Shown here: piece by piece, positions 1 to 52,523 of the stretch
Numbering within the stretch: the stretch's first letter is position 1
Layout: each line of letters begins with the position of its first letter
IMG/VR virus record: IMGVR_UViG_2537561965_000009
Source: a virus
Lineage: Duplodnaviria > Heunggongvirae > Uroviricota > Caudoviricetes
Direction: 5' to 3' (one strand)
Length of the DNA: 52,523 bases
Program-made: the position numbers and the translations under genes
The notes under the pieces: model-generated
What the model was told of the DNA's origin: nothing
Databases searched by the model: none
The model's input: the letters and a program-made list of their open reading frames with translations, nothing else

Positions 1-1131
1 TCAAATGACCAGTTTTTTCCATTCCTTACCGCGTGCGTCGTTGTAAATATCGGTCATTTTTTGATTCGAATGGCCTAGCAAAATTTTGGTATCAACCCCC
101 TGCTCTCTGAACAATCGCTCTGATAAAGATCTCTGCTCATGGAAAGAGGGTGGGGTGCCATTAGCACGCCAGTTGTAATCCACAGAATCCCGGGCTTTTT
201 TAAATGCAACGGTTAATGTTGCTGGCTTAACCATCCCGCCGCGCTTAGCTGTCCCTTTCGCGTGATGGTGGTGCAATAGCCACGGACTAAGAACGCAATC
301 GCGGCAGGATGACACTACATCATCCAGGGTGAGATTTAATTTATCGCAACGCAGAGCCAGAGGGATGGCAATCCGGGTTCCTGTTTTTTGCTGTTCGACA
401 TGAAGATAACCATCCCGGATATCCGAAAATTGCATTTTGCAAATATCTGAAAGGCGCTGGCCTGTCATCAGTGCCAGCAGCATACCGCGCTGTAAAAAGT
501 AACCATCCTTTTCCGCTGCGTTATAAATCATCATCCACTCATCAAAAGTCAGTCGCTGTCTTGATATCCGCACCTGCGGTTTTTTTGCCGATTCTGCAGG
601 GTTAAAGCCTGGCGGGACATCGCCCGTTTGCTGAGCTTCCCGGAAAACATCGATCAGTACTTTCCTGAAAATTTGTCCCATTCTGTTATGTCCTCTGGCC
701 TTGTACTCTTCCAGTACTGATACCACATCTTTTACGGTTATGGCATCTAACGGTCTGGTGCCAAAACGTTCATCAAATACCCTGAGAGGGGCCGCTTTCT
801 GTTTCAGCGTGTTGAGTTTGATCTCGCCGTTTTCATATCTTTCCTGTTGAATTTTTCTGTAATTATTCAGAAAAATGGTAACGGTTGATGAACCGCCGGT
901 ATCACTAATAATTTTCTCCTGCAGACTGAGCATTTGTTCCATTTGCTGCCGGGCAAGACGGCTGTTCGCTTCTGCTGCAATAGTTTCTGCCAGTTTCTGG
1001 TCAATACTGCCGAGACCGTGATTTTTGCCTGTTATGGGATGCCTGTAACGCCAGTAAACTTTGTTATTTCTTTTGTCAAAATACGGAGATAATCCCGGAA
1101 CATCGGTTTTATATTTTCGCGGGCGCGCCAT
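1..1131 (-). CDS. int: phage integrase (tyrosine recombinase)
   Basis: 376-aa ORF with ATG at 1131 and stop at 1-3; leftmost prophage gene; its 5' end is overlapped by a small excisionase-like ORF. Confidence 0.85.
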   Translation of the reverse strand: MARPRKYKTDVPGLSPYFDKRNNKVYWRYRHPITGKNHGLGSIDQKLAETIAAEANSRLARQQMEQMLSLQEKIISDTGGSSTVTIFLNNYRKIQQERYENGEIKLNTLKQKAAPLRVFDERFGTRPLDAITVKDVVSVLEEYKARGHNRMGQIFRKVLIDVFREAQQTGDVPPGFNPAESAKKPQVRISRQRLTFDEWMMIYNAAEKDGYFLQRGMLLALMTGQRLSDICKMQFSDIRDGYLHVEQQKTGTRIAIPLALRCDKLNLTLDDVVSSCRDCVLSPWLLHHHHAKGTAKRGGMVKPATLTVAFKKARDSVDYNWRANGTPPSFHEQRSLSERLFREQGVDTKILLGHSNQKMTDIYNDARGKEWKKLVI

Positions 1132-1357
1132 CTTCCAGTATCCTCTTCAAAGCAGGGTGATCTGTGGCGATCACCTCCGGCTTGTTTACCATTCCGACAA
1201 AGCGAGCTTGCGGATCCACTCGCCAGCGTCTCCCAACTTTTTTGGGGAGAGGAAATATCATTCCGGCTTTAGCGTATTTACTTAACGTACTCGGAGTAGG
1301 GACCGGTTCACTGAATTCCTCTTTTGCCCACTCAGTGAGCAGAATAAGTCTTGCCAT
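1109..1357 (-). CDS. xis: excisionase-like DNA-binding protein
   Basis: 82-aa basic ORF directly upstream of and overlapping int (ATG at 1357); contains a KKVGRRWRV-type motif typical of small Xis/AlpA-like proteins. Confidence 0.7.
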   Translation of the reverse strand: MARLILLTEWAKEEFSEPVPTPSTLSKYAKAGMIFPLPKKVGRRWRVDPQARFVGMVNKPEVIATDHPALKRILEDGAPAKI

Positions 1358-1421
1358 GAGCGTCGTTCGCTAATCATGGTCGCCGCCACTATAGCTGGTG
1401 GGCAACGACCGGGGTTGAACA

Positions 1422-3893
1422 TTAAAAATCAGCCTGATTCGGGATCAGTTTTTGCCAGATAACTGAAACGTATTTTGCCTGGTAACGGGCGTCATCAAGT
1501 GCATTATGGCGCTCACCTTCGAATGGAATAGCCGTTCTGGCATCGAAGTCTATGGCTTTCCCCAGCTCAACGATTGTGCGTACATCGCGATCGTTGTAGT
1601 AACGCCATGGGCAGGGGATCCCCTGCCGTTCGTATGAACGGCGCAAAATCGTGTTGTCGAAGTTGGCTCCATTTCCCCAGACCTGAACAAAAAATTCGCC
1701 GGAGTTTTCGTCGATAAATTCCCGCAATTGCAGCAGTGCATCATCTAACGGGATTTCATCGGTCAGAATGGCAGATTGCGCCTCCCGTGATTGCTTAAGC
1801 CACCATTTAATGGTGCCACGATCAATGACTCCGCCAGCAGTATCCATATCGATGGTCTTACTAAATTCCGGCCCCATATCTCCGGTTTGCGGATCGAAAA
1901 ATATTGCACCTATTGAGATAAGCGGGGCATCGGGATTTTTTCCCATGGTTTCAAGGTTGATCATCATGTGGTGCCACATTCTGCTGGTGGATGTGATAAC
2001 GTGATGACCGTTCATCGCAATTAAGGGATCTGCCGTCTCGCCAGTTTCACTATCGCTGGCGTGATCCTGAGCGCTACCAGCATTCTCCTTGTGTGGATGT
2101 TCAGCGCCTTCCATTTCCTTCGGATCATTTTCCTGAACTTCAACCTGATTCTCTTCATCGAATGTTTCCTGGTATGTTGCGTCGCCCATTACCGCGCCAC
2201 AATCAGGGCAGTTGCCACCACCGCTTTGACCGCAGGCGGTGCAGACTTTTTCCGGTTCCTGTTGCGCTACTGGCTCAGGTTGTTTCGTTTCTGGCTCGTT
2301 TTGTAACGCATTTGGGCTGTTTTGTTCCGCTTTCTGGCCGTTCTGTTCCGTTTCTTGTTGGTTCTGATTCACTGAATCGCGGGTTTCAATCCCCTTCACC
2401 CATTTCGGATCATTCGGGTCGCTAATCCCTGCAACAAATTCACCACGTGATACAGCAAGCAACTTATTGGCGTCAGGCTGGCTGATATTGGCTGCCTGCA
2501 TAATTTTGTTTACTTCGTCAGCGGTAACTTTTACCGGCTCTGGTTGTGCGATCGTGTCAGATGCACCAGTATTTTGTTGTGAACCTGAGTATGTACTGTT
2601 TTTGCGGGCGAAATATTCTTCTTTCGTGATTTCAGTAGCCCCGGCAGCCAGCGCCTTATCCAGACCAGAAAGTTTGTTTGCGCGACCGTATTTTTCGCCA
2701 TCCTTGTCGGTGAAGAGGAAGTAGAACGGCCCTTCACGCTCTACAGATGGTTCGACTTCCACTTTGCATTCGGTTTTTTCGTTGTCCGGAATTGCCGTTT
2801 CCACTGCATCAGTTTCTGGTACTGGCGACGAGAGAGTATCAGTTGCGCTCTGATTTCTTCCTTCATCTTCAAACACGCCCTTTGTAGTCAGGTATTCAGT
2901 AATGTATTTGTTCAGTGCCACAGGGTCTTTGTGAATGTCGATCGGACGTTCACGGACAAGGCCAAAAATAGTCTGGCGGTCGTAGCGAAGGGCATCAGGC
3001 TGTTTGCGCATTGATGCCGAGATACGCTTCCAGTCTTCGCGGTCGTTGTCGATAACTTCATTTTTTGCCCAGCGATGGATGCTGCCGTCAATGTTTCCGG
3101 CATCCACATCACCAGGCCAGAGAGCGTAGGCCAGTTCGTCATCCAGTGTTTTCCATGTCTGCTTGTATTCGCGATGAATGGCAGCAATGACCGGGCTGAT
3201 TTTTCCTGTTGAATTTTCACTGTGCTGTTGATTGGTTCTGGCGCGGGCGAGATCAACAACAGACGTGTATTTTCCGGTTTCCTTGCGTTCACCTTCGCGA
3301 CGTTTTTTCCAGATGCGCATCTCTGCCTGAATTTCGGGCCATTTGGCACCAGGCTTACATTTATGCTTAACCCACCCGATGGCATGCAGCTTAAGCTCCG
3401 GATACATGGCGTTAACTTCTGGCATTTTCATCAACGCTTCAACGATATGTCCGTCGAATGTTGCCATGTCTTCCTGCAACAATTCCTGTGCGCTAATAAC
3501 CATATCAACGGTGATGTTTTCACATGTGTCGAACTTAACCATGACAGCGTTCTGTACTTCAGGGGACAGCTTGTCAAAATTGACGTTCATCGGATCGGAT
3601 TCTGGTTCGACCGGAATAAAGGAAGCGGATTCCTCATCCCAGCGGTTTTCCTGCATATATTCAGCATCCCAGGAATCGAGGGCAGGGCGGGGTATACCGG
3701 GTTTATCCTCGCAGACAAGAAATTTATAAGCGCAGTCCTGAGCAGCCGGATAATGTTCCAGGAATTGCCAGTGAAATTTTGCGCGGGCGCGACGTTCATC
3801 ACCGGCTTCAATGGCAGTGGCTACAGCGACGGCACCTTCTTCCTTTATTGCCTGTTCGTCCGGAATGGCGGCGCAAATAAAGACTTTACTCAT
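1422..3893 (-). CDS. large prophage exonuclease (often annotated exodeoxyribonuclease VIII-like); C-terminal DnaQ-like 3'-5' exonuclease motifs
   Basis: 823-aa ORF, GAGG Shine-Dalgarno before ATG 3893; C-terminal domain has Exo II-like GNGANFDNTIL and Exo III-like HNALDDARYQA motifs; central Cys4 cluster CTACGQSGGGNCPDCG; acidic linker. Confidence 0.6.
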   Translation of the reverse strand: MSKVFICAAIPDEQAIKEEGAVAVATAIEAGDERRARAKFHWQFLEHYPAAQDCAYKFLVCEDKPGIPRPALDSWDAEYMQENRWDEESASFIPVEPESDPMNVNFDKLSPEVQNAVMVKFDTCENITVDMVISAQELLQEDMATFDGHIVEALMKMPEVNAMYPELKLHAIGWVKHKCKPGAKWPEIQAEMRIWKKRREGERKETGKYTSVVDLARARTNQQHSENSTGKISPVIAAIHREYKQTWKTLDDELAYALWPGDVDAGNIDGSIHRWAKNEVIDNDREDWKRISASMRKQPDALRYDRQTIFGLVRERPIDIHKDPVALNKYITEYLTTKGVFEDEGRNQSATDTLSSPVPETDAVETAIPDNEKTECKVEVEPSVEREGPFYFLFTDKDGEKYGRANKLSGLDKALAAGATEITKEEYFARKNSTYSGSQQNTGASDTIAQPEPVKVTADEVNKIMQAANISQPDANKLLAVSRGEFVAGISDPNDPKWVKGIETRDSVNQNQQETEQNGQKAEQNSPNALQNEPETKQPEPVAQQEPEKVCTACGQSGGGNCPDCGAVMGDATYQETFDEENQVEVQENDPKEMEGAEHPHKENAGSAQDHASDSETGETADPLIAMNGHHVITSTSRMWHHMMINLETMGKNPDAPLISIGAIFFDPQTGDMGPEFSKTIDMDTAGGVIDRGTIKWWLKQSREAQSAILTDEIPLDDALLQLREFIDENSGEFFVQVWGNGANFDNTILRRSYERQGIPCPWRYYNDRDVRTIVELGKAIDFDARTAIPFEGERHNALDDARYQAKYVSVIWQKLIPNQADF

Positions 3894-3988
3894 TTTGTTT
3901 TAACCTCATTACAGATTTCAGGGTGAACGAATCCCTGCCATTGCTGGCATTTTTAATCCGTTGGTATGGCGTTAATATGGCTGGCGGG

Positions 3989-4177
3989 TTATCCAGCCGG
4001 TATTTCGTTATTCAGGTTCAGCGATACTTTTTTTAACGGGAGGCATTCACCGGGGATTTTTTGTTCGTCCCTTACCTGAATGCAGGATGACTTACTGTCA
4101 TAAATTCCGGTAATCACATTTTGTGGCTCACCCGTTATAAGAAAAACGGTCATCACCAGTGCAAATGCTGAAGTCAC
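3989..4177 (-). CDS. ydfD: small YdfD-like prophage protein
   Basis: 62-aa ORF (GTG start overlapping dicB stop as GTGA); hydrophobic N-terminus; same position and size as ydfD downstream of dicB in Qin-type prophages. Confidence 0.5.
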   Translation of the reverse strand: MTSAFALVMTVFLITGEPQNVITGIYDSKSSCIQVRDEQKIPGECLPLKKVSLNLNNEIPAG

Positions 4178-4362
4178 TGCTGTTCTCCGATAATACCAAG
4201 TTCAAGAAGGGCAATTCTGGAAAGTATGGAATTATCATTGAGAAGATAAGGTTCATATTTTCTCATCTTAATGGCATCTTCCGTAAACTCCCGGTTACTG
4301 AGCAGAACACCAATATCAAAACAACCTTCAGACGTATTAACGTTTGGTAATAACGTTTCCAT
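4174..4362 (-). CDS. dicB: cell-division inhibitor DicB-like protein
   Basis: 62-aa product METLLPNVNTSEGCFDIGV... recognised as DicB-like from memory; GAGG SD before ATG 4362; lies downstream of the DicF sRNA sequence. Confidence 0.65.
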   Translation of the reverse strand: METLLPNVNTSEGCFDIGVLLSNREFTEDAIKMRKYEPYLLNDNSILSRIALLELGIIGEQQ

Positions 4363-4521
4363 TATCGCGTCCTCAACAATGAATTTTGTGATGCGGTGCC
4401 TGGTGCCTCCAGGTGACGTTAACCAGTTAACAATTAACGCCGGATACAGAGAATCCACCCATAACACTGTTTTTGGTTTTAACTGTTCCGCGTGCGCTCA
4501 GCCGCATTCACCACATCACAA

Positions 4522-4579
4522 AATTCACTTTAAAAAGGGCGGCAGAGCAGTCACGGAGTAAAACTGATACCGCCAAACG
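4522..4579 (-). ncRNA. dicF: DicF small regulatory RNA
   Basis: Minus-strand sequence UUUCUGGUGACGUUUGGCGGUAUCAGUUUUACUCCGUGACUGCUCUGCCGCCC followed by a U-run matches the DicF sRNA as I recall it; located between ydfC-like and dicB-like genes as in Qin. Confidence 0.6.
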
Positions 4580-4927
4580 TCACCAGAAAATTGATAACAG
4601 AGGGCGTTGCAGCGGAGTTGTCACTTAAGCGTATGGTCAACCTGACAACCCGGTGTCCTCAACGGAGGAAGGAATAACCCCGCCATACTTACCGCCGCGC
4701 CATTTCGCGGAGTGCCACAACCGGAAGCGCACGGTCGAACTAAATTTAACGACACCGTACAGAGAGACCAATTTCGCCGTGCGCTTTCGCTTTATGCCCT
4801 GACTTTTCAGGGACATATCCTTTCAGTAAACTGTCAGTGCCGGATGTTCACCCGTGTCCGGCGCACGCACTCCACCTGACCCGTGGAGAACTCCTTAATT
4901 ACCAACCTTAGCTTCGTTGGTTAGCTA

Positions 4928-5146
4928 TTAACGCGGGTATGTAACCATTCTGGCAATGCTTAATGCCGCTGCTTTTTCCAGCCTGGTGATATCCTGCTCC
5001 AGAGCGGACAGATTTTCAGCCTGCTTAGTCCTGGCTTCATTGGCCCATTTCAGATCCTGCGCTGCATTAATTTTCTGGCGCATCCACTCATAAAGTTCAT
5101 CATCGGTATAGTCTGGCGCGATGATGACGGGTTCTCGTTTCTGCAT
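4928..5146 (-). CDS. ydfC: YdfC-like small prophage protein
   Basis: 72-aa ORF, same size and operon position as ydfC in the Qin dicB operon. Confidence 0.5.
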   Translation of the reverse strand: MQKREPVIIAPDYTDDELYEWMRQKINAAQDLKWANEARTKQAENLSALEQDITRLEKAAALSIARMVTYPR

Positions 5147-5175
5147 ACTGATTCCTCGCGGTGCTGCTTCGCTTA

Positions 5176-5304
5176 TCAGCCGTTAGATTTTGCCGAGCTG
5201 GAAAGCGCCTGTTTAAACTCACTGAAGCTGAGAGCTTCTTCGCCTTCGGCAAGGCCTTCGAAGTATTCTTCGTAAGCCTTTTCCATGATTGTGTCGAAAT
5301 CCAT
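5176..5304 (-). CDS. ydfB: YdfB-like small acidic protein
   Basis: 42-aa ORF MDFDTIMEKAYEEYFEGLAEGEEALSFSEFKQALSSSAKSNG found by manual translation (below the 60-aa cutoff of the ORF track); size and position match ydfB. Confidence 0.45.
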   Translation of the reverse strand: MDFDTIMEKAYEEYFEGLAEGEEALSFSEFKQALSSSAKSNG

Positions 5305-5305
5305 A

Positions 5306-5461
5306 TCACTCACCTGAGTTTCTTTCCAGCCAGCGACGGGCACCATTTTCGGTTTTAAACGTTTTGCTTTTGGTATACGTCATTGCGGTGAACGTGCCGT
5401 CCTGGTTGGGGAACACGCCACATACCAGAGATTCGCTGTTGCCAAGATCGATAGTATCCAT
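5306..5461 (-). CDS. ydfA: YdfA-like (DUF1391-type) small protein
   Basis: 51-aa ORF MDTIDLGNSESLVCGVFPNQDGTFTAMTYTKSKTF... with GAGG SD; first gene of the leftward early operon. Confidence 0.5.
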   Translation of the reverse strand: MDTIDLGNSESLVCGVFPNQDGTFTAMTYTKSKTFKTENGARRWLERNSGE

Positions 5462-5627
5462 GCTGACCTCATTTCCCCTTAACGCCGGGGGAGCGGAACA
5501 AAAACCTGCTGCATAGTTATTAAAGTTGAACCCTGCCGTCATGTTCTTACGCCTCGGGCTGGCTACTTAACCCCTGACCACTGCCTGGTAACTCGAGGTA
5601 TTGCCCTGTATTGTGTGGGACGGGATG

Positions 5628-5635
5628 GGTTGGTA
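5628..5635. repeat. target-site duplication GGTTGGTA (left copy)
   Basis: 8-bp direct repeat identical to 8335-8342, immediately flanking the IS66-family element. Confidence 0.8.
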
Positions 5636-5688
5636 GTAACCGGCTCATTTAAACCGTCTGGTCTGTTTCCTCCGGCTCTACAAAAATA

Positions 5689-6366
5689 ATGTCCATCATT
5701 TTTAATGGACACTATCGTATGAAACACCGGACCTGGATCACTGAAGCTTTACGTCTTCACTTTGAAGAACATTTACCCCGGGTTGTGGCCGGGCGTCGCC
5801 TGGGTGTACCAAAATCAACAGTTTGTAGTATGTTCGTGCGCTTTCGGAGAGCTGGCCTTTCGTGGCCTTTGCCCGCAGGCATGTCGGAGCAGGAACTTGA
5901 TGCCTGCCTTTACGGACAATTTTCCACGGTACCAGTCGTACGTCCTGAAAGCACCGTTATATCCGAAGCCCCCGTGGTAAAAAAACGTCCCCGGCGGCCC
6001 AACTTCCCTTATGAGTTTAAAATCGCCTTAGTGGAGCAGTCACTGCAGCCCGGAGCCTGTGTGGCGCAGATCGCCCGGGAAAACGGAATCAACGATAACC
6101 TGCTCTTCAACTGGCGCCATCAATACCGGAAAGGTGGCCTGCTGCCTTCCGGAAAAAATATGCCGGCACTGCTTCCCGTGACGTTAACGCCGGAGCCGGA
6201 TAATAAAATCCCGGCCCCCGCACAGGAACCAGAGCAGATAAATACACCGTCCGACAGTCTGTGTTGTGAGCTGGTTCTGCCGGCCGGAACTCTCAGGCTT
6301 AAAGGTAAACTGACGCCGGCGTTATTACAGACACTTATCCGCGAAATAAAAGGGAGCAGCCACTGA
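5689..6366 (+). CDS. IS66-family accessory protein TnpA (HTH)
   Basis: 225-aa ORF with IS3/IS66 orfA-like HTH segment FKIALVEQSLQPGACVAQIARENGINDNLLFNWRHQYRKGG; stop overlaps start of tnpB. Confidence 0.7.
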   Translation: MSIIFNGHYRMKHRTWITEALRLHFEEHLPRVVAGRRLGVPKSTVCSMFVRFRRAGLSWPLPAGMSEQELDACLYGQFSTVPVVRPESTVISEAPVVKKRPRRPNFPYEFKIALVEQSLQPGACVAQIARENGINDNLLFNWRHQYRKGGLLPSGKNMPALLPVTLTPEPDNKIPAPAQEPEQINTPSDSLCCELVLPAGTLRLKGKLTPALLQTLIREIKGSSH

Positions 6367-6713
6367 TGATATCTCTCCCTGCAGGTTCGCGTATCTGGCT
6401 GGTTGCAGGTATCACCGATATGCGAAATGGCTTTAACGGCCTGGCATCAAAAGTTCAGAACGTCCTGAAGGATGACCCGTTCTCCGGACACCTGTTCATC
6501 TTCCGCGGACGCCGGGGTGACCAGATAAAAGTGTTGTGGGCTGACAGTGACGGACTGTGCCTCTTCACCAAACGCCTGGAGCGGGGCCGCTTCGTCTGGC
6601 CAGTCACCCGTGACGGCAAGGTGCACCTTACTCCGGCTCAGTTATCCATGCTTCTTGAAGGTATCAACTGGAAGCACCCGAAACGAACGGAACGCGCTGG
6701 AATCCGCATATAA
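6366..6713 (+). CDS. IS66-family TnpB
   Basis: 115-aa ORF MISLPAGSRIWLVAGITDMRNGFNGL... characteristic of IS66 orfB. Confidence 0.8.
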   Translation: MISLPAGSRIWLVAGITDMRNGFNGLASKVQNVLKDDPFSGHLFIFRGRRGDQIKVLWADSDGLCLFTKRLERGRFVWPVTRDGKVHLTPAQLSMLLEGINWKHPKRTERAGIRI

Positions 6714-6732
6714 CCCGTTGTAAAGTGAGGAT

Positions 6733-8304
6733 ATGGACACCTCACTTGCTCATGAGAACGCCCGCCTGCGGGCACTGTTGCAGACGCAACAGGACACCAT
6801 CCGCCAGATGGCCGAATATAACCGCCTGCTCTCACTGCGGGTGGCGGCTTATGCTTCCGAAATCAACCGGCTGAAGGCGCTGGTTGCGAAACTGCAACGT
6901 ATGCAGTTCGGTAAAAGCTCAGAAAAACTTCGTGCAAAAACCGAACGGCAGATACAGGAAGCACAGGAGCGAATCAGCGCACTTCAGGAAGAAATGGCGG
7001 AAACGCTGGGTGAGCAATATGACCCGGTACTGCCATCCGCCCTGCGCCAGTCTTCAGCCCGTAAACCGTTACCGGCCTCACTTCCCCGTGAAACCCGGGT
7101 TATCCGGCCGGAAGAGGAATGCTGTCCTGCCTGTGGTGGTGAACTCAGTTCTCTGGGATGTGATGTGTCAGAGCAACTGGAGCTTATCAGCAGCGCCTTT
7201 AAGGTTATCGAAACACAACGTCCGAAACAGGCCTGTTGCCGGTGCGACCATATCGTGCAGGCACCAGTACCTTCAAAACCCATTGCACGCAGTTATGCCG
7301 GAGCGGGGCTTCTGGCCCATGTTGTCACCGGGAAATATGCAGACCATCTGCCGTTATACCGCCAGTCAGAAATATACCGTCGTCAGGGAGTGGAGCTGAG
7401 CCGTGCCACACTGGGGCGCTGGACAGGTGCTGTTGCTGAACTGCTGGAGCCGCTGTATGACGTCCTGCGCCAGTATGTGCTGATGCCCGGTAAAGTCCAT
7501 GCTGATGATATCCCCGTCCCGGTCCAGGAGCCGGGCAGCGGTAAAACCCGGACAGCCCGGCTGTGGGTCTACGTCCGTGATGACCGTAACGCCGGTTCAC
7601 AGATGCCCCCGGCGGTCTGGTTCGCGTACAGTCCGGACCGGAAAGGTATCCATCCACAAAATCACCTGGCCGGTTACAGCGGTGTGCTTCAGGCCGATGC
7701 TTACGGTGGTTACCGGGCGTTATACGAATCCGGCAGAATAACGGAAGCCGCGTGTATGGCTCATGCCCGGAGAAAAATCCACGATGTGCATGCAAGAGCG
7801 CCCACCTACATCACCACGGAAGCCCTGCAGCGTATCGGTGAACTGTATGCCATCGAGGCAGAGGTCCGGGGCTGTTCAGCAGAACAGCGTCTGGCGGCAA
7901 GAAAAGCCAGAGCCGCGCCACTGATGCAGTCACTGTATGACTGGATACAGCAACAGATGAAAACACTGTCGCGTCACTCAGATACGGCAAAAGCGTTCGC
8001 ATACCTGCTGAAACAGTGGGATGCACTGAACGTGTACTGCAGTAATGGCTGGGTGGAAATCGACAACAACATCGCAGAGAACGCCTTACGGGGAGTGGCC
8101 GTAGGCCGGAAAAACTGGATGTTCGCGGGTTCCGACAGCGGTGGTGAACATGCGGCGGTGTTGTACTCGCTGATCGGCACATGCCGTCTGAACAATGTGG
8201 AGCCAGAAAAGTGGCTGCGTTACGTCATTGAACATATCCAGGACTGGCCGGCAAACCGGGTACGCGATCTGTTGCCCTGGAAAGTTGATCTGAGCTCTCA
8301 GTAA
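6733..8304 (+). CDS. IS66-family transposase TnpC
   Basis: 523-aa ORF with N-terminal coiled-coil and Cys-rich CPACG...CCRC region typical of IS66 transposases. Confidence 0.85.
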
Positions 8305-8334
8305 ATATCAATACGGTTCTGACGAGTCGCTTAC

Positions 8335-8342
8335 GGTTGGTA
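8335..8342. repeat. target-site duplication GGTTGGTA (right copy)
   Basis: Identical to 5628-5635. Confidence 0.8.
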
Positions 8343-8349
8343 TGGGAAA

Positions 8350-8378
8350 ACTATAGGAAATGCCTAATTACTTGTCAA
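8350..8378 (-). promoter_or_regulatory. candidate leftward early promoter (PL-like)
   Basis: On the minus strand TTGACA (8378-8373), 17-bp spacer, TATAGT (8355-8350); overlaps operator-like palindromes; predicted start about 8343, right at the IS66 insertion point. Confidence 0.5.
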
Positions 8379-8395
8379 TAGGCTATGCCTAATAA
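8358..8395. promoter_or_regulatory. operator-like palindromes (OL-like)
   Basis: ATAGGCTATGCCTAAT and TGCCTAAT half-sites; the 22-bp TTGTCAATAGGCTATGCCTAAT is the exact reverse complement of 9016-9037 on the other side of the repressor gene. Confidence 0.55.
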
Positions 8396-8486
8396 TTTGG
8401 GCGCGACCTAATAGGTGATGGTTTGTGGGAGAGGTAGTAGGAGTTAACTAACGGGAACTAGGAATTTCCCGTCGGACCATATAAGT

Positions 8487-8963
8487 TTAAGTTCCTGTCT
8501 TGGTGATGTTCTGGCTTTTCCGTTTTGATTCTTGATTTTTCAGATAGTTAGCTACCTTCATTTCCATTGCGGCAATGTAGGCGCGAACGTCATGATCAAC
8601 CCAACTAGGCTCCGTAGCATTTCCAGATAAGAGGAAAGCCACAATTGCTCTTTTTTCATCAGAGGCGGCTTGATAAAGGCTGTTTATGTCTAAAAGTTCA
8701 CTTTTTGTATCTGAAGTGGATGGGGTTGGTATGGGGTATTCGTTAAGCCCCCAATGCTCTGGACCAACCACATCAGAAAAGAAACGCCATAGTTCTGGAA
8801 GTTTGTCTTTACTTATCGAACCTTTCTTAATCCAGTCATGGATTGATGGTGGTTGGACTTTGAAATGACGTGCGATTTCCGCCTTTGATTTGACGGCTCC
8901 TGATGCAATTTTTTTGTTAATGGCCTGCTCAATCGCTCGGCCTAAGTCTTTACCACTAAGCAT
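8487..8963 (-). CDS. prophage repressor, short HTH protein without LexA-like peptidase domain (RacR-like)
   Basis: 158-aa ORF with N-terminal HTH-like segment (AEIARHFKVQPPSIHDWIKKG); AGGAG SD; divergent from a cro-like gene and flanked by two operator sets. Confidence 0.65.
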   Translation of the reverse strand: MLSGKDLGRAIEQAINKKIASGAVKSKAEIARHFKVQPPSIHDWIKKGSISKDKLPELWRFFSDVVGPEHWGLNEYPIPTPSTSDTKSELLDINSLYQAASDEKRAIVAFLLSGNATEPSWVDHDVRAYIAAMEMKVANYLKNQESKRKSQNITKTGT

Positions 8964-9015
8964 TGCTTAATAGTCTCCTATGCGCATCGCGTTAGGCAAT
9001 CCCTACTCTCGATGT

Positions 9016-9060
9016 ATTAGGCATAGCCTATTGACAATTGCATTAGGCTAAGCCTAATAT
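9016..9060 (+). promoter_or_regulatory. OR-like operators with rightward promoter (PR-like)
   Basis: Palindromes ATTAGGCATAGCCTAT and the perfect 17-bp ATTAGGCTAAGCCTAAT; TTGACA at 9031-9036 and TAATAT at 9055-9060 (18-bp spacer) upstream of the cro-like gene. Confidence 0.55.
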
Positions 9061-9087
9061 TGTTGCGTGTTTTTTGGAGTTCATTCG

Positions 9088-9411
9088 ATGAAAAAAGATA
9101 ACTATTCATTCAAACGAGCTTGTGCTGTTGTCGGTGGGCAATCAGCAATGGCTAGGCTTTTAGGTGTATCTCCTCCAAGCGTAAATCAATGGATCAAAGG
9201 TGTACGTCAGTTGCCTGCTGAGAGATGTCCTGCGATTGAACGAGCAACAAAAGGTGGTGTCCTGTGTGAAGAACTTCGTCCTGATGTTGATTGGACATAC
9301 TTACGACGCTCGTCATGTTATTCGCAGAATATGTCGATGAAGCAACCAAATGACGAAAACGATCATACCCGAAGCATCAAGAGGCAAATGATTCATGAAA
9401 ATCAAACATGA
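9088..9411 (+). CDS. ydaS: Cro-like HTH regulator (YdaS-like)
   Basis: 107 aa from ATG 9088 with GGAG SD; MKKDNYSFKRACAVVGGQSAMARLLGVSPPSVNQWIKGVRQLPAERCPAIE recognised as YdaS-like. Confidence 0.65.
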   Translation: MKKDNYSFKRACAVVGGQSAMARLLGVSPPSVNQWIKGVRQLPAERCPAIERATKGGVLCEELRPDVDWTYLRRSSCYSQNMSMKQPNDENDHTRSIKRQMIHENQT

Positions 9412-9820
9412 GCACATCCGCATGGCGATGAATGCTTGGGCATACCCTGATGGTGAGAAAGTTCCTGCAGCTGAAATAGCCCGGACTTATTTCGAACTGG
9501 GGATGACGTTCCCTGAACTGTACGACGACAGCCATCCGGAAGCCCTGGCCCGTAATACACAGAAAATTTTCCGTTGGCTGGATAAAGACACCCCTGATGC
9601 TGTTGAAAAAATTCAGGCTCTGTTACCGGCGATCGAAAAGGCAATGCCGCCTCTGCTGGTGGCCCGTATGCGCAGTCACAGCTCTGAGTATTACCGGGAG
9701 ATTGTCGAACGGCGGGATCGGCTGGTGAAGGATGTCGACGATTTTGTTGCGTCAGCGGTTGTTTTGTATGACCAGATGAATCGCGGCGGCCCGGCAGGGA
9801 ATGCTGTGGTGATGCACTAA
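9395..9820 (+). CDS. ydaT: YdaT-like protein
   Basis: 141-aa ORF overlapping the end of the ydaS-like gene; size and position match ydaT of Rac-type immunity regions. Confidence 0.5.
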   Translation: MKIKHEHIRMAMNAWAYPDGEKVPAAEIARTYFELGMTFPELYDDSHPEALARNTQKIFRWLDKDTPDAVEKIQALLPAIEKAMPPLLVARMRSHSSEYYREIVERRDRLVKDVDDFVASAVVLYDQMNRGGPAGNAVVMH

Positions 9821-9842
9821 AAGCACGGTGTTCGGGGGTTTT

Positions 9843-10805
9843 ATGAGCAGCAAGCTTCATGGTCTTGTCTGGGAAGGGTGCGCCTTCACCGGCATGATCT
9901 TATCCAGGGTGGCGGTTATGGCCCGTCTTGCAGACTACAGCAATGACGAGGGCGTGTCATGGCCTGCCATTGAAACTATCCGGCGTCAGATCGGTGCAAG
10001 AAGTGAATCCACAGTGAAATCGGCTATTGCAGAACTGGCGAAAGAGGGCTGGCTGACGAAGGAAGAGCGTAAGGTCGGTGGGCGTAATGTAAGCAATATC
10101 TATCGACTTAATGTGGAAAAACTCGAAGCAGCTGCGGCGGCGGCGCGTGAGTCATATAAACCGAAAAGAAAAATTAGCCCGGCAAAAAATGACCCGTTAA
10201 CAGTTGACCCGTCAAATATTGACCCCTCAACGGTTGACCCGTCAAATTTTGATGGATCAACTGTTGATAAAAAACTGCCGATTAGGGGGGCGATGATTGA
10301 CCCCGATCCGTCAGTATTAAAACCTGATCCGTCAGATAAAAGATCTTCTTGTCCGGACGCTTCGCAACCGGACCCGCAGACGGCTGAACAGGATTTTTTA
10401 ACCCGACACCCTGACGCGGTTGTGTTCAGTGCGAAAAAACGCCAGTGGGGAAGTCAGGAAGATTTGGTGTGCGCACAGTGGATCTGGGGACGAATCGTGA
10501 GTCTTTACGAGCAGGCGGCCAGCTATGATGGCGAGATCACTAGACCGAAAGAACCCAACTGGACAGCATGGGCCAATGACGTTCGCACAATGCGGATGCT
10601 GGATGGCAGAACTCACAGACAAATTTGTGAAATGTTTGGGCGTCTCCAGCGGGATTCGTTCTGGGTAAAAAACATCATGAGTCCGGCAAAACTCCGGGAA
10701 AAATGGGATGAACTGGTTATCCGCCTGGGGCGTTCGCCTGCGCAGCGTTGCGTGAATCACATTTCTGAACCGGACACTGAAATTCCGCCGGGCTTCAGGG
10801 GGTAA
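9843..10805 (+). CDS. replication initiation protein (O-like; gene contains the iterons)
   Basis: 320 aa from ATG 9843 (GGGGG SD); N-terminal winged-helix-like region; central repetitive DP(S/L)TVD peptide encoded by the iteron array; downstream of the immunity region as expected for replication genes. Confidence 0.55.
   Translation: MSSKLHGLVWEGCAFTGMILSRVAVMARLADYSNDEGVSWPAIETIRRQIGARSESTVKSAIAELAKEGWLTKEERKVGGRNVSNIYRLNVEKLEAAAAAARESYKPKRKISPAKNDPLTVDPSNIDPSTVDPSNFDGSTVDKKLPIRGAMIDPDPSVLKPDPSDKRSSCPDASQPDPQTAEQDFLTRHPDAVVFSAKKRQWGSQEDLVCAQWIWGRIVSLYEQAASYDGEITRPKEPNWTAWANDVRTMRMLDGRTHRQICEMFGRLQRDSFWVKNIMSPAKLREKWDELVIRLGRSPAQRCVNHISEPDTEIPPGFRG
10189..10330. repeat. iteron array, candidate origin of replication inside the replication gene
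   Basis: About six copies of a roughly 15-bp unit with core TGACCCGTCAA (for example TTGACCCGTCAAATAT, TTGACCCCTCAACGG, TTGACCCGTCAAATTT) followed by A-rich sequence; analogous to ori-lambda inside gene O. Confidence 0.5.
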
Positions 10806-10845
10806 GTGTTAATTTCTGGTCATGAGGTAATTTTCAGGAGGGCTT

Positions 10846-11268
10846 GTGGCAAAAGTTTTTACACAAGAAGAGCGGGAAAAAATTAAAGGGCAGGTTGTTG
10901 AACTCGTACGCCAGAGTGGGCGCGAGACGTTACGACAACTGGAAACTAAAACTGGGGCAACAAGATATCTGATGAGCGTTCTGGCCAGAGAGCTGGTTGC
11001 CAGCGGCGATGTATACAACTCCGGCTACGGGTTATTCCCCTCTGAACAGGCGCGTAAGGACTGGCAAAACGCCCGCAAAAAACTCTCGAGGGCAAAGGTG
11101 AAGAAACCTGCTGTGGTTGATCCGGACCTTATCTGGTCATCACCTGACGGAGAAATACGTCGCTACGACAGTCGCCTAAACATAATCTGTCGCGAGTGCC
11201 GGAAGAGTGAAGCTATGCAGCGTGTACTGGCTTTCTATCAGGGTAATTTTCAGGAGGCGGTACTGTGA
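10846..11268 (+). CDS. hypothetical phage protein
   Basis: 140-aa ORF, GTG start with AGGAGGG SD; no family recognised. Confidence 0.45.
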   Translation: MAKVFTQEEREKIKGQVVELVRQSGRETLRQLETKTGATRYLMSVLARELVASGDVYNSGYGLFPSEQARKDWQNARKKLSRAKVKKPAVVDPDLIWSSPDGEIRRYDSRLNIICRECRKSEAMQRVLAFYQGNFQEAVL

Positions 11269-11325
11269 GTGAAATTAGCTATCAGGCTTCAATTACCGCT
11301 GGCATTCGCATCAAAGGAGAGGAGC

Positions 11326-11682
11326 ATGGAAATAAAACCAGAGGATGAGTTAAGCAATATCGTTTTATTTCCGGTAAAAGAGGATGACCCTCGTAATCAG
11401 GTTAATTTTCTTTATGAGCCATCGGAAAGACCATATTGTCATCACGCCTCTGTCCGGGTTGACGAAAAAGAGCGTCAGGTCCGCTGTAAAATCTGCGGTG
11501 CAGTTGTGGAGCCATTTGACTGGATGCTCTCTGTGGCGAAAAGAGAAACCAGACTGGCAGATGATGTAAGGCTCTTGCGTCAAGAGGAGCGGGAAAGGCG
11601 AAAAAATATAGAAAAGCTAATTCAGATTGAGCGTAACGCGAAAGCGCGGATACGCAGGGCGACAAAATCCAGAACTGAATAA
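11326..11682 (+). CDS. hypothetical protein with CxHH...CKIC metal-binding-like motif
   Basis: 118 aa from ATG 11326 preceded by AAGGAGAGGAG; the ORF-track N-terminal extension is an alternative-start artefact. Confidence 0.5.
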   Translation: MEIKPEDELSNIVLFPVKEDDPRNQVNFLYEPSERPYCHHASVRVDEKERQVRCKICGAVVEPFDWMLSVAKRETRLADDVRLLRQEERERRKNIEKLIQIERNAKARIRRATKSRTE

Positions 11683-11775
11683 TTAAATTTAGCTCTGTTA
11701 AAAATTTAATCCTTAACCGGAGGGATTTCTGCACCCTCAGAACATCAGGAGGCCGCCCGAAAGGGCGGTAGTTAA

Positions 11776-11958
11776 ATGCGAAAGTTTAAAATAATTATTG
11801 AAACGGGAATAGCCGGTGGAGATTTCGAGGATGAATTCGAAGTGGATGATGATGCGACGCCTGATGAAATACATGACGAAGCAAAAGATATTTTCTTTAA
11901 CTACTGCAATTACTCATATCACGAAATAAAAGACGAAGAGGAAGAACAAAATGGCTGA
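11776..11958 (+). CDS. small acidic hypothetical protein
   Basis: 60-aa ORF with ATG start. Confidence 0.4.
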   Translation: MRKFKIIIETGIAGGDFEDEFEVDDDATPDEIHDEAKDIFFNYCNYSYHEIKDEEEEQNG

Positions 11959-12127
11959 TTTTGGTTCAACTAAATACAACGTCAGTTTTGAAGAATGGCA
12001 TGAACTGTTAATGGACTATGCAGAGTTACGTGGTGGCAGTGCTGCTGATGCTGAAGCATGGCGTGATGATTATGAAGCAGGAAAAACTCCGGTCGAAGCA
12101 TATTGTGATGAGTGGGGCGATGAATGA
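11951..12127 (+). CDS. small hypothetical protein
   Basis: 58-aa ORF MADFGSTKYNVSFEEWHELLMDYAELRGG... found manually; overlaps neighbours by a few nucleotides. Confidence 0.4.
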   Translation: MADFGSTKYNVSFEEWHELLMDYAELRGGSAADAEAWRDDYEAGKTPVEAYCDEWGDE

Positions 12128-12440
12128 GCGAGGTTAATTATCAGGAAGGGCATGAAACGGCGGGGCAAGCAAAAACAGTGGCATGGCGATATCGCTACGT
12201 GAAAAAAAAGGCGTTACGGACTTTCAGGGGAAGTAGTGGTCTGGTGACTGGAAATATGTACCGAAAAAAGAGGATTGTAACGACAGGCCGAACTATGAAA
12301 TTCAGGCCTTATTCACTGCCCCGCCAGTCCCGGTTACATCAGAAGAACTGGTTAAAGCTGTGCACTTTTATGAACAACTAAAACGCGAAAATCCACCAGC
12401 ATCCGGAAACCTGATTACAGATTCCCAGATAAGGCAATGA
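12124..12440 (+). pseudogene. probable disrupted gene (frame change at an A8 tract plus in-frame amber codon)
   Basis: ATG 12124 opens a protein-like N-terminus up to the A8 run at 12202-12209; the protein-like C-terminal segment WSGDWKYVPKKEDCNDRPNYEIQALFTAPPVPVTSEELVKAVHFYEQLKRENPPASGNLITDSQIRQ lies in another frame, has no start codon and follows a TAG at 12234-12236. Confidence 0.35.
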
Positions 12441-12610
12441 GCTACCTGGCGCAGAACGGGCTGATAAGTATGGGGAATGTTTTACGATGAATATTTAGAC
12501 TAAAGAGTTTGTAACGCTATGTAAGTGATTTTTTCTGGTTTAGATATTTATATATCCGGCCAAATTGAGGTGTGTTTAAATGTAATTGCACATTGATTGT
12601 AGGAGGAATA

Positions 12611-12790
12611 ATGAAAAACGCATTGCAGTTTTTGTTTGTTGCGTTCTGGTTGTTCGTATCATGTATGCCCATCATCTTCACAGCAAGGTATATGGAAAAA
12701 GTTGATGTTTTGATATTAATATTTGGATATATAAATGCCCTTTTTTTAGGGGTGTTCATGGCGGTCATGTGCATTGAATACTGGCGGTAA
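12611..12790 (+). CDS. small two-helix membrane protein (moron candidate)
   Basis: 59-aa hydrophobic product MKNALQFLFVAFWLFVSCMPIIF... with strong AGGAGG SD at ideal spacing; lies in an AT-rich islet. Confidence 0.45.
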   Translation: MKNALQFLFVAFWLFVSCMPIIFTARYMEKVDVLILIFGYINALFLGVFMAVMCIEYWR

Positions 12791-12935
12791 ATACAGCGAA
12801 CGCCATTGGTTTAGTTGGATATTTACTGTGCCGGACAAAAACGGTTTGCGGGGAAATCTTAGTTAAGTAGAATGACTGCGGGTGCTTGAGGCTATCTGTC
12901 TCAGGCATGAACACCAAAAGGCAGATAGAGAAAAG

Positions 12936-13000
12936 CCCCAGTTAACATTACGCGTCCTGCAAGACGCTTAACATTAATCTGAGGCCATATCTATGCTCTA
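12936..13000 (-). ncRNA. sok: candidate Sok antisense RNA
   Basis: Minus-strand promoter-like TTGCCT (rc of 13031-13036) and TAACCT (rc of 13007-13012) with 17-bp spacer, positioned like the sok promoter of hok/sok loci; extent is an estimate. Confidence 0.35.
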
Positions 13001-13205
13001 CACACGTAGGTTAGCCTCTTACGTGCCGAAAGGCAAGGAGAAGCAGGCTATGAAGCAGCAAAAGGCGATGCTAATCGCCCTGATCGTCATCTGTTTAACC
13101 GTCATAGTGACGGCACTGGTAACGAGGAAAGACCTCTGCGAGGTACGAATCCGAACCGGCCAGACGGAGGTCGCTGTCTTCACAGCTTACGAACCTGAGG
13201 AGTAA
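12993..13205 (+). CDS. mok: mok-like leader reading frame of the hok locus
   Basis: ORF starting upstream of hok and running to the same stop (here in frame with hok); the 5' leader matches the conserved hok mRNA pattern GCTTGAGGC...AGCCTCTTAC...AAGGAGAAG. Confidence 0.4.
   Translation: MLYTRRLASYVPKGKEKQAMKQQKAMLIALIVICLTVIVTALVTRKDLCEVRIRTGQTEVAVFTAYEPEE
13050..13205 (+). CDS. hok: Hok/Gef-family type I toxin
   Basis: 51-aa product MKQQKAMLIALIVICLTVIVTALVTRKDLCEVRIRTGQTEVAVFTAYEPEE has the Hok signature; AGGAG SD at 13036-13040. Confidence 0.85.
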   Translation: MKQQKAMLIALIVICLTVIVTALVTRKDLCEVRIRTGQTEVAVFTAYEPEE

Positions 13206-13273
13206 GAGACCAGGCGGGGGAGAATCCCTCGCCACCTCTGATGTGTCAGGCATCCTCAACGCACCCGCACTTA

Positions 13274-13299
13274 ACCCGCTTCGGCGGGTTTTGTTTTTT
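13274..13299 (+). terminator. rho-independent terminator of the hok transcript
   Basis: ACCCGC-TTCG-GCGGGT hairpin followed by a T-rich run; an upstream 3' element CCTCAACGCACCC is complementary to the 5' GGGTGCTTGAGG (fold-back pairing). Confidence 0.6.
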
Positions 13300-13371
13300 C
13301 CTGGCATTCTGGTTTACAATTCGCACGTCAGCCTGAACACCTGACACCTGCTGCGCCAGCAGAGAAAACAG

Positions 13372-13644
13372 ATGGCGCACAAAACCAAATTTCACAATTC
13401 TGATACCGACCTTGCCATCCGGCATGAGCGGCGTTCACACGCATTTAAAACCGACTGGTACCAACACCCACCATGTACTGAAGAACAGGCCGAATGGCTG
13501 ATTCATAACTACCGCAGACGTGGATATGAGTTTAGGAAAGCCCTCACCCTCGATTATCGTCACTGGATAATCTACGTCAGACTCCCTTATTCCGAACGCC
13601 CACCGCGTCCGTCCCGCACATTCCAGCAACGGATCTGGAGGTAA
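13372..13644 (+). CDS. hypothetical phage protein
   Basis: 90-aa ORF with ATG start. Confidence 0.4.
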   Translation: MAHKTKFHNSDTDLAIRHERRSHAFKTDWYQHPPCTEEQAEWLIHNYRRRGYEFRKALTLDYRHWIIYVRLPYSERPPRPSRTFQQRIWR

Positions 13645-13645
13645 C

Positions 13646-14704
13646 GTGCGGGTATTACTTCGATCTGTTCCGGTACCGGAACTTGGGCTGGTGGTCCTTA
13701 AGCCTGGTCGTGAATCCATGCAGGTATTCCGCAGCGGTCGTGTACTGGTGGAGCCGGAACCGAAAAGCATGCGCGGTCTGCCGTCCGGAGTCGTTCCTGC
13801 CGTTCGCCAGCCATTGGCGGAGGATAAATCACTACTGCCATTTTTCAGCGATGAGCGGGTGATTCGTGCTGCTGGCGGTGCTGGTGCGCTGTCTGACTGG
13901 CTGTTACGCCACGTTAAATCCTGCCAGTGGCCTCATGGTGACTATCATCACAGTGAAATCGTCATACATCGTTACGGTACCGGCGCGATGGTGTTGTGCT
14001 GGCACTGCGACAACCAGCTGCGTGACCAGACCTCCGAATCACTCGGGCAACTTGCTCATCAAAACCTGTCAGCATGGATGATTGACGTCATACGCCATGC
14101 AGTGAATGGCACGCAGGAGCGGGAATTATCGCTGGCTGAATTGTGCTGCTGGGCTTCTGTAAATGATGTAGTGGATGCCATGACCGAAAATATGGCGCGT
14201 CGAATCCTGAAGCTTCCGGGTGAAAAAATCCGCTCAGTATACCGCGAGAGCGACATCGTACCGGGAGAGCAGACCGCCATCAGCATACTGAAGCAGCGCA
14301 CAAAAAATATTGCGCCGTTGCCTCACGCCCACCAGCAACAGAATCCACCACAGGAAAAGACGGTGGTCAGCATTGCCGTTGATCCGGAGTCACCGGCTCA
14401 GTATCTCCAGCGCCAGAAACCACAACGGGAAGAGATGCCTGTATACACGCGCTGGGTAAAAACGCAGAAATGCATGACGTGTGGCAATCAGGCAGATGAT
14501 CCGCATCACATCATTGGTCATGGACTGGGAGGGATGGGAACAAAGGCTGATGATTTGTTTGTTATTCCGCTGTGCCGTAAATGCCATAGCGAACTACACG
14601 CCGGGGTAAAAGATTTTGAAGAAAAACACGGCAGCCAGCTGTTGTTGCTGATTCGTTTTTTAATGCACGCGAGAAATTCGGGTGTCCTGAAGTGGAAAGC
14701 ATGA
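13646..14704 (+). CDS. DUF968-like (YdfU-type) phage protein with C-terminal HNH-like Cys/His motif
   Basis: 352-aa ORF; C-terminal CMTCGNQADDPHHIIGHGLGG...CRKCHSELH resembles an HNH/zinc-finger nuclease motif; directly upstream of rusA. Confidence 0.5.
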   Translation: MRVLLRSVPVPELGLVVLKPGRESMQVFRSGRVLVEPEPKSMRGLPSGVVPAVRQPLAEDKSLLPFFSDERVIRAAGGAGALSDWLLRHVKSCQWPHGDYHHSEIVIHRYGTGAMVLCWHCDNQLRDQTSESLGQLAHQNLSAWMIDVIRHAVNGTQERELSLAELCCWASVNDVVDAMTENMARRILKLPGEKIRSVYRESDIVPGEQTAISILKQRTKNIAPLPHAHQQQNPPQEKTVVSIAVDPESPAQYLQRQKPQREEMPVYTRWVKTQKCMTCGNQADDPHHIIGHGLGGMGTKADDLFVIPLCRKCHSELHAGVKDFEEKHGSQLLLLIRFLMHARNSGVLKWKA

Positions 14705-15070
14705 ATGACTGAACGCATAGAATTTGTTTTGCCTTACCCGCCAACGGTGAACACTTACTGGCGACGTCGTGGCAGCACATATTTTGTATCAAAAGCCGGT
14801 GAGCGTTATCGCCGTGATGTGGCGCTTATTGTTCGCCAGCAGCGGCTGAAATTAAACCTGTCCGGAAGGCTGGCGATAAAGATTATTGCAGAGCCACCGG
14901 ATAAACGTCGTCGTGACCTGGACAATATCCTGAAAGCACCACTGGATGCGCTGACGCATGCCGGACTTCTCATAGACGACGAGCAGTTTGATGAAATCAA
15001 TATTGTGCGCGGTCAGCGCGTTCCTGGGGGGCGGCTGGGCGTGAAGATTTACAAAATTGAGAGTGAGTGA
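14705..15070 (+). CDS. rusA: Holliday junction resolvase RusA
   Basis: 121-aa ORF MTERIEFVLPYPPTVNTYWRRRG... with the RusA signature; overlaps the upstream stop. Confidence 0.85.
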   Translation: MTERIEFVLPYPPTVNTYWRRRGSTYFVSKAGERYRRDVALIVRQQRLKLNLSGRLAIKIIAEPPDKRRRDLDNILKAPLDALTHAGLLIDDEQFDEINIVRGQRVPGGRLGVKIYKIESE

Positions 15071-15624
15071 TCGTAAATATGATATATCCGGAAATTACAG
15101 GCAAAAGCGGCGAGCATTTACGTCTAAAAACGCTGGAAGCCGTCTGGATCCAGGGGAAATTACGGATGTGGGGGCGTTGGTCGTACATAGGTGGTGGCAA
15201 ACCAGGAAATATGTTCAATCAGTTGCTGGCATCCAAAACACTTACAAAAACTGCGATCAATGAAGCTCTGCGCAGAATAAAAAAATCAGGGATTGATAAA
15301 ACTGAGCTGGAAGCGTTTTTGCGTGAGATGATCAACAGCAAGCAAAAGAGCGGGCTGGCTTATTGTACTGATGCCGAGGCGTTATGTATCGATCGGGTAA
15401 TTAGTAAAGTGTTGGCAGAGCATCCGGGATTGATTTGTATCCTCCGACAAAGATATGAAGGGCTGGGAATGAGCAAGCTGAAAATGGCAGAACAGTTAAA
15501 AAAGAATCACCCTGACTGGAGCCTGAAAACTTGTAGAAATCGCATTGATGTTTGGTTGGCGATGGCTGAAACCATGCTTTTCCTTCCAATGTGCGTGGCA
15601 CTTCGGTGCTTTTCTGATAACTGA
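15067..15624 (+). CDS. late-gene antiterminator Q-like protein
   Basis: 185-aa ORF (GTG 15067 or ATG 15079) directly after rusA and before the late/lysis region; contains an RMWGRWS motif reminiscent of Q-type antiterminators; the call is mainly positional. Confidence 0.5.
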   Translation: MIVNMIYPEITGKSGEHLRLKTLEAVWIQGKLRMWGRWSYIGGGKPGNMFNQLLASKTLTKTAINEALRRIKKSGIDKTELEAFLREMINSKQKSGLAYCTDAEALCIDRVISKVLAEHPGLICILRQRYEGLGMSKLKMAEQLKKNHPDWSLKTCRNRIDVWLAMAETMLFLPMCVALRCFSDN

Positions 15625-15713
15625 TGATAGAAGTGCATCAGCTATCAATCTTGTTGACGTTCATCAAGGTCTGGACAATACTTACGTTAAGTTCCAACAT
15701 ATGGAAGATAAGA

Positions 15714-16904
15714 ATGATATTTACACGATTGAGATTTATCAATTTGTACGCTTTTGAGGATGCAGAGCTTAACCTGTCCTATCCAAGGAAACCTGTAAAC
15801 ATGCCTCTTGATGGGGAGTTTTTGGCTGGACGGCCTAAATTTTACTATAAAAAAGTCTGTATCATAACGGGGGGAAATGCTTCAGGCAAGACGTCACTAG
15901 GGCGAATTCTTTGTGGAATTCAGGTGTTTCTAAGAACCAAAGAGTTGCGGAGTAATCTGCGAGTGAATAATAAAAATAATGATGCTTCGTTTGAAGTAGA
16001 CTTTGCTACGGAGGAACATTTTCATCATCGTTTGTATGTACGCTTTGCTACCAGTGAAGGCGGAGCGCACATAATCAAAGAAATTAAATATGGTTTTGTT
16101 CAAATAGCATTAAATGATTCTTGCTATAAAACCACAGAAAAACTGAATCAACTCTTTTCTGGAAGGGCCCCAGGAGATACAGAATATTTTTTTCAGGAAC
16201 TAGCTACTGATAGCGAACCAGTTGTATTGGAGTTTTTCAAGCAACTTAAGTTTTTTGGTGGATGGTACTATTTGTTGTCTGAAACTAAAGAAAGTACCAC
16301 TGCAATTTCAGGAATGAATAAAAATATTCTTGAAAGGATAATTCGCACTTTCGATTCAAGTATTATAGGAGTTACCGAGATGCTGGAGTCTGAAAGTGAC
16401 GGGGATGAAAATAAATCATCTGCGGTTTATCTGATTAAATTTAAAAACTCTGATTCTCTTGTCGTTACCAGTAAAGGTGAAATAATTAACTCAGACCGTC
16501 TTTCTCGAGGAACATACGAGGCAGTGACGGTAGCGCATTTTATAAGCGCTATTATCTCTGATTGTGAAAGACTAGGTAAGCAATCTCTAATACCATCAAT
16601 GACTTATTTTCTTGACGAGAAATTGGCTTATACACATTCAGAGTTAGAGCGTATGATTGTGGCGCTGATTATATCTAATTTGAAAGAAAATACTCAGTTT
16701 TTCTATACAACGCATAACATGGATATTTTTGAGTTGGATCTGCCTGTTCACTCGTTCATTTTTATTAAAAAAACGAAAGACTATTCGGAGTTTGTTGAAG
16801 CAAATTCAGTTGTTAAAAAAAATGACCGTAGCATGCGAAACGCTGTTGAGAGAGATGTCTTTGGTGTCTTACCTGACACATCATTAGTATCGGAGCTACT
16901 CTGA
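15714..16904 (+). CDS. ABC-type (AAA_21/SMC-like) ATPase, first gene of a candidate two-gene defence module
   Basis: 396 aa from ATG 15714; N-terminus MIFTRLRFINLYAFEDAELNL; Walker A ITGGNASGKTS; signature-like LSRGTYEAV; Walker B YFLDE; H-loop-like TTHN; strongly AT-rich codon usage unlike flanking phage genes; stop overlaps next start (TGATG). Confidence 0.7.
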   Translation: MIFTRLRFINLYAFEDAELNLSYPRKPVNMPLDGEFLAGRPKFYYKKVCIITGGNASGKTSLGRILCGIQVFLRTKELRSNLRVNNKNNDASFEVDFATEEHFHHRLYVRFATSEGGAHIIKEIKYGFVQIALNDSCYKTTEKLNQLFSGRAPGDTEYFFQELATDSEPVVLEFFKQLKFFGGWYYLLSETKESTTAISGMNKNILERIIRTFDSSIIGVTEMLESESDGDENKSSAVYLIKFKNSDSLVVTSKGEIINSDRLSRGTYEAVTVAHFISAIISDCERLGKQSLIPSMTYFLDEKLAYTHSELERMIVALIISNLKENTQFFYTTHNMDIFELDLPVHSFIFIKKTKDYSEFVEANSVVKKNDRSMRNAVERDVFGVLPDTSLVSELL

Positions 16905-17437
16905 TGGCGGGGTTGTCTAAAATAAGAATAATTTTTGTCGAAGGTGAAACAGAAAACTCTCTTTTTCAGAAGATGAAACAACAGAGAGTTATTGATGCCA
17001 AATCAATTGTAAAAAGAAACTTTTGGCAAGAGAGCATAAGAAATTATGCGATTACTATTCCGAAGGGAAGTGATATACTAATTGTCTTTGATAGTGATGA
17101 AGTGGAGCAATCTGCAAGATTCATTGAAAATGTAAAGTTCCTTAAAAACAGAGGGCATAAAGTTTATCTTTTGCAGCAGAAAAGAAATTTTGAGGAGGAG
17201 TTGGCCTGGTGTTGCGGAATTCCTGTAAAAAAACTAATTGCTGGGTTCTGTGCAAAAAAAACATCGGGTATAAATGATTTCAAGAGAGATTTTATTGCTT
17301 GTAACAATCAACTTTCAAAGTTACTGAAAATGGGCATGCAGGAAACTAAGTGGTTTACAAGAGATTTACATACTGTATTGGAGCCTGTTGCAAGTTTTAA
17401 GTCATCTTTTTCTAAACATTTCAGGTTAACAAGATGA
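16904..17437 (+). CDS. small TOPRIM-like protein (RloB/OLD/DUF4435-like), second gene of the candidate module
   Basis: 177-aa ORF; N-terminal IRIIFVEGETE and downstream ILIVFDSDEV give the Glu ... DxD arrangement of TOPRIM-type nuclease domains; translationally coupled to the ATPase gene. Confidence 0.6.
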   Translation: MAGLSKIRIIFVEGETENSLFQKMKQQRVIDAKSIVKRNFWQESIRNYAITIPKGSDILIVFDSDEVEQSARFIENVKFLKNRGHKVYLLQQKRNFEEELAWCCGIPVKKLIAGFCAKKTSGINDFKRDFIACNNQLSKLLKMGMQETKWFTRDLHTVLEPVASFKSSFSKHFRLTR

Positions 17438-17572
17438 TTTATTTTCTTTTTTGTTCAGTTGATTGTTTTTGTTTGTAAAATGTCTTGATTTTTTGCCAAT
17501 AAACTGTTTCAATCCAGCTACGCTTCGCAAAGCTATACCGCGAGGCGAATAGCAGACATGGACACCTGAAAG

Positions 17573-17597
17573 AACCCGCTTTATGCGGGTTTTTTTA
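17573..17597 (+). terminator. rho-independent terminator after the ATPase/TOPRIM operon
   Basis: AACCCGC-TTTAT-GCGGGTT hairpin followed by TTTTTT. Confidence 0.7.
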
Positions 17598-17719
17598 TGC
17601 CTGAAAAACGGCACAGAACATTAAACGCGCTGGTAGTTGTGAATACTGGTCTTTCAGCTTGCTGGCTTTTTCGACAAGAGGTATTGGTATGTCACGTTAA
17701 CCGGAAAAGGGAAAAAGGC

Positions 17720-17917
17720 ATGCTAAAACAGCAGGATATGACCGAAACCGCCAGAGTGGTGTTTAATGAATTAAGCGTCACCGAACCGGCGACCGTCGGG
17801 GAAATTGCGCAGAATACTTACCTTTCACGCGAACGCTGCCAGTTAATACTGACTCAGCTTGTTATGGCGGGTCTGGCAGATTATCAGTTCGGTTGTTACA
17901 GACGCCTTCCGCAGTGA
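17720..17917 (+). CDS. small hypothetical protein (possible HTH)
   Basis: 65-aa ORF MLKQQDMTETARVVFNELSVTEPATVGEIAQNTYLSRERCQLILTQLVMAGLADY... upstream of the methyltransferase. Confidence 0.4.
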   Translation: MLKQQDMTETARVVFNELSVTEPATVGEIAQNTYLSRERCQLILTQLVMAGLADYQFGCYRRLPQ

Positions 17918-18067
17918 AGGCTTTTTAATTTGTGGTAATGGGCGGCTGGTGGGTGTTAGCGGCACCTGCCAGCCATCTGCTCATGCGTTGGGGTCACAAG
18001 CAAACCTCAGGCCCATCTGCTTTGCGCAAAAGCGGTATGAGCCTATCAGAGAAGTGCTTATTGATCT

Positions 18068-19117
18068 ATGGCTAATACTGTAAAAATATCCAGTTGTGAG
18101 TTAATCAACGCTGATTGCCTGGAATTTATCCAGACCTTACCGGAAAACTCTGTCGATCTTATAGTCACAGACCCGCCATACTTTAAAGTGAAACCCGAGG
18201 GCTGGGATAACCAGTGGAAGGGCGACGATGATTACCTGAAGTGGCTGGACCAGTGTCTGGCGCAGTTCTGGCGGGTGCTGAAACCTGTCGGAAGTCTTTA
18301 CCTGTTCTGTGGTCATCGCCTGGCATCTGATATCGAAATCATGATGCGTGAACGCTTCAGTGTGCTGAACCATATTATCTGGGCGAAGCCGTCCGGACGC
18401 TGGAACGGATGCAACAAGGAAAGCCTGCGGGCGTATTTCCCCGCCACAGAGCGCATTCTGTTCGCGGAACATTATCAGGGGCCGTATCGTCCGAAAGATG
18501 CCGGGTATGCGGCGAAGGGCAGTGCACTGAAACAGCATGTGATGGCCCCGCTGATTTCTTACTTTCGTGATGCGCGCGCGGCCCTGGGGATAACGGCAAA
18601 ACAGATTGCAGATGCCACAGGAAAGAAAAACATGGTGTCGCACTGGTTCAGTGCCAGTCAGTGGCAGCTACCGAACGAAAGCGATTATCTGAAATTACAG
18701 TCGCTGTTTGCCCGGGTGGCAGAAGAGAAACATCAGCGCGGTGAACTGGAAAAGCCCCACCACCAGCTGGTGGATACGTATACGTCACTGAACCGGCAGT
18801 ATGTGGAGCTGCAGAGTGAATATAAGCATCTGCGGCGGTATTTTGGTGTGACGGCGCAGGTGCCGTACACGGATGTGTGGACACATAAACCGGTGCAGTT
18901 CTATCCCGGGAAACATCCGTGCGAAAAACCGGCAGAAATGCTGCAGCAGATAATCAGCGCAAGCAGTCGTCCGGGAGACCTGGTTGCAGATTTTTTTATG
19001 GGCTCAGGTTCAACGGTAAAAGCTGCACTGGCGCTCGGGCGTCGTGCGATTGGCGTTGAACTGGAGACCGGACGTTTTGAGCAGACAGTCAGGGAAGTTC
19101 AGGATTTAATCGTTTGA
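18068..19117 (+). CDS. DNA methyltransferase (N6-adenine/N4-cytosine, beta class), apparently orphan
   Basis: 349-aa ORF with motif IV DPPY near the N-terminus and motif I FFMGSGST near the C-terminus; no adjacent restriction endonuclease gene seen. Confidence 0.8.
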   Translation: MANTVKISSCELINADCLEFIQTLPENSVDLIVTDPPYFKVKPEGWDNQWKGDDDYLKWLDQCLAQFWRVLKPVGSLYLFCGHRLASDIEIMMRERFSVLNHIIWAKPSGRWNGCNKESLRAYFPATERILFAEHYQGPYRPKDAGYAAKGSALKQHVMAPLISYFRDARAALGITAKQIADATGKKNMVSHWFSASQWQLPNESDYLKLQSLFARVAEEKHQRGELEKPHHQLVDTYTSLNRQYVELQSEYKHLRRYFGVTAQVPYTDVWTHKPVQFYPGKHPCEKPAEMLQQIISASSRPGDLVADFFMGSGSTVKAALALGRRAIGVELETGRFEQTVREVQDLIV

Positions 19118-19166
19118 AACGGATGAGATTGCAGAATTAATTACGCACCATTATTATTCTGCTCCC

Positions 19167-19242
19167 GGCCCTTTAGCTCAGTGGTGAGAGCGAGCGACTC
19201 ATAATCGCCAGGTCGCTGGTTCAAATCCAGCAAGGGCCACCA
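19167..19242 (+). tRNA. ileZ: tRNA with CAU anticodon, ileX-like (tRNA-Ile2)
   Basis: 76-nt cloverleaf GGCCCTT...AAGGGCCACCA with anticodon loop CUCAUAA; closely resembles E. coli ileX as recalled; same position as ileZ in Stx-type phages. Confidence 0.8.
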
Positions 19243-19249
19243 TCACATA

Positions 19250-19326
19250 CCGCCATTAGCTCATCAGGAAAGAGCGCCAGCCTTCGAAGCTGGTTGCGCG
19301 GGGTTCAAGTCCCCGATGGCGGTCCA
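19250..19326 (+). tRNA. argN: tRNA-Arg (anticodon UCG)
   Basis: 77-nt cloverleaf with acceptor CCGCCAT/ATGGCGG, anticodon loop CUUCGAA, T-arm CGGGGTTCAAGTCCCCG and encoded CCA. Confidence 0.75.
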
Positions 19327-19339
19327 TTATCTGCATCAT

Positions 19340-19416
19340 GCGTTGTTAGCTCAGCCGGACAGAGCAATTGCCTTCTAAGCAATCGGTCACTGGTTCGAAT
19401 CCAGTACAACGCGCCA
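19340..19416 (+). tRNA. argO: tRNA-Arg (anticodon UCU)
   Basis: 77-nt cloverleaf GCGTTGT...ACAACGCGCCA with anticodon loop CUUCUAA. Confidence 0.8.
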
Positions 19417-19707
19417 CACTTATTTTCCCTGGCTCGCTTTTGTGGGCCTTTTTTTTAAATGTCTCACAATTTAGGCGGTTGACTGTTGTCTGGTTTGCGG
19501 GGAGTTTGTTAAAAGAAACTGGCATGGTGAATCCCCCTGTGCGGAGGGGCAATCAGCGAGTAGGTATATGGGATAATCGCGGATTCAGGTGCTGGTACTG
19601 AATTCACCGGGAGGCACCCGGCACCATGCAATGGCACATAGCGCCACTCTCCAGCCCCTCTCCGGAGGGGCTGTTTATATTGATTTTGTCAGATGTGAGT
19701 AAACTGC

Positions 19708-20043
19708 TTATGGACTTTGTTGTTTTAGCCCATAAGGACATATTTGCAGAGTGCAACGGTTATTAAAGCATTCATTCAATACGTTATCTGTATTTGTAGG
19801 GCATTCCTGGCTGTTTTTGATTAAATTCCAGAATGTTTTATTGAATGGTACTACGTTGTAAATGGTTACAGGTAGCACTTTGTTATTGAGCATGATGCCT
19901 GTGTGAGTCAGTGTAAATATACTTTCAGGAGGTAAGAAAGCATCCGATTGATACCAGATTATTAATTTTATTTTACTCCATATGACTGAAAAAGATATTC
20001 CGCATGATGGCTGGATAACTGTATCAATCACAATCCACTTCAT
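19708..20043 (-). CDS. orphan hypothetical protein at the stx-equivalent position
   Basis: 111-aa ORF in a very AT-rich segment between the tRNA genes and the esterase gene, opposite in orientation to the late operon; AAGGA-like SD; no family recognised. Confidence 0.35.
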
Positions 20044-20303
20044 TTAGTTTCCTTGTTTATGCCTTGCTGGTGATGTTCTGAAAAGTATAAATGATATTTT
20101 TGATTGTAAACCATAGAGCAGAATTATTTTTCTGATGTTGTTTATTGTTTATTTAAATGCAGGGTGGTTTATATCTCGTCTTGTAGTTTATCCATGCATA
20201 TCTGCTTGATGATGAGGTTTTTATTTAAGGTATGGTTTTGTGTTTTTTCTGTATTACATGTCAGGTATTTTAAAGAATCATTTTTCAGATGGTGGAAAGA
20301 ACC

Positions 20304-22157
20304 ATGGCATTTAAACACTATGATGTTGTCAGGGCGGCGTCGCCGTCAGATCTTGCGGAAAAGCTGACACATAAACTGAAAGAGGGCTGGCAGCCGTTTG
20401 GTAGTCCGGTGGCCATAACCCCTTATACCCTGATGCAGGCGATTGCAGCAGAAGGTGATGTGGTCGTCAGTGGTGCAACTGAGCCGGAGTGGTACTACGT
20501 CATCGTACTGGCCGGGCAATCCAATGCCATGGCTTACGGTGAAGGGCTTCCGCTTCCGGATTCTTACGATGCGCCCCACCCACGCATTAAGCAACTGGCC
20601 CGTCGCAACACAGTGACTCCCGGTGGTAAAGCATGCGCATTTAACGACATCATTCCGGCAGACCACTGCCTGCATGATGTTCAGGATATGAGCGCACTGA
20701 ATCATCCGAAGGCAGACCTGAGCAAAGGGCAGTACGGCTGTGTCGGCCAGGGCTTACATATTGCCAAAAAACTGCTTCCGTATATCCCGAATAACGCGGG
20801 GATCCTGCTGGTACCATGCTGTCGTGGTGGTTCGGCATTCACCCAGGGCGCGGAGGGGACATTCAGTGCGGACACGGGGGCCAGCCAGGATTCGGCACGC
20901 TGGGGTGTGGGTAAACCGTTATATCAGGACCTGATCGCACGCACCAAAGCGGCATTACAGAAGAACCCGAAAAATGTGTTGCTGGCGGTGTGCTGGATGC
21001 AGGGCGAATTTGACATGAGCGCTGCCACCTACGCACAGCAACCGGACCTGTTCACGGCCATGCTGAAGCAGTTCCGTACTGACCTTTCCGGATTTAACGC
21101 GCAGTGCCATGGCGGCAGTGCTGCAGTTGTACCGTGGATTTGTGGCGACACGACGTATTACTGGAAAAACACATACGGCACACAGTATGACTCCGTCTAC
21201 GGCGCATACAAAAACAGGGAGAGCGACAACGTTTTCTTTGTGCCGTTCATGACCGACGGTAACGGCAACAACACGCCCACCAACTTACCGGCAGAAGACC
21301 CGGATATTGCTGATGCAGGTTATTACGGCGCGCAATCCCGTAGTAATGGTAATTGGGTATCGTCAAACCGCCCGACACATTTCAGTTCATGGGCGCGCAG
21401 GAGCATTATTCCGGATCGTATGGCAACCGCTATTCTGAACGCAGCCGGGCGCACCTCAGCCTTCATCAGTGGTAAGGCACCGGAAATCAAACCCTCGCCC
21501 GGCGTCGACACGCCATCGGGGCCGTCTGAAGATGCATCCGTACGCACAATCTCCCTGTTGCCGACAGCCGGAGAGGCTGCTGCGCAGGGCTGGACCATTA
21601 AGGACGGCGGAATTCAGTTGTCGGGTGGTGTATTTAAGATCACCAAGCAGAGCAATAAAACTTGGTCCCTGATGCATCCGGTGGATGACGCAGTCTCCCT
21701 GCTGACACGGGGTGGCAGACTGAGCTGTAAGTTTCGACTGTCAGGCGCACTGACCAACAACCAGTTCGGTCTGGGAATTTATCTGTATACCGATGTAGCG
21801 TTACCTGACGTCGTGGCGATGACCGGGACTGGTAACCCGTTCCTGATGTCGTTCTTCACCCAGACCACAGACGGCAAACTGAATCTGATGCATCACAGGA
21901 AAGCAGGAAACACAAAGTTGGGCGAGTTCGGGAATTACAGTAACGACTGGCAGACGCTGGAGCTGGTGTTCACCGCCGGCAGTGCCACGGTTACTCCGAA
22001 ACTGAATGGAGTGGCTGGCCCGGCATTCCAGGTCATAAAAGACAGTCTGACACTGGGGCTGAATGCGCTGACGCTGACGGATATTACCAAAAATGCAGCG
22101 TATGGCGTTGAGATAGAAAGTCTGGTGCTGGAGATAAATGCACCAGCATCATCATAA
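20304..22157 (+). CDS. prophage sialate O-acetylesterase (NanS-p-like; DUF1737 N-terminus plus SGNH/SASA esterase domain)
   Basis: 617 aa from ATG 20304 (alternative ATG 20289); N-terminal MAFKHYDVVRAASPSDLAEKL...; esterase motif VLAGQSNAMAYGEG; C-terminal beta-rich probable carbohydrate-binding region; same position as nanS-p downstream of stx in Stx phages. Confidence 0.75.
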   Translation: MAFKHYDVVRAASPSDLAEKLTHKLKEGWQPFGSPVAITPYTLMQAIAAEGDVVVSGATEPEWYYVIVLAGQSNAMAYGEGLPLPDSYDAPHPRIKQLARRNTVTPGGKACAFNDIIPADHCLHDVQDMSALNHPKADLSKGQYGCVGQGLHIAKKLLPYIPNNAGILLVPCCRGGSAFTQGAEGTFSADTGASQDSARWGVGKPLYQDLIARTKAALQKNPKNVLLAVCWMQGEFDMSAATYAQQPDLFTAMLKQFRTDLSGFNAQCHGGSAAVVPWICGDTTYYWKNTYGTQYDSVYGAYKNRESDNVFFVPFMTDGNGNNTPTNLPAEDPDIADAGYYGAQSRSNGNWVSSNRPTHFSSWARRSIIPDRMATAILNAAGRTSAFISGKAPEIKPSPGVDTPSGPSEDASVRTISLLPTAGEAAAQGWTIKDGGIQLSGGVFKITKQSNKTWSLMHPVDDAVSLLTRGGRLSCKFRLSGALTNNQFGLGIYLYTDVALPDVVAMTGTGNPFLMSFFTQTTDGKLNLMHHRKAGNTKLGEFGNYSNDWQTLELVFTAGSATVTPKLNGVAGPAFQVIKDSLTLGLNALTLTDITKNAAYGVEIESLVLEINAPASS

Positions 22158-22307
22158 AAAGTGAGCCAGTCAAATGGAAGGTATCGTTAAACTCACCGGT
22201 AGTGTCAGTGGGTCGTCTGAGATGCCTGCATGAGTTATCAGAGCCATCAGTACTTAACTGGTGGCTTTTTTTATTGTTGTCAGCTTCCGGATAACGGGAG
22301 ACGGGGT

Positions 22308-22523
22308 ATGTACCAGATGGAAAAAATCACAACAGGTGTGTCATACACCACGTCAGCGGTGGGAACGGGCTACTGGTTCCTGCAGTTGCTGGACAGGGTT
22401 TCCCCGTCTCAGTGGGCGGCAATAGGCGTGCTGGGGAGTCTGCTGTTTGGGCTGCTGACATATCTGACTAACCTGTATTTCAAAATCAGAGAGGACCGTC
22501 GTAAGGCTGCACGGGGAGAGTAA
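22308..22523 (+). CDS. S: class II holin (phage 21 S-type pinholin) with dual-start motif
   Basis: 71-aa product [28 protein letters not shown]...[15 protein letters not shown] closely resembles the S21 pinholin as recalled; two in-frame starts at 22308 and 22317. Confidence 0.8.
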
Positions 22524-22527
22524 TTCA

Positions 22528-22872
22528 ATGACTCAAAACTATGAACTGATTGTGAAAGGGATCCGCAATTTTGAGAATAAAGTTACGGTAACTTTAGCGT
22601 TACGGGACAAAAAACGCTTTGACGGTGAAATTTTTGACCTGGACATCTCGCTGGACCGTGTTGAAGGTGCCGCGCTGGAGTTTTATGAGGCAGCAGCCAG
22701 AAGGAGCATCAGACAGGTCTTCCTGGATGTTGCTGCCGGGTTATGTGAAGGGGATGAGCTGTCGCCGGAAAAGCGCCCCATAATTTTAGAGGCGCAGAAT
22801 GTGTGGATAACCTACAAAGGAAAGCTACCGGGAAGAATTACTGGTTCTCTGAAGACTCCGCCGAAATGGTAA
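22528..22872 (+). CDS. hypothetical protein inserted between holin and endolysin
   Basis: 114-aa ORF with ATG start and GGAGAG SD; its 3' end overlaps a convergent ORF. Confidence 0.45.
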   Translation: MTQNYELIVKGIRNFENKVTVTLALRDKKRFDGEIFDLDISLDRVEGAALEFYEAAARRSIRQVFLDVAAGLCEGDELSPEKRPIILEAQNVWITYKGKLPGRITGSLKTPPKW

Positions 22873-23110
22873 TTTCACCAGCATATTTTTCTTCCAGTAA
22901 TACCGCCAGCCACTTGAAAGAATTTTGTTGTTGCTGGGACCATTTGGGGTTGAGTGATTCAAGCTGGAGCGATGCCAGTGTTGGTTGCATTTGTTCCTTG
23001 GGAATTGAGAATGCCAGATATGAAAATGCGACAGTAAGGGCATTTACATCATCCCGAAGCCTGGAAATGCAGTCGAGCAACTCCTGTAGAGAAATGGTGC
23101 TATTGTCCAT
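22838..23110 (-). CDS. hypothetical protein, convergent and overlapping with 22528-22872
   Basis: 90 aa from ATG 23110 with GAGAGG SD; protein-like composition (MDNSTISLQELLDCISRLRDDVNALTVAF...). Confidence 0.4.
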   Translation of the reverse strand: MDNSTISLQELLDCISRLRDDVNALTVAFSYLAFSIPKEQMQPTLASLQLESLNPKWSQQQQNSFKWLAVLLEEKYAGEITISAESSENQ

Positions 23111-23215
23111 AAACAATCCTCTCTATTGTATTTAACTATTCCTTGCCTGATTCAACAGGCCGGGACAGATAAACATATCCAGGGTTCAGAAACCGATAAA
23201 TCCTGATAAATATCC

Positions 23216-23749
23216 ATGAACGCAAAAATCAGATACGGCCTGTCGGCTGCCGTTCTGGCACTGATTGCCGTCGGTGCGCCTGCGCCTGATATTCTCGACC
23301 AGTTTCTGGATGAAAAAGAAGGTAACCACACAACGGCATACCGCGATGGTTCCGGCATCTGGACCATCTGTCGGGGTGCCACGGTGGTGGATGGAAAACC
23401 CGTTTTTCCCGGTATGAAACTGTCGAAGGAAAAATGCGACCAGGTTAACGCCATTGAACGGGATAAGGCGCTGGCATGGGTGGAGCGCAATATTAAAGTG
23501 CCACTGACCGAACCACAGAAAGCGGGTATCGCGTCATTTTGTCCCTATAACATTGGCCCCGGTAAGTGTTTCCCGTCGACGTTTTATAAGCGGCTGAATG
23601 CCGGTGATCGTAAAGGTGCATGCGAGGCGATTCGCTGGTGGATAAAAGATGGTGGGCGCGATTGCCGCATACGTTCAAATAACTGCTATGGACAGGTTAT
23701 TCGTCGTGACCAGGAAAGCGCATTAGCCTGTTGGGGGATAGATCAGTGA
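23216..23749 (+). CDS. R: SAR endolysin (lysozyme, phage 21 R-type)
   Basis: 177-aa ORF; N-terminal signal-anchor-release segment [17 protein letters not shown]; catalytic E-x8-D-x5-T pattern [16 protein letters not shown]; C-terminal region resembles R21. Confidence 0.8.
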
Positions 23750-24204
23750 GCAGAGTCGCCGCGATTATTTATGCTCTGGTTATCTGCATCATCGTCTGCC
23801 TGTCATGGGCTGTTAATCATTACCGTGATAACGCAATCGCCTACAAAGAGCAGCGCGATAACAAGGCCAGTGAACTGGAGAAGGCGAACGCCACCATCGC
23901 TGACATGCGGAAGCGTCAACGTGATGTAGCAGAACTCGACGCAAGATACACAAAGGAGCTTGCTGATGCTAACGCGACTATCGAAAGTCTCCGTGTTGAT
24001 GTTTCTGCTGGGCGTAAGCGCCTGCAAGTCGCCGCCACCTGTGCAAAGTCAACGACCGGAGCCAGCGGCATGGGCGATGGAGAAAGCCCAAGACTTACAG
24101 CAGATGCTGAACTCAATTATTACCGTCTCCGAAGTGGAATCGACAAGATAACCGCGCAGGTTAACTACCTGCAGGAATACATCAGGACGCAATGCCTGAA
24201 ATAA
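23746..24204 (+). CDS. Rz: i-spanin Rz
   Basis: GTG start overlapping the R stop; product [38 protein letters not shown]... is close to lambda Rz. Confidence 0.85.
23966..24151 (+). CDS. Rz1: o-spanin Rz1 (lipoprotein) embedded in the +1 frame of Rz
   Basis: 61-aa ORF with AAAGGAG SD; lipobox LLGVSAC and proline-rich mature part. Confidence 0.75.
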
Positions 24205-24236
24205 TTTTTTTGCAAATCACAAAGTCCATTTAATGA

Positions 24237-24259
24237 GCCTCGCGATGCGGGGCTTTTTT
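24237..24259 (+). terminator. rho-independent terminator after the lysis cassette
   Basis: GCCTCGC-GAT-GCGGGGC hairpin followed by TTTTTT. Confidence 0.6.
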
Positions 24260-24408
24260 GCAATAAATGCGTACCGCAACGCATGTTTTTTTTACACCGA
24301 ACCTGCCCCTTTGGAATGGGCCTTTGAGGATACCAGTTAGTGCTGGCGAGCCTCGGTGGGCTGGTTTCCTGTGCGGCAAAGGTTCATTTCAAATGGTAGG
24401 TAAACGTT

Positions 24409-24930
24409 ATGAATATCGTGCCACTTAATTACAAAGGTGAAATTGTCAGTTTCAACACTGATGGTTGGATCAACGTCACAGGTGTTGCTGAGAGATTTGG
24501 GAAACGCATTGATAACTGGATGCGTTTGGCAGAAACGCTTGAATACGTTCGTGCTTTAGACGAAGCGTTGACCGGGAAAGAATCTCAAATTTTACATCCC
24601 TCACAATCGAGGTATGTAAAAACCAGCAAGGCACGAAAGGACAGGGGTGGTGGTACGTGGCTACATCCAAAACTTTCAGTTGCATTTGCCCGTTGGTGTG
24701 ATGCTCGTTTTGCTGTGTGGTGCGACCTGCACATTGATAGTCTGCTTCGCGGTGAACTGACTGAGCAGCAGAAATATGAGCAAGCATGTCGCATTCGCGA
24801 TGACCGGAAATCAAAAGCCAGCAATGGGGCAAGAGAGATGGCTCGCTGGCGATGGGATAAGCCGGTTATTGAAGCAAATGTTGAGTACTGGCGCGAGCAA
24901 CTGCAGTTGACTCTCGATATCGCGTGCTGA
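24409..24930 (+). CDS. KilA-N domain protein
   Basis: 173-aa ORF; N-terminal region ...GWINVTGVAERFGKRIDNWMRL...GGGTWLHPKLSVAFARWCDARFAVW matches the KilA-N DNA-binding domain pattern. Confidence 0.7.
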   Translation: MNIVPLNYKGEIVSFNTDGWINVTGVAERFGKRIDNWMRLAETLEYVRALDEALTGKESQILHPSQSRYVKTSKARKDRGGGTWLHPKLSVAFARWCDARFAVWCDLHIDSLLRGELTEQQKYEQACRIRDDRKSKASNGAREMARWRWDKPVIEANVEYWREQLQLTLDIAC

Positions 24931-25639
24931 TGGCAAACGCAAAACTGCGTTATCGAAAAAATCAAAGCATTACTAGAACTGAGCAACGGCTATCCATTAC
25001 AAAGCCCATCTACGGGTGGGCTTGATAATGAAACCGTGATTTACATCCCCACAATCCGGGTATGTAAAAGATAGTTCAGGCGAGAACGGATTTAACTAAA
25101 TCTGTGCGCCACCAGTTAACGGCAGTACCACGAAACAACCCAAGCCAGTAAGTGGGGAAATAACACCGGCAGCCACTGAAAGATGAACCTCCTGCCTTAT
25201 GGCAAAAAGGATTCTTTGTGGTGGCGGACTGATGGAAAGACATCCTAATTTCAGCCAAACATTGAAGGAGTTGTTATGTCAGCAGAAGGTTTCAATAACC
25301 CATCAAAATTCCGGGATGAGTGGGATAGCAGCGTAAAGAGTAAGTGATGCCATCACAAAAGCCATTCCCTACAGAGTGGCTTTGATAATGGCTTATACCC
25401 TACACGGGATAACTTAACTGATATCCCTTTTAAAGGATAAAGGTATTCAAGCCTGACACATCATGCGCTGTATCGTCGCCGTATTCCCGTATTAACAGAG
25501 ACCGTAGCCCGACGGGGAACTCCTTCTGCGCGAGTGTGCGGGAATAATCAAAAACGATGCACACCGGGGTTACCGGGTACACATATTTCATCATGCCAGC
25601 GAGTCCGGTTCTGGCACGGAAGAAACCGGACGTTATGAT

Positions 25640-26050
25640 TTAGTGCGGAAATATTTGTGTAGTGTTCTGAATGTTCTCAGTAAAGAGTAATGAATTATCA
25701 AAGGTATAGTAATACCTTTTGTTTTCGTGGATATTTGTAATCCATCTGAAAACCCCTGCTGTAGCAAGATTTTTCCTGTATTCGTAAAATGATAACTCTC
25801 CTGATTTGAATCCTTTTAATGTGGCTTCTATAAGGCATTTATTTTTTGAAAATCTTACATTTACAACCTTACCCTGTCCTTTTATTAAAACCGTATTATC
25901 GTTTTCAAGAACAAGATGAATATTCTCTGTGGCTAAATAGTAAATGTAATGTGAGACATTGTGACGTTTTAGTTCAGAATAAAACCAGTGATAGTTTAAA
26001 TTATTTCGCACTTTATCGAATATTTGTTTAAAAATGGCAACCTGAGCCAT
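25640..26050 (-). CDS. AT-rich hypothetical protein (moron candidate)
   Basis: 136 aa from ATG 26050 with GGAAGG SD; low-GC gene unlike its neighbours; no family recognised. Confidence 0.45.
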
Positions 26051-26107
26051 TGTAGTACCTTCCATGTGATATGAAGGTACCTAGTCTGCACGATTATCTA
26101 AATTGCT

Positions 26108-26341
26108 TCAATCTGGTCTGACCTGCTTTCTGAGCAATTCAGTAATGTCACTCTTTTCTTTGTTTGCTTCAGGCGAAACTCTTTTTTCTGAGCACAGTCT
26201 TCGGCGGCAGGCTTCAATGACCCAGGCTGAGAAATTCCCAGACCCTTTTTGATCAAGAGCGATGTTAATTTGTTCAATCATTTGGTTAGGAAAGCGGATG
26301 TTGCGGGTTGTTGTTCTGCGGGTTCTGTTCTTCGTTGACAT
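26108..26341 (-). CDS. small ribbon-helix-helix-like DNA-binding protein
   Basis: 77-aa ORF; segment RFPNQMIEQINIALDQKGSGNFSAWVIEACRRRL resembles RHH (Arc/CopG-like) folds; sits just left of cos. Confidence 0.5.
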   Translation of the reverse strand: MSTKNRTRRTTTRNIRFPNQMIEQINIALDQKGSGNFSAWVIEACRRRLCSEKRVSPEANKEKSDITELLRKQVRPD

Positions 26342-26540
26342 GAGGTTGCCCTGTATTCAGTGTCGCTGATTTGTATTGTCTGAAGTTGTTTTTACGTTAA
26401 GTTGATGCAGATCAATTAATATGATACCTGCGTCATAATTGATTATTTGACGTGGTTTGATGGCGTAGATGCACGTTGTGACATGCAGATGATAATTATT
26501 ATCATTTTGCGGGTCATTTCCGGCGATCCGACAGGTTACG

Positions 26541-26552
26541 GGGCGGCGACCT
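26541..26552 (+). other. cosN, the 12-nt cohesive-end site (lambda type)
   Basis: Exact GGGCGGCGACCT followed by the lambda-like cosB region up to the Nu1 start at 26730. Confidence 0.85.
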
Positions 26553-26729
26553 CGCGGGTTTTCGCTATTTATGAAAATTTTCCGGTTTAAGGCGTTTCCG
26601 TTCTTCTTCGTCATAACTTAATGTTTTTATTTAAAATACCCTCTGAAAAGAAAGGAAGCGACAGGTGCTGAAAGCGAGCTTTTTGGCCTCTGTCGTTTCC
26701 TTTCTCTGTTTTTGTCCGTGGAATGAACA

Positions 26730-27249
26730 ATGGAAGTCAACAAAAAGCAGCTGGCTGACATTTTCGGTGCGAGTATCCGTACCATTCAGAACTGGCAGGA
26801 ACAGGGAATGCCCGTTCTGCGAGGCGGTGGCAAGGGTAATGAGGTGCTTTATGACTCTGCCGCCGTCATAAAATGGTATGCCGAAAGGGATGCTGAAATT
26901 GAGAACGAAAAGCTGCGCCGGGAGGTTGAAGAACTGCGGCAGGCCAGCGAGGCAGATCTCCAGCCAGGGACTATTGAGTACGAACGCCATCGACTTACGC
27001 GTGCGCAGGCCGACGCACAGGAACTGAAGAATGCCAGAGACTCCGCTGAAGTGGTGGAAACCGCATTCTGTACTTTCGTGTTGTCGCGGATCGCAGGTGA
27101 AATTGCCAGTATTCTCGACGGGCTCCCCCTGTCGGTGCAGCGGCGTTTTCCGGAACTGGAAAACCGACATGTTGATTTCCTGAAACGGGATATTATCAAA
27201 GCCATGAACAAAGCAGCCGCGCTGGATGAACTGATACCGGGGTTGCTGA

Positions 27250-27275
<26 letters not shown>
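26730..27275 (+). CDS. Nu1: terminase small subunit Nu1
   Basis: 181-aa product MEVNKKQLADIFGASIRTIQNWQEQGMPVLRGGGKGNEVLYD... matches lambda Nu1 as recalled. Confidence 0.95.
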
Positions 27276-30956
<3,681 letters not shown>

Positions 30957-30976
<20 letters not shown>

Positions 30977-32276
30977 TCTCCCGCATATTGCCAGCATGGC
31001 TTTTAATGAGCCGCTGATGCTTGAACCCGCCTATGCGCGGGTTTTCTTTTGTGCGCTTGCAGGCCAGCTTGGGATCAGTCGCCTGACGGATGCAGTATCC
31101 GGCGACAGCCTGACTGCCGGAGAGGCACCCGCGGCGCTGGCGTTATCCGGTGATGATGACGGACCACGACAGGCCCGCAGTTATCAGGTCATGAACGGCA
31201 TCGCCGTGCTGCCGGTGTCCGGTACGCTGGTCAGCCGGACGCGGGCGCTGCAGCCGTATTCGGGAATGACCGGTTACAACGGCATTATCGCTCGTCTGCA
31301 ACAGGCTGCCAGCGATCCGATGGTGGACGGCATTCTGCTCGATATGGACACACCGGGCGGGATGGTGGCGGGAGCATTTGACTGTGCTGACATCATCGCC
31401 CGTGTGCGTGACATAAAGCCGGTATGGGCGCTGGCCAACGACATGAACTGCAGTGCAGGTCAGCTGCTTGCCAGCGCCGCCTCCCGGCGTCTGGTCACGC
31501 AGACCGCCCGGACAGGCTCCATCGGCGTCATGATGGCTCACAGTAATTACGGCGCTGCGCTGGAGAAACAGGGCGTGGAAATCACGCTGATTTACAGCGG
31601 CAGCCATAAGGTGGATGGCAACCCCTACAGCCATCTACCGGGTGATGTCCGGGAGACACTGCAGTCCCGGATGGATGCAACCCGCCGGATGTTTGCGCAG
31701 AAGGTGTCGGCATATACCGGCCTGTCCGTGCAGGCTGTGCTGGATACCGAGGCTGCAGTGTACAGCGGTCAGGAGGCCATTGATGCCGGACTGGCTGATG
31801 AACTTGTCAACAGCACCGATGCGATCACCGTTATGCGTGATGCACTGGATGCACGTAAATCCCGTCTCTCAGGAGGGCGAATGACCAAAGAGACTCAATC
31901 AACAACTGTTTCAGCCACTGCTTCGCAGGCTGACGTTACTGACGTGGTGCAAGCGACGGAGGGCGAAAACGCCAGCGCGGCGCAGCCGGACGTGAACGCG
32001 CAGATCACCGCTGCGGTTGCGGCAGAAAACAGCCGCATTATGGGGATCCTCAACTGTGAGGAAGCTCACGGACGCGAAGAACAGGCCCGCGTGCTGGCAG
32101 AAACCCCCGGTATGACCGTGGAAACGGCCCGCCGCATTCTGGCAGCTGCACCACAGAGTGCACAGGCGCGCAGTGACACTGCGCTGGATCGTCTGATGCA
32201 GGGGGCACCGGCACCACTGGCTGCAGGTAACCCGGCATCTGATGCCGTTAACGATTTGCTGAACACACCAGTGTAA
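30957..32276 (+). CDS. C: head maturation protease C
   Basis: 439 aa from GTG 30957 with AGGAGGAG SD; the ORF-track extension to 30822 is an alternative-start artefact. Confidence 0.9.
31671..32276 (+). CDS. Nu3: scaffolding protein Nu3 (internal in-frame start within C)
   Basis: In-frame ATG at 31671 (MDATRRMFAQKVSAY...) sharing the C stop, as in lambda. Confidence 0.7.
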   Translation: MDATRRMFAQKVSAYTGLSVQAVLDTEAAVYSGQEAIDAGLADELVNSTDAITVMRDALDARKSRLSGGRMTKETQSTTVSATASQADVTDVVQATEGENASAAQPDVNAQITAAVAAENSRIMGILNCEEAHGREEQARVLAETPGMTVETARRILAAAPQSAQARSDTALDRLMQGAPAPLAAGNPASDAVNDLLNTPV

Positions 32277-32285
32277 GGGATGTTT

Positions 32286-32618
32286 ATGACGAGCAAAGAA
32301 ACCTTTACCCATTACCAGCCGCTGGGCAACAGTGACCCGGCACATACGGCAACCGCGCCCGGCGGATTGAGTGCGAAAGCGCCTGCAATGACCCCGCTGA
32401 TGCTGGACACCTCCACCCGTAAGCTGGTTGCGTGGGATGGCACCACCGACGGTACTGCCGTTGGCATTCTGGCGGTTGATGCTGACCAGACCAGCACCAC
32501 GCTGACGTTCTACAAGTCCGGCACGTTCCGTTATGAGGATGTGCTCTGGCCGGAGGCTGCCAGCGACGAGACGAAAAAACGGACCGCGTTTGCCGGAACG
32601 GCAATCAGCATCGTTTAA
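32286..32618 (+). CDS. D: head decoration protein D
   Basis: 110 aa from ATG 32286 ([20 protein letters not shown]...). Confidence 0.9.
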
Positions 32619-32639
32619 CCTTACCCTTCATCACTAAAG

Positions 32640-32660
32640 GCCGCCTGTGCGGCTTTTTTT
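32640..32660 (+). terminator. hairpin plus T-run between D and E
   Basis: GCCGC-CTGT-GCGGC followed by TTTTTTT. Confidence 0.5.
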
Positions 32661-32673
32661 ACGGGATTTTTTT

Positions 32674-33699
32674 ATGTCGATGTACACAACCGCCCAGCTG
32701 CTGGCGGCAAATGAGCAGAAATTTAAGTTTGATCCGCTGTTTCTGCGTCTCTTTTTCCGTGAGAGCTATCCCTTCACCACGGAGAAAGTCTATCTCTCAC
32801 AAATTCCGGGACTGGTAAACATGGCGCTGTACGTTTCGCCGATTGTTTCCGGTGAGGTTATCCGTTCCCGTGGCGGCTCCACCTCTGAATTTACGCCGGG
32901 ATATGTCAAACCCAAGCATGAGGTGAATCCGCAGATGACCCTGCGTCGCCTGCCGGATGAAGATCCGCAGAATCTGGCGGACCCGGCTTACCGCCGCCGT
33001 CGCATCATCATGCAGAACATGCGAGACGAAGAGCTGGCCATTGCTCAGGTCGAAGAGATGCAGGCAGTTTCTGCTGTGCTTAAGGGCAAATACACCATGA
33101 CCGGTGAAGCCTTCGATCCGGTTGAGGTGGATATGGGCCGCAGTGCGGCGAACAACATCACACAGTCCGGTGGTACGGAGTGGAGCAAGCGTGACAAGTC
33201 CACGTATGACCCGACCGACGATATCGAAGCCTATGCGCTGAACGCCAGCGGCGTGGTGAATATCATCGTGTTTGATCCGAAAGGCTGGGCGCTGTTCCGT
33301 TCCTTCAAAGCCGTCAGGGAGAAGCTGGATACCCGTCGCGGCTCTCATTCCGAACTGGAGACAGCGGTAAAAGACCTGGGCAAAGCGGTGTCTTATAAGG
33401 GAATGTATGGCGATGTGGCCATCGTCGTGTATTCCGGACAGTACGTGGAAAACGGCGTCAAAAAGAACTTCCTGCCGGACAACACGATGGTGCTGGGTAA
33501 CACTCATGCACGCGGTCTGCGCACCTATGGCTGTATTCAGGATGCGGATGCATTGAGTGAGGGTATTAATGCGTCTCCCCGTTATCCGAAAAACTGGAAG
33601 ACATCCGGCGATCCGGCGCGAGAGTTCACCATGATTCAGTCAGCACCGCTGATGCTGCTGGCTGATCCTGATGAGTTCGTGTCCGTTCAACTGGCGTAA
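32674..33699 (+). CDS. E: major capsid protein E
   Basis: 341 aa from ATG 32674 (MSMYTTAQLLAANEQKFKF...). Confidence 0.95.
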   Translation: MSMYTTAQLLAANEQKFKFDPLFLRLFFRESYPFTTEKVYLSQIPGLVNMALYVSPIVSGEVIRSRGGSTSEFTPGYVKPKHEVNPQMTLRRLPDEDPQNLADPAYRRRRIIMQNMRDEELAIAQVEEMQAVSAVLKGKYTMTGEAFDPVEVDMGRSAANNITQSGGTEWSKRDKSTYDPTDDIEAYALNASGVVNIIVFDPKGWALFRSFKAVREKLDTRRGSHSELETAVKDLGKAVSYKGMYGDVAIVVYSGQYVENGVKKNFLPDNTMVLGNTHARGLRTYGCIQDADALSEGINASPRYPKNWKTSGDPAREFTMIQSAPLMLLADPDEFVSVQLA

Positions 33700-33740
33700 T
33701 CATGGCCCTTCGGGGCCATTTTCTCTCTGTGGAGGAGTCC

Positions 33741-34136
33741 ATGACGAAAGATGAACTGATTGCCCGTCTCCGTTCGCTGGGTGAGCAACTGAACCGTGAT
33801 GTCAGCCTGACGGGGACGAAAGAAGAACTGGCGCTCCGTGTGGCAGAGCTGGAAGAGGAGCTTGATGACACGGATGACGCAGCCGGTCAGGACACGTCTG
33901 TCAGCCCGGAAAATGTGCTGACCGTGCATGAAAATGAGGTTGTATCAGCGCAGCCGGATACCGTGACTGATACGGCTGATCTGGTCACGGTTGTGGCACT
34001 GGTGACGCTGCATACTGATGCACTTCACGCCACGCGGGATGAGGCTGTGGCATTTGTGCTGCCGGGAACGGCGTTTCGTGTCTCTGCCGGTGTGGCAGCT
34101 GAAATGACAGAGCGCGGCCTGGCCAGAATGCAATAA
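33741..34136 (+). CDS. FI: DNA packaging protein FI
   Basis: 131 aa from ATG 33741 (MTKDELIARLRSLGEQLNRD...). Confidence 0.85.
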   Translation: MTKDELIARLRSLGEQLNRDVSLTGTKEELALRVAELEEELDDTDDAAGQDTSVSPENVLTVHENEVVSAQPDTVTDTADLVTVVALVTLHTDALHATRDEAVAFVLPGTAFRVSAGVAAEMTERGLARMQ

Positions 34137-34147
34137 CGGGAGGCGCT

Positions 34148-34501
34148 GTGGCTGATTTCGATAACCTGTTCGATGCTGCCATTGCCTGCGCCGATGAAAC
34201 GATACGCGGGTACATGGGAACGTCAGCCACCATGACATCCGGTGAGCAGTCCGGTGCTGTGATACGTGGTGTTTTTGATGACCCTGAAAATATCAGCTAT
34301 GCCGGACAGGGCGTGCGCGTTGAAGGCTCCAGCCCGTCCCTGTTTGTCCGGACTGATGATGTGCGGCAGCTGCGGCGCGGCGACACGCTGACCATCGGTG
34401 AGGAAAACTTCTGGATAGACCGGATTTCGCCGGATGATGGCGGAAGCTGTCATCTCTGGCTTGGGCGTGGCGTGCCGCCTGCCGTTAACCGTCGCCGCTG
34501 A
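34148..34501 (+). CDS. FII: head-tail connector FII
   Basis: 117-aa ORF, GTG start with GGGAGG SD. Confidence 0.9.
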   Translation: MADFDNLFDAAIACADETIRGYMGTSATMTSGEQSGAVIRGVFDDPENISYAGQGVRVEGSSPSLFVRTDDVRQLRRGDTLTIGEENFWIDRISPDDGGSCHLWLGRGVPPAVNRRR

Positions 34502-34512
34502 AAGGGGGATGT

Positions 34513-35091
34513 ATGGCCATAAAAGGTCTTGAGCAGGCCGTTGAAAACCTCAGCCGTATCAGCAGAACGGCGGTGCCTGGTGCCGCCGCAATGGCCATTA
34601 ACCGCGTTGCGTCATCCGCGATATCGCAGTCGGTGGCACAGGTTGCCCGTGAGACAAAGGTACGCCGGAAACTGGTAAAGGAAAGGGCCAGGCTGAAAAG
34701 GGCCACGGTCAAAAATCCGCAGGCCAGAATCAGGGTTAACCGGGGGGATTTGCCCGTAATCAAGCTGGGTAACGCGCGGGTTGTCCTTTCCCGCCGCAGA
34801 CGTCGTAAAAAGGGGCAGCGTTCATCCCTGAAAGGTGGCGGCAGCGTGCTTGTGGTGGGAAACCGTCGTATTCCCGGCGCGTTTATTCAGCAACTGAAAA
34901 ATGGCCGGTGGCATGTCATGCAGCGTGTGGCCGGGAAAAACCGTTACCCCATTGATGTGGTGAAAATCCCGATGGCGGTGCCGCTTACCACGGCGTTTAA
35001 ACAGAATATTGAACGGATACGGCGTGAACGTCTTCCGAAAGAGCTGGGCTATGCGCTGCAGCATCAACTGAGAATGGTAATAAAGCGATGA
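34513..35091 (+). CDS. Z: tail completion protein Z
   Basis: 192-aa ORF; lambda Z-like. Confidence 0.9.
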   Translation: MAIKGLEQAVENLSRISRTAVPGAAAMAINRVASSAISQSVAQVARETKVRRKLVKERARLKRATVKNPQARIRVNRGDLPVIKLGNARVVLSRRRRRKKGQRSSLKGGGSVLVVGNRRIPGAFIQQLKNGRWHVMQRVAGKNRYPIDVVKIPMAVPLTTAFKQNIERIRRERLPKELGYALQHQLRMVIKR

Positions 35092-35483
35092 AACATACTG
35101 AACTCCGTGCAGCCGTACTGGATGCACTGGAGAAGCATGACACCGGGGCGACGCTTTTTGATGGTCGCCCCGCTGTTTTTGATGAGGCGGATTTTCCGGC
35201 AGTTGCCGTTTATCTCACCGGCGCTGAATACACGGGCGAAGAGCTGGACAGCGATACCTGGCAGGCGGAGCTGCATATCGAAGTTTTCCTGCCTGCTCAG
35301 GTGCCGGATTCAGAGCTGGATGCGTGGATGGAGTCCCGGATTTATCCGGTGATGAGCGATATCCCGGCACTGTCAGATTTGATCACCAGTATGGTGGCCA
35401 GCGGCTATGACTACCGGCGCGACGATGATGCGGGCCTGTGGAGTTCAGCCGATCTGACTTATGTCATTACCTATGAAATGTGA
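35088..35483 (+). CDS. U: tail terminator protein U
   Basis: 131-aa ORF; lambda U-like. Confidence 0.9.
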
Positions 35484-35490
35484 GGACGAT

Positions 35491-36231
35491 ATGCCAACAC
35501 CAAATCCTCTGGCACCGGTGAAAGGGGCCGGGACCACCCTGTGGGTTTATAACGGGAGCGGCGACCCTTATGCAAACCCGCTTTCAGACAATGACTGGTC
35601 GCGTCTGGCAAAGGTTAAAGACCTGACGCCCGGCGAACTGACCGCTGAGTCCTATGACGACAGTTATCTCGATGATGAAGATGCAGACTGGACCGCGACC
35701 GGACAGGGGCAGAAATCCGCCGGAGATACCAGCTTCACGCTGGCGTGGATGCCCGGAGAGCAGGGGCAGCAGGCGCTGCTGGCGTGGTTTAATGAAGGTG
35801 ATACCCGTGCCTATAAAATCCGCTTCCCGAACGGCACGGTCGATGTGTTCCGCGGCTGGGTCAGCAGTATCGGTAAGGCGGTGACGGCGAAGGAAGTGAT
35901 CACCCGCACGGTGAAAGTCACCAATGTGGGACGTCCGTCGATGGCAGAAGATCGCAGCACGGTAACAGCGGTAACCGGTATGACCGTGACGCCAGCCAGC
36001 GCTTCCGTAGTGAAAGGGAAGAGCACCACGCTGACCGTGGCATTCCAGCCGGAAGGCGCAACCGACAAGAGCTTCCGTGCGGTGTCAGCGGATAAAACAA
36101 AAGCCACCGTGTCGGTCAGTGGTATGACCATCACCGTGAATGGCGTTGCTGCAGGCAAGGTCAACATTCCGATTGTATCCGGTAATGGTGAGTTTGCTGC
36201 GGTTGCAGAAATCACCGTCACCGCCAGTTAA
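35491..36231 (+). CDS. V: major tail protein V (with C-terminal Ig-like domain)
   Basis: 246 aa from ATG 35491 ([20 protein letters not shown]...). Confidence 0.9.
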
Positions 36232-36246
36232 TCCGGAGAGTCAGAG

Positions 36247-36669
36247 ATGTTCCTGAAAACCGAATCATTTGAACATAACGGTGTGACCGTCACGCTTTCT
36301 GAACTGTCAGCCCTGCAGCGTATTGAGCATCTCGCCCTGATGAAACGGCAGGCAGAACAGGCGGAGTCAGACAGCAACCGGAAGTTTACTGTGGAAGACG
36401 CCATCAGAACCGGCGCGTTTCTGGTGGCGATGTCCCTGTGGCATAACCATCCGCAGAAGACAAAGCAGCCTTCCATGAATGAAGCCGTTAAACAGATTGA
36501 GCAGGAAGTGCTTACCACCTGGCCCACAGAGGCAATTTCTCATGCTGAAAACGTGGTGTACCGGCTGTCTGGTATGTATGAGTTTGTGGTGAATAATGCC
36601 CCTGAACAGGCAGAGGACGCCGGGCCCGCAGAGCCTGTTTCTGCGGGAAAGTGTTCGACGGTGAGCTGA
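36247..36669 (+). CDS. G: tail assembly chaperone G
   Basis: 140-aa ORF; lambda G-like. Confidence 0.9.
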   Translation: MFLKTESFEHNGVTVTLSELSALQRIEHLALMKRQAEQAESDSNRKFTVEDAIRTGAFLVAMSLWHNHPQKTKQPSMNEAVKQIEQEVLTTWPTEAISHAENVVYRLSGMYEFVVNNAPEQAEDAGPAEPVSAGKCSTVS

Positions 36670-37085
36670 GTTTTGCCCTGAAACTGGCGCGTGAGATGGG
36701 GCGACCCGACTGGCGTGCCATGCTTGCCGGGATGTCATCCACGGAGTATGCCGACTGGCACCGCTTTTACAGTACCCATTATTTTCATGATGTTCTGCTG
36801 GATATGCACTTTTCCGGGCTGACGTACACCGTGCTCAGCCTGTTTTTCAGCGATCCGGATATGCATCCGCTGGATTTCAGTCTGCTGAACCGGCGCGAGG
36901 CTGACGAAGAGCCTGAAGATGATGTGCTGATGCAGAAAGCGGCAGGGCTTGCCGGAGGTGTCCGCTTTGGCCCGGACGGGAATGAAGTTATCCCCGCTTC
37001 CCCGGATGTGGCGGACATGACGGAGGATGACGTAATGCTGATGACAGTATCAGAAGGGATCGCAGGAGGAGTCCGGTATGGCTGA
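36247..37085 (+). CDS. T: tail assembly chaperone G-T fusion via programmed -1 ribosomal frameshift
   Basis: Slippery heptamer G GGA AAG at 36645-36651 near the end of G; the -1 frame continues as VFDGELSFALKLAREMGRPDW... (lambda T) to the stop at 37085. Confidence 0.8.
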
Positions 37086-39639
37086 ACCGGTAGGCGATCT
37101 GGTCGTTGATTTGAGTCTGGATGCGGCCAGATTTGACGAGCAGATGGCCAGAGTCAGGCGTCATTTTTCCGGTACGGAAAGTGATGCGAAAAGAACAGCG
37201 GCAGTCGTTGAACAGTCGCTGAGCCGACAGGCGCTGGCTGCACAGAAAGCGGGGATTTCCGTCGGGCAGTATAAAGCCGCCATGCGTATGCTGCCTGCAC
37301 AGTTCACCGACGTGGCCACGCAGCTTGCAGGCGGGCAAAGTCCGTGGCTGATCCTGCTGCAACAGGGGGGGCAGGTGAAGGACTCCTTCGGCGGGATGAT
37401 CCCCATGTTCAGGGGGCTTGCCGGTGCGATCACCCTGCCGATGGTGGGGGCCACCTCGCTGGCGGTGGCGACCGGTGCGCTGGCGTATGCCTGGTATCAG
37501 GGCAACTCAACCCTGTCCGATTTCAACAAAACGCTGGTCCTTTCCGGCAATCAGGCCGGGCTGACGGCAGATCGTATGCTGGTCCTGTCCAGAGCCGGGC
37601 AGGCGGCAGGGCTGACGTTTAACCAGACCAGCGAGTCACTCAGCGCACTGGTTAAGGCGGGGGTAAGCGGTGAGGCTCAGATTGCGTCCATCAGCCAGAG
37701 TGTGGCGCGTTTCTCCTCTGCATCCGGCGTGGAGGTGGACAAGGTCGCTGAAGCCTTCGGGAAGCTGACCACTGACCCGACGTCGGGGCTGACGGCGATG
37801 GCACGCCAGTTCCATAACGTGACGGCGGAGCAGATTGCGTATGTTGCTCAGTTGCAGCGTTCCGGCGATGAAGCCGGGGCATTGCAGGCGGCGAACGAGG
37901 CCGCAACGAAAGGGTTTGATGACCAGACCCGCCGCCTGAAAGAGAACATGGGCACGCTGGAGACCTGGGCAGACAGGACTGCGCGGGCATTCAAATCCAT
38001 GTGGGATGCGGTGCTGGATATTGATCGTCCTGATACCGCGCAGGAGATGCTGATTAAGGCAGAGGCTGCGTTTAAGAAAGCAGACGACATCTGGAATCTG
38101 CGCAAGGATGATTATTTTGTTAACGATGAAGCGCGGGCGCGTTACTGGGATGATCGTGAAAAGGCCCGTCTTGCGCTTGAAGCCGCCCGAAAGAAGGCTG
38201 AGCAGCAGACTCAACAGGACAAAAATGCGCAGCAGCAGAGCGATACCGAAGCGTCACGGCTGAAATATACCGAAGAGGCGCAGAAGGTTTACGAACGGCT
38301 GCAGACACCGCTGGAGAAATATACCGCCCGTCAGGAAGAACTGAACAAGGCACTGAAAGACGGGAAAATCCTGCAGGCAGATTACAACACGCTGATGGCG
38401 GCGGCGAAAAAGGATTATGAAGCGACGCTGAAAAAGCCGAAACAGTCCGGCGTGAAGGTGTCTGCGGGCGATCGTCAGGAAGACAGTGCTCATGCTGCCC
38501 TGCTGACGCTTCAGGCTGAACTCCGGACGCTGGAGAAGCATGCCGGAGCAAATGAGAAAATCAGCCAGCAGCGCCGGGATTTGTGGAAGGCGGAGAGTCA
38601 GTTCGCGGTACTGGAGGAGGCGGCGCAACGTCGCCAGCTGTCTGCACAGGAGAAATCCCTGCTGGCGCATAAAGATGAGACGCTGGAGTACAAACGCCAG
38701 CTGGCTGCACTTGGCGACAAGGTTACGTATCAGGAGCGCCTGAACGCGCTGGCGCAGCAGGCGGATAAATTCGCACAGCAGCAACGGGCAAAACGGGCCG
38801 CCATTGATGCGAAAAGCCGGGGGCTGACTGACCGGCAGGCAGAACGGGAAGCCACGGAACAGCGCCTGAAGGAACAGTATGGCGATAATCCGCTGGCGCT
38901 GAATAACGTCATGTCAGAGCAGAAAAAGACCTGGGCGGCTGAAGACCAGCTTCGCGGGAGCTGGATGGCAGGCCTGAAGTCCGGCTGGAGTGAGTGGGAA
39001 GAGAGCGCCACGGACAGTATGTCGCAGGTTAAAAGTGCAGCCACGCAGACCTTTGATGGTATTGCACAGAATATGGCGGCGATGCTGACCGGCAGTGAGC
39101 AGAACTGGCGCAGCTTTACCCGTTCCGTGCTGTCCATGATGACAGAAATTCTGCTTAAGCAGGCAATGGTGGGGATTGTCGGGAGTATCGGCAGCGCCAT
39201 TGGCGGGGCTGTTGGTGGCGGCGCATCCGCGTCAGGCGGTACAGCCATTCAGGCAGCTGCGGCGAAATTCCATTTTGCGACCGGGGGATTTACGGGAACC
39301 GGCGGCAAATATGAGCCAGCGGGGATTGTTCACCGTGGTGAATTTGTCTTCACGAAGGAGGCAACCAGCCGGATTGGCGTGGGGAATCTCTACCGGCTGA
39401 TGCGCGGCTATGCCACCGGTGGTTATGTCGGTGGCACCGGAAGTCCGGCGCAAATGCGGCGTTCAGAGGGTATCAGGTTTGAGCAGAACAACAACATGGT
39501 GATTCAGAACGACGGTACGAATGGTCTGCCAGGTCCACAGATGATGAAAGCAGTGTATGACATGGCCCGCAAGGGTGCCCGTGATGAAATTCAGACACAG
39601 ATGCGTGATGGTGGCCTGTTCTCCGGAGGTGGACGATGA
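37078..39639 (+). CDS. H: tape measure protein H
   Basis: 853-aa ORF; lambda H-like. Confidence 0.95.
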   Translation: MAEPVGDLVVDLSLDAARFDEQMARVRRHFSGTESDAKRTAAVVEQSLSRQALAAQKAGISVGQYKAAMRMLPAQFTDVATQLAGGQSPWLILLQQGGQVKDSFGGMIPMFRGLAGAITLPMVGATSLAVATGALAYAWYQGNSTLSDFNKTLVLSGNQAGLTADRMLVLSRAGQAAGLTFNQTSESLSALVKAGVSGEAQIASISQSVARFSSASGVEVDKVAEAFGKLTTDPTSGLTAMARQFHNVTAEQIAYVAQLQRSGDEAGALQAANEAATKGFDDQTRRLKENMGTLETWADRTARAFKSMWDAVLDIDRPDTAQEMLIKAEAAFKKADDIWNLRKDDYFVNDEARARYWDDREKARLALEAARKKAEQQTQQDKNAQQQSDTEASRLKYTEEAQKVYERLQTPLEKYTARQEELNKALKDGKILQADYNTLMAAAKKDYEATLKKPKQSGVKVSAGDRQEDSAHAALLTLQAELRTLEKHAGANEKISQQRRDLWKAESQFAVLEEAAQRRQLSAQEKSLLAHKDETLEYKRQLAALGDKVTYQERLNALAQQADKFAQQQRAKRAAIDAKSRGLTDRQAEREATEQRLKEQYGDNPLALNNVMSEQKKTWAAEDQLRGSWMAGLKSGWSEWEESATDSMSQVKSAATQTFDGIAQNMAAMLTGSEQNWRSFTRSVLSMMTEILLKQAMVGIVGSIGSAIGGAVGGGASASGGTAIQAAAAKFHFATGGFTGTGGKYEPAGIVHRGEFVFTKEATSRIGVGNLYRLMRGYATGGYVGGTGSPAQMRRSEGIRFEQNNNMVIQNDGTNGLPGPQMMKAVYDMARKGARDEIQTQMRDGGLFSGGGR

Positions 39640-39965
39640 AAACCTTCCGCTGGAAAGTGAAACCCGGTATGGATGTGGCTTCGGCCCCTTCTGTAAGAAA
39701 GGTGCGCTTTGGTGATGGCTATTCCCAGCGAGCGCCTGCCGGGCTGAATGCCAACCTGAAAACGTACAGCGTGACGCTTTCTGTCCCCCGTGAGGAGGCC
39801 ACGGTACTGGAGTCGTTTCTGGAAGAGCACGGGGGCTGGAAATCCTTTCTGTGGACGCCGCCTTATGAGTGGCGGCAGATAAAGGTGACCTGCGCAAAAT
39901 GGTCGTCGCGGGTCAGTATGCTGCGTGTTGAGTTCAGCGCAGAGTTTGAACAGGTGGTGAACTGA
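39636..39965 (+). CDS. M: tail tip protein M
   Basis: 109-aa ORF; lambda M-like. Confidence 0.9.
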   Translation: MKTFRWKVKPGMDVASAPSVRKVRFGDGYSQRAPAGLNANLKTYSVTLSVPREEATVLESFLEEHGGWKSFLWTPPYEWRQIKVTCAKWSSRVSMLRVEFSAEFEQVVN

Positions 39966-40663
39966 TGCAGGATATCCGGCAGGAAACACTGAATGAATGC
40001 ACCCGTGCGGAGCAGTCGGCCAGCGTGGTGCTATGGGAAATCGACCTGACAGAGGTCGGTGGAGAACGTTATTTTTTCTGTAATGAGCAGAACGAAAAAG
40101 GTGAGCCGGTCACCTGGCAGGGGCGACAGTATCAGGCGTATCCCATTCAGGGGAGTGGTTTCGAACTGAATGGCAAAGGCACCAGTACGCGCCCCACGCT
40201 GACGGTTTCTAACCTGTACGGTATGGTCACCGGGATGGCGGAAGATATGCAGAGTCTGGTCGGCGGAACGGTGGTCCGGCGTAAGGTTTACGCCCGTTTT
40301 CTGGATGCGGTGAACTTCGTCAACGGAAACAGTTACGCCGATCCGGAGCAGGAGGTGATCAGCCGCTGGCGCATTGAGCAGTGCAGCGAACTGAGCGCGG
40401 TGAGTGCCTCCTTTGTACTGTCCACGCCGACGGAAACGGATGGCGCTGTTTTTCCGGGACGTATCATGCTGGCCAACACCTGCACCTGGACCTATCGCGG
40501 TGACGAGTGCGGTTATAGCGGTCCGGCTGTCGCGGATGAATATGACCAGCCAACGTCCGATATCACGAAGGATAAATGCAGCAAATGCCTGAGCGGTTGT
40601 AAGTTCCGCAATAACGTCGGCAACTTTGGCGGCTTCCTTTCCATTAACAAACTTTCGCAGTAA
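39965..40663 (+). CDS. L: tail tip protein L
   Basis: 232-aa ORF; lambda L-like. Confidence 0.9.
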   Translation: MQDIRQETLNECTRAEQSASVVLWEIDLTEVGGERYFFCNEQNEKGEPVTWQGRQYQAYPIQGSGFELNGKGTSTRPTLTVSNLYGMVTGMAEDMQSLVGGTVVRRKVYARFLDAVNFVNGNSYADPEQEVISRWRIEQCSELSAVSASFVLSTPTETDGAVFPGRIMLANTCTWTYRGDECGYSGPAVADEYDQPTSDITKDKCSKCLSGCKFRNNVGNFGGFLSINKLSQ

Positions 40664-40668
40664 ATCCC

Positions 40669-41412
40669 ATGACACAGACAGAATCAGCGATTCTGGCGCA
40701 CGCCCGGCGATGTGCGCCAGCGGAGTCGTGCGGCTTCGTGGTAAGCACGCCGGAGGGGGAAAGATATTTTCCCTGCGTGAATATCTCCGGTGAGCCGGAG
40801 GCGTATTTCCGTATGTCGCCGGAAGACTGGCTGCAGGCAGAAATGCAGGGTGAGATTGTGGCGCTGGTCCACAGCCACCCCGGTGGTCTGCCCTGGCTGA
40901 GTGAGGCCGACCGGCGGCTGCAGGTGCAGAGTGATTTGCCGTGGTGGCTGGTCTGCCGGGGGACGATTCATAAGTTCCGCTGTGTGCCGCATCTCACCGG
41001 GCGGCGCTTTGAGCACGGTGTGACGGACTGTTACACACTGTTCCGGGATGCTTATCATCTGGCGGGGATTGAGATGCCGGACTTTTATCGTGAGGATGAC
41101 TGGTGGCGTAACGGCCAGAATCTCTATCTGGATAATCTGGAGGCGACGGGGCTGTATCAGGTGCCGTTGTCAGCGGCACAGCCGGGCGATGTGCTGCTGT
41201 GCTGTTTTGGTTCATCAGTGCCGAATCACGCCGCAATTTACTGCGGCGACGGCGAGCTGCTGCACCATATTCCTGAACAACTGAGCAAACGAGAGAGGTA
41301 CACCGACAAATGGCAGCGACGCACACACTCCCTCTGGCGTCACCGGGCATGGCGCGCATCTGCCTTTACGGGGATTTACAACGATTTGGTCGCCGCATCG
41401 ACCTTCGTGTGA
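40669..41412 (+). CDS. K: tail tip assembly protein K (JAMM/MPN plus NlpC/P60-like domains)
   Basis: 247-aa ORF; JAMM motif EIVALVHSHPGGLPWLSEAD; C-terminal Cys/His peptidase-like region. Confidence 0.85.
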   Translation: MTQTESAILAHARRCAPAESCGFVVSTPEGERYFPCVNISGEPEAYFRMSPEDWLQAEMQGEIVALVHSHPGGLPWLSEADRRLQVQSDLPWWLVCRGTIHKFRCVPHLTGRRFEHGVTDCYTLFRDAYHLAGIEMPDFYREDDWWRNGQNLYLDNLEATGLYQVPLSAAQPGDVLLCCFGSSVPNHAAIYCGDGELLHHIPEQLSKRERYTDKWQRRTHSLWRHRAWRASAFTGIYNDLVAASTFV

Positions 41413-41981
41413 AAACGGGGGCTGAAGCCATCCGGGCACTGGCCACACAGCTCCCGGCGTTTCGTCAGAAACTGAGCGACGGCTGGTATCAGGTACGGAT
41501 TGCCGGGCGGGACGTCAGCACGTCCGGGTTAACGGCGCAGTTACATGAGACTCTGCCTGATGGCGCTGTGATTCATATTGTTCCCAGAGTCGCCGGGGCC
41601 AAGTCAGGTGGCGTATTCCAGATTGTCCTGGGGGCTGCCGCCATTGCCGGATCATTCTTTACCGCCGGAGCCACCCTTGCAGCATGGGGGGCAGCCATTG
41701 GGACCGGTGGTATGACCGGCATCCTGTTTTCTCTCGGTGCCAGTATGGTGCTCGGTGGTGTGGCGCAGATGCTGGCACCGAAAGCCAGAACTCCCCGTAC
41801 ACAGACAACGGATAACGGTAAGCAGAACACCTATTTCTCCTCACTGGATAACATGGTTGCCCAGGGCAATGTTCTGCCTGTTCTGTACGGGGAAATGCGC
41901 GTGGGGTCTCGCGTGGTTTCTCAGGAGATCAGCACGGCAGACGAAGGGGACGGTGGTCAGGTTGTGGTGATTGGTCGCTGA
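41310..41981 (+). CDS. I: tail tip assembly protein I
   Basis: 223-aa ORF overlapping the end of K. Confidence 0.9.
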   Translation: MAATHTLPLASPGMARICLYGDLQRFGRRIDLRVKTGAEAIRALATQLPAFRQKLSDGWYQVRIAGRDVSTSGLTAQLHETLPDGAVIHIVPRVAGAKSGGVFQIVLGAAAIAGSFFTAGATLAAWGAAIGTGGMTGILFSLGASMVLGGVAQMLAPKARTPRTQTTDNGKQNTYFSSLDNMVAQGNVLPVLYGEMRVGSRVVSQEISTADEGDGGQVVVIGR

Positions 41982-42041
41982 TGCAAAATGTTTTATGTGA
42001 AACCGCCTGCGGGCGGTTTTGTCATTTATGGAGCGTGAGGA

Positions 42042-45000
42042 ATGGGTAAAGGCAGCAGTAAGGGGCATACCCCGCGCGAAGCGAAGGACAACCTGAAGTC
42101 CACGCAGCTGCTGAGTGTGATCGATGCCATCAGCGAAGGGCCGGTTGAAGGTCCGGTGGATGGATTAAAAAGCGTGCTGCTGAACAGTACGCCAGTGCTG
42201 GACACTGAGGGGAATACCAACATCTCCGGTGTCACGGTGGTGTTCCGTGCCGGTGAGCAGGAGCAGACACCGCCGGAGGGGTTTGAATCCTCCGGCTCCG
42301 AGACGGTGCTGGGTACGGAAGTGAAATATGACACGCCGATCACCCGCACCATTACGTCTGCAAACATCGACCGACTGCGCTTTACCTTCGGTGTGCAGGC
42401 ACTGGTGGAAACCACCTCAAAGGGGGACCGGAATCCGTCGGAAGTTCGCCTGCTGGTTCAGATACAGCGTAATGGTGGCTGGGTGACGGAAAAAGACATC
42501 ACCATTAAGGGCAAAACCACCTCGCAGTATCTGGCCTCGGTGGTGGTGGATAATCTGCCGCCGCGCCCGTTCAACATCCGGATGCGCAGGATGACGCCGG
42601 ACAGCACCACAGACCAGCTGCAGAACAAAACGCTCTGGTCGTCATACACCGAAATCATCGATGTGAAACAGTGCTACCCGAACACGGCACTGGTCGGCGT
42701 ACAGGTGGATTCGGAGCAGTTCGGCAGCCAGCAGGTGAGCCGTAATTATCATCTTCGCGGGCGTATTCTGCAGGTGCCGTCGAACTATAACCCGCAGACG
42801 CGGCAATACAGCGGTATCTGGGACGGAACGTTTAAGCCAGCATACAGCAACAACATGGCCTGGTGTCTGTGGGATATGCTGACCCACCCGCGCTACGGCA
42901 TGGGTAAACGTCTTGGTGCGGCAGATGTGGATAAATGGGCGCTGTATGTCATCGGCCAGTGTTGCGACCAGTCGGTGCCGGACGGTTTTGGCGGCACGGA
43001 GCCGCGCATCACCTGTAATGCGTACCTGACCACACAGCGTAAGGCGTGGGATGTTCTCAGTGATTTCTGCTCGGCGATGCGCTGTATGCCGGTATGGAAC
43101 GGGCAGACGCTGACGTTCGTGCAGGACCGACCATCAGATAAGGTGTGGACCTATAACCGCAGTAATGTGGTGATGCCGGATGATGGCGCGCCGTTCCGCT
43201 ACAGCTTCAGCGCCCTGAAGGACCGCCATAATGCCGTTGAGGTGAGCTGGATTGACCCGAACAACGGCTGGGAGACGGCGACAGAGCTTGTTGAAGATAC
43301 GCAGGCCATTGCCCGTTACGGTCGTAATGTCACGAAGATGGATGCCTTTGGCTGTACCAGCCGGGGGCAGGCACACCGCGCCGGGCTGTGGCTGATTAAA
43401 ACGGAACTGCTGGAGACGCAGACCGTGGATTTCAGCGTGGGTGCTGAAGGGCTTCGCCATGTACCGGGCGATGTCATTGAAATCTGCGATGATGACTATG
43501 CCGGTATCAGCACCGGTGGTCGCGTGCTGGCGGTAAACAGCCAGACCCGGACGTTGACGCTCGACCGTGAAATCACGCTGCCATCCTCCGGTACCACGCT
43601 GATAAGCCTGGTTGACGGAAGTGGTAATCCGGTCAGCGTGGAGGTTCAGTCCGTCACCGACGGCGTGAAGGTGAAAGTGAACCGGGTTCCTGACGGCGTT
43701 GCAGAATACAGCGTGTGGGGGCTGAAGTTGCCGACGTTGCGTCAGCGCCTGTTCCGCTGTGTGAGTATCCGTGAGAACGATGACGGCACGTATGCCATCA
43801 CTGCCGTGCAGCATGTACCGGAAAAAGAAGCCATCGTGGATAACGGGGCGCACTTTGACGGCGACCAGAGCGGCACGGTGAATGGTGTCACGCCGCCAGC
43901 GGTGCAGCACCTGACCGCCGAAGTCACCGCAGACAGTGGGGAATATCAGGTGCTGGCCCGCTGGGACACGCCGAAGGTGGTGAAGGGCGTGAGCTTCCTG
44001 CTTCGCCTGACCGTGGCAGCGGATGACGGCAGTGAGCGGCTGGTCAGCACGGCCCGGACGACGGAAACCACATACCGCTTCACGCAACTGGCGCTGGGGC
44101 GTTACATGCTGACGGTCCGGGCGGTAAATGCGTGGGAGCTGCAGGGCGATCCGGCATCGGTATCGTTCCGGATTGCCGCACCGGCAGCGCCGTCTCGGAT
44201 TGAGCTGACACCGGGCTATTTTCAGATAACCGCCACGCCACATCTTGCGGTTTATGACCCGACGGTACAGTTTGAGTTCTGGTTCTCGGAAAAACGGATT
44301 GCGGATATCAGGCAGGTTGAAACCACAGCCCGCTATCTTGGTACGGCGCTGTACTGGATAGCCGCCAGTATCAATATCAAACCGGGCCATGATTATTACT
44401 TTTATATCCGCAGTGTGAACACCGTTGGCAAATCGGCATTCGTGGAGGCCGTCGGTCGGGCGAGCGATGATGCGGAAGGTTACCTGGATTTTTTCAAAGG
44501 CAAGATAACCGAATCCCATCTTGGTAAAGAGCTGCTGGAAAAAGTCGACCTGACGGAGGATAACGCCAGCAAACTGGAGCAGTTTTCGAAAGAGTGGAAG
44601 GATGCTAACGATAAGTGGAATGCCATGTGGGGCGTCAAAATTGAGCAGACCAAAGACGGTAAACATTATGTCGCGGGTATTGGCCTCAGCATGGAGGACA
44701 CGGAGGAAGGCAAACTGAGCCAGTTTCTGGTTGCCGCCAATCGTATCGCGTTTATTGACCCGGCAAACGGGAATGAAACGCCGATGTTTGTGGCGCAGGG
44801 CAACCAGATATTCATGAACGACGTGTTCCTGAAGCGCCTGACGGCCCCCACCATTACCAGCGGTGGAAATCCACCGGCATTTTCCCTGACACCGGACGGA
44901 AAGCTGACCGCTAAAAATGCGGATATCAGTGGCAGTGTGAATGCGAACGCCGGGACGCTCAACAATGTCACGGTAAATGAAAACTGTACGATTAAGGGCA

Positions 45001-45455
45001 TGCTGGAGGCGACTCAGGTCAGAGGTGACTTCGTTAAAGCTGTATCCAAATCATTCCCGAAACAGGCTGGTACGTGGGGTAATACGGAAACACCAAACGG
45101 GACGGTTACAGTCACCATCAGCGATGATCATAACTTTGACCGTCAAATCATTATTCCGCCCATTATCTTTAACGGAATAGCGTATAGCGATCCGGGAAGT
45201 GGTAATAACCCGGGAGGTACAAGATACACGGGTTATGGTTTTGAAGTTCGCAAAAACGGTGTATTAATCGCATCCAGAGAAACTAAAGGGGCCATTCCCG
45301 GTAGCTACAGTGCGGTTATTGATATGCCGAGTGGCAGGGGAAGCGTCACTCTGGAGTTTAAGGTTTTCCATAAAGGCAATCAGCGGGCAGGTAATATCAC
45401 CGACTGTACGGTGATTGTGACCAAAAAAGCGGCTTCAGGCATCAGTATTCGTTGA
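42042..45455 (+). CDS. J: central tail fibre / host specificity protein J
   Basis: 1137-aa ORF; lambda J-like over most of its length, with the last roughly 150 residues divergent from lambda J as I recall it. Confidence 0.9.
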
Positions 45456-45477
45456 AATATTTATAACCCCAATAAAT

Positions 45478-45501
45478 GGCGTCAGGAATGACGCCTTTTT
45501 T
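45478..45501 (+). terminator. rho-independent terminator after J
   Basis: GGCGTCA-GGAA-TGACGCC hairpin followed by TTTTTT. Confidence 0.65.
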
Positions 45502-45525
45502 ATTGCAGAAAAGCGAGAGGTAATT

Positions 45526-46125
45526 ATGCGTAAAGTTTGTGCAGCCATTTTGTCCGCAGCCATTTGTCTGGCCGTATCCGGTGCGCCTGCATGGGCGTCT
45601 GAACATCAGTCCACGCTGAGCGCGGGGTATCTTCATGCCCGGACCAACGTTCCCGGCAGTGATGATCTGAACGGGATTAACGTGAAATACCGTTATGAGT
45701 TTACGGATACGCTGGGGCTGGTGACGTCATTCAGCTATGCAGGAGACAAGAATCGCCAGCTGACCCATTACAGCGATACCCGCTGGCATGAAGATTCCGT
45801 TCGTAACCGCTGGTTCAGCGTAATGGCGGGGCCGTCTGTGCGCGTGAATGAATGGTTCAGCGCGTATGCGATGGCGGGTGTGGCTTACAGCCGTGTGTCG
45901 ACTTTCTCCGGGGATTATCTCCGCGTAACTGACAACAAGGGGAAAACGCACGACGTGCTGACCGGAAGTGATGACGGTCGCCACAGCAACACGTCTCTGG
46001 CGTGGGGAGCTGGCGTGCAGTTTAACCCGACCGAATCCGTGGCCATTGATATTGCTTATGAAGGCTCCGGCAGTGGCGACTGGCGCACTGACGGTTTCAT
46101 CGTGGGTGTCGGTTATAAGTTCTGA
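45526..46125 (+). CDS. lom: Lom-family outer-membrane beta-barrel protein (Ail/Lom/PagC-like)
   Basis: 199-aa ORF with signal peptide and a C-terminal ...DIAYEGSGSGDWRTDGFIVGVGYKF beta-barrel ending in Phe; GAGAGG SD. Confidence 0.85.
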   Translation: MRKVCAAILSAAICLAVSGAPAWASEHQSTLSAGYLHARTNVPGSDDLNGINVKYRYEFTDTLGLVTSFSYAGDKNRQLTHYSDTRWHEDSVRNRWFSVMAGPSVRVNEWFSAYAMAGVAYSRVSTFSGDYLRVTDNKGKTHDVLTGSDDGRHSNTSLAWGAGVQFNPTESVAIDIAYEGSGSGDWRTDGFIVGVGYKF

Positions 46126-46153
46126 TTAGCCAGGTAACACAGTGTTATGACAG

Positions 46154-46178
46154 CCCGCCGGTTCAGGCGGGCTTTTTT
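46154..46178 (+). terminator. rho-independent terminator after lom
   Basis: GCCCGCC-GTTCA-GGCGGGC hairpin followed by TTTTTT. Confidence 0.7.
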
Positions 46179-46189
46179 GTGGGGTGAAT

Positions 46190-49100
46190 ATGGCAGTAAA
46201 GATTTCAGGTGTACTGAAAGACGGCACAGGAAAACCGGTACAGAACTGCACAATCCAGCTGAAAGCAAAACGTAACAGCACCACGGTGGTGGTGAACACG
46301 CTGGCCTCAGAAAATCCGGATGAAGCCGGGCGTTACAGCATGGACGTTGAGTACGGTCAGTACAGCGTTATTCTGTTGGTGGAAGGATTCCCGCCGTCAC
46401 ATGCCGGGACCATCACCGTGTATGAAGATTCCCGACCCGGTACGCTGAATGATTTTCTCGGTGCCATGACGGAGGATGATGCCCGTCCTGAGGCACTGCG
46501 CCGTTTTGAACTGATGGTGGAAGAGGTGGCGCGTAACGCGTCCGCGGTGGCACAGAACACGGCAGCCGCGAAGAAGTCAGCCAGCGATGCCGGCACATCA
46601 GCCCGTGAGGCGGCAACCCATGCGACTGATGCTGCAGGCTCAGCACGCGCAGCCAGCACGTCAGCCGGACAGGCTGCTTCGTCGGCTCAGTCAGCGTCTT
46701 CCAGCGCAGGAACGGCATCAACAAAGGCCACTGAAGCATTAAAAAGTGCTGCCGCTGCAGAGTCCTCAAAAAGCGCGGCGGCTACCAGTGCCGGTGCGGC
46801 GAAAACGTCAGAAACGAATGCGGCAGCGTCACAACAATCAGCAGCCACTTCTGCATCCACCGCGACTACGAAAGCGTCAGAAGCAGCCACTTCAGCACGG
46901 GATGCGTCGGCTTCAAAAGAGGCGGCAAAATCATCAGAAACGAACGCAGCCTCGAGCGCCAGCAGCGCAGCTTCCTCGGCAACGGCGGCAGCAAATTCTG
47001 CGAAGGCGGCAAAAACGTCTGAGACAAACGCCAGGTCTTCTGAAACGGCAGCGGAACAGAGTGCCTCAGCTGCGGCAGGCTCAAAAACAGCGGCTGCGTC
47101 GTCTGCCAGTGCAGCGTCAACAAGTGCCGGGCAGGCCTCAGCCAGTGCCACCGCCGCCGGAAAATCGGCAGAAAGCGCCGCATCGTCTGCTTCAACAGCC
47201 ACAACGAAGGCTGGCGAAGCCACTGAACAGGCCAGCGCAGCAGCGAGGTCTGCTTCCGCAGCGAAGACATCCGAAACGAACGCGAAAGCGTCGGAAACCA
47301 GCGCAGAATCCTCAAAAACGGCTGCCGCATCGTCCGCCAGTTCGGCGGCGTCATCGGCATCATCTGCGTCTGCTTCAAAAGATGAGGCGACCAGACAAGC
47401 GTCAGCAGCGAAGAGCAGCGCCACGACGGCATCCACGAAGGCAACAGAGGCGGCAGGCAGTGCGACGGCAGCATCTCAGAGCAAAACTACTGCTGAATCC
47501 GCTGCGACCCGTGCGGAAGCTGCTGCTGATCGTGCTGAAGAGATTGCCGGTGCAGTTGCGATGGAAGACGCAAGCCTTACAACTAAAGGTGTTGTGAAAC
47601 TTAGCAGTGCTGTTGATAGCACCAGTGAATCGCTGGCCGCAACGCCAAAAGCAGTTAAAGCAGCCAATGACAATGCGAATAGCAGGGTGCCATCTAACCG
47701 AAAAGTTAACGGAAAAGCACTGACTGCGGATATAACATTAACGCCGAAAGATATTGGTACTTTAAATTCAGTAACGATGTCTTTCTCTGGCGGGGCTGGG
47801 TGGTTCAAACTGGCTACGGTTACCATGCCACAAGCGAGTTCCATCGTTTACATCGCATTGATTGGTGGCGCTGGTTACAACGTCGGTTCCCCACATCAGG
47901 CAGGCATTTCAGAACTGGTTCTACGAGCAGGCAATGGAAACCCCAAAGGAATTACCGGGGCTTTGTGGAAGCGTACAGCCGTCGGATTAACGAATTTCGC
48001 CTGGATCAACACATCCGGCGATACATATGATATTTACGTTGAGATTGGCAATTATGCGACGAGTGTAAATATCCATTGGGATTGTACTGCAAATGCGTCA
48101 GTTTCTGTTTATACCTCGCCAACATATTCAGCGAGTAAGCCTTCCAGCGTTACCTATGGTGTTGTTTATACGATGTATAGCTCACATCAGAAACCTACAC
48201 CATCAGATATTGGAGCACTGCCAACAACCGGAGGAACAGTTTCAGGTCCGTTGTCTGTTACAGGTGGATTAACTGGTTCATTGAATGGTAATGCAAGTAC
48301 AGCCACGAAATTGCAGACGGCAAGATCTATCGGTGGAGTTGTTTTCGACGGTTCTGCAAATATTAACCTTCCAGGTGTAAACACTACGGGTAATCAGAAC
48401 ACCACTGGTAATGCTGCAACTGCTACAAAACTTCAGACTGCAAGAAAAATATCCGGTGTTCCATTTGATGGTTCTACTGATATCACTTTAACCGCCGCGC
48501 ATGTGGCTGCTTTTGCCAGAAGGGCAACGGATACATATGCCGATGCGGATGGTGGCGTTCCCTGGAATGCCGAATCAGGCGCTTACAATGTCACCCGCTC
48601 TGGCTACACCTATATTCTGGTTAACTTCTATACCGGAGTCGGAAGTTGCCGGACCCTGCAGATGAAGGCGCATTACAGAAATGGAGGTCTGTTCTACCGT
48701 TCCTCAAGAGATGGCTATGGTTTTGAGGAAGGCTGGGCAGAAGTTTATACCTCGAAAAATCTTCCACCAGAAAGCTACCCAGTTGGCGCACCAATCCCGT
48801 GGCCATCAGATACCGTTCCGTCTGGTTATGCCCTGATGCAGGGGCAGACTTTTGACAAATCTGCTTACCCGAAACTTGCAGCGGCTTATCCGTCAGGCGT
48901 GATCCCTGATATGCGTGGCTGGACGATTAAGGGCAAGCCCGCCAGTGGTCGTGCCGTATTGTCTCAGGAACAGGATGGCATTAAATCGCATACCCACAGC
49001 GCCAGCGCATCCAGTACGGATTTGGGGACGAAAACCACATCGTCGTTTGATTACGGCACTAAATCCACGAATAACACCGGGGCGCATACCCATAGTATTA

Positions 49101-49468
49101 GCGGGACCGCAAATAGTGCCGGTGCGCACCAACACAAGAGTTCCGGTGCATTTGGTGGCACGAACACGAGCATTTTCCCTAATGGTTATACCGCGATTTC
49201 AAATCCAAGCGCGGGGATTATGAGCACAACAAGCGGTAGTGGCCAGACTCGTAATGCAGGGAAGACATCATCAGATGGTGCTCATACCCACTCGCTGTCC
49301 GGCACAGCAGCATCTGCAGGTGCACATGCACATACTGTCGGTATTGGTGCGCATACGCACTCGGTTGCGATTGGTTCACATGGACACACCATCACCGTTA
49401 ACGCTGCTGGTAACGCGGAAAACACCGTCAAAAACATCGCATTTAACTATATTGTGAGGCTTGCATAA
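46190..49468 (+). CDS. stf: side tail fibre protein Stf (long form with Ala/Ser-rich repeat array and His-rich distal tip)
   Basis: About 1092 aa from ATG 46190; N-terminus [26 protein letters not shown] (lambda Stf-like); long A/S/T-rich repeats containing KTSETNA units; C-terminal HxH-rich segment [20 protein letters not shown]...[18 protein letters not shown] typical of fibre tips. Confidence 0.85.
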
Positions 49469-50049
49469 TGGCATTCAGAATGAGTGAACAACCACGGACC
49501 ATAAAAATTTATAATCTGCTGTCCGGAACTAATGAATTTATTGGTGAAGGTGATGCATATATTCCGCCTCATACAGGTCTGCCAGCAAACAGTACCGACA
49601 TTGCACCGCCAGATATTCCAGCTGGCTTCGTGGCTGTTTTCAACAGTGATGAGTCATCGTGGCATCTCGTTGAAGATCATCGGGGTAAAACGGTTTATGA
49701 CGTGGCTTCCGGCGACGCGTTATTTATTTCTGAACTCGGCTCATTACCGGAAAATGTCACCTGGTTATCCCCGGAAGGGGAGTTTCAGAAGTGGAACGGC
49801 ACAGCCTGGGTGAAAGATGCAGAAGCAGAAAAACTATTCCGGATCCGGGAGGCGGAAGAAACAAAAAACAGCCTGATGCAGGCAGCGAATGAGCATATTG
49901 CGCCACTTCAGGATGCTGTAGATCTGGAGATCGCAACGGAGGAAGAAACTTCGTTGCTGGAAGTCTGGAAAAAGTATCGGGTGTTGCTGAACCGTGTTAA
50001 TACAACAACTGCTCCGGATATTGAATGGCCAGTAGCACCTATAGGGTAA
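49468..50049 (+). CDS. tfa: tail fibre assembly protein Tfa
   Basis: 193-aa ORF, ATG overlapping the stf stop. Confidence 0.85.
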
Positions 50050-50908
50050 ATTCGTAATGATTACCTAAATACGTTATTCTTTTGTTCAAAAAGTGATTTT
50101 GCTATAGGTAGGGAGTATGTTCTTGGATTAAGAATAAAAAATCGCCATGAAAGAGCTTCATGGCGAGTACATAAACGTACAAAATGTGATGAAAGTAGAG
50201 TGGCGTAAGCCACTATATTAAGATGTGACAATAGCGAACAAAAGTAAATAATATTTTATGGACGTTTAATTGTTAATTATAAAAACTAGAGTGCCCGATA
50301 TTGTTTATCTTGCTTTAAAATAATGTACTCAAACCAAATTTTTGAGCTAAAAGCTCAAATAATATAAATGCAATGATAATGTTTAATAAGACAATTAGCT
50401 TGCTTTGTATTTTCATTTCGGAATACTGTTAAGTAACTTTGATGACCCTAACAATAGATCGGAATTTTCTTAGAGTCAATGGTCACTGTTTTTGTTTGCA
50501 AAGCAAATGTTTTGGTGGTTATAAGTTGTCTTAATATAGTCACGCATGCAACTTGCTCCATGCGGAGATTAAAGATTGGAATATAACGCGAAGATGGAAT
50601 TAAATTACATTTGCAATAATCAATTTATTATTACTCAATAATTACCGATATTATTATTGTAAATTAATCATTAGAGTGCAAAAAGAAATGTAACGGCAAA
50701 ATAAGAGGACGATAGCTGAGAAAAAAGCGTGCTTTCCCAATCTGGGGCAAATCACGTCTGAATGACACCTGAAAACAGGTAGTAGCCTCAAGAAGGCTTG
50801 GAATATTCTTCTTTAATGTTATGTAATTCATTGATTTTTCGTGTACGATTTTAAGACATTTATTCCAAGAAAAATTTTTAACTCTTTGATTTTTCGACTC
50901 TGTATCAT

Positions 50909-50970
50909 CGGTCTCGAAAACCGGAGTAGGGGCAACTCTACCGGGGGTTCAAATCCCCCTCTCTCCGCCA
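50909..50970 (+). other. 3' fragment of a tRNA-Ser gene (serU-like), putative attR core of the prophage
   Basis: CGGTCTCGAAAACCGGAGTAGGGGCAACTCTACCGGGGGTTCAAATCCCCCTCTCTCCGCCA matches the anticodon arm through 3' CCA end of a seryl tRNA with a long variable arm as recalled; the 5' half is absent. Confidence 0.65.
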
Positions 50971-51552
50971 CTTTATCAATGACTTATCTCCCGACTTCCC
51001 GCCTTGCTTTTCCTAAACAGAACAATCGTAGAATATTCTTGAAGGGTTAGATCGTCACTGTTTTCTGTTCGATACTGTGACATTCAGCACTTGATTCGCT
51101 ATGGATCTGACAGGAAGGTTTTGAGCGAAAATTTGCAGTTATTCAGTCGTTTTCTTATCGGTCACCATTATTCTTTTAGACATTGATCCTACAAAGCTGC
51201 CGCAAAGTTGGTGGTAGGAACTGAAGTTGCGTAGAGAAGGGGTCAATACCCGGAGGCAAACATGGGCTGGCAAAAGTGTAGCGGTATTAGGCGCAGCTAT
51301 TTAGCCTAGTTATGTTTTATGAAAACTTGATATCATATAAGTGTCTTACTTATTGGCTGTAAATAAGTTTTTCCTAAGGAATTGTTTCTTGAGTATCATT
51401 TGTAACTGTAACGGAATTTATAATCCTTTGCTTTATTGTTACGGTATTTTTTATCACACCCTATTTTTAGTGGTTTTTTATACTGAAGTTTGGCAAAGTG
51501 AACTTTATATACATATACTTCATCCTGGTTTCAGTTAAATTGGGTGGATGAT

Positions 51553-52296
51553 ATGGCAACTACATGTTCAGTTATATTGATTTTGGAGTCCTTTGATGTT
51601 TATTTCGGAAAAGAGAGTGTGTTTCTGGAGAGAGGTTCATCTGTACTTGTCGACTCTAGCTCTAGAGATTTTTTCCTGACATATCCTGAAAGAGTGATAG
51701 TGGCGGATTTTGGCGCTGAGTTTATTAGTCGCTATTTGAAAGCTAATAACTTAAGGGATATTTCTGATTGTAGGGAATATCCATCTTATTTAAAAATAAA
51801 CTTTGCTGACTTCAGTTTAATTAAAGGATTAATTAGTTGGGCTAATCACTGTGCTGAATACATAGAAATTTTTGATGAGTCTATTGCTTTTACATGTCTC
51901 TCTGCATTTTCTTCTGAAAAACAATTTGGAGTATTTCTGTTTGAATGTTTGAAAAGCACAGGGGCTAAAGTTAAAACGATTATTCATACGGATTTATCTG
52001 CACCATGGCGTCTTAAGGATATATCATCAAGATTATATCTCAGCGAAAGTTTACTAAAGAGGAAATTGAAAGAAGAGGGGGTATCATTCAGTAAGATCAT
52101 ACTTGATGAGAGGATGCAAATGGCTGAATATTTACTCTGCACTCGTTGTTATCCTATTAGTAAAGTAGCTAAGGTCTGTGGTTATGCCAGTGTCTCATAC
52201 TTTACTTATGTATTTAGACGTTATTTTGGTGTTTCTCCAAGTCAATACTCTCAGAGGAGTTCAGAAAGTAAAATTCTTACTCACCAGGGAATCTGA
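51553..52296 (+). CDS. AraC-family transcriptional regulator (AT-rich, outside the prophage)
   Basis: 247 aa from ATG 51553; C-terminal double-HTH region ...ISKVAKVCGYASVSYFTYVFRRYFGVSPSQY typical of AraC/XylS proteins; low-GC codon usage. Confidence 0.7.
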   Translation: MATTCSVILILESFDVYFGKESVFLERGSSVLVDSSSRDFFLTYPERVIVADFGAEFISRYLKANNLRDISDCREYPSYLKINFADFSLIKGLISWANHCAEYIEIFDESIAFTCLSAFSSEKQFGVFLFECLKSTGAKVKTIIHTDLSAPWRLKDISSRLYLSESLLKRKLKEEGVSFSKIILDERMQMAEYLLCTRCYPISKVAKVCGYASVSYFTYVFRRYFGVSPSQYSQRSSESKILTHQGI

Positions 52297-52337
52297 TCAT
52301 TGTTCTTGCCCCCTTATTTCCAGACAGGGGGTGTATC

Positions 52338-52523
52338 TTAAGTTAACGTTACCCGCTGACGTCGATATTCTCGCGGAGAGCGATAACCCAACGCACTGTG
52401 CGGATGGTTTTCATTGTAATGTTCGATCGCCACTGCAAGATTATGCAATGCCGTTCTTACATTCGGTTTCGGCATGAACGCGATGTAGTCTTCCTTCATC
52501 GTTTTCACGAACCTTTCTGCCAT
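52338..52523 (-). CDS. IS3-family (IS2-like) transposase, C-terminal end, truncated by the window edge
   Basis: Product ...[52 protein letters not shown] resembles the C-terminus of IS2/IS3-type transposases; the element continues beyond position 52523. Confidence 0.6.

Follow-up and report, generated by a model that had tools for sequence, protein, structure and literature searches.

Introduction

DicF and DicB inhibit cell division, and both are carried by the Qin prophage of E. coli K-12. Within Qin the gene order is ydfA-ydfB-ydfC-dicF-dicB-ydfD-(ydfE), and the operon is driven from a PL-equivalent beside the immunity region (PMC10448788). In K-12 this promoter, dicBp, is the only one of the dicBF operon, with none internal, and DicA and DicC behave like CI and Cro (PMC10448788). 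For RacR, the repressor of the Rac prophage, the footprinted operator consensus is (T/A)TAGGC-n3-GCCTA(T/A) (PMC9638921); YdaS and YdaT have been given a Cro-like and a CII-position role, respectively (PMC5917428). The left operon of Rac is ydaG-ydaF-sieB-kilR, and PMC11879457 contains nothing on a leftward Rac promoter.

Here we compare these systems with a viral sequence of 52,523 nucleotides (IMGVR_UViG_2537561965_000009), the whole of which we call the window. An earlier note had read its left half as a mosaic of modules from different E. coli prophages joined to a lambda-type structural half, as opposed to a sequence colinear with one known phage. We built a module map by local blastn against EC24, Qin, Rac, lambda, 933W, PPompW_699, phage 21, vB_EcoS-813R8 and NZ_CP145718.

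Relationship of the window to known prophages

The window is very probably an ordinary patchwork lambdoid E. coli prophage of the ompW-integrating Qin/Rac/mEp460-like lineage, as judged from its sequence. The ORF map, the annotation of relatives and Pfam give a lambda-type gene order: int/xis, leftward early operon, repressor with divergent promoters, cro- and cII-position genes, replication, nin/rusA, Q, lysis, cos, head and tail. This order and the tripartite operators described below point to a lambdoid temperate phage or prophage, for which inducibility and virion production are predictions. Every prophage part has a counterpart in known prophages, and an ISCro1 copy just past PL is the sole distinctive feature.

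The left 22.5 kb is colinear with, and 99-100% identical to, ompW prophages in 4 complete genomes. Positions 1-5635 and 8335-23754 are 99-100% identical to a single ompW prophage, that of strain EC24 (NZ_CM169477; 99.98% over the first interval and 99.1% over the second), which shares with the window int beside ompW, RacR immunity, the Q-like gene, cargo, tRNAs, NanS-p and holin. EC24 differs in lacking the ISCro1 insertion and in having packaging and head genes of another type (66-69% nt identity). PPompW_699, one of the PPompW phages of STEC (e.g. LC567826), matches int-xis-exonuclease-dicB at 96% and shares most of the gene order, but differs in its immunity (DicA/DicC), its Q and its cargo of T3SS effectors. 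The sequenced phage of the lineage, vB_EcoS-813R8, likewise has the gene order of the window (int-xis-exonuclease-ydfD-dicB-dicF-ydfC...repressor-cro-cII-like-O...hok-ydfU-rusA-Q-tRNA-iraM-S-ydfR-R-Rz), but another immunity type.

All elements named in the earlier note were found at or near the positions it gave, and the mosaic itself stands. Its ascription of the modules to different prophages is K-12-centric: the gene order is already found in a sequenced phage of this lineage, and RacR-type immunity joined to ydfABC, without the IS, is present in 87 of 5,426 genomes. Mosaicism is the normal state of this lineage, and none of the refinements given here is surprising for lambdoid phages.

The left operon

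The window starts at the integrase stop codon, and in relatives the integrase gene adjoins ompW. The features from this end to the insertion are:

1..1131, minus strand: tyrosine integrase of the lambda Arm-binding type (Pfam Arm-DNA-bind_1 and Phage_integrase; 100% nt identity to the EC24 ompW prophage)
1109..1357, minus strand: excisionase (annotated at the 99.98%-identical EC24 locus)
1422..3893, minus strand: 823-aa exonuclease with a 3'-5' exonuclease domain (Pfam Rv2179c-like, 1.7e-64)
3989-4177, minus strand: ydfD-like gene (Pfam DUF1482)
4174-4362, minus strand: dicB, full length (Pfam DicB, 3.7e-38)
4537-4588, minus strand: DicF sRNA (Rfam RF00039, 76.7 bits against a gathering score of 48)
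4928-5146, minus strand: ydfC
5176-5304, minus strand: ydfB
5306-5461, minus strand: ydfA (Pfam DUF1391)
5462..5635, minus strand: distal PL leader, Rac-like (84% nt identity to Rac upstream of ydaG), now severed from PL

Homology to Qin starts at 3127, within the exonuclease gene, and is colinear to 5499 at 89.4% nt identity, with a divergent patch at 3900-4300. The Qin-like ydfABC-dicF-dicB-ydfD module recognized by the earlier note is present at 3989-5461 (minus strand), in the Qin-type order ydfA-ydfB-ydfC-dicF-dicB-ydfD. DicF is identical to K-12 DicF, and YdfA, YdfB and YdfC are 96-100% identical in amino acids to the Qin proteins; by their predicted sequences, DicB and YdfD are divergent from the K-12 proteins (61% and 46% aa identity, respectively). 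The exonuclease, which has 28.6% aa identity to Rac RecE, is intact in the window together with xis and int, whereas Qin retains remnants of these downstream genes; Qin ydfE is the remnant of the exonuclease gene.

The window departs from Qin in the control of this operon. Repression of the operon promoter by DicA is not what we find: the neighbouring repressor is of the RacR type, with RacR-type operators, dicA and dicC were not found in the window by blastn against Qin and the other references, and an IS lies between promoter and operon. A riboswitch- or put-like element in the PL leader was considered and set aside, the fold of 5455-5635 (minus strand) being no better than that of shuffled sequences (z = +1.38).

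The immunity region and its promoters

Rightward of the insertion lie the following genes and sites:

8378 to 8350, minus strand: PL-type promoter, TTGACA-17-TATAGT (11/12 match)
8353-8367, 8378-8392 and 8397-8411, within 8350..8411, minus strand: three RacR-type operators over PL (sequence motif)
8487..8963, minus strand: RacR-type repressor gene racR (91.8% aa identity to K-12 RacR; named racR by PGAP in EC24)
8992-9006, 9017-9031 and 9043-9057, within 8992..9060, plus strand: OR operators (sequence motif)
9031 to 9060, plus strand: PR-type promoter, TTGACA-18-TAATAT (10/12 match)
9088-9411, plus strand: ydaS-like gene, Cro-type (Pfam YdaS_toxin/P22_Cro; 77.6% aa identity to K-12)
9395-9820, plus strand: ydaT-like gene at the CII position (Pfam YdaT_toxin)

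The earlier note's RacR/YdaS/YdaT-type cassette occupies 8487-9820, at about 87% nt identity to Rac (86.8% over 8335-9418) and with both Pfam toxin families matched. The repressor gene is divergent from ydaS-ydaT, and the predicted operators equal the footprinted RacR consensus. The motif TTAGGC-N3-GCCTAA has six matches in the whole 52.5 kb, in two triplets flanking racR, against 1.6 expected, and 0 of 100 shuffles yield as many as six. OL/PL and OR/PR are related by a perfect 23-nt inverted repeat. Within 3900-9200 no other site matches a sigma-70 promoter as well as PL and PR, and these divergent promoters are overlapped by the tripartite operators that flank the repressor gene, as is characteristic of lambdoid phages.

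K-12 Rac has identical PL/PR hexamers and the same operator layout to either side of racR; the RacR-type OL/PL is placed here by sequence, and it is conserved there. Rac differs from the window in its YdaT (31.9% aa identity), in its replication genes (ydaU/ydaV) and in its left operon, that of the window being of the dicBF type. Such an arrangement would drive a dicBF operon from a PL-type promoter under a RacR-type repressor.

Replication genes, cargo and late region

Beyond the immunity region the left block continues with replication genes, cargo, tRNAs and an esterase gene:

9828..15624, plus strand: replication and nin-like region (EC24 annotation, Pfam, Rfam sok)
9828-10805, plus strand: HTH replication protein
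10846-11268, plus strand: DUF977 protein
12880-13205, plus strand: hok/sok (Rfam sok)
13646-14704, plus strand: ydfU
14705-15070, plus strand: rusA
15067-15624, plus strand: Q-like gene (Pfam DUF1133)
15624..19117, plus strand: cargo lying between Q and the tRNAs (of the references used, EC24 alone has a match)
15624-16904, plus strand: AbiLi-like ATPase (PADLOC AbiLi, 9.6e-26)
16904-17437, plus strand: 177-aa partner of the AbiLi-like ATPase
18068-19117, plus strand: DNA methyltransferase (PADLOC MTase_II, 4e-166)
19167..19416, plus strand: tRNA-Met(CAU), tRNA-Arg(UCG) and tRNA-Arg(UCU), Stx-phage-like (ARAGORN, Rfam)
19493-19682, plus strand: STnc100 sRNA (Rfam, 132 bits)
19708-20043, minus strand: iraM (EC24 annotation)
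20289..22157, plus strand: NanS-p-type sialate O-acetylesterase (Pfam DUF1737, SASA and DUF6645)

Positions 10743-15052 are 94% identical in nucleotides to vB_EcoS-813R8. PADLOC gave no matches on the replication proteins, and the partner of the AbiLi-like ATPase has no PADLOC or Pfam match. The Q-like gene, about 20% identical to each of the 933W, phage 21 and lambda Q genes, is of the DUF1133 type and of none of those three.

The late region had been described as Stx-phage-type, and in part it is. The tRNA trio, whose tRNA-Met(CAU) is annotated as Ile in relatives, is 91% identical in nucleotides to the ileZ-argN-argO region of 933W, NanS-p has the same position as in 933W, and S lies downstream of Q. 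The description fails for stxAB and for a 933W-type Q: the stx region of 933W (21462-22702) has no match in the window, and STnc100 and iraM fill the slot that stx holds in 933W. The window is further unlike 933W in its NanS-p (52.9% aa identity), in having ydfR between S and R, and in its siphovirus lambda-type virion genes, those of 933W being of the short-tail type.

Lysis genes, cos and structural genes

The lysis genes and the region up to and beyond cos comprise:

22308..22523, plus strand: class II S21-family holin, 71 aa, with dual-start motif MYQM (Pfam PF04971 'Bacteriophage P21 holin S', 8.6e-33)
22528-22872, plus strand: ydfR (Pfam DUF1327)
23216-23749, plus strand: SAR-type endolysin, 177 aa (Pfam; PDB matches including R21 3HDE at 4e-16)
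23743-24204, plus strand: Rz (Pfam)
23960-24151, plus strand: Rz1, embedded in Rz
24409-24930, plus strand: KilA-N protein (Pfam)
25640-26065, minus strand: DUF1398/ydfO-like gene (Pfam)
26108-26341, minus strand: ynfO-like gene (L007 annotation)
26541..26552, plus strand: lambda cosN, 12-nt cohesive end GGGCGGCGACCT (read directly from the sequence)
26730..45455, plus strand: lambda-type packaging, head and tail genes nu1 to J (blastn against lambda)

The holin has 98.6% aa identity to 933W S and 78.9% to S21, and carries the dual start of the class II P21 S family (MYQM, against MKSM in S21). The proposed S21/R21-type lysis cassette is upheld for this holin but not for a close relationship of the endolysin to R21, to which it has 32.2% aa identity, against 94.4% to Qin RrrQ and 91.5% to 933W R. 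Like phage 21, the window has an endolysin that matches the R21 structures (3HDE/3HDF, at about 1e-16); unlike it, the endolysin is 177 rather than 165 aa, S and R are separated by ydfR and about 340 bp, and Rz is 57.5% identical to that of phage 21. A hydrophobic, Ala/Gly-rich, SAR-like N-terminal segment and an E-8-D-5-T motif suggest that the endolysin is R21-like in type only; its signal-anchor-release and pinhole formation by the holin are predictions from sequence.

Positions 22528..24204 are 100% identical in nucleotides to NZ_CP145718, and the region 24409..26341 is 92% identical to ynfO-ydfO-nohA of Qin. The right end of lambda (26179-26540) and its left end (26541 onward) abut at cosN. 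From there to 45011 the window matches lambda 1-18474 at 97.35% nt identity, and all 20 lambda proteins are full length (Nu1 to I at 89-100% aa identity, J at 88.8%). The structural half from cos onward is essentially lambda, as the earlier note had it, although the joint of the blocks itself lies left of cos. The likeness to lambda covers cosN, its flanking sequence and nu1 to J; the J C-terminus, lom (46% aa identity) and the side tail fibres, which are closest to Rac stfR (93.8% nt identity), differ. Left of cos the window is non-lambda except for Rz and an orf near bor, with int, immunity, replication, Q, S and R all different. The right end, 49400-52523, matches tail-fibre assembly genes, an IS fragment and an AraC regulator in 158 genomes, and its counterpart in NCTC11023 is a decayed prophage remnant; comparison of this end did not place attR.

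The joint between the left and right blocks

The pattern of mismatches to the two sets of relatives defines a single crossover interval:

22500..22759, no strand: crossover between an ompW-type left block and an att-lambda-type right block (mismatch pattern)

Against the right-block relative, mismatches cease after 22499; against the left-block relative, apart from one at 22508, they become dense from 22760. The right block is 98-100% identical to an att-lambda prophage beside ybhC. On this pattern the joint to the lambda-type block is placed at the holin 3' end and the start of ydfR, not at cos; ydfR-R-Rz-KilA-N-ydfO-ynfO-cos therefore belong to the same block as the lambda-type structural genes. 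This confines the crossover to about 250 bp where the holin gene ends; the two blocks may have been joined there through homologous recombination, this part of S being conserved.

That the window should simply be one described phage, with no mosaicism relative to known references, is scarcely credible. Its left 23.7 kb without the IS is colinear with the EC24 prophage at 99% and its structural half is 97% lambda, but the packaging and head genes of EC24 are of the other type noted above, phage records cover at most 38% of the first 25 kb, no phage in the collections searched is colinear with the whole window, and none of 5,426 complete E. coli genomes covers at least 80% of positions 20000-30000. 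This last result bears in the opposite direction on a second alternative, that two separate prophages, at ompW and att-lambda, share a lysis-cassette segment and that the assembler crossed between them in the identical stretch of about 250 bp. None of the same genomes contains the joint, each parental type occurs separately in complete genomes, and the switch between them is abrupt and falls inside a stretch identical to both. We nevertheless regard an artefact as improbable: the window is a single continuous 52.5-kb sequence, the functions that meet at the joint (S-ydfR-R-Rz) stand in the exact order seen in intact relatives, the right end departs from the att-lambda relative after 46539, and recombination in conserved segments between modules is textbook lambdoid phage evolution.

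We thus prefer ordinary modular exchange, by which the prophage would have been assembled from two blocks. The left block (1 to about 22500) comprises int-xis-exonuclease, the dicBF operon, RacR immunity, the YdaS/YdaT early-right operon, replication genes, the Q-like gene, cargo, tRNAs, iraM, NanS-p and the holin; the right block, from the holin 3' end onward, would have brought ydfR-R-Rz-KilA-N-ydfO-ynfO-cos-nu1...J from a lambda-like phage of the att-lambda kind.

The ISCro1 insertion

The one element that sets the window apart lies between PL and the left operon:

5636..8334, plus strand: ISCro1, IS66 family, 2,699 bp (100% identical to annotated ISCro1 copies)
5689-6366, 6366-6713 and 6733-8304, plus strand: ISCro1 genes tnpA, tnpB and tnpC, respectively

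The element has the tnpA-tnpB-tnpC genes, terminal inverted repeats (imperfect, beginning GTAA) and 8-bp target duplication (GGTTGGTA, at 5628-5635 and 8335-8342) of the IS66 family and ISCro1, and differs from annotated copies in its insertion site alone. ISCro1 is found at this position in none of the complete genomes searched, and the exact left IS junction has 0 matches in public metagenome contigs. The earlier note had remarked that PL is separated from dicF and dicB by an IS; this is correct, and ISCro1 begins about 10 nt downstream of the near-consensus, operator-flanked PL. Because the element is identical to other copies and its target duplication is perfect, the insertion is taken to be recent; the transposition has inserted 2.7 kb near +10 of the PL transcript.

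The IS genes run antisense to PL. Transcription from PL would have to continue through 2.7 kb in which the IS RNA is antisense and untranslated, and such RNA is well known to be prone to Rho-dependent polarity. We see no N-type antiterminator, and the interval from PL to ydfA encodes none. Two terminator-like hairpins lie on the antisense strand of the IS; the regional total equals the shuffle expectation, and termination would therefore need to be Rho-dependent. The untranslated antisense RNA, the want of an evident N-type antiterminator and the lack of an internal dicBF promoter in K-12 together lead us to expect that, once the prophage is derepressed, polarity probably cuts expression of DicF, DicB, the exonuclease, Xis and PL-driven Int sharply. 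With the IS in place, the immunity switch should no longer control dicBF, the exonuclease gene, xis and int, and the prophage is probably poorly excisable despite its intact lambda virion genes. As a separate point, which counts against the polarity argument, int may have a promoter of its own.

The IS could instead be neutral or activating, with dicF/dicB and xis/int still expressed by read-through from PL or from a promoter internal to or created by ISCro1; the prophage would then be fully inducible, or DicB and DicF constitutive. We consider this unlikely. In its favour, the intrinsic terminators are not significantly in excess, DicF, DicB and all downstream ORFs are intact, and two weak promoter-like sites (8/12, minus strand) point outwards at the left end of the IS. 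The search there for an outward or hybrid promoter found nothing better than these two sites, too little for us to accept a replacement promoter. The intact ORFs are also what a recent insertion would leave, decay not yet being visible either way. Weighing against a neutral or activating IS are the polarity-prone RNA and the missing N-like antiterminator already described, and the toxicity of constitutive DicB/DicF in K-12 (PMC10448788).

Discussion

Preferring polarity, we suggest, tentatively and as a possibility on which we would not insist, that ISCro1, by landing at about +10 of PL, has locked the prophage into domestication in a single step. Under such a lock dicBF, the exonuclease gene and xis/int would be uncoupled from the RacR switch, whereas immunity, cargo (the AbiL-like pair, the methyltransferase, NanS-p and IraM) and the full lambda virion module would be kept. 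Derepression might then lead to in-place replication and cell killing or to failed excision, and PL antisense RNA running through the transposase genes would tie IS activity to induction.

The significance of the window is mostly one of annotation: it is a clean, well-resolved case of lambdoid modular exchange. It also carries a caution, since the K-12 cryptic prophages Qin and Rac are not separate types: both belong, in decayed form, to a single lineage, and its intact relatives have these cassettes in combination. With an IS exactly in the PL leader, the prophage would constitute a natural mutant in which to ask whether DicF, DicB and the excision functions depend solely on PL.

Module composition of the prophage

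Features were mapped from the ORF listing, a tRNA scan, Rfam, Pfam, PADLOC and the annotation of near-identical relatives.

Feature map (coordinates, strand, feature)
1-1131, minus: int
1109-1357, minus: xis
1422-3893, minus: 3'-5' exonuclease, 823 aa
3989-4177, minus: ydfD-like
4174-4362, minus: dicB
4537-4588, minus: DicF
4928-5461, minus: ydfC, ydfB, ydfA
5636-8334, plus: insertion sequence, 2,699 bp
8487-8963, minus: racR
9088-9411, plus: ydaS-like
9395-9820, plus: ydaT-like
9828-15624, plus: replication genes, hok/sok, ydfU, rusA, DUF1133 Q-like gene
15624-17437, plus: AbiLi-like ATPase and partner
18068-19117, plus: DNA methyltransferase
19167-19416, plus: three tRNAs
19493-19682, plus: STnc100
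19708-20043, minus: iraM
20289-22157, plus: NanS-p
22308-22523, plus: class II holin, 71 aa
22528-24204, plus: ydfR, endolysin, Rz/Rz1
24409-26341: KilA-N, ydfO-like and ynfO-like genes
26541-26552: lambda cosN
26730-45455, plus: nu1 to J

The window opens with the stop codon of the lambda-type integrase gene; the matching gene directly adjoins ompW in the closest relative, the prophage of E. coli strain EC24 (NZ_CM169477). We aligned the cryptic K-12 prophages Qin and Rac, lambda, 933W, PPompW_699 and phage 21 locally to the whole window. Qin is colinear with the window over ydfE to ydfA (3127-5499, 89.4%), and Rac matches 8335-9418 at 86.8% (racR, ydaS and the start of ydaT) and the leader at 5474-5635 (84%), in agreement with the Qin-type dicB module and Rac-type immunity proposed in the earlier note. 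Because a divergent patch at 3900-4300 (59-70% nucleotide identity, with flanks at 92% or more) spans ydfD and the 3' half of dicB, DicB (61%) and YdfD (46%) have low identity to K-12, unlike YdfA/B/C (96-100%) and DicF (identical). The N-terminal half of DicB is conserved and its C-terminal half replaced. The neighboring exonuclease shares just 28.6% identity with Rac RecE and contains an Rv2179c-like domain of the 3'-5' exonuclease type; the remnant in Qin, ydfE, derives from this gene and not from recE.

Lambda 1-18474 corresponds to 26541-45011 at 97.35%. The right end of lambda runs up to 26540, positions 26541-26552 read as the cohesive end GGGCGGCGACCT, and every protein from Nu1 to I is full length at 89-100% identity, upholding the lambda-type structural module from cosN and nu1 onward. 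Within J, identity to lambda ends at 45011; lom has just 46% amino acid identity to its lambda counterpart, and the side tail fibre (45936-47676) matches Rac stfR at 93.8%. Rfam places an 'IS009' match (213 bits) at 49811-50009, within the tail-fibre assembly gene. At the right end (50050-52523) lie a fragment of an IS-type integrase core and a regulator of the AraC family (51544-52296); no ompW attR repeat was seen there, and therefore the prophage right boundary lies outside the window or is rearranged.

The proposed Stx-phage-type late region stands in its tRNAs, NanS-p and holin, but the window has neither stx nor a 933W-type Q. Identity to 933W is 91% over the tRNA region and 93% (nucleotide) and 98.6% (amino acid) for the holin, but only 69% and 53%, respectively, for NanS-p. 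Where 933W carries stx, exactly this tRNA/nanS-p slot holds the STnc100 sRNA (Rfam, 132 bits) and the opposite-strand anti-adaptor gene iraM (19493-20043). The S21/R21-type assignment of the lysis cassette holds for the holin, a P21 S family member (PF04971) that is 78.9% identical to S21 and retains the dual start, but not for the endolysin: its match to R21 structures is distant (3HDE, 4e-16, 32% identity), and phage 21 R21 is not a close relative. Identity of the endolysin is 94% with Qin RrrQ and 91.5% with 933W R; at the sequence level, a hydrophobic N-terminus and an E-8-D-5-T motif are consistent with a SAR-type enzyme.

Several further genes accompany these modules. Between the Q-like gene and the tRNAs, an AbiLi-like AAA ATPase (PADLOC, 9.6e-26; weak Pfam AAA_15) and an overlapping 177-aa ORF, which has no Pfam or PADLOC match, form a candidate two-gene abortive-infection cargo. 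The 349-aa type-II-like methyltransferase (PADLOC MTase_II, 4e-166) has no adjoining restriction gene and is likely to be an orphan phage methylase. At 12880-13205, a type I toxin-antitoxin locus of the hok/sok kind (Rfam sok, 117 bits) is 98% identical in nucleotides to Qin hokD.

A probable recombination joint within the lysis region

Among phage records, coverage of the first 25 kb reaches 38% at most, and no complete E. coli genome covers at least 80% of 20000-30000. Within the collections searched, identity with one known phage is thus refuted, and the mosaicism stands.

The EC24 prophage is 99-100% identical to window 1-5635 and 8335-23754, and the lambda-like prophage that strain S1-CAM-01-C (NZ_CP145718) carries next to ybhC (att-lambda) matches from 22317, at 97.9% to 38063 and 95% to 44539. 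Judged by mismatch positions, the change of type is abrupt: up to 22507 the window equals the EC24 type, and from 22500 it equals the S1-CAM-01-C type. This places the crossover in 22500-22759, an interval that spans the conserved holin-gene 3' end and the beginning of ydfR. The joint to the lambda-type module thus exists, but not at cos: the block starts ~4 kb further left and also takes in ydfR, R, Rz, KilA-N, ydfO and ynfO. That this joint is instead an assembly crossover between two resident prophages is improbable, since such joints are the usual outcome of lambdoid recombination and gene order across 22500-22759 is canonical.

The module combination is not unusual. The sequenced phage vB_EcoS-813R8, of the same lineage, keeps this gene order but carries another immunity cassette; PPompW_699 shares most of the gene order, but has lost the lysis genes. 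The IS-free joint ydfC-ydfB-ydfA/PL/racR/PR/ydaS occurs in 87 of 5,426 complete genomes (at least 80% coverage). The modules attributed to different prophages are present, but Qin and Rac are better regarded as one lineage's decayed members than as separate sources. All modules belong to known families; this recombinant and its IS position had no match elsewhere in our searches, and an IS-hit mosaic lambdoid prophage is a thoroughly familiar object.

ISCro1 separates a predicted PL from the dicF-dicB operon

The insertion sequence is 100% identical to annotated copies of ISCro1 (IS66 family). Its terminal repeats are imperfect and of GTAA type, and the 8-bp target duplication, GGTTGGTA, is perfect. 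The perfect duplication and complete identity indicate a recent insertion. ISCro1 is absent from this site in EC24 and in all complete genomes searched, and the exact left junction was not found among metagenome contigs. A 12-mer holding the target sequence, GGTTGGTATGGG, occurs at 8335-8346 and again within racR (8724-8735), possibly by chance.

Immediately right of ISCro1 lies a predicted leftward early promoter, PL (TTGACA-17-TATAGT, minus, 8378 to 8350; 11/12), the top promoter match within 3900-9200. ISCro1 starts ~10 nt past the predicted PL start; without it, the leader would extend ~175 nt to the ydfA ATG. The predicted rightward promoter PR (TTGACA-18-TAATAT, 9031 to 9060) faces ydaS, and the two promoters are related by a perfect 23-nt inverted repeat. 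TTAGGC-N3-GCCTAA, which equals the footprinted RacR operator consensus (PMC9638921), has only six matches in the 52.5-kb window, in two triplets (8353-8411 and 8992-9057), against 1.6 expected by chance; none of 100 shuffles reached six. K-12 Rac has identical hexamers and operators at homologous places; downstream of racR it too has, at 11627-11669 of the Rac sequence L003, a leftward promoter close to consensus together with RacR-type operators. The RacR papers PMC9638921 and PMC11879457 treat only the operators between racR and ydaS.

At the sequence level, the site right of the IS is a predicted lambda-style OL/PL, and the layout is that of a putative RacR-type bistable switch with PL and PR. 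The early-left operon, which includes dicF and dicB, lies left of ISCro1, bearing out the suggestion that an IS separates it from PL. K-12 Qin dicBF is under DicA, whereas the window operon is not.

Predicted consequences of the insertion

In K-12, the dicBF operon is transcribed from dicBp, the PL equivalent, and from no other promoter; DicF is processed out of the polycistronic dicBF RNA, and DicA/DicC act like CI/Cro (PMC10448788); RacR/YdaS/YdaT are cI/cro/cII equivalents (PMC5917428). Upon derepression, transcripts from PL would have to run through 2.7 kb that is untranslated and antisense to tnpC-tnpB-tnpA. The window encodes no N-type antiterminator, and the IS has no convincing outward promoter (best 8/12). 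Given these three features, Rho-dependent polarity would be expected to strongly lower DicF, DicB, the exonuclease, Xis and PL-driven Int. We regard a neutral or activating effect of ISCro1 as unlikely. With such polarity, the prophage would be expected to keep its immunity and intact lambda virion genes but to excise poorly.

Follow-up and report, generated by a model that had tools for sequence, protein, structure and literature searches.

An ISCro1 insertion immediately downstream of a RacR-type PL-like promoter and its probable polar effect on the leftward operon of an Escherichia coli prophage

What becomes of the leftward early operon of a prophage when an insertion sequence (IS) lands between the operon and its promoter? 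The locus examined here raises this question in an E. coli lambdoid prophage integrated at ompW, which was analysed as one stretch of 52,523 nucleotides (the window, 52.5 kb; IMG/VR record IMGVR_UViG_2537561965_000009) and otherwise looks complete. Our reading, to which we give a probability of roughly 0.7, is that ISCro1 recently hopped into the first bases of the RacR-repressed PL transcript, that most leftward transcription now terminates before reaching its genes, and that the prophage is thereby partly locked in. The element and its immediate borders comprise the following features.

5628..5635, no strand: left copy of the 8-bp target duplication GGTTGGTA, which is single copy in the empty site
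5636..8334, plus strand: ISCro1 (IS66 family), 2699 bp, 100.0% full-length identity to annotated ISCro1 copies
5636..5657, plus strand: left terminal inverted repeat, GTAACCGGCTCATTTAAACCGT
5689..6366, plus strand: tnpA, IS66 accessory protein (Pfam HTH_Tnp_1; RefSeq label on identical copies)
6366..6713, plus strand: tnpB, IS66 Orf2 (Pfam TnpB_IS66, E 4.7e-40)
6733..8304, plus strand: tnpC, DDE transposase (Pfam DDE_Tnp_IS66, E 2.2e-103; zf-IS66; LZ_Tnp_IS66; IS66 C-terminal element)
8313..8334, plus strand: right terminal inverted repeat, ACGGTTCTGACGAGTCGCTTAC (reverse complement GTAAGCGACTCGTCAGAACCGT)
8335..8342, no strand: right copy of GGTTGGTA, an exact repeat of the left copy

An earlier reading made without database searches (the sequence-only reading) had proposed an intact IS66-family element at 5636-8334, and the Pfam domains together with the BLAST identities confirm this and specify the element as ISCro1. 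Its full 2699 bp are 100.0% identical to copies that several E. coli strains carry on chromosomes and plasmids under the label 'IS66-like element ISCro1 family transposase', and the name rests on the RefSeq annotation of these copies. The three open reading frames typical of the IS66 family, tnpA, tnpB and tnpC, are intact and consecutive. Members of this family have imperfect terminal inverted repeats of ~20-30 bp starting with 5'-GTAA; those of the present copy, GTAACCGGCTCATTTAAACCGT against GTAAGCGACTCGTCAGAACCGT, are 22 nt long, imperfect and 73% complementary, with GTAA termini. Four other ISCro1 copies measure 2699 or 2698 bp and each is flanked by its own 8-bp duplication, so the element boundaries are right. 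ISCro1, named first in Citrobacter rodentium and common in E. coli, is thus matched here over all 2699 bp, and also in its three-gene layout, its GTAA termini and the 8-bp length of its duplication; only the insertion site sets the present copy apart, a site found occupied in none of 5426 complete E. coli genomes. A true ISCro1 end further to the left, or a target motif shared among insertions, was considered and rejected: the four loci read, at which junction BLAST matches ran 9-18 bp into the flank, are unrelated sites with 8-bp duplications that happen to be similar to GGTTGGTA, and this similarity is why they ranked first in BLAST.

The duplication on either side of the element, of the length characteristic of the IS66 family, points to a simple insertion, the chance identity of two given 8-mers being 1 in 65,536. 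We reconstructed the empty site in silico (1400 bp) and compared it with the 5426 complete E. coli genomes, 85 of which carry it unbroken at a best identity of 99.9%. In strain EC24 (NZ_CM169477.1) GGTTGGTA is present once at the junction, and by BLAST the window matches the EC24 prophage at 99.98% over 1-5635 and at 99.1% over 8335-23754, the two flank matches overlapping there by exactly 8 bp. In isolated phages, including Tritos and vB_EcoS-689R5, the ydfA side runs unbroken as far as the junction. The filled site was found by junction BLAST in 0 of the 5426 genomes, and the left junction had no exact match in GTDB representative genomes or JGI metagenomes. The sequence-only reading had claimed a simple transposition with a perfect duplication, probably a recent one, and had named beforehand the lack of an uninterrupted junction in relatives as the result that would count against it. 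Both claims hold up, with such a junction in 85 genomes; the transposition into this prophage is probably recent, as suggested by the 100% identity of the IS to other copies, the 99.98% identity of the left flank to an IS-free relative and the absence of the filled junction from all three collections.

On the right, the insertion borders an immunity region of the RacR type.

8350..8378, minus strand: PL-like promoter TTGACA-17-TATAGT, an 11/12 sigma-70 match with its start predicted near 8343
8354..8366, no strand: predicted RacR operator OL1, TAGGAAATGCCTA, overlapping the -10 hexamer and spacer, one mismatch to consensus
8379..8391, no strand: predicted RacR operator OL2, TAGGCTATGCCTA, adjoining the -35 hexamer, a perfect consensus match
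8487..8963, minus strand: racR repressor, 158 aa, intact, 92% identical to K-12 RacR and annotated racR in relatives
8993..9060, no strand: rightward control region with three predicted RacR operators and a promoter
9067..9411, plus strand: ydaS-like Cro-type gene (Pfam YdaS_toxin, E 4.6e-30; P22_Cro)

The PL hexamers (TTGACA at 8378-8373 and TATAGT at 8355-8350, 17-bp spacer) form the only 11/12 sigma-70 match in the window, where simulated sequence gives an expectation of 0.5, and they are unchanged in K-12 Rac; we predict a sigma-70 early promoter starting near 8343. From the end of its -10 hexamer it is 7 nt to the duplication and 15 nt to the end of the IS, a spacing that would place the IS at about +2 to +9 of the predicted transcript and antisense to it. 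The sequence-only reading, which had described a near-consensus leftward promoter embedded in operator-like palindromes, an insertion ~8 bp downstream of the -10 hexamer and an IS lying antisense between PL and the operon (tnpA/B/C on the plus strand, PL on the minus strand), agrees with these results on each point.

The two palindromes match the published RacR operator consensus, (T/A)TAGGC-n3-GCCTA(T/A) (PMC9638921), and are predicted to be RacR operators. Only five matches to this consensus occur in the window, two at PL and three at the racR/ydaS promoter (8993-9005, 9018-9030 and 9044-9056), against 0.98 expected; none of 100 shuffles reached five. The rightward promoter, TTGACA-18-TAATAT (9031-9060, plus strand), has the hexamers and spacing of the published PydaST (PMC11879457), and racR is divergent from a ydaS/ydaT pair on the opposite strand (Pfam YdaS_toxin and YdaT_toxin), the arrangement of RacR-type immunity. 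The insertion has not altered PL, its two predicted operators, racR or the rightward control region.

The other border of the element faces the operon itself.

5462..5627, minus strand: native 5' leader of the leftward operon, separated from PL by the IS, conserved in other prophages
5306..5461, minus strand: ydfA, first gene of the leftward operon (Pfam DUF1391, E 2.9e-27; start mapped from EC24)
5176..5304, minus strand: ydfB (mapped from the EC24 annotation; flank 99.98% identical)
4928..5146, minus strand: ydfC (ORF; annotated ydfC at the equivalent EC24 position)
4537..4588, minus strand: DicF small RNA (Rfam RF00039, 76.7 bits vs gathering score 48)
4174..4362, minus strand: dicB, cell-division inhibitor (Pfam DicB, E 1.8e-37; coordinates from the EC24 annotation)
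3989..4177, minus strand: DUF1482 protein (Pfam DUF1482)
1422..3893, minus strand: 823-aa exonuclease (Pfam Rv2179c-like 3'-5' exoribonuclease domain, E 1.7e-64)
1109..1357, minus strand: excisionase, xis (Pfam Exc, E 1.3e-07; annotated excisionase in EC24)
1..1131, minus strand: integrase, last gene of the leftward early operon (Pfam Arm-DNA-bind_1 and Phage_integrase; annotated in EC24)

Pfam, Rfam and the EC24 annotation agree with the downstream gene order proposed earlier, now read as ydfA-ydfB-ydfC-DicF-dicB-DUF1482-exonuclease-xis-int. Two known systems allow its regulation to be assessed. DicF and dicB preceded by ydfA, ydfB and ydfC are the gene set of the Qin dicBF operon, whose dicBp is repressed by DicA, and the logic is also alike, with a toxic operon directly after the repressor gene and a PL-like promoter with operators (PMC10448788); here, in contrast, the repressor is RacR and the operon runs on into exonuclease, xis and int. 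K-12 Rac shares RacR at 92% identity, the PydaST hexamers (PMC11879457), the operator motif at both promoters (PMC9638921), unchanged PL hexamers and operator cores, and a well conserved leader next to PL. It differs in its leftward cargo (ydaG/ydaF-kilR-recET, as against the Qin-type ydfABC-dicF-dicB with a different exonuclease), whereas the present prophage is located at ompW, has a full late region and has its PL split from the operon by the IS. The leader recurs in conserved form upstream of ydaG/ydaF in K-12 Rac, as well as in an O103:H2 strain 129 prophage; its fold (5500-5635, minus strand) scored z +1.31 against shuffles and does not support a structured native leader. In K-12, lowering RacR increases expression of ydaG, ydaF, kilR and others 40-70-fold and that of xisR/intR about 100-fold, and it sets off excision (PMC11014345). 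The leftward operon in immunity regions of this type is therefore dependent on transcription under RacR control, a dependence published for K-12 Rac only.

The insertion has put 2.7 kb of antisense IS between PL and the entire gene series from ydfA to int. Once RacR repression is lifted, polymerase starting at PL would have to cross 2.7 kb of untranslated RNA with stops in all frames (27-36 stop codons per frame), and most of this transcription would probably end inside the IS, most likely via Rho, as in classical polar IS mutations. Long untranslated RNA with stop codons is the classical substrate of Rho-dependent polarity, and the classical polar insertions include IS1 and IS2 in gal and lac and the IS2 insertion r32 in phage lambda. 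As a prophage lesion, IS insertion is documented in E. coli O157 Sakai (PMC2669165), and ISCro1 itself, in the afa regulatory region, lowered the afaA transcript by 2.5 log2 (PMC8764528). The present case resembles the classical insertions and the Sakai prophages in that an IS stands between a promoter and its genes and lower downstream expression is expected; it differs in that the IS was inserted into the first bases of the predicted transcript and no coding sequence is broken. It is reasonable to infer that the operon is decoupled from PL, which could lock the prophage in or silence dicB, as the sequence-only reading had suggested; such decoupling would be in keeping with the classical polarity of IS insertions and with the lack of an outward promoter. 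Immunity and rightward expression (replication, lysis, late) would be expected to be normal, and induction of the excision functions and of toxic DicB/DicF much weaker.

A near-neutral insertion, with PL reading through the IS and the leftward operon, including xis/int and dicB, still induced, is unlikely. The antisense strand has no significant intrinsic terminator, the count of such sites not exceeding the shuffle expectation. It also lacks any strong C-rich/G-poor tract, and no Rho loading site stands out, since C and G are about equal overall (0.275 vs 0.272) and only three 80-nt windows have a C/G of at least 1.8. Moreover, with PL near consensus, even partial read-through could give useful levels. 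Against this stand the 2.7 kb of RNA with its stops in every frame, the lack of any N-like antiterminator between PL and ydfA among the ORFs and Pfam matches, and the position of any nut-like site of the conserved leader, which would now be downstream of the IS. Expression of xis/int and dicB could still be kept up by weak internal promoters or by an antitermination system that went unrecognised. The sole terminator-like hairpin on the antisense strand, at 6233-6210, folds like its shuffles (z -0.42) and was rejected.

The IS might instead replace PL, its left end carrying an outward or hybrid promoter that drives ydfABC-dicF-dicB constitutively and free of RacR. Outward promoters are known in other IS families and are discussed in that context in PMC8764528. 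The sequence-only reading had suggested looking for one in this IS, and a relaxed scan of its minus strand gave 8/12 sites only, including a weak outward site near the left end (5723..5695, TTCATA-17-AATGAT). We consider such a takeover very unlikely, however, as the IS, the junction and the leader contain no minus-strand promoter of at least 9/12, the junction is without an acceptable -35/-10 pair, constitutive DicB/DicF is toxic and would be selected against (PMC10448788), and ISCro1 lowered rather than raised afaA transcription (PMC8764528). The IS offers no convincing substitute for PL. That the junctions are an assembly artefact with a misplaced IS copy is scarcely credible: ISCro1 is a multi-copy repeat in many genomes and the filled site is absent from every other collection searched, but misassembly would not create an exact 8-bp duplication with flanks that meet precisely in the empty site, a duplication length shared by the four other ISCro1 copies.

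The preferred reading, polar termination within a recently acquired ISCro1, changes no concept: ISCro1 and polar IS insertion were known already, and so were the repressor system and the operon. What is new is the site, at which a known IS would act in the classical way. It does provide a clean natural example in which one IS hop may uncouple excision and host-toxic genes from the repressor switch, with immunity and the lytic arm intact in the IS-bearing prophage, and could serve as a natural 'PL-null' RacR-type prophage to be set against 99%-identical IS-free relatives.

A broader proposal, that the conserved ydfA/ydaF leader is a recurrent ISCro1 landing site whose insertions are kept by selection as a step in prophage domestication, is quite improbable. 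If it were true, silencing of a toxic repressor-controlled operon by an IS at PL, fixing the prophage in place, would be a regular part of domestication. A hot spot was rejected, with one other ISCro1 in a homologous leader among the 5426 genomes and no enrichment over the ~0.9 expected at uniform density by rough estimate (~14,208 IS places in 28 Gb and at most ~9,800 leader copies of ~175 bp). This second, independent insertion, in O103:H2 strain 129, is oriented alike and sits 63 bp more distant from PL; it has its own duplication, ACTTAACC, and is carried by a different prophage with a different repressor.

The octamer GGTTGGTA occurs twice in the window, at 5628-5635 and 8335-8342, and encloses a 2699-bp element (5636-8334) whose termini are imperfect 22-nt inverted repeats (73% complementarity), each starting GTAA when read inward.

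Open reading frames of the element
5689-6366, + strand, ORF 1, HTH_Tnp_1
6366-6713, + strand, ORF 2, TnpB_IS66 (E 4.7e-40)
6733-8304, + strand, ORF 3, DDE_Tnp_IS66 (E 2.2e-103), with IS66 zinc-finger, leucine-zipper and C-terminal domains

Several E. coli strains have copies identical over the full length (100.0%), both chromosomal and plasmid-borne, in which RefSeq labels tnpA, tnpB and an 'IS66-like element ISCro1 family transposase'; judged by this identity, the window element is ISCro1. Four other ISCro1 copies that were read are 2699 bp long, except one frameshifted at 2698 bp, and each is flanked by a separate 8-bp duplication; the boundaries and duplication length seen here therefore fit the element.

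The insertion lies beside PL, a predicted RacR-controlled leftward early promoter on the minus strand (TTGACA, 8378-8373; 17-bp spacer; TATAGT, 8355-8350). It matches at 11 of 12 positions and is the sole site of this quality within the window, with ~0.5 expected in simulated sequence; transcription is predicted to start near 8343, 7 nt past the -10 hexamer. Just upstream on the same strand, the gene at 8963-8487 encodes a 158-aa protein with 92% identity to K-12 RacR and is divergent from YdaS-like and YdaT-like genes; in hexamers and spacing, the rightward promoter (9031-9060, TTGACA-18-TAATAT) agrees with PydaST as published (PMC11879457). Published RacR operators are inverted repeats of the form (T/A)TAGGC-n3-GCCTA(T/A), the half-site being ATTAGGC (PMC9638921). 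A scan of the entire 52.5-kb window for TAGGCNNNGCCTA, with one mismatch allowed, gave five matches where chance predicts ~0.98, a number reached by none of 100 shuffles.

Predicted RacR operators (TAGGCNNNGCCTA scan)
8354-8366, at PL
8379-8391, at PL
8993-9005, at the racR/ydaS promoter
9018-9030, at the racR/ydaS promoter
9044-9056, at the racR/ydaS promoter

Spacing inside each group is 25-26 bp, and at PL one predicted operator overlaps the -10 hexamer and spacer while the other abuts the -35 hexamer. The PL hexamers and operator cores are common to K-12 Rac, where the leader upstream of ydaG/ydaF is well conserved. When RacR is lowered in K-12, expression of ydaG, ydaF, kilR and further leftward genes rises 40-70-fold, that of xisR/intR rises some 100-fold, and Rac is induced to excise (PMC11014345). 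The sequence-only reading had described an intact IS66-family element with a perfect 8-bp duplication, which its frames, termini, flanking octamers and ISCro1 identity confirm; its placing of PL within operator-like palindromes is well founded because of the operator matches, the Rac conservation and the RacR-lowering data.

Leftward operon
5627-5462, - strand, native leader
5461-5306, - strand, ydfA (DUF1391)
5304-5176, - strand, ydfB
5146-4928, - strand, ydfC
4588-4537, - strand, DicF (Rfam, 76.7 bits)
4362-4174, - strand, dicB
4177-3989, - strand, DUF1482
3893-1422, - strand, exonuclease (823 aa)
1357-1109, - strand, xis
1131-1, - strand, int

Coding sequences, operators and promoter elements are all left unbroken by the IS, which lies at roughly +2 to +9 of the predicted PL transcript and physically separates PL and its operators from this operon by 2.7 kb. 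As its genes are on the + strand, PL transcripts would cross it antisense. The antisense RNA has 27-36 stops per frame and, being untranslatable for any length, would be exposed to Rho-dependent termination, the kind of effect known from classical polar IS mutations. We consider a strong polar effect on the leftward operon probable (roughly 0.7). Immunity and rightward expression would stay normal, and induction of xis/int and of DicB/DicF would be weak. In the one published test, the afaA transcript was 2.5 log2 lower with an ISCro1 in the regulatory region of afa (PMC8764528). Substantial read-through of the IS from PL is unlikely. Some results speak against strong polarity: the lone terminator-like hairpin on the antisense strand was no better than shuffles (z -0.42), terminator-like sites there did not exceed expectation, and the antisense RNA contains about as much C as G. 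An IS-borne promoter serving the operon has little probability: no minus-strand promoter of at least 9/12 was found in the IS, junction, leader or operon, and a relaxed scan gave 8/12 sites only. Decoupling of the leftward operon from PL is a plausible functional interpretation of the sequence.

The empty site was rebuilt by removing the IS and keeping one octamer copy (1400 bp). Among 5426 complete E. coli genomes, 85 carry it unbroken (best identity 99.9%), the continuous junction anticipated for IS-free relatives. Strain EC24 (NZ_CM169477.1) reads ...GGGATGGGTTGGTATGGGAAAACTATAGG..., with GGTTGGTA once only; BLAST matches between window and EC24 prophage cover 1-5635 (99.98%) and 8335-23754 (99.1%) and overlap in EC24 by exactly 8 bp. 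The ydfA side is continuous as far as the junction in the isolated phages Tritos (OV696610.1) and vB_EcoS-689R5 (ON470583.1). Filled junctions were found neither in the 5426 genomes nor in GTDB representative genomes or JGI metagenomes. An assembly artefact is given little credence. Because the IS is identical to other copies, the duplication perfect and the flanks nearly identical, these sequences point to a recent insertion.

ISCro1 identity, duplication, empty site and a promoter with predicted operators support the earlier structural interpretation. The IS is the known ISCro1, the control region is Rac's and the operon brings cargo of the Qin dicBF type (PMC10448788); lambdoid prophages damaged by IS elements are well documented (PMC2669165). 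The site alone is new; this is an ordinary IS insertion of low general interest.

A second ISCro1, in a different prophage of O103:H2 strain 129 (NZ_AP038976.1, locus L002 6088-8786), occupies the homologous ydfA leader, oriented like the window copy and 63 bp more distant from PL. It differs from the window copy by 4 nt, its duplication is ACTTAACC (equivalent to window 5565-5572), and a LexA-family protein is annotated in the repressor position; the insertion is an independent event. A hot spot or selection at this leader is possible but unsupported, since one such case among 5426 genomes approximates, on a rough estimate, the prediction from uniform IS density. The ydfB/ydfC region of the strain 129 prophage also contains an IS3-family element. 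Three other ISCro1 copies lie within prophage regions, adjoining lysis genes in RM8385 (L006) and interrupting integrase genes in APEC IMT5155 (L007) and E8 (L008), in agreement with the known bias of IS elements towards prophages.

The 174-nt leader (5462-5635, minus strand) is conserved in the window prophage, in K-12 Rac, where it precedes ydaG/ydaF, and in the O103 prophage, whose repressor differs. With 17 C and 4 G, its first 40 nt form a C-rich, G-poor stretch resembling a Rho loading site, and its fold is no better than shuffles. The remaining prophage looks complete (replication genes, Q-like antiterminator, lysis genes, terminase, portal, capsid, tail), and no second IS was found in it. 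It is mosaic: with the IS removed, 1-23754 has 99.1-99.98% identity to the EC24 prophage at ompW, and the packaging, head and tail part (23754-52523) has only 79-96% and resembles prophages of other strains, NCTC9008 for example, more closely (97%). An Rfam sok antitoxin RNA match (12880-13055, 117 bits), with hokD annotated in that region of the EC24 relative, indicates a hok/sok-type toxin-antitoxin locus. Three consecutive tRNA genes (19167-19413; Ile, Arg, Arg in the relative) and an STnc100 sRNA match (19493-19682, 132 bits) precede the lysis region. Since Pfam finds no peptidase domain in RacR, the KilA-N domain protein at 24409-24930 (E 8.2e-22) could serve as an antirepressor, by analogy with Rem, the antirepressor of DicA in Qin. 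An Rfam IS009 RNA match (49811-50009, 213 bits) lies within the tail-fibre assembly region, and an AraC-family regulator gene (51544-52296, 250 aa) close to the window's right end is possibly prophage cargo.

Follow-up and report, generated by a model that had tools for sequence, protein, structure and literature searches.

The window, that is the whole stretch of DNA that was analysed (52,523 nucleotides), contains what is very probably (roughly 0.88) the genetic switch, or immunity region, of a Rac-type lambdoid Escherichia coli prophage, with RacR as the CI analogue. This switch is mostly already known. A preliminary description of the DNA had read the locus as an immunity region with operator sets on both flanks of a repressor gene; the RacR family assignment, the YdaS and YdaT partners and six clustered sites bear out that interpretation, and the additions made here are minor. 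RacR binding, the half-site motif and the rightward promoter have been shown experimentally for the K-12 orthologue and are assigned to the present prophage by sequence match, the racR-ydaS-ydaT DNA being about 87% identical to the K-12 type. The experimental mapping of the right-hand sites, the motif and the ydaS promoter comes from K-12 only (2017-2022).

The repressor gene racR (8487-8963, minus strand) was assigned by NCBIfam family NF049929 and by DNA identity, and encodes a CI-like prophage repressor of 158 amino acids. The protein matched NF049929, the RacR equivalog, with 246.8 bits (cut-off 200) over residues 1-145, and was 92% identical to a K-12-type RacR (P0010). The DNA was 100% identical to many E. 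coli genomes, and the racR annotation was found on about 1,090 complete genomes of this species. A hairpin 3′ of the racR stop codon (about 8447-8470) was no more stable than its shuffles (z = -0.64), and no terminator is claimed.

The proposal that this repressor lacks a LexA-like autocleavage domain was upheld. RacR gave no Pfam match (E <= 0.01), hence none to Peptidase_S24, and no PHROG match, and its translation contains no Ala-Gly or Cys-Gly dipeptide, so that no such cleavage site is present in the linker. The single-sequence AF2 model was poor (pLDDT 49.6), and an alignment-based model (pLDDT 81.8) was used in its place. It was all-helical, with no beta strands, and predicted an HTH domain at the N terminus (about residues 1-75), joined through a disordered linker (about 78-92) to a C-terminal domain of three helices. 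Because it is without an S24 domain, RacR cannot autocleave. The top Foldseek matches in the PDB were lambda cI-NTD, Cro and XRE proteins, all non-significant (best E = 0.27), so that no known fold was assigned to the C-terminal domain, and phmmer returned weak matches to HTH cro/C1 chains (E about 1.4) and no solved relative by sequence. Structural similarity of RacR to XRE/CI-type HTH proteins has been described, and a RacR octamer reported (PMC11014345); in published work the C-terminal domain is helical and identified as the oligomerisation domain.

The sequence features of the immunity region were confirmed as real and far beyond chance. The 22-mer TTGTCAATAGGCTATGCCTAAT at 8372-8393 recurs as its exact reverse complement at 9016-9037; the identity of this inverted repeat reaches 23 nt (8372-8394 and 9015-9037), and shuffles of the window gave 0 matches to it, even with three mismatches allowed. 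The 17-bp palindrome ATTAGGCTAAGCCTAAT, which is perfect, occupies 9042-9058. Both elements were present as first described, with coordinates off by one: the left copy of the repeat had been placed at 8373-8394 and the palindrome at 9041-9057. Five of the six ATTAGGC heptamers in the window fell within 8362-8393 and 9016-9058. With up to two mismatches, TTAGGC-N3-GCCTAA was matched six times in 52.5 kb (1.6 expected; six reached in 0 of 100 shuffles), and all six matches lay in two clusters, one on either side of the 158-aa gene, with motif cores starting at 8353, 8378 and 8397 on the left and at 8992, 9017 and 9043 on the right. The spacer was strictly 3 nt, spacers of 0, 1, 2, 4 and 5 nt giving 0-1 matches window-wide and none in the immunity region. 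Of the consensus originally put forward, ATTAGGC-N1-3-GCCTAAT, the half-site is therefore that of the K-12 footprints, but the N1-3 spacer was imprecise and is replaced by N3, because other spacer lengths give no match in the region. Motif matches at 4949, 5025 and 5245, each with three mismatches, were poor, lay within coding sequence and were dismissed as chance.

On the right-hand side, the sites agreed with those mapped in K-12. O1 (OR1; 9042-9058, ATTAGGC-TAA-GCCTAAT, 0 mismatches), predicted from K-12 equivalence, overlaps the -10 hexamer of PR (PydaS). O2 (9016-9032, ATTAGGC-ATA-GCCTATT) is fused to the PR -35 hexamer TTGACA. A fourth right-hand site (8991-9007, GTTAGGC-AAT-CCCTACT, two mismatches) lies over the upstream racR promoters, and O3 (8955-8971, core start 8956, ACTAAGC-ATT-GCTTAAT, three mismatches) overlaps the racR start codon, which reads CAT at 8961-8963 on the plus strand. 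In an alignment of alleles the core of the fourth site was invariant, O3 was identical in all alleles, and O2 was kept in K-12 save for one change in the spacer. The predicted PR (9031-9060, plus strand; promoter scan 10/12) consists of TTGACA at 9031-9036, 18 nt and TAATAT at 9055-9060. The same alignment placed the equivalent of the PracR3 -10 hexamer, belonging to the leaderless racR promoter, at 8972-8977 on the minus strand, where the sequence is GAGACT here versus GAGAAT in K-12; racR autoregulation may for this reason differ in strength from that in K-12.

The positions of O1-O3 and the PydaS hexamers are consistent with the K-12 work, in which the half-site ATTAGGC was derived from DNase I footprints, O1 was protected at the lowest RacR concentration, O3 overlaps the racR ATG, and primer extension together with -10 mutagenesis located the PydaS hexamers TTGACA/TAATAT (PMC9638921). 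RacR binding and repression in K-12 were demonstrated by EMSA, ChIP and reporter assays (PMC5700373), and four inverted repeats have been counted in the literature (PMC11014345).

On the left-hand side, two operators and a promoter of the same design were predicted. OL1 (8377-8393, AATAGGC-TAT-GCCTAAT, one mismatch) is fused to the -35 hexamer of a PL-like promoter, such that O2 with its -35 hexamer is the exact mirror of OL1. OL2 (8352-8368, TATAGGA-AAT-GCCTAAT, two mismatches) is spaced 25 bp from OL1 centre-to-centre and overlaps the -10 hexamer. The predicted PL (8350-8378, minus strand; promoter scan 11/12) comprises TTGACA at 8378-8373, 17 nt and TATAGT at 8355-8350. A scan of 8250-9150 found exactly two sigma-70-like sites, one per strand and facing outward. 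The symmetric PL- and PR-like promoters with TTGACA of the preliminary description thus both appear in the scan, the PR hexamers being those of K-12 PydaS, and the putative PL with its operators is strongly supported by conservation across distant genera. A candidate OL3 (8396-8412, TTTGGGC-GCG-ACCTAAT, two mismatches), 19 bp from OL1, is degenerate and uncertain; it was confined to the Escherichia lineage, where K-12 has a weaker version, and distant loci have none.

K-12 likewise has the left pair and PL (L003, 3130 and 3155). Across nine loci from five genera (Escherichia, Mixta, Proteus, Achromobacter and Pectobacterium), the left island TTAGGC..CCTATTG..TTAGGC..C.TA was invariant, while the surrounding DNA could not be aligned and the 3-nt spacers varied freely. 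The operator/-35/operator/-10 design of PL was conserved in the four genera other than Escherichia, and in Pectobacterium, as in E. coli, the left sites fall between the repressor operon and a DUF1391 gene, downstream of the former and upstream of the latter. In published RNA-seq, ydaG, ydaF, kilR, ydaE and racC rose 40-70-fold when RacR fell (PMC6765115). Conservation and these transcriptomic data together suggest that RacR controls OL/PL; a literature search found no paper describing or testing OL/PL of Rac.

Conservation of the left island also bears on whether the 23-bp repeat might be a recent duplication or gene conversion, or the termini of a small racR cassette, with the left copy a functionless passenger. 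Over their 23 bp the copies match at every position here and at all but one in K-12, and distant relatives have only three right-hand sites, without the extra O2/-35 module on the right. Since the copies are near-identical and the distant relatives are without that module, some copying between the sides probably occurred in the Escherichia lineage. A passenger is nonetheless very improbable. Other genera, at 45-64% repressor identity, retain both the left operators and the design of their promoter, and there the flanks and 3-nt spacers have fully diverged and the left and right copies are non-identical; moreover, no target duplication surrounds 8372-9037, and the left -10 hexamer is intact in a promoter scoring 11/12.

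The neighbouring genes likewise fit a lambdoid switch. Directly to the right lies ydaS (9088-9411, plus strand), encoding a Cro-like HTH protein of 107 amino acids (PF15943, 3.8e-30; P22_Cro, PF14549, 1e-8; RefSeq annotation on identical DNA). It is followed by ydaT (9395-9820, plus strand), encoding a CII-like regulator of 141 amino acids (PF06254, 8.2e-11; RefSeq annotation), and an O-like replication gene, and a YdaT-type inverted repeat spans the ydaS/ydaT junction (9388-9405). Left of the switch are int, xis, exo, dicB and a DUF1391 gene. The prophage is of full length, more than 52 kb, and has genes for head, tail and lysis, and the same racR-ydaS-ydaT module is carried by a deposited phage genome.

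In view of these observations, a toxin-repressor cassette, or an atypical toxin-antitoxin one, is very improbable; the sole task of RacR would then be to keep the "toxins" YdaS and YdaT silent, and the repeats would serve autoregulation alone. The Pfam names of the partners (YdaS_toxin and YdaT_toxin) are in keeping with such a cassette, as is the lethality of RacR loss in K-12, where racR is essential because ydaS/ydaT expression is lethal (PMC5700373, PMC5700377). However, racR, ydaS and ydaT occupy the cI, cro and cII positions of a full-length lambdoid prophage, with replication genes and Q after them, a second operator/promoter set faces the recombination/excision arm, and the module recurs in the deposited phage genome. 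The toxin-antitoxin status of YdaS/YdaT has itself been disputed: Jobling's critique (PMC5917428) and later work (PMC9986795) regard YdaS as the equivalent of Cro and YdaT as that of CII, and gene context argues against a type II module.

In the switch model that these data favour, RacR would bind as a dimer to 17-bp operators with the pattern ATTAGGC-N3-GCCTAAT. Together, O1, O2, O3 and the fourth right-hand site would repress PR/PydaS, which is predicted to read ydaS, ydaT and, judging from gene order, the replication genes; the right-hand sites would also autoregulate the racR promoters, including the one giving the leaderless transcript. OL1 and OL2, plus the doubtful third site, would cover the near-consensus PL, which is predicted to fire away from racR into an early-left operon of a DUF1391/ydaF-like gene, dicB, exonuclease, xis and int. 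Both promoters appear to share one design, with one operator fused to the -35 hexamer and another overlapping the -10, and it is this design that makes the two sides look like mirror images. By inference only, a RacR octamer might bridge OL and OR over about 0.64 kb.

In the present copy, the left arm of this circuit is interrupted by ISCro1 (IS66 family; 5636-8334, plus strand), recognised by its GTAA... terminal repeats, by comparison with an uninterrupted genome and by an ISCro1 annotation. The element is flanked by 8-bp target duplications, GGTTGGTA, at 5628-5635 and 8335-8342, and sits between PL and the early-left genes (DUF1391, dicB, exonuclease, xis and int). The ISCro1 junction of this prophage had no match in the complete E. 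coli genome collection. With ISCro1 lying a few bases past the predicted start of PL transcription, the early-left operon of this copy is probably no longer coupled to the switch.

As RacR is without autocleavage, derepression would come about through a lower level or activity of RacR or through a factor encoded elsewhere. The preliminary description had suggested an antirepressor or another route, and a dedicated, LexA-controlled one of the Gifsy/186/N15 style would bind RacR and induce the prophage. Such a route could account for a short repressor with neither S24 domain nor Ala-Gly site, and Lemire et al. (PMC3121763) named RacR and DicA as candidates for antirepressor control, counting them with the short repressors that probably cannot be cleaved; the non-significant Foldseek neighbours of RacR also included the Salmonella phage repressor 5d4z. 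The searches, however, left the proposal unsupported, and we consider it unlikely. No Ant, Bro or Tum-type match to PHROG or Pfam was obtained in about 35 of the approximately 88 ORFs, a scan that took in the early regions on the left and right, the nin and post-lysis regions and a few further ORFs. Its lone candidate, a KilA-N domain protein encoded at 24409-24930, was counted in favour of the proposal but not accepted as an antirepressor.

Searches for LexA control were no more favourable. The LexA 20-mer consensus had no match in the window at up to three mismatches, and CTGT-N8-ACAG had two, one in the IS transposase gene and one in an 853-aa ORF (37078-39639), both with GC-rich spacers. 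The latter ORF is of tape-measure size. A uvrB-like box at 18076-18095, which emerged from a relaxed scan, falls within the opening codons of a DNA methylase gene and was rejected as an induction module. Altogether, no intergenic LexA box and no convincing LexA-controlled module was found within the 52.5-kb window. Published work also speaks against a dedicated antirepressor, as the homologous non-cleavable PaaR2 system was reported to be unresponsive to mitomycin C (PMC8630535) and excision of K-12 Rac follows a simple RacR deficit (PMC11014345). An antirepressor could be supplied by another prophage, outside the window.

In relatives, from Pectobacterium, Achromobacter and others, the same DNA-binding domain and operators go with a fused S24 peptidase; three of them (P0101, P0102 and P0114) matched PF00717 in the same Pfam search. 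Such RacR-S24 relatives were not found described in a literature search. We tentatively propose, while regarding it as somewhat less than an even chance, a single immunity "chassis" of RacR DNA-binding domain, operators and OR plus OL/PL layout that accepts either of two swappable C-terminal modules, an S24 domain or a helical oligomerisation domain. Rac-type prophages would then have lost direct SOS sensing by domain swap and would now depend on another signal or a trans factor, with an unusually short octamer-bridged OL-OR loop (about 0.64 kb). If this were true, the left operators of Rac, which seem not to have been described before, would supply the half of the loop that was missing.

The switch determines the silence of Rac-type prophages, which occur in about one fifth of complete E. 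coli genomes. To its description the present analysis adds a defined left operator/promoter set, which the K-12 papers on the region between racR and ydaS do not cover; natural repressor chimeras, with or without S24, usable for testing the induction of non-cleavable repressors; and an IS element by which, in the present copy, the excision/recombination arm has probably been cut off from the switch.

Among known systems, RacR-YdaS-YdaT of K-12 Rac shares the gene family, gene order, ATTAGGC half-site, O1, O2, fourth site and O3, PydaS hexamers, and left pair with PL. It differs in the O1 spacer (TAA here, GTC in K-12) and in a shorter ydaS allele (107 amino acids here), and K-12 Rac is cryptic, whereas the prophage described here is full length, with PL cut from its operon by ISCro1. 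Gifsy GfoR/GtgR, 186 Tum and N15 AntC systems likewise pair a lambdoid prophage with a repressor of about 150 amino acids without an autocleavage motif, and RacR has been grouped with them (PMC3121763); in contrast to those systems, which have a LexA-controlled antirepressor, none was found here past the replication genes or in the other ORFs scanned.

Another known system is that of PaaR2 of CP-933P from E. coli O157:H7, a short, non-cleavable CI-like repressor with a reported octamer and a leaderless gene, in a system that also has four evenly spaced palindromes between divergent promoters and a YdaT-type inverted repeat at the ydaS/ydaT junction (PMC9986795). The CP-933P operators are of the GTTTAGTAA type, unlike those of RacR, and immunity specificity therefore differs. 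PaaR2 moreover shares its transcript with a toxin-antitoxin pair, PaaA2-ParE2, that is missing here.

The comparison with lambda is incomplete, since no repression of racR by YdaS was seen in K-12, a point at which YdaS departs from lambda Cro (PMC9638921). OL and OR of the RacR switch, unlike those of lambda, are just about 0.64 kb apart. Where lambda CI has an S24 peptidase/oligomerisation domain, RacR has a three-helix C-terminal domain in its place. Both switches nevertheless have a multi-site OR with PRM and PR diverging from it, a further set of operators at PL beyond the repressor gene, a site spacing of 24-26 bp and a leaderless repressor transcript, and octamerisation has been reported for both repressors.

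The 158-aa ORF at 8487-8963 (minus strand) scored 246.8 bits against the NCBIfam RacR repressor equivalog model (cut-off 200) and had no matches in Pfam or PHROG. The DNA at 8335-9420 was 100% identical to racR and two downstream genes in numerous complete E. coli genomes. The racR module occurs in about 1,090 of 5,426 genomes as two main alleles, the window type and the K-12 type (~87% identity); one deposited phage genome, vB_EcoS-683R6, has the same module. The ORFs divergent from racR encode YdaS (PF15943, P22_Cro) and YdaT (PF06254) and are followed on the right by an O-like replication gene, a Ren-like gene and Q, while DUF1391, dicB, an exonuclease gene, xis and int lie to the left of racR. 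Judged by ORF sizes and order, and by features annotated under matching genomes, the window is a full-length lambdoid prophage with apparent head, tail and lysis genes. Its switch is the known RacR/YdaS/YdaT system, and the preliminary description of an immunity region was genuine and correctly read.

K-12 RacR forms three complexes with the racR-ydaS intergenic region in EMSA, and its binding there is borne out by ChIP and reporter repression as well (PMC5700373). From DNase I footprints and primer extension came the half-site ATTAGGC and three operators, O1-O3, that fit (T/A)TAGGC-n3-GCCTA(T/A), O1 covering the ydaS promoter (-35 TTGACA, -10 TAATAT) and O3 the ATG of racR, whose transcript is leaderless (PMC9638921). 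Four inverted repeats were counted, and RacR octamers reported, in a further study (PMC11014345). All four right-hand sites were found in the window allele with invariant half-sites (O1, 9042-9058; O2, 9016-9032; a fourth, 8991-9007; O3, 8955-8971); the motif and promoter picked out beforehand are therefore the published ones, rediscovered from sequence alone.

The 22-mer TTGTCAATAGGCTATGCCTAAT and its exact reverse complement were present as proposed, the right copy at 9016-9037 and the left copy at 8372-8393, one base lower than had been given. A repeat search extended the identity to 23 nt, and shuffled windows contained no match to the inverted repeat even with three mismatches allowed. 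The palindrome ATTAGGCTAAGCCTAAT was also present, its position corrected by one base to 9042-9058. The heptamer ATTAGGC occurs six times in 52.5 kb, and five of these copies sit in the two racR flanks. With up to two mismatches, TTAGGC-N3-GCCTAA matched six times in the whole window (8353, 8378 and 8397; 8992, 9017 and 9043) against 1.6 expected, a count reached in 0 of 100 shuffles. The spacer is strictly 3 nt rather than the 1-3 nt first proposed, because the signal was lost with spacers of 0, 1, 2, 4 or 5 nt. Operator centres are 25, 25-26 and 36 bp apart within sets, and those of OL1 (8377-8393) and O2 are 639 bp apart. The sequence ACCTAATAGGTGATGG (8406-8421) holds a small palindrome, ACCTA-A-TAGGT, overlaps a half-site of the doubtful OL3 (8396-8412) and differs by at most one substitution among Escherichia alleles, though neighbouring bases vary.

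A promoter scan of 8250-9150 returned exactly two sigma-70-like sites, in agreement with the symmetric PL- and PR-like promoters and TTGACA -35 hexamers originally described. The PL-like promoter runs leftward from 8378 to 8350 (TTGACA, 17 nt, TATAGT; 11/12 matches) and PR rightward over 9031-9060 (TTGACA, 18 nt, TAATAT; 10/12 matches); the mirror symmetry arises because the two have one common design. Right-hand sites number four in the Escherichia Rac lineage and three in distant relatives (window 9016-9037 compared with the OR regions of loci L011-L013). Because the extra O2-plus-(-35) module of Escherichia is an exact mirror of OL1-plus-(-35), its sequence suggests copying between the PL and PR sides, by duplication or gene conversion.

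In the alignment-based AF2 model of RacR (pLDDT 81.8), five helices make up the N-terminal domain and three the C-terminal domain, with a disordered linker (80-91) between them. The lack of a Pfam match and a helical model without strands bore out the absence of a LexA-like peptidase domain. Foldseek gave weak matches to XRE, Cro and lambda cI-NTD folds and no others, and no relative with a solved structure was found. The C-terminal domain is unlike that of lambda CI, yet serves oligomerisation (PMC11014345). The first 77 residues are 70-86% identical in the related repressors P0101, P0102 and P0114 and in Achromobacter ORFs, which carry Peptidase_S24 instead, and 65% identical in an Aeromonas ORF with Peptidase_S24; such relatives occur in the comparison loci L015 (2501-3601), L017 (2501-3589), L018 (2501-3178), L019 and L020. 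Four of these loci (L015, L017, L019 and L020; Achromobacter, Pectobacterium and P0102) share the TTAGGC-N3-GCCTAA operators of Rac at both OR and OL. The pattern looks like a natural swap of C-terminal modules between cleavable and non-cleavable repressors, and RacR is the non-cleavable form of a modular repressor, because the same N-terminal domain and operators occur with Peptidase_S24 in relatives.

RacR has been placed among short repressors likely to be under antirepressor control (Lemire et al.; PMC3121763). The antirepressor gene invoked in the preliminary description was not found among the ORFs scanned (about 35 of roughly 88 in the window), beyond a 173-aa KilA-N domain protein at 24409-24930, after the presumed lysis genes. 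Its match to a PHROG 'transcriptional regulator' family is confined to positions 1-173 of 273, and it is the sole antirepressor-like candidate among the ORFs scanned, a remote one. No convincing LexA box was found in the window. The sequence TACTGTAAAAATATCCAGTT (18076-18095) resembles the uvrB-type LexA box; it falls within the opening codons of a gene for an N6/N4 DNA methylase (18068-19117) and was rejected as an induction module, probably reflecting chance or methylase regulation instead.

Two further loci were recorded. The segment 15624-17437, which follows immediately on the gene for the antiterminator Q (15067-15624), encodes a 426-aa AbiLi-like AAA ATPase (PADLOC AbiLi, 9.6e-26) together with a 177-aa partner that lacks any match in the defence database, a probable abortive-infection moron. 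At the far right end, beyond large presumed tail fibre ORFs, an AraC-family regulator (51544-52296; HTH_AraC, HTH_18) is probably either cargo or part of the host flank.

The RacR literature searched contained no description of operators or of any promoter on the downstream side of racR, and one paper terms the RacR regulon, ydaFG operon included, uncharacterised. The left sites are kept in K-12, phage vB_EcoS-683R6, the O55:H7 allele and the 92% allele. A stronger test came from loci that the RacR protein retrieved in other taxa, namely Mixta, Proteus, Achromobacter, Pectobacterium, a metagenome-assembled genome of an unclassified Pseudomonadota and one further genome. All of them had a three-site cluster upstream of the repressor gene and a site pair exactly 25 bp apart downstream of the repressor operon. 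The left pairs always read ATTAGGC-nnn-GCCTAT-TGACA...ATTAGGC-nnn-nCCTAAtAT, an operator fused to a -35 and then an operator overlapping a -10, the predicted promoter being directed away from the repressor gene. In a nine-locus alignment, the invariant half-site bases form an island within otherwise unalignable DNA, and the 3-nt spacers vary freely.

Relative to an uninterrupted genome, the window carries ISCro1 (IS66 family) at 5636-8334, flanked by the 8-bp target duplication GGTTGGTA (5628-5635 and 8335-8342). The duplication starts 8 bp downstream of the -10 of PL, at or beside the position where transcription is predicted to begin. ISCro1 splits PL from DUF1391, dicB, the exonuclease gene, xis and int, and PL must cross 2.7 kb of IS, antisense to the IS genes, before the early-left operon, on which polarity is likely. 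Among the complete E. coli genomes of the collection, none shared the junction. A second example of an IS to the left of the repressor is ISKpn26 (IS5-like), which adjoins a divergent racR allele in E. coli NRZ96606 (L005 1-1254; 77.5% DNA identity over 39% of the query), where the left operator pair was not detectable.

What these data add to the known switch is its conserved left operator/promoter set, the existence of relatives with an S24 domain swap, and the disruption by an IS. The YdaT operator footprinted in CP-933P is TTGATT-N6-AATCAA (PMC9986795). At 9388-9405, ATGATTCATGAAAATCAA is one mismatch from it and occupies the same place, the ydaS/ydaT junction; such matches were not above chance window-wide, and only its position is suggestive of a YdaT operator. 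A drop in RacR raises ydaG, ydaF, kilR, ydaE and racC 40-70-fold by RNA-seq (PMC6765115). We regard OL/PL of Rac as real, and infer RacR binding there, because of the conserved left pairs, this response to RacR depletion and the analogous CP-933P switch, in which PL/OL has been demonstrated, with hexamers identical to those of its PR (PMC8630535).

Follow-up and report, generated by a model that had tools for sequence, protein, structure and literature searches.

The replication region of a Rac-like E. coli prophage raises the question of whether a phased set of short DNA repeats, contained entirely within the coding sequence of the prophage's own 320-aa replication initiator (positions 9843-10805, plus strand), serves as the origin of replication or has some other role. 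The analysis covered the whole 52,523-nucleotide stretch of DNA (the 52.5-kb window). Comparative sequence analysis suggests that the array is very likely the replication origin of this lambdoid prophage, located in the central part of the initiator gene, which codes for the linker.

Between 10189 and 10260, five 12-bp palindromes of the form TTGACnnGTCAA follow one another at an exact spacing of 15 bp (5 codons), after which come a half-site and a pair of distal GATCCGTCAG sites; none of these features is assigned to a strand. Iterons 2 (10204-10215) and 4 (10234-10245) both read TTGACCCGTCAA, from which iteron 1 (10189-10200, ATGACCCGTTAA) differs by two mismatches. Iteron 3 (10219-10230) has the sequence TTGACCCCTCAA, and iteron 5 (10249-10260, TTGATGGATCAA; minus strand TGATCCATCAA) keeps the same half-sites with the centre inverted. 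The degenerate unit 6 (10264-10275, TTGATAAAAAAC) retains the left half-site only and runs into an A-rich patch. Distal site 1 (10297-10314, TTGACCCCGATCCGTCAG) contains GATCCGTCAG at 10305-10314, and distal site 2 (10325-10335, TGATCCGTCAG), which is kept in PhiR49_1, Eeyore and phiP27, starts 21 nt after distal site 1. The initial annotation had counted six or more direct repeats, which is slightly generous, as there are four good direct copies and the rest are one unit with an inverted centre, one half-site and the two distal sites. Its estimate of a spacing of about 15 bp proved to be exact for the in-phase sites, and the repeats do lie in frame in the open reading frame 9843-10805, where they encode the repetitive peptide NDPLT VDPSN IDPST VDPSN FDGST VDKK. 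The dyad symmetry of the 12-bp unit (TTGAC/GTCAA) had not been recorded. Tandem Repeats Finder reported the segment 10169-10267 with a period of 15 (5 copies) and a period of 30 (2.5-3 copies, score up to 101). The core TGAnnnnTCA occurs 23 times in the window, with 5 of the 23 sites located within 10205-10334. Window-wide counts of the 11-mer (2 mismatches) and 12-mer (1 mismatch) were not enriched over shuffled sequences and only the local phased clustering was significant, so synonymous resampling was used instead.

The identical coding sequence is annotated by RefSeq in NZ_CP008697, and its product shows a full-length match to phrog_391 (replication initiation O-like, E 2e-115). The N-terminal domain (aa 1-105, 9843-10157, plus strand), delineated with Pfam and AlphaFold2, is the presumed iteron reader. 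It contains a Pfam HTH_36 match at aa 25-71 (E 2e-6), with DnaD_N appearing only as a sub-threshold hit, and was modelled by AlphaFold2 as a helix/strand winged helix-turn-helix fold (pLDDT 66-89). This domain lies outside the family of lambda O N-domains, having no such Pfam match, and BLASTP to lambda O aligns the C-domain only. When the AlphaFold2 model was compared with the PDB by Foldseek, only generic winged helices of the MarR, Fur and PerR type were returned (E ≥ 8e-3); neither a specific initiator relative nor a match to the C-domain was among the hits. The C-terminal domain (aa 182-300, 10386-10742, plus strand) is a homologue of that of lambda O, sharing 39% identity over 119 aa with lambda O aa 171-277 (BLASTP, E 5e-26), and many annotated O genes were matched in tblastn. 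Further matches to it come from the PHROG families annotated as replisome organizer and as DnaD-like helicase loader, and its AlphaFold2 model is helical (pLDDT 70-87).

The architecture of the locus resembles that of ori-lambda. In both, an iteron array occupies the linker-coding middle of the initiator gene and immediately precedes the homologous C-domain, each iteron is palindromic, and A/T-rich DNA is present on the C-domain side. The lambda iterons span nt 349-433 of O with the C-domain starting at aa 171, and the present array spans nt 347-420 (extending to 493) with the C-domain starting at aa 182. A recombination junction just after the origin is also shared: the lambda misc_recomb marks lie 39-47 nt after iteron 4, and the junction here lies at about 10336. 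In contrast, lambda iterons are 18 bp long and repeated every 20-24 bp, whereas the 12-bp iterons described here are spaced by 15 bp in frame and therefore give rise to a 5-aa peptide repeat. The A/T-rich block following the lambda iterons is much clearer than the patches observed here, and the present array has two extra distal GATC-containing sites. Unlike the lambda O/P module, the locus has no P gene and its N-domain (HTH_36) belongs to another family than that of lambda O; lambda O ends in ...TDWIYGVDL, whereas this initiator ends in a DnaT-like tail. The locus very probably represents the known lambdoid arrangement in which the O gene houses the origin, but its repeats differ and a helper gene of the lambda-P type is absent.

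Origins inside O-analogue genes are also known from P22 (gene 18) and phi80 (gene 15), and in the Stx phages the number of iterons in O reportedly differs between relatives. The lambdoid O-analogue genes, including those of Gifsy-2 and the loci L166 and L167, share a general design in which each N-domain type has its own in-gene repeat set, with the sequence, length and spacing of the repeats found here being specific to the HTH_36 family. In the replisome-organiser origins of Gram-positive phages (SPP1 G38P/oriL and lactococcal phages), the initiator binds repeats within its own gene, but the hosts are distant and both the DNA-binding domains and the repeats differ from those of the prophage. 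Iteron plasmids (pSC101, R6K, RK2, F and P1) have in common with this locus the tandem repeats next to an unwinding region (here a candidate one), a winged-helix reader (here a presumed one) and a variable copy number of the repeat unit. However, plasmid iterons are approximately 17-22 bp long (about two helical turns), usually direct and non-palindromic, and located outside the rep gene, in contrast to the 12-bp in-gene palindromes of the prophage; they are also typically accompanied by DnaA boxes, of which no convincing example was found here. A literature search on HTH_36 (PF13730) with iterons, and on replisome-organiser origins, found nothing on this initiator family, and a paper on the Eru replication regions of Stx phages mentions neither iterons nor origins (PMC8044961).

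A/T-rich DNA at the array is limited to patches of 30-40 bp with 65-77% A+T, and those at 10244-10273 and 10311-10350 (68-77%) rank at approximately the 91st-95th percentile of the window for duplex instability. The second of these two patches (68% A+T, no assigned strand), located between and after the distal sites, is a candidate unwinding region with a weak signal at about the 95th percentile; of the four GATC sites grouped within 10255-10345, two fall in it. Homologues retain the short A-runs of the distal sites. The earlier description of the array as followed by A-rich DNA is borne out only in modest form, and a strong A/T-rich unwinding element was rejected since only modest patches were found. 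Similarly, the only two DnaA-box-like sites, which flank the array at 10112-10120 and 10262-10270 with one mismatch each, are not conserved in PhiR49_1 and hence were not counted as part of the origin. The weakness of the A/T-rich element and the lack of conservation of these sites would fit an alternative in which the repeats are bound by the initiator for control (autoregulation, titration or handcuffing, incompatibility or exclusion) and the true origin lies elsewhere in the prophage; copy control and incompatibility are additional functions of such sites in iteron plasmids. However, no second motif cluster is present in the 52.5-kb window, the position of the array relative to the homologous C-domain matches that of ori-lambda, and the adjoining segment 10293-10370 shows the very high synonymous-site conservation expected of an unwinding or loading region. 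Thus, a control function with the origin located elsewhere appears quite improbable.

The initiator gene is preceded by racR, a ydaS-like gene and a ydaT-like gene, in this order. A promoter-like site (9031-9060, plus strand, TTGACA-18-TAATAT), the sole sigma-70-like match in 8400-11400, is flanked by the racR-like repressor gene on one side and by the rightward operon of cro/cII-like and initiator genes on the other; it is oriented towards the array and presumably corresponds to pR. No RNA family was detected by Rfam in 9000-11300. Directly 3' of the initiator gene is a gene of the DUF977 or Ren-like exclusion protein type (10846-11268, plus strand; Pfam DUF977 E 2.7e-28, phrog_142 E 7e-48). 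In lambda, O is followed by P and then by ren. No lambda-P, DnaC or DnaB match was found within 3 kb downstream of the initiator gene, and the annotation of the identical prophage lists no such gene either, so the locus fits an O-only lambdoid module, in which none of these genes follows the initiator. Rac oriJ was considered as the same module and rejected, because the K-12 Rac initiator is a different protein (YdaU, DUF1376), which is followed by the DnaC-like YdaV.

This prophage copy has an IS66-family insertion approximately 180 bp from racR and may be defective. The insertion beside the immunity region, the frequent defectiveness of Rac-like prophages and the absence of a helicase loader gene would all be in keeping with a relic, that is, an ancestral phage origin that no longer fires in a cryptic prophage. 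On the other hand, the initiator reading frame is intact, matches over at least 80% of its gene are present in 1,514 genomes and matches of at least 99% identity in 996 complete E. coli genome records, and the same module is found in the isolated phages PhiR49_1, SfII, SfIV, phiNP and Eeyore. Moreover, a survey of 314 lambdoid phages found O-only modules in 34, among them LLS, which grows lytically (PMC12315714). These observations make it very unlikely that the array is a relic.

Comparison of mosaic relatives revealed that the repeat set is co-inherited with the N-domain. L166 and L167 share the C-half with the prophage gene (87-92% nucleotide identity) and are likewise followed by DUF977, but their N-domain is unrelated, and five different repeats occupy the same place in the gene. 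The spacing of these repeats (23 bp) is not a multiple of three, and therefore they cannot be peptide repeats. Both sequences become alignable with the window from the mosaic junction (10336-10356, no assigned strand) onwards, directly after distal site 2 (~10336). P0070, which diverges at about the same point, has the same N-domain and repeats joined to another C-domain. The O protein of Gifsy-2, which has a lambda-type N-domain, is encoded with lambda-type iterons (ATCCCCGAAAACGGGGAT) at 22-nt spacing.

The repeats might also be merely a flexible repetitive peptide linker made of DPSxV units, with the DNA repeat being a functionless by-product of slippage or duplication. The encoded region (aa 109-179) is indeed predicted by AlphaFold2 to be a disordered linker (pLDDT below 50), D/P/S-rich linkers of low complexity are common, and the copy number in close E. 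coli relatives (~90% identical) is 5, 4, 3 or 2, changing in whole 5-aa steps as slippage would give. However, the constraint on the array acts at the level of the DNA and not of the peptide. When the protein was resampled 20,000 times with synonymous codons, the probability of five or more TGAnnnnTCA sites was 5e-5, and a 15-nt-phased chain of four sites never occurred. About 75 homologues, which are 41-74% identical in their N-terminal 180 aa and come from Erwinia, Edwardsiella, Morganella, Proteus, Providencia, Yersinia, Pantoea and other genera, contain three to eight TGAnnnnTCA motifs with exact 15-nt phasing in the same linker. The T-GA and TCA parts of their units are fixed, whereas the four bases at the centre are variable and with them the middle amino acid (P/A/G/T/R/V). 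The repeat serine is encoded by TCA in 414 of 478 units (87%) versus 15% elsewhere in the same genes (78 homologues, many Enterobacterales genera), and T occupies the wobble position preceding GA in 66% of units versus 23% elsewhere, although these codon statistics overstate the number of independent observations because the homologues share ancestry and the units arise by duplication. Wobble positions are among the most conserved positions of the repeat unit. In L006, L009, L010, L011 and L021, the motif is used as TGACCCCTCA and/or as its reverse complement TGAGGGGTCA, with both orientations present within one array in L006, L009 and L021; reversal changes the peptide from DPS to EGS, but the DNA site is retained. 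Among 77 homologues, third-codon-position identity is 0.58 within 10188-10370 versus 0.34 outside (P = 1e-5) and identical codons are used for identical amino acids at a frequency of 0.77 versus 0.45 (P = 2e-7), whereas amino-acid identity is not raised (0.40 versus 0.43). The latter codon measure reaches 0.97 in 10293-10322, which includes distal site 1 and has the highest synonymous-site conservation of the gene. With the codon statistics largely excluding a role as linker only, and the sister family carrying repeats that cannot encode such a peptide, we consider this explanation hardly credible.

The conservation of the array at the DNA level and not at the protein level makes a role as the phage replication origin very probable. 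The candidate origin proposed in the initial annotation is thus supported by repeat anatomy, DNA-level selection, position, co-inheritance with the N-domain and unit-wise variation in copy number. The likeness to ori-lambda proposed with it holds in the parts accessible to sequence analysis, namely the O-like gene, the array before a homologous C-domain, the palindromic repeats and the selection at the DNA level. In the mechanism that we propose, derepression would lead to transcription of the rightward early operon and synthesis of the 320-aa initiator. Dimers of its N-terminal winged-helix domain would bind the 15-bp-spaced palindromes at 10189-10260 and probably also the two distal sites (10305-10335), producing an O-some-like nucleoprotein complex. 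This complex would destabilise the adjoining A/T-rich, GATC-containing DNA (~10311-10350). Finally, the lambda-O-like C-domain and the DnaT-like tail would recruit the helicase-loading machinery of the host, as the prophage is without P, DnaC or DnaB.

The C-terminal tail of the initiator (...AQRCVNHISEPDTEIPPGFRG, 10740-10802, plus strand) matches the C-terminal 21 residues of E. coli DnaT (VNHISEPDTEIPPGFRG against VNTVSEPDSQIPPGFRG), the matching segment being terminal in both proteins. The match was found with PDB entries 2ru8, 6aep and 9zbt (E 0.01-0.03) and with the NCBIfam DnaT model (positions 159-179 of 179), at E-values of about 0.004-0.03 overall, and the likeness is limited to this short tail, the remaining parts of the two proteins being unrelated. 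The tail behaves as a module of its own, as exchange of the N-domain or of the C-domain leaves it in place, and it is present on initiators with several N-domain types in phages of Escherichia, Salmonella, Klebsiella and Shigella. In the HTH_36 set, none of the 21 genes ending strictly in ...GFRG has a loader gene downstream, and none of the 14 genes with a loader ends in this way. A third tail type (...W..IWK...) likewise occurs without a downstream loader. In Gifsy-2 and POCJ13, however, a tail-bearing initiator is followed by a DnaC-like gene, which contradicts a general rule that the DnaT-like tail means no phage loader; this rule was narrowed to the statement that the tail was never seen beside a lambda-P neighbour in the gene set examined. 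The combination in Gifsy-2 and POCJ13 echoes the host dnaT-dnaC operon. A 2026 preprimosome paper and a 2014 review contain no residue-level statement on the last 20 residues of DnaT. The tail is possibly a docking peptide for a host replication partner. More tentatively, the initiator might constitute a self-sufficient O-only origin module, in which the copy of the DnaT tail replaces the lambda-P step. The tail would then dock the origin-bound initiator onto the partner of DnaT's own tail, for which DnaB-DnaC or a DnaC-type loader and possibly PriA are candidates, and the host helicase would be loaded without a phage loader gene.

The array represents a clean case of dual coding, in which the sequence of a disordered protein linker is dictated by an array of presumed DNA-binding sites. 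The gene family is very common: the initiator gene matches 3,265 of 5,426 complete E. coli genomes, with a near-full-length copy in 1,514, and homologues occur across the Enterobacterales as well as in temperate phages that have been isolated, for example SfII, SfIV, phiNP and phiP27. The source annotation of all of these is only helix-turn-helix domain-containing protein, and a named origin with its recognition motif provides a practical starting point for the annotation of such prophages. It would also help to predict the compatibility or incompatibility of replication modules of co-resident prophages and to design minimal replicons. The O-only lambdoid modules are an acknowledged gap, their replication having been called "not yet understood" in a 2025 survey (PMC12315714), and the present locus, which bears a DnaT-like tail, provides a testable way into the problem. 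If the tail does take the place of the lambda-P step, it would explain how O-only lambdoid phages replicate.

Direct repeats at about 15-bp spacing had been noted in the replication-initiator gene by the initial annotation, and in the sequence units 1 to 6 are spaced exactly 15 nt: ATGACCCGTTAA (10189-10200), TTGACCCGTCAA (10204-10215 and, as unit 4, 10234-10245), TTGACCCCTCAA (unit 3, 10219-10230), TTGATGGATCAA (unit 5, 10249-10260, the same site with its centre inverted) and the half-site TTGATAAAAAAC (unit 6, 10264-10275). Two distal sites, GATCCGTCAG (10305-10314) and TGATCCGTCAG (10325-10335), lie beyond them. Each array unit reads as a palindrome of 12 bp (TTGAC nn GTCAA), a point absent from that annotation, and Tandem Repeats Finder reported array periods of 15 and 30. 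Lying in frame, the units specify NDPLT-VDPSN-IDPST-VDPSN-FDGST, in agreement with the repetitive peptide proposed earlier, whereas the A-rich DNA said to accompany them is present but modest (three stretches of 30-40 nt with 65-77% A+T: 10148-10177, 10244-10273 and 10311-10350). Motif counts over the whole window are not significant on their own; the clustering of TGAnnnnTCA is significant, with 5 of the 23 sites of 52.5 kb located inside 130 nt. The window averages 2.46 GATC (Dam) sites per kb, and four fall in the 90 nt of 10255-10345. Both distal sites contain GATC because they are written with GAT-CC, while the array units mostly have GAC-CC. Since the units are palindromic and alternately oriented, the array has cruciform potential, and the single strand of 10180-10345 folds back about a centre near 10232 as a long, imperfectly paired hairpin (-26.2 kcal/mol; z = -3.9 relative to shuffled sequences). 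The array is flanked by two DnaA-box-like sites, at 10112-10120 and 10262-10270 (minus; TTTTCCACA, TTATCAACA), each with a single mismatch and neither conserved in PhiR49_1. E. coli relatives of about 90% identity (alignment A3) are polymorphic in copy number, with 5, 4, 3 or 2 units, and the gain or loss of whole 5-aa (15-nt) units gives proteins of 320, 315, 310 or 305 aa.

The possibility that the repeats serve purely as a peptide linker is essentially excluded by codon statistics, motif orientation and the 23-nt spacing of a repeat set in related prophages. When the same protein was resampled synonymously in 20,000 trials, at least five sites were obtained with P = 5e-5 and a phased chain of four never. 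Homologues were collected as 80 loci with 41-74% identity, aligned over the N-terminal 180 aa, with one genome per species of Enterobacterales, and in about 75 of the 80 the same linker carries 3-8 TGAnnnnTCA motifs phased at exactly 15 nt. T-GA and TCA on either side are invariant and the four central bases are variable (CCCG, CGCA, CACG, GGGG and others), therefore the middle residue of the unit also varies (P, A, T, G, R or V). TCA accounts for 414 of 478 serine codons (87%) in the [DE]xS units, versus 15% at other serines of the same genes, and T occupies the wobble position before GA in 66% of units versus 23% elsewhere, counts which are not independent events, as homologues share ancestry and units duplicate. 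These wobble positions rank among the most informative of the repeat unit. Five homologue loci (L006, L009, L010, L011 and L021) carry TGACCCCTCA, the reverse complement TGAGGGGTCA, or both, and in L006, L009 and L021 the two share one array; this flip changes the peptide from D-P-S to E-G-S and keeps the DNA site. When 77 homologues were codon-aligned to the initiator gene, third-position identity was 0.58 inside 10188-10370 versus 0.34 outside (Mann-Whitney P = 1e-5), whereas amino-acid identity was no higher inside (0.40 versus 0.43). The same amino acid was encoded by the same codon at a frequency of 0.77 inside and 0.45 outside (P = 2e-7), with a maximum of 0.97 at 10293-10322, around the distal sites.

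The initiator (320 aa) matches phrog_391 'replication initiation O-like' from end to end (E 2e-115), and Pfam identifies an HTH_36 winged-helix motif at aa 25-71. In public sources this protein and 914 related clusters are named only 'helix-turn-helix domain-containing protein'. Its AlphaFold2 model, with 16 homologues as input, comprises a winged-helix N-domain (aa 1-105), a disordered region (aa 109-179) and a helical C-domain (aa 181-299). The disordered region has pLDDT below 50 and is encoded by the repeat-bearing DNA; thus, DNA conservation within the gene is highest where the encoded protein is least structured. The C-domain (aa 182-300) shares 39% identity with aa 171-277 of lambda O (E 5e-26). 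An origin within the initiator gene is typical for lambdoid phages, and the previously suggested likeness to ori-lambda is upheld by the position of the array, which relative to the shared C-domain is the same as in lambda O. Lambda O has four annotated iterons at nt 349-433 followed by A/T-rich DNA, and the window initiator has its array at nt 347-420 of the gene with distal sites out to nt 493. A purely regulatory role of the repeats, with the origin located elsewhere, is unlikely given this match and the lack of a second motif cluster in the window. The segment 10189-10350 is very probably the prophage origin. Dimers of the winged-helix N-domain would bind the palindromes, the 15-bp spacing placing neighbouring dimers on roughly opposite helix faces, and the 30-bp super-period detected by Tandem Repeats Finder would fit pairs of sites. 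The array and the distal GATC-containing sites may jointly form an O-some-like complex which opens the adjoining A/T-rich DNA. The sole promoter-like site near the initiator (9031-9060) could drive the rightward early operon, with transcription crossing the origin as in lambda.

In L166 and L167, two loci from Qin/dicA-type E. coli prophages, the 3' half of the gene aligns with the window at 87-92% DNA identity, starting at about 10336, and the N-domain is unrelated to that of the window and without a Pfam match. The equivalent place (L166:2832-2961, L167:2830-2961) is occupied by five repeats with the core CATCrGGTCAAAATG, followed by three copies of ACAGAGAATACA. With their 23-nt spacing these repeats cannot be a peptide repeat, and they presumably represent a second, undescribed candidate iteron set and origin. 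In the relative P0070, the window-type N-domain and repeats are fused to a different C-domain, and Gifsy-2 O has a lambda-type N-domain with lambda-type iterons at 22 nt. These combinations show that the N-domain and the repeat set form one specificity module, and its junction is immediately after distal site 2, a classic lambdoid pattern. The lambda record has two recombination marks 39-47 nt beyond the last iteron of O. The region 10336-10420 (ATAAAAGATCTTCTTGTCCGGACGCTTCGCAACCGGACCCGCAG...GATTTTTTAACC) is nearly identical in PhiR49_1, though the proteins are otherwise about 57% identical, and in genes with unrelated N-domains (L166); it may mark a recombination junction or, alternatively, be a functional DNA element that these origins share.

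The 3 kb downstream of the initiator contain no P, DnaC or DnaB gene, and the locus therefore belongs to the 'O-only' lambdoid modules, present in 34 of 314 phages and called not yet understood in a 2025 survey (PMC12315714). The last 21 residues of the initiator (AQRCVNHISEPDTEIPPGFRG, 10740-10802) correspond to the very end of the C-terminus of DnaT from E. coli (PDB 2ru8, 6aep and 9zbt; NCBIfam DnaT positions 159-179 of 179). This tail is retained when the N-domain or C-domain is swapped and occurs on several initiator types in phages of Escherichia, Salmonella, Klebsiella and Shigella. Within the HTH_36 set it is never found beside a lambda-P neighbour, and the genes with such a neighbour have lambda-O-like W..G..L tails instead. 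Gifsy-2 and POCJ13 combine the DnaT-like tail with DnaC-like neighbour genes; a third tail type occurs without a loader. The DnaT-like tail might recruit the host loading machinery, a lead rather than a result because the DnaT papers covered by the analysis do not state what the DnaT tail binds.

No description of this origin was found in the searchable literature, a coverage which excludes older subscription literature on lambdoid origins. The new features are an initiator family with an HTH_36 N-domain, 12-bp palindromic iterons whose in-frame 15-bp spacing writes a 5-aa repeat into a disordered linker, a conserved distal GATC pair, and an O-only context with a DnaT-like tail.

The window represents an E. 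coli prophage that is lambdoid and Rac-like, and its initiator gene is 100% identical to that of strain ST648, whose prophage is inserted beside ompW. The initiator ORF (9843-10805) is preceded by a racR-like repressor gene (8487-8963, minus), a ydaS/cro-like gene (9067-9411) and a ydaT/cII-like gene (9395-9820). It is directly followed by a DUF977 gene (10846-11268) whose PHROG match is 'Ren-like exclusion protein' (E 7e-48), so that the order is O-ren with an empty P slot. The same DUF977 gene adjoins the L166 and L167 initiators. Rfam matches that reach the gathering score are located at 4537-4588 (-), 12880-13055 (+), 19167-19413 (+), 19493-19682 (+) and 49811-50009 (+), and the families include DicF sRNA, sok antitoxin RNA (beside a hok-like ORF), three tRNAs, STnc100 sRNA and IS009 RNA. 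An IS66-family element (5689-8304), with a 523-aa DDE_Tnp_IS66 transposase (6733-8304) and an HTH_Tnp_1 ORF (5689-6366), terminates about 180 nt short of the racR-like gene's 3' end and is missing at the corresponding place in the ST648 prophage. As this insertion adjoins racR, the origin of this particular prophage may be a relic in a defective copy. Relic status, if true, would leave the identity of the element unchanged.

Follow-up and report, generated by a model that had tools for sequence, protein, structure and literature searches.

Positions 12124-12490 of the window, the whole 52,523-nucleotide stretch of phage DNA that was analysed, very probably represent what is left of a small, now dead accessory gene of the PHROG 660 type. 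Sequence comparisons identified three lesions in this copy: an expanded A tract, an in-frame amber codon and a 56-bp deletion. The feature is already known: hundreds of public E. coli genomes carry it with a pseudogene flag. Its importance is small; it offers a tidy case of what appears to be stepwise decay in a presumably dispensable prophage accessory gene.

Gene layout and position of the lesions

The gene belongs to the early-right operon of a lambdoid prophage of E. coli, where it lies after the replication genes and before hok/sok. The gene order is replisome organiser, DUF977, hypothetical, DUF7167, 58-aa hypothetical, this pseudogene, sok/hokD, DUF968, RusA and antiterminator. A scan of 11600-13300 for promoters and terminators returned nothing above chance expectation near the gene. 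Start/stop overlaps of the ATGA type are commonplace in phage operons, and reading of the sequence indicated that ATG 12124 shares such an ATGA with the stop codon of the upstream 58-aa gene. The original prediction described this ATG, an A8 run at 12202-12209, a TAG codon at 12234-12236 and a second frame devoid of a start next to it; the sequence and the list of open reading frames agreed with all four.

The frame of ATG 12124 stays open to 12381 and defines an 85-aa ORF, the last 58 residues of which are out of frame, with a tail (ALRTFRGSSGLVTGNMYRKK...) unlike protein. One base back, the frame reads ...KKGVTDFQGK, the TAG codon, then WSGDWKYVPKKEDCNDRPNYEIQALF...ITDSQIRQ. This second open frame starts with the TGG codon at 12237, runs to 12437, is closed by TGA (12438-12440) and has GTG 12360 as its sole in-frame start. 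The two frames are offset by -1/+2, and an A9 tract would join both arithmetically. The features found along the gene were as follows.

12124..12201, + strand: N-terminal remnant MSEVNYQEGHETAGQAKTVAWRYRYV, read in frame with ATG 12124; alignable with intact homologues at their N-termini
12202..12209, + strand: A8 homopolymer; ancestral state A6 (GTG AAA AAA GGC = V-K-K-G), the +2 shifting the frame
12210..12233, + strand: GVTDFQGK in the native frame downstream of the tract, no longer in phase with the ATG (translations and protein alignment)
12234..12236, + strand: premature amber codon TAG, CAG (Gln) in homologue P0004 (DNA and protein alignments)
12237..12403, + strand: middle remnant WSGDWKYVPKKEDCNDRPNYEIQALFTAPPVPVTSEELVKAVHFYEQLKRENPPAS in the native frame (PHROG profile match, translations and protein alignment)
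12404..12406, + strand: junction of the 56-bp deletion at a CGG microhomology, causing the second frame shift (alignments against longer alleles of the same lineage)
12407..12490, + strand: native C-terminal remnant KPDYRFPDKAMSYLAQNGLISMGNVLR in a third frame, with stop TGA 12488-12490 (three-frame translations)

Intact homologues and ancestral states

The repaired translation was colinear with PHROG 660 in an HMM search (E = 6e-28, profile positions 34-124), and two intact relatives matched the same profile with E = 6e-43 and 4e-48. The middle remnant (12237..12403) corresponds to the best-conserved part of the family. PHROG 660 is a phage protein family of unknown function without a Pfam family; a Pfam search with the repaired protein, two intact homologues and two neighbouring ORFs matched no family. 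Because the joined halves were colinear with PHROG 660 and aligned end to end with intact homologues, both are judged to be genuine coding remnants and not chance ORFs.

Intact homologues were found as single ORFs of 119-171 aa in E. coli phages and prophages. These include gp20 of phage pPE4 (119 aa), the mEp460 protein (155 aa), P0004 (locus L015; 141 aa) and P0002, P0006 and P0010 (171 aa each), and a large protein collection contained many E. coli proteins of 119, 132, 141 and 171 aa. The comparison with homologues could have revealed two independent small genes; it returned one ORF instead. Frameshifts and removal of a stop were needed to align the window copy with these uninterrupted homologues. 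Members of PHROG 660 are encoded by a single uninterrupted ORF and the window copy is spread over three frames with an internal TAG; it is therefore classed as a pseudogene of this family and not as a functional member. In agreement with the decaying gene put forward by the original prediction, PGAP labelled the same stretch 'frameshifted; internal stop'.

DNA alignments provided the likely ancestral state of each lesion. At the tract, intact genes read GTG AAA AAA GGC (V-K-K-G), and pPE4, mEp460 and P0004 carry A6 or AGAAAA. This comparison indicates that the tract lesion is a +2 expansion from A6 and not the loss of one A. Adding one A, as the original prediction proposed, does join the frames arithmetically, but the repair that follows the history of the tract removes two (A8 to A6). 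At the amber site, the closest intact homologue with readable DNA (P0004) has CAG (Gln); CCG, CTG and ATG were found in more distant homologues. The amber codon would most simply be accounted for by one C-to-T transition, CAG to TAG, with P0004/L015 as the sole source for the CAG ancestor.

A further candidate for Gln at this site, the ENA protein P0023, was rejected, as the contig it derives from has TAG and gives a different translation. The P0023 locus (L013 874-1233, ENA contig ERZ773225 NODE_38484) has an in-frame TAG where the protein has Gln, and translation with table 11 disagrees with the deposited sequence. It is apparently a gene-calling artefact in which a TAG=Gln code was used on an E. 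coli prophage pseudogene. Annotators should be aware that some metagenome gene callers emit a 'protein' in which the amber codon is read as Gln.

Compared with longer alleles from its own lineage (ML35, CFSAN029787 and PhiR42_1), the window is short of 56 bp at the CGG microhomology; alignments showed that L007, L009 and PhiR42_1 retain the additional 56-57 bp. Owing to this deletion, the native C-terminus lies in the third frame and ends at 12490. The corresponding peptide (KPDYRFPDKAMSYLAQNGLISMGNVLR) aligned with the C-terminal ends of the intact homologues of 141 and 171 aa, and PGAP runs the longer pseudogene alleles out to the stop at 12490. The original prediction had extended the C-terminal coding segment to ITDSQIRQ. 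Its claim of remnant coding sequence held, but the ITDSQIRQ ending is out of frame as a result of the deletion: the 'SGNLITDSQIRQ' ending ('NLITDSQIRQ*', stop 12438-12440) is a wrong-frame read and not native, and the remnant continues past 12440 to 12490. One Logan contig carries an intact ORF of 104 aa (P0028) whose 3' end has the same deletion. Because this intact protein has the same ending, the 56-bp deletion may be tolerated by itself and may not have been inactivating.

Allelic series, distribution and neighbourhood

Every sampled allele of the lineage has the TAG codon, and the length of the tract differs between them. The alleles and their exact records in complete E. coli genomes were as follows.

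A6+TAG: ML35, ATCC 8739 and phage PhiR42_1; 424 exact records
A7+TAG: CFSAN029787 and EcPNK006; 62 exact records
A8+TAG: the window and CREC-532; 342 exact records
A6 with one G deleted, +TAG: ET846
A6+CAG (synthetic query): no full-length example; 0 exact records

The A6+CAG form of the window lineage had 0 full-length matches in 5426 complete E. coli genomes, the best matches being TAG alleles with one mismatch. Single alleles displayed extra independent lesions: another TAG, a TGA codon immediately following the first TAG, or a loss of 4 nt. Sister alleles thus differ by A6, A7 or A8, the deleted G, the second TAG, the TGA, the 4-nt deletion and the 56-bp deletion, as expected under relaxed constraint. 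The pattern suggests that the nonsense mutation is old and that the sequence then drifted without constraint, the homopolymer being a hot spot for mutation.

We therefore hypothesize that TAG, which most simply arose from CAG, is the oldest lesion, since all A-tract variants have it. Slipped-strand expansion would then have taken the tract from A6 via A7 to A8 without constraint, and the microhomology deletion of 56 bp would have shifted the C-terminal frame; both the homopolymer drift and the deletion are placed after the nonsense mutation. The present predicted product is an 85-aa peptide made of 27 native residues followed by out-of-frame sequence, and no functional protein is predicted. 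The remnant would persist solely by means of a mosaic module moving among prophages.

The 541-bp region was matched in 2104 of the 5426 complete E. coli genomes, with 626 records at >=99% identity, and at 99.8% identity in two phage records. The exact 93-mer covering A8 and TAG (12170-12262) occurred in 342 complete E. coli genomes, one of which is CFT073, indicating that these lesions are real. PGAP annotated the same stretch in FDAARGOS_536, CFT073 and CREC-532 as a pseudogene, 'hypothetical protein; frameshifted; internal stop'. The remnant is found beside mtfA/tRNA-Ser in the FDAARGOS_536 prophage and between potC and potB in CFT073. Prophages at different integration sites carry it, and it therefore moves with the mosaic module. 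About one fifth of complete E. coli genomes have a TAG-lineage allele, which makes the remnant a widespread passenger of this module. In all, the TAG lineage numbers roughly 1,150 alleles.

Several neighbouring features were recorded. Between the pseudogene and sok/hokD, a 59-aa hydrophobic ORF (MKNALQFLFVAFWLFVSCMPIIF...; 12611-12790, +) is preceded by a strong AGGAGG ribosome-binding site (12602-12607). It had no match in Pfam, PHROG or PADLOC; PGAP did not annotate it in CFT073 or FDAARGOS_536, but the gene calls of Logan contig L014 include it. This ORF may encode an overlooked small membrane protein. The hok/sok type I toxin-antitoxin locus spans 12880-13205 (+), with sok RNA (Rfam RF01794, 117 bits) at 12880-13055 and the end of the HokD ORF at 13205. 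Just past the DUF1133/Q-like antiterminator gene, positions 15624-17437 (+) hold a 426-aa AAA_15 ATPase (PADLOC AbiLi-like, E = 1e-25, with weaker AriA and mad3 matches) directly followed on its 3' side by a 177-aa ORF without matches. The pair, missing from the CFT073 and FDAARGOS_536 versions of the region, may be a putative two-gene AbiL-like anti-phage cargo.

Elsewhere, the early-left prophage region contains an IS66-family element (5689-8304, +) with three ORFs (HTH_Tnp_1, TnpB_IS66 and DDE_Tnp_IS66). An N6_N4 DNA methylase of 349 aa is encoded at 18068-19117 (+). The 622-aa protein encoded at 20289-22157 (+) combines DUF1737, SASA esterase and DUF6645 domains, the same set as in prophage sialate O-acetylesterase. 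ARAGORN identified a tRNA cluster at 19167-19416 (+) made of Met(cat), Arg(tcg) and Arg(tct). Since PGAP names the first tRNA of the corresponding CFT073 cluster tRNA-Ile, the tRNA with the CAT anticodon is probably a lysidine-modified tRNA-Ile2.

Alternative readings and comparison with known systems

Homopolymers are prone to error in some sequencing chemistries, which is what could favour the view, raised by the original prediction, that A8 is a sequencing or assembly error and the true gene is intact. The probability of such an error is close to nil: identical A8+TAG 93-mers come from 342 complete E. coli genomes sequenced in many laboratories, the two phage records agree with the window at 99.8% identity over the 541-bp region, and correcting the tract leaves the TAG and the 56-bp deletion in place. 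We also consider it most improbable that the stretch consists of two small genes, each independent of the other, or encodes an N-terminal micropeptide (37 or 85 aa) with a function. The ORF of 85 aa that starts at ATG 12124 is open, and its translation is coupled to that of the upstream gene, but the C-terminal segment has no start codon until GTG 12360, both parts form one ORF in homologues, and the 58 residues after the tract are out of frame and vary with tract length among alleles. Conservation of this 58-aa tail across diverged lineages was not seen. Similarly, the A6, A7 and A8 polymorphism among close relatives could point to a phase-variable (contingency) locus with tract length as an on/off switch. 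There is very little chance that this is the case, as the downstream TAG is found in all tract variants of the lineage, so that no tract length corresponds to an ON state, and the A6 of intact genes is ordinary Lys-Lys coding sequence. No interconverting A6+CAG and A8+CAG alleles were found among the 5426 genomes.

The original prediction had itself ranked recoding as the less likely option. It would involve -1 ribosomal frameshifting or transcriptional slippage on A_AAA_AAG (12204-12210), followed by amber readthrough, to yield a full-length protein; a junction read as sense would span ...YVKKKGVTDFQGK-X-WSGDWKY..., from the tract to past the amber codon. The A8 allele does place a dnaX-type A AAA AAG in the zero frame of ATG 12124, and a -1 slip re-enters the native frame. 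However, the -1 frame hits TAG after 9 codons, and the heptamer is absent both from intact homologues (A6, in-frame Lys-Lys) and from the A6 and A7 sister alleles; we conclude that its placement in the A8 allele came about by accident. The slippery heptamer was thus found without stimulators, conservation or a meaningful trans-frame product: the 70 nt downstream fold at -10.8 kcal/mol, no better than shuffled sequences (z = 0.35), and the 22 nt upstream (GGCATGGCGATATCGCTACGTG) have no Shine-Dalgarno-like element. Both events together would still leave the C-terminus out of frame through the 56-bp deletion. As for readthrough, the only tRNAs of the window are Met(cat), Arg(tcg) and Arg(tct), with no suppressor (anticodon CUA) within the window, and the long conserved structural and replication ORFs are intact under table 11 without internal TAG; the window thus has neither a suppressor tRNA nor a spread of in-frame TAGs. 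Stop usage in 34 long window ORFs (17 TGA, 17 TAA, 0 TAG) was uninformative on TAG reassignment, and because of this the argument against reassignment was drawn from the absent internal TAGs. The 0/34 TAG stops are mildly unusual, yet within chance, as TAG stops are rare in E. coli. Taken as a whole, recoding is very unlikely to operate here.

One allele bears on whether any product is made. The NCBI protein P0039 (105 aa; L012 1501-1818, GCA_054890285.1, JBTZPN010000014.1) corresponds to the window allele with one T added just after the TAG region (GGTTCTGG). Its ORF, known from one contig, reads the out-of-frame ALRTFRGSSG segment and thereby skips the TAG. The additional T may be a genuine compensatory frameshift or come from an error in the assembly. 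P0039 could hint at selection for ORF recovery, which counts against the decay reading. Expression of the A8 allele, through a -1 slip giving a 37-aa peptide that keeps WRYRYVKK or through a chimeric 105-aa ORF of the P0039 type, is doubtful and can be given only a slim chance. If it were true, the 'pseudogene' would give rise to new small proteins instead of being inert DNA.

Collectively, the comparisons support a decayed copy of a PHROG 660 gene. Homopolymer contingency loci undergo phase variation by slipped-strand events; the window tract is likewise polymorphic in length, most likely through the same mutational mechanism, but the window lineage has no ON state because TAG is fixed. A dnaX-type -1 site is made of A AAA AAG, an upstream Shine-Dalgarno-like element and a downstream hairpin. 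The A8 allele has the same heptamer in its zero frame, but the window site differs from a dnaX-type site in having no stimulators and no conservation, and in a -1 frame that ends after 9 codons. With PHROG 660, the repaired translation and the intact relatives share the core AWRYRYVKK...W.GDWKYVP.KEDCNDRP.YEIQALF, but the window copy is broken at three places and cannot encode a family member. The PGAP pseudogenes EGX93_RS25820 (FDAARGOS_536) and HGG68_RS25130 (CFT073) are identical to the window feature in sequence and in coordinates relative to their neighbours. They differ in their annotated end at 12440, whereas the native C-terminal remnant reaches 12490; the remnant should be annotated as covering three frames and ending at this position.

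Follow-up and report, generated by a model that had tools for sequence, protein, structure and literature searches.

A small membrane-protein gene, usually missed by annotation, upstream of hok/sok in lambdoid prophages of Escherichia coli

Introduction

Exclusion factors, toxins and modulators of host transporters have repeatedly been found among the small membrane proteins that prophages encode. Some of the phage exclusion factors, including Cor and Llp, are lipoproteins. The morons of lambdoid phages have, in the classical definition, a promoter and a terminator of their own.

The window analysed in the current study is a stretch of 52,523 nucleotides from a virus of the Caudoviricetes (IMG/VR record IMGVR_UViG_2537561965_000009). 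Between an early gene and a hok/sok locus it contains a low-GC islet, in which a small open reading frame (ORF) encodes a predicted two-helix membrane protein of 59 residues. The gene is real but uncharacterised, and this tiny membrane protein is usually missed by standard annotation.

Results

Position and composition of the islet

The features of the locus are listed in table 1. The locus lies between the replication genes and the genes for RusA and the Q antiterminator, in agreement with the nin-like region named in the sequence-only reading. The islet extends from the TGA stop codon (12487-12489) of the early gene before it to the promoter region of hok. The AT-rich patch described earlier is clearly present, with a GC content of 0.353 versus 0.469 and 0.523 in the 2 kb on its left and right, respectively, and 0.51 in the window as a whole. 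Within the ORF, GC at codon positions 1, 2 and 3 was 0.34, 0.27 and 0.51. Since the value at the third position equals the window average, the low GC within the ORF is largely an amino-acid effect; a third position above the first two is also expected of a coding frame.

Table 1. Coordinates of the features at the locus, numbered along the window
Feature	Position	Strand	Remarks
Upstream early gene	12124..12489	+	weak phrog_660 match (PHROG E=0.006); frameshifted in the window
Low-GC islet	12490..12835	.	346 nt, GC 0.353; recognised by composition; presence/absence cassette
Shine-Dalgarno AGGAGG	12601..12606	+	4 nt 5' of ATG; direct reading
59-aa small membrane protein gene (clade A)	12611..12790	+	ATG 12611, stop TAA 12788-12790
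Codons of Ser17-Cys18, candidate lipobox LFVS↓C	12659..12664	+	invariant in both clades
T7 homopolymer in codons 44-46	12741..12747	+	rare frameshift variants arise here
Promoter-like TTGCGG-16 nt-TAGAAT for hok mRNA	12846..12873	+	direct reading; starts the hok/sok module
hok/sok locus	12880..13205	+	leader with sok region 12880-13055, hok CDS 13050-13205
Terminator downstream of hok	13273..13290		terminator scan

In CFT073 the upstream early gene carries the PGAP label 'frameshifted; internal stop'. It is intact as a 140-151-aa version in two loci (L087 and L205); among the islet-bearing loci its frame was short in 146 and intact in 29.

The hok gene had been placed just downstream of the small ORF, and both parts of a complete hok/sok locus were detected there: the product of 12993-13205 matched Pfam HOK_GEF (PF01848; E=2.9e-23, 81.6 bits) and the sok region matched Rfam RF01794 (117 bits over 12880-13055). 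The promoter-like sequence at the start of this module belongs to the context of hok/sok and is not part of the 59-aa gene.

The islet was absent from 12 IMG/VR loci, in which homology to the window begins only at ~12833, and in which the hok module and the upstream gene are present; where the islet would be, these loci have 84 nt containing a 27-aa ORF. The Qin prophage of K-12 likewise has the hok module without the islet. No terminal inverted repeats were found at the islet ends, and only a weak 25-nt direct repeat (72%) lies on both sides of the ORF; a mobile-element remnant was thus not supported. The islet was also rejected as an RNA element: the islet gave sub-threshold chance matches in Rfam only (e.g. 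ceN65), and folding z-scores were not significant (-0.4 to -0.9, both strands).

No promoter of its own was found for the ORF (no plus-strand site scoring at least 9/12 in 12100-12967); the best lenient candidates nearby reached at most 8/12 and were badly placed. Between 12790 and the hok promoter there was no intrinsic terminator, the sole one found being that past hok. The earlier description of the site as a moron was therefore supported in part, by the deviant GC and by presence or absence between related prophages, but not by a promoter or terminator belonging to the gene itself.

Distribution and annotation

The gene occurs in two clades. Qin/Rac-like lambdoid prophages have clade A in their early-right (nin-equivalent) region, with hok/sok following directly, and this clade was present in 1554 of 5426 complete E. 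coli genomes (about a quarter), including CFT073 and Nissle 1917. It is also found on the recovered temperate phages vB_EcoS-640R1, vB_EcoS-813R8 and PhiR42_1. Clade B survives as a fossil in the remains of a prophage that lies between ttcA and uspF in 1045 of the 5426 genomes. There, a 59-codon ORF stands at the homologous position; the adjacent hok is decayed, and the 3' half of the hok gene is left after the ORF. In all 80 clade A loci fetched by protein, homology to the window continued from the islet into hok (to at least 13051) where the contig extended that far.

In CFT073 the ORF lies at NC_004431.1 1337863-1338042 (+) and was named 'c1418' in the original GenBank annotation. RefSeq (PGAP) rarely annotates it, leaving it unannotated in nearly all carrier genomes, and two phage records show a spurious opposite-strand gene in its place. 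Peptide strings of the protein had no match in the full-text literature; literature matches to 'c1418' concerned an unrelated locus tag (NarX) and were discarded.

When one genome per species was searched, matches were obtained in E. coli/Shigella only, and in 72,556 plasmid records searched by tblastn the ORF was present in E. coli/Klebsiella records only (H33 and H34 being chromosomal sequence). No third clade was detected by phmmer (1.84 billion representatives), by a profile search or by tblastn of phages and plasmids; two long repetitive proteins (P0056, P0057) were dismissed as spurious relatives. These searches indicate that the two clades form a taxonomically restricted gene family of Escherichia/Shigella only.

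Start site and coding evidence

The 59-aa product of the ORF is MKNALQFLFVAFWLFVSCMPIIFTARYMEKVDVLILIFGYINALFLGVFMAVMCIEYWR. The ribosome-binding site had been called perfect, and its AGGAGG core is indeed present, but the spacing is not ideal, a spacer of 4 nt to the ATG being short. In 40 of 96 sampled alleles the motif is AGGGGG (12604 A>G). The site is weaker in clade B (AGGGA, 8-nt spacer) and reads GGAG in the decayed copy L205. A 72-aa form starting at GTG was rejected; clade B has an in-frame stop six codons 5' of the shared ATG, which makes this ATG the conserved start.

The length of the ORF is not significant by itself, as 288 of 5000 shuffles of the islet (5.8%) yielded an ATG-initiated ORF of 59 aa or more. 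The minus strand of the islet contains an even longer ORF (85 aa, 'hornerin' in phage records). This was rejected as a real gene, its frame being closed in clade B, where the sole minus-strand ORF overlapping the region has 33 aa, and it had no family match in the libraries searched.

Homology to the clade B locus spans the entire islet. The flanks can be aligned only with indels, whereas the ORF requires none: the two versions share start and stop and align without gaps, with 40.7% amino acid and 60% nucleotide identity. Differences at codon positions 1, 2 and 3 numbered 25, 16 and 31, with pN 0.33, pS 0.72 and a dN/dS of ~0.19, a rough ratio as dS is saturated. When the 72 substitutions were placed at random, amino acid identity was at least as high in 1.8% of trials, the frame stayed intact from start to stop in 0.14%, and both held in 0.005% (p ~5e-5). 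A lack of conservation had been named beforehand as the result that would count against the gene; instead, a gapless homologue was found. This one deep comparison indicates that ORF 12611-12790 is a genuine, conserved small membrane-protein gene, and the substitution pattern points to purifying selection on the protein over the divergence of the two clades.

Variation within clade A

Since loci chosen by protein identity form a biased sample, conservation was determined with a flanking DNA pattern. Alleles were fetched by an exact 34-nt block (12840-12873), which is thus constant by construction. All 104 complete IMG/VR copies obtained in this way had an intact ORF. Among 96 clade A loci, eight sites of the ORF were variable, all of them nonsynonymous and none synonymous, although these numbers are small; the excess of synonymous polymorphism expected under constraint was not seen in the 96 loci. 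This variation fits relaxed or diversifying selection, unlike the long-term ratio of 0.19.

Rare database variants of the ORF are frameshifts or IS insertions, and the frameshifted ones P0019 and P0021-P0025 branch at the T7 run. In the diverged copy L205 the frame is destroyed by three 1-nt deletions, and there is a 3-nt insertion as well. The last 60 nt (12731-12790), which include the T7 run, were exact in 1540 of 1554 complete clade A genomes, leaving 14 that were non-exact.

Features of the protein

The two-helix membrane protein proposed earlier agrees with both hydropathy and AlphaFold2, which predict a helical hairpin. Two hydrophobic segments (~residues 4-24 and 33-55; GRAVY 1.31) correspond to modelled helices at 2-26 and 31-58 (mean pLDDT 73). 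Three blocks are conserved between the clades, SC-x-PII-x-T (17-24), FG-xx-NAL-xx-GVF (38-49) and IE-x-WR (55-59), and the second transmembrane helix has a small-residue face, G39-xxx-A43-xxx-G47.

The roles suggested earlier, as toxin, superinfection-exclusion factor or lysis modulator, found no support in the sequence. The protein matched no Pfam family at E<=1, including the toxin families Hok/Gef and GhoT_OrtT, both of which Pfam contains. When the alignment members were searched at E<=10, only DUF4212 was weakly matched (E=0.032, clade B only), which was set aside as generic two-helix similarity. There was no usable match in PHROG (best E=0.93), none in NCBIfam or in a PDB sequence search, and no PADLOC family was matched; models for holins, Imm and defence proteins in Pfam, PHROG and PADLOC were equally without a match. 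A BFVD fold search returned nothing at E<=0.001, generic hairpins only.

Discussion

The reading favoured here, at a probability of about 0.6, is that the ORF is a genuine gene for a 59-residue integral membrane protein that acts as an early-operon phage accessory factor at the host envelope. With no promoter or terminator of its own, the gene would be transcribed with the delayed-early operon, and would be translated from its strong Shine-Dalgarno site. The product is predicted to insert into the inner membrane as a helical hairpin with both ends inside (N-in/C-in), because the N-terminus is basic and the loop neutral to acidic. The small or polar helix face (S17, C18, T24, G39, N42, A43, G47) may make helix-helix contacts in the membrane, either with the same protein or with a host inner-membrane protein. 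Such contacts are the reason for proposing an envelope accessory factor and not a core phage function; it might, for example, serve entry exclusion or modulate a host membrane protein. The accessory status is in line with the 12 related loci and K-12 Qin, which keep the hok module without the islet.

A different, rather unlikely possibility is that the protein is a lipoprotein precursor. Residues 1-17 would then be a signal peptide for signal peptidase II, and the 42-residue mature peptide, lipidated at Cys18, would be anchored in the inner membrane by its single C-terminal helix (33-55). The lipobox would read L-F-V/A-S↓C in clade A and I-V-I-S↓C in clade B. In clade B and in every clade A variant, Cys18 passes a PROSITE PS00013-type rule (N-terminal basic residue, hydrophobic region, lipobox, Cys at 15-35), as compared to 2.2% of composition-matched shuffles for clade A and 8.5% for clade B. 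Clade B also has the strict lipobox [LVI][ASTVI][GAS]C (VISC), and Ser17-Cys18 is invariant. Moreover, identity between the clades is only 25% over residues 1-16 and 75% over residues 17-24, as would be expected if a signal peptide preceded a conserved mature N-terminus. On the other hand, patterns of the PROSITE type give false positives among membrane proteins, and clade A, with Phe at -3 (FVSC or FASC), fails the strict lipobox. The hydrophobic run also extends six residues beyond the Cys (C-M/V-P-I-I-F/L-T) to transmembrane length (21 residues), which is atypical of a lipoprotein signal peptide.

It is doubtful that the protein is a membrane-damaging toxin, type I-like or GhoT/OrtT-like, acting by depolarisation of the inner membrane and serving, for instance, as a second killer beside Hok. 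Its size, hydrophobicity, strong Shine-Dalgarno site, small-residue face in the second helix and position next to a known type I toxin locus would suit a toxin, and the rare variants in which IS elements or frameshifts have disrupted the gene, repeatedly and independently, could be a trace of counter-selection. However, no Pfam toxin family was matched at E<=1, and the signals of an antitoxin RNA were not detected, although such negatives do not prove its absence: there was no Rfam match over the ORF and no significant structure on either strand, the minus-strand scan gave neither a terminator nor a promoter at its threshold, and no fold above chance would sequester the ribosome-binding site. 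The gene is furthermore intact in ~98-99% of ~1550 carriers and in the decayed remnant without hok, which does not suggest a burden.

About equally doubtful is a bolder version of the envelope reading, in which the protein is the founder of a previously undescribed class of envelope factors of prophages. This micro-protein, lipid-anchored or folded as a hairpin, would block the entry of competing phages or tune Hok, and would have been domesticated after prophage decay in clade B. If this were true, a domesticated phage gene missing from reference annotation would be carried by about one third of E. coli strains, or more.

A partnership with hok/sok, in which the protein modulates Hok or the islet belongs to the regulation of hok, is very improbable. 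The continuous homology into hok in the 80 protein-fetched loci and the remaining 3' half of hok behind the clade B ORF speak for it, but descent from a single ancestral phage region accounts for this linkage. Against it are the hok modules without the islet noted above, the ORF remaining intact where hok is IS-disrupted or deleted, and the plasmid tblastn, according to which hok loci on plasmids are not widely accompanied by the ORF.

That the ORF is no functional gene, being a chance frame in an AT-rich spacer or the shadow of a real minus-strand 85-aa ORF, would fit its unremarkable length, its omission by PGAP, the missing synonymous polymorphism within clade A and the lack of a match in any family library, but is highly unlikely, as this reading appears largely refuted already by the gapless A-B alignment with its shared start and stop, its coding pattern of substitution and its joint randomisation value, and by the minus-strand frame that is closed in clade B and matches no family.

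The results point to an annotation gap, and adding this small gene would correct thousands of E. coli annotations. No copy of the ORF was found in the K-12 Qin region, which holds hokD, the K-12 counterpart of the hok locus; small-protein surveys based on K-12 are for this reason unlikely to have seen the gene. The family is narrow and no new principle is indicated. A conserved small membrane protein encoded beside hok/sok, in uropathogenic as well as probiotic strains, lends itself to further study.

Among the known systems, exclusion proteins such as T4 Imm, HK97 gp15, Cor of phi80/N15/T1 and Llp of T5 are likewise small accessory phage proteins of the envelope, and the lipobox-like motif at Cys18 is reminiscent of Cor and Llp. 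Homology to such proteins is, however, missing in Pfam, PHROG and PADLOC, and unlike soluble outer-membrane lipoproteins the 59-aa protein is hydrophobic past the Cys and ends in a transmembrane helix. Class II holins and pinholins (65-95 aa) are also phage-encoded, with two transmembrane helices and an expected N-in/C-in topology. They differ in that the 59-aa gene is early, upstream of RusA and Q, and not in a late lysis cassette, and in that its product ends in EYWR without a charged tail and matches no Pfam or PHROG holin.

Hok/Gef toxins are small hydrophobic membrane peptides, here always encoded adjacently in the same prophage region, but Hok, with its one transmembrane helix, is a match to PF01848 and the 59-aa protein is not. 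For the ORF, neither an overlapping frame like mok nor a sok-like RNA nor a fold-back signal in the mRNA was found. GhoT/OrtT (57 aa) are similar in size, in their two predicted transmembrane helices and in their expected inner-membrane location. There is no sequence similarity to them, and the 59-aa gene is prophage-borne, in an early operon, with no adjacent ghoS-like antitoxin gene.

From lambdoid morons in the sense of Juhala and Hendrix the ORF differs in having neither a sigma-70 promoter of its own (at least 9/12) nor a flanking terminator, and in a low GC that largely follows from amino-acid composition. It nevertheless resembles them in its deviant base composition, its patchy presence and its location between two genes of a conserved operon.

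Prophage context and the AT-rich islet

The 59-codon ORF lies in the nin-equivalent early-right region of a Qin/Rac-like lambdoid prophage, in agreement with the nin-like setting proposed in the sequence-only reading. A 421-nt stretch around it shows 100% identity to E. coli CFT073 and to many further genomes. In CFT073 the genes for a Cro-like regulator, a YdaT-family protein, a replication-region protein and DUF977 and DUF7167 proteins are followed by a frameshifted hypothetical gene, an unannotated gap (the site of the ORF), hokD, and the genes for a Rem-like protein, DUF968/YdfU, RusA and the Q antiterminator. The ORF had also been placed just upstream of hok, and a complete hok/sok locus is indeed present downstream. 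In the window, hok has an upstream in-frame ATG at 12993, giving a 70-aa ORF (12993-13205). In phage PhiR42_1 and many related prophages, among them loci L054-L082 (homology ends at 13051), an IS element cuts hok right after the start codon region and the 59-aa ORF is intact.

Features of the islet and its surroundings (window coordinates unless a locus is named)
Feature	Position	Strand	Remarks
Upstream early gene	12124-12489		weak phrog_660 match; frameshifted in window and in CFT073
Islet	12490-12835 (346 nt)		GC 0.353; limits set in this analysis
AGGAGG Shine-Dalgarno	12601-12606	+	4 nt 5' of ATG
59-aa ORF	ATG 12611, TAA 12788-12790	+	read from sequence
Promoter-like TTGCGG-16-TAGAAT	12846-12873
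sok	12880-13055		Rfam sok, 117 bits
hok			Pfam HOK_GEF, E=2.9e-23
Terminator	13273-13290
27-aa ORF MTWPEAFTTKGIAMAAALVVYSICSWG	L087 (islet-less locus) 1137-1220		also in L095, L129 and others; equivalent to window 12487-12835

The GC content falls to 0.35-0.37 (200-nt windows) within 12400-12800; it is 0.469 in the 2 kb left of the islet, 0.523 in the 2 kb right of it and 0.51 in the whole window. The AT-rich islet with a 59-aa ORF, reported at 12480-12800, is as described. GC at codon positions 1/2/3 of the ORF (product MKNALQFLFVAFWLFVSCMPIIFTARYMEKVDVLILIFGYINALFLGVFMAVMCIEYWR) is 0.34/0.27/0.51, and AT-richness inside the ORF is mainly due to the Phe, Ile, Leu, Val and Met that it encodes. 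The ribosome-binding site had been called perfect. AGGAGG is present, but a spacing of 4 nt is short, not ideal, and the motif reads AGGGGG in 40 of the 96 alleles.

For boundary mapping, IMG/VR loci were fetched by a 34-nt pattern of the hok promoter region, and 12 of these are homologous to the window only from ~12833 onward. Islet-less loci have an intact upstream gene (140 aa, C-terminal ...GTTTTACGATGA), and a 27-aa hydrophobic ORF starts at an ATGA overlapping its stop. Since the GTTTTACGATGA junction is also found in the window (12478-12489), the islet is a cassette of ~346 nt in place of ~84 nt between two conserved modules, and the slot immediately before hok is thus occupied by one or the other of two unrelated small hydrophobic ORFs. 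In K-12 Qin, only the hok part is present. Of the islet-bearing loci, 146 have a short upstream-gene frame running into the junction stop, and in 29 that frame has at least 100 codons. An imperfect 25-nt direct repeat flanks the ORF (12540-12564 and 12815-12839; 72% identity, 275 nt apart), and may be due to chance or be the trace of an old insertion.

Distribution and annotation

The window ORF and its close relatives (clade A) were found in 1554 of 5426 complete E. coli genomes, in the early region of lambdoid prophages upstream of hok/sok, with at least 95% identity over 421 nt (at least 99% in 590 records); carriers include CFT073 and phages vB_EcoS-640R1, vB_EcoS-813R8 and PhiR42_1. A diverged homolog (clade B) is present in 1045 of the 5426, Nissle 1917 among them, in a prophage remnant between ttcA and uspF (at least 99% identity in 1037 records). 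No third clade was detected by phmmer over 1.84 billion representatives, by profile search, by tblastn of phage and plasmid collections, or in one genome per species. Of 40 spread clade A rows, 39 had 'none' as the RefSeq annotation beneath the ORF, and so did every row listed for clade B. Names in GenBank and IMG are 'Hypothetical protein c1418 [CFT073]', 'putative membrane protein [UMNF18]' and 'uncharacterized membrane protein'. A Ribo-seq survey of CFT073 small proteins exists.

Evidence for coding

Of the islet shuffles, 5.8% produced an ATG-initiated ORF of 59 aa or more, and the minus strand carries an 85-aa ORF, so that ORF length alone is no evidence for a gene. The close relatives, all from Escherichia/Shigella with at least 90% aa identity, are by themselves also weak evidence. 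Clade B was decisive. It was met by tblastn of the plasmid collection as a full-length match in two large 'plasmids' that are chromosomal sequence; the 'plasmid'-labelled NZ_CP141085.1 and CP054253.1 carry chromosomal zntB, dbpA, ttcA, uspF and ompN, and the clade B locus L206, an E. coli KE48 'plasmid', is really the ttcA-uspF interval of the chromosome. An adjoining integrase fragment in this interval indicates a decayed prophage remnant.

Lack of conservation had been named as a point against the ORF, yet the clade B copy (MRKILMYLCISIWIVISCVPIILTSEYLTEASIMALMFGHANALCIGVFISIIYIECWR) has exactly 59 codons and aligns without gaps at 40.7% aa identity. The two ORFs share 60% of their nucleotides, with 25, 16 and 31 differences at codon positions 1, 2 and 3 (pN 0.33, pS 0.72), giving a dN/dS of ~0.19, which is a rough value because dS is saturated. 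When the same 72 substitutions were randomly redistributed over bases of matching type, aa identity was at least that observed in 1.8% of trials, the start-to-stop frame was kept in 0.14%, and both occurred together in 0.005%. Homology can also be recognised in the flanks, among them the upstream-gene junction and ~45 nt directly past the stop, and there the alignment needs indels. What follows the clade B ORF is only the 3' half of hok (L206 5215-5300), with its promoter, its initial ~25 codons and the sok region all deleted; thus the small ORF stayed whole while its neighbour decayed. Judged from this comparison, the ORF is a real gene.

A stop 6 codons 5' of the clade B ATG pins the start to the shared ATG, and argues against the 72-aa GTG form of some GenBank records. 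The 85-aa minus-strand ORF (12517-12774) is called 'hornerin' in two GenBank phage records and hypothetical in a third. As clade B does not keep this frame open and no family matches it, the annotation is probably spurious.

Variation within clade A

In a sample picked by flanking DNA rather than by protein, all 104 complete ORF copies were intact. The variable ORF sites in 96 IMG/VR loci comprised eight nonsynonymous (V16A, M28I, V31I, I37M, Y40H, L44I, V48G, V52G) and no synonymous changes, a pattern as expected of neutrality or diversifying, not purifying, selection, and one that contrasts with the long-term dN/dS. The window residues I37 and Y40 are derived alleles, M37 and H40 being common to clade B and other alleles.

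Damage is rare: among finished genomes the last 60 nt of the ORF were exact in 1540 of 1554 carriers, and at least 80% of the 421-nt query was covered in 1552 of 1571 records. Rare database variants carry frameshifts at a T7 run (12741-12747) or IS insertions. A diverged copy in a 4.4-Mb 'E. coli' genome (L205) is broken by three 1-nt deletions and has a 3-nt insertion. Among rare protein entries (P0026-P0039), at least eight different junctions truncate the ORF, and the same IS end (…IDWPPESPDNQYHLNK) at two different positions indicates that IS elements insert recurrently in this AT-rich ORF.

Protein features and expression signals

The two-helix hydrophobic protein that had been described is supported by two hydrophobic stretches (GRAVY 1.31) and by AlphaFold2, which predicted helices at 2-26 and 31-58 from a 7-sequence alignment (mean pLDDT 73). 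Residues invariant in both clades (M1, L5, L8, W13, S17, C18, P20, I21, I22 and T24 in the N-terminal half; L36, F38, G39, N42, A43, L44, V48, F49, E56, W58 and R59 in the C-terminal half) cluster as SC-x-PII-x-T, FG-xx-NAL-xx-GVF and a C-terminal IE-x-WR. The N-terminus is basic (MK in clade A, MRK in clade B) and the loop is neutral in clade A (ARYMEKVD) and acidic in clade B (SEYLTEAS), which by the positive-inside rule suggests an N-in/C-in topology with a short periplasmic loop. TM2 has a small-residue face, G39-xxx-A43-xxx-G47, a common type of helix-packing motif.

Processing as a lipoprotein at Cys18 is unlikely, although a PROSITE PS00013-type rule picks out this candidate lipobox in both clades (but in only 2.2% and 8.5% of composition-matched shuffles for A and B), clade B fits the strict lipobox (VISC), and identity between the clades rises from 25% at residues 1-16 to 75% at 17-24, as for a signal peptide and a conserved mature end. 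However, the hydrophobic run extends 6 residues beyond Cys18, and position -3 is Phe in clade A.

Scanning the plus strand in and around the islet revealed neither a sigma-70-like site scoring 9/12 or more nor an intrinsic terminator; a lenient promoter scan of clade A gave 8/12 at best. Folding of both strands was not better than that of shuffles (z -0.4 to -0.9), and Rfam gave nothing real in the islet. Clade B has an extended -10-like TGnCATAAT (L206 4918-4926, ~75 nt 5' of the ATG), which is not conserved in clade A and may be a promoter that the remnant gained. In the simplest reading, the ORF would be co-transcribed with the delayed-early operon.

Predicted function and comparison with known systems

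Pfam, PHROGs, NCBIfam, PADLOC, PDB and BFVD gave no match to the 59-aa protein, so its function is not readable from homology. The best-supported account predicts an accessory inner-membrane protein of the phage that is produced together with the early genes and would act by helix-helix contacts, its partner being either a further copy of itself or a membrane protein of the host. A toxin would fit the size and neighbourhood, but is improbable given the near-universal intactness of the ORF and the lack of any antitoxin signal. A partner of Hok is a very poor prospect: hok modules exist without the islet, tblastn found the ORF in E. coli/Klebsiella plasmid records only and in no others, and the ORF survives where hok is destroyed. 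A chance ORF is equally hard to credit, being largely excluded by the comparison of the clades.

The case corrects annotation on firm grounds and supplies a tractable candidate; no new principle is indicated so far. Its architecture resembles GhoT/OrtT, and T4 Imm, HK97 gp15, Cor and Llp are likewise small accessory phage envelope proteins, but the testable features of membership in these groups were not found in it. The proposed moron site agrees in deviant composition and patchy presence, but not in an own promoter and terminator. The 59-aa protein is best filed as a new, narrow family among 'small prophage-encoded membrane proteins'.
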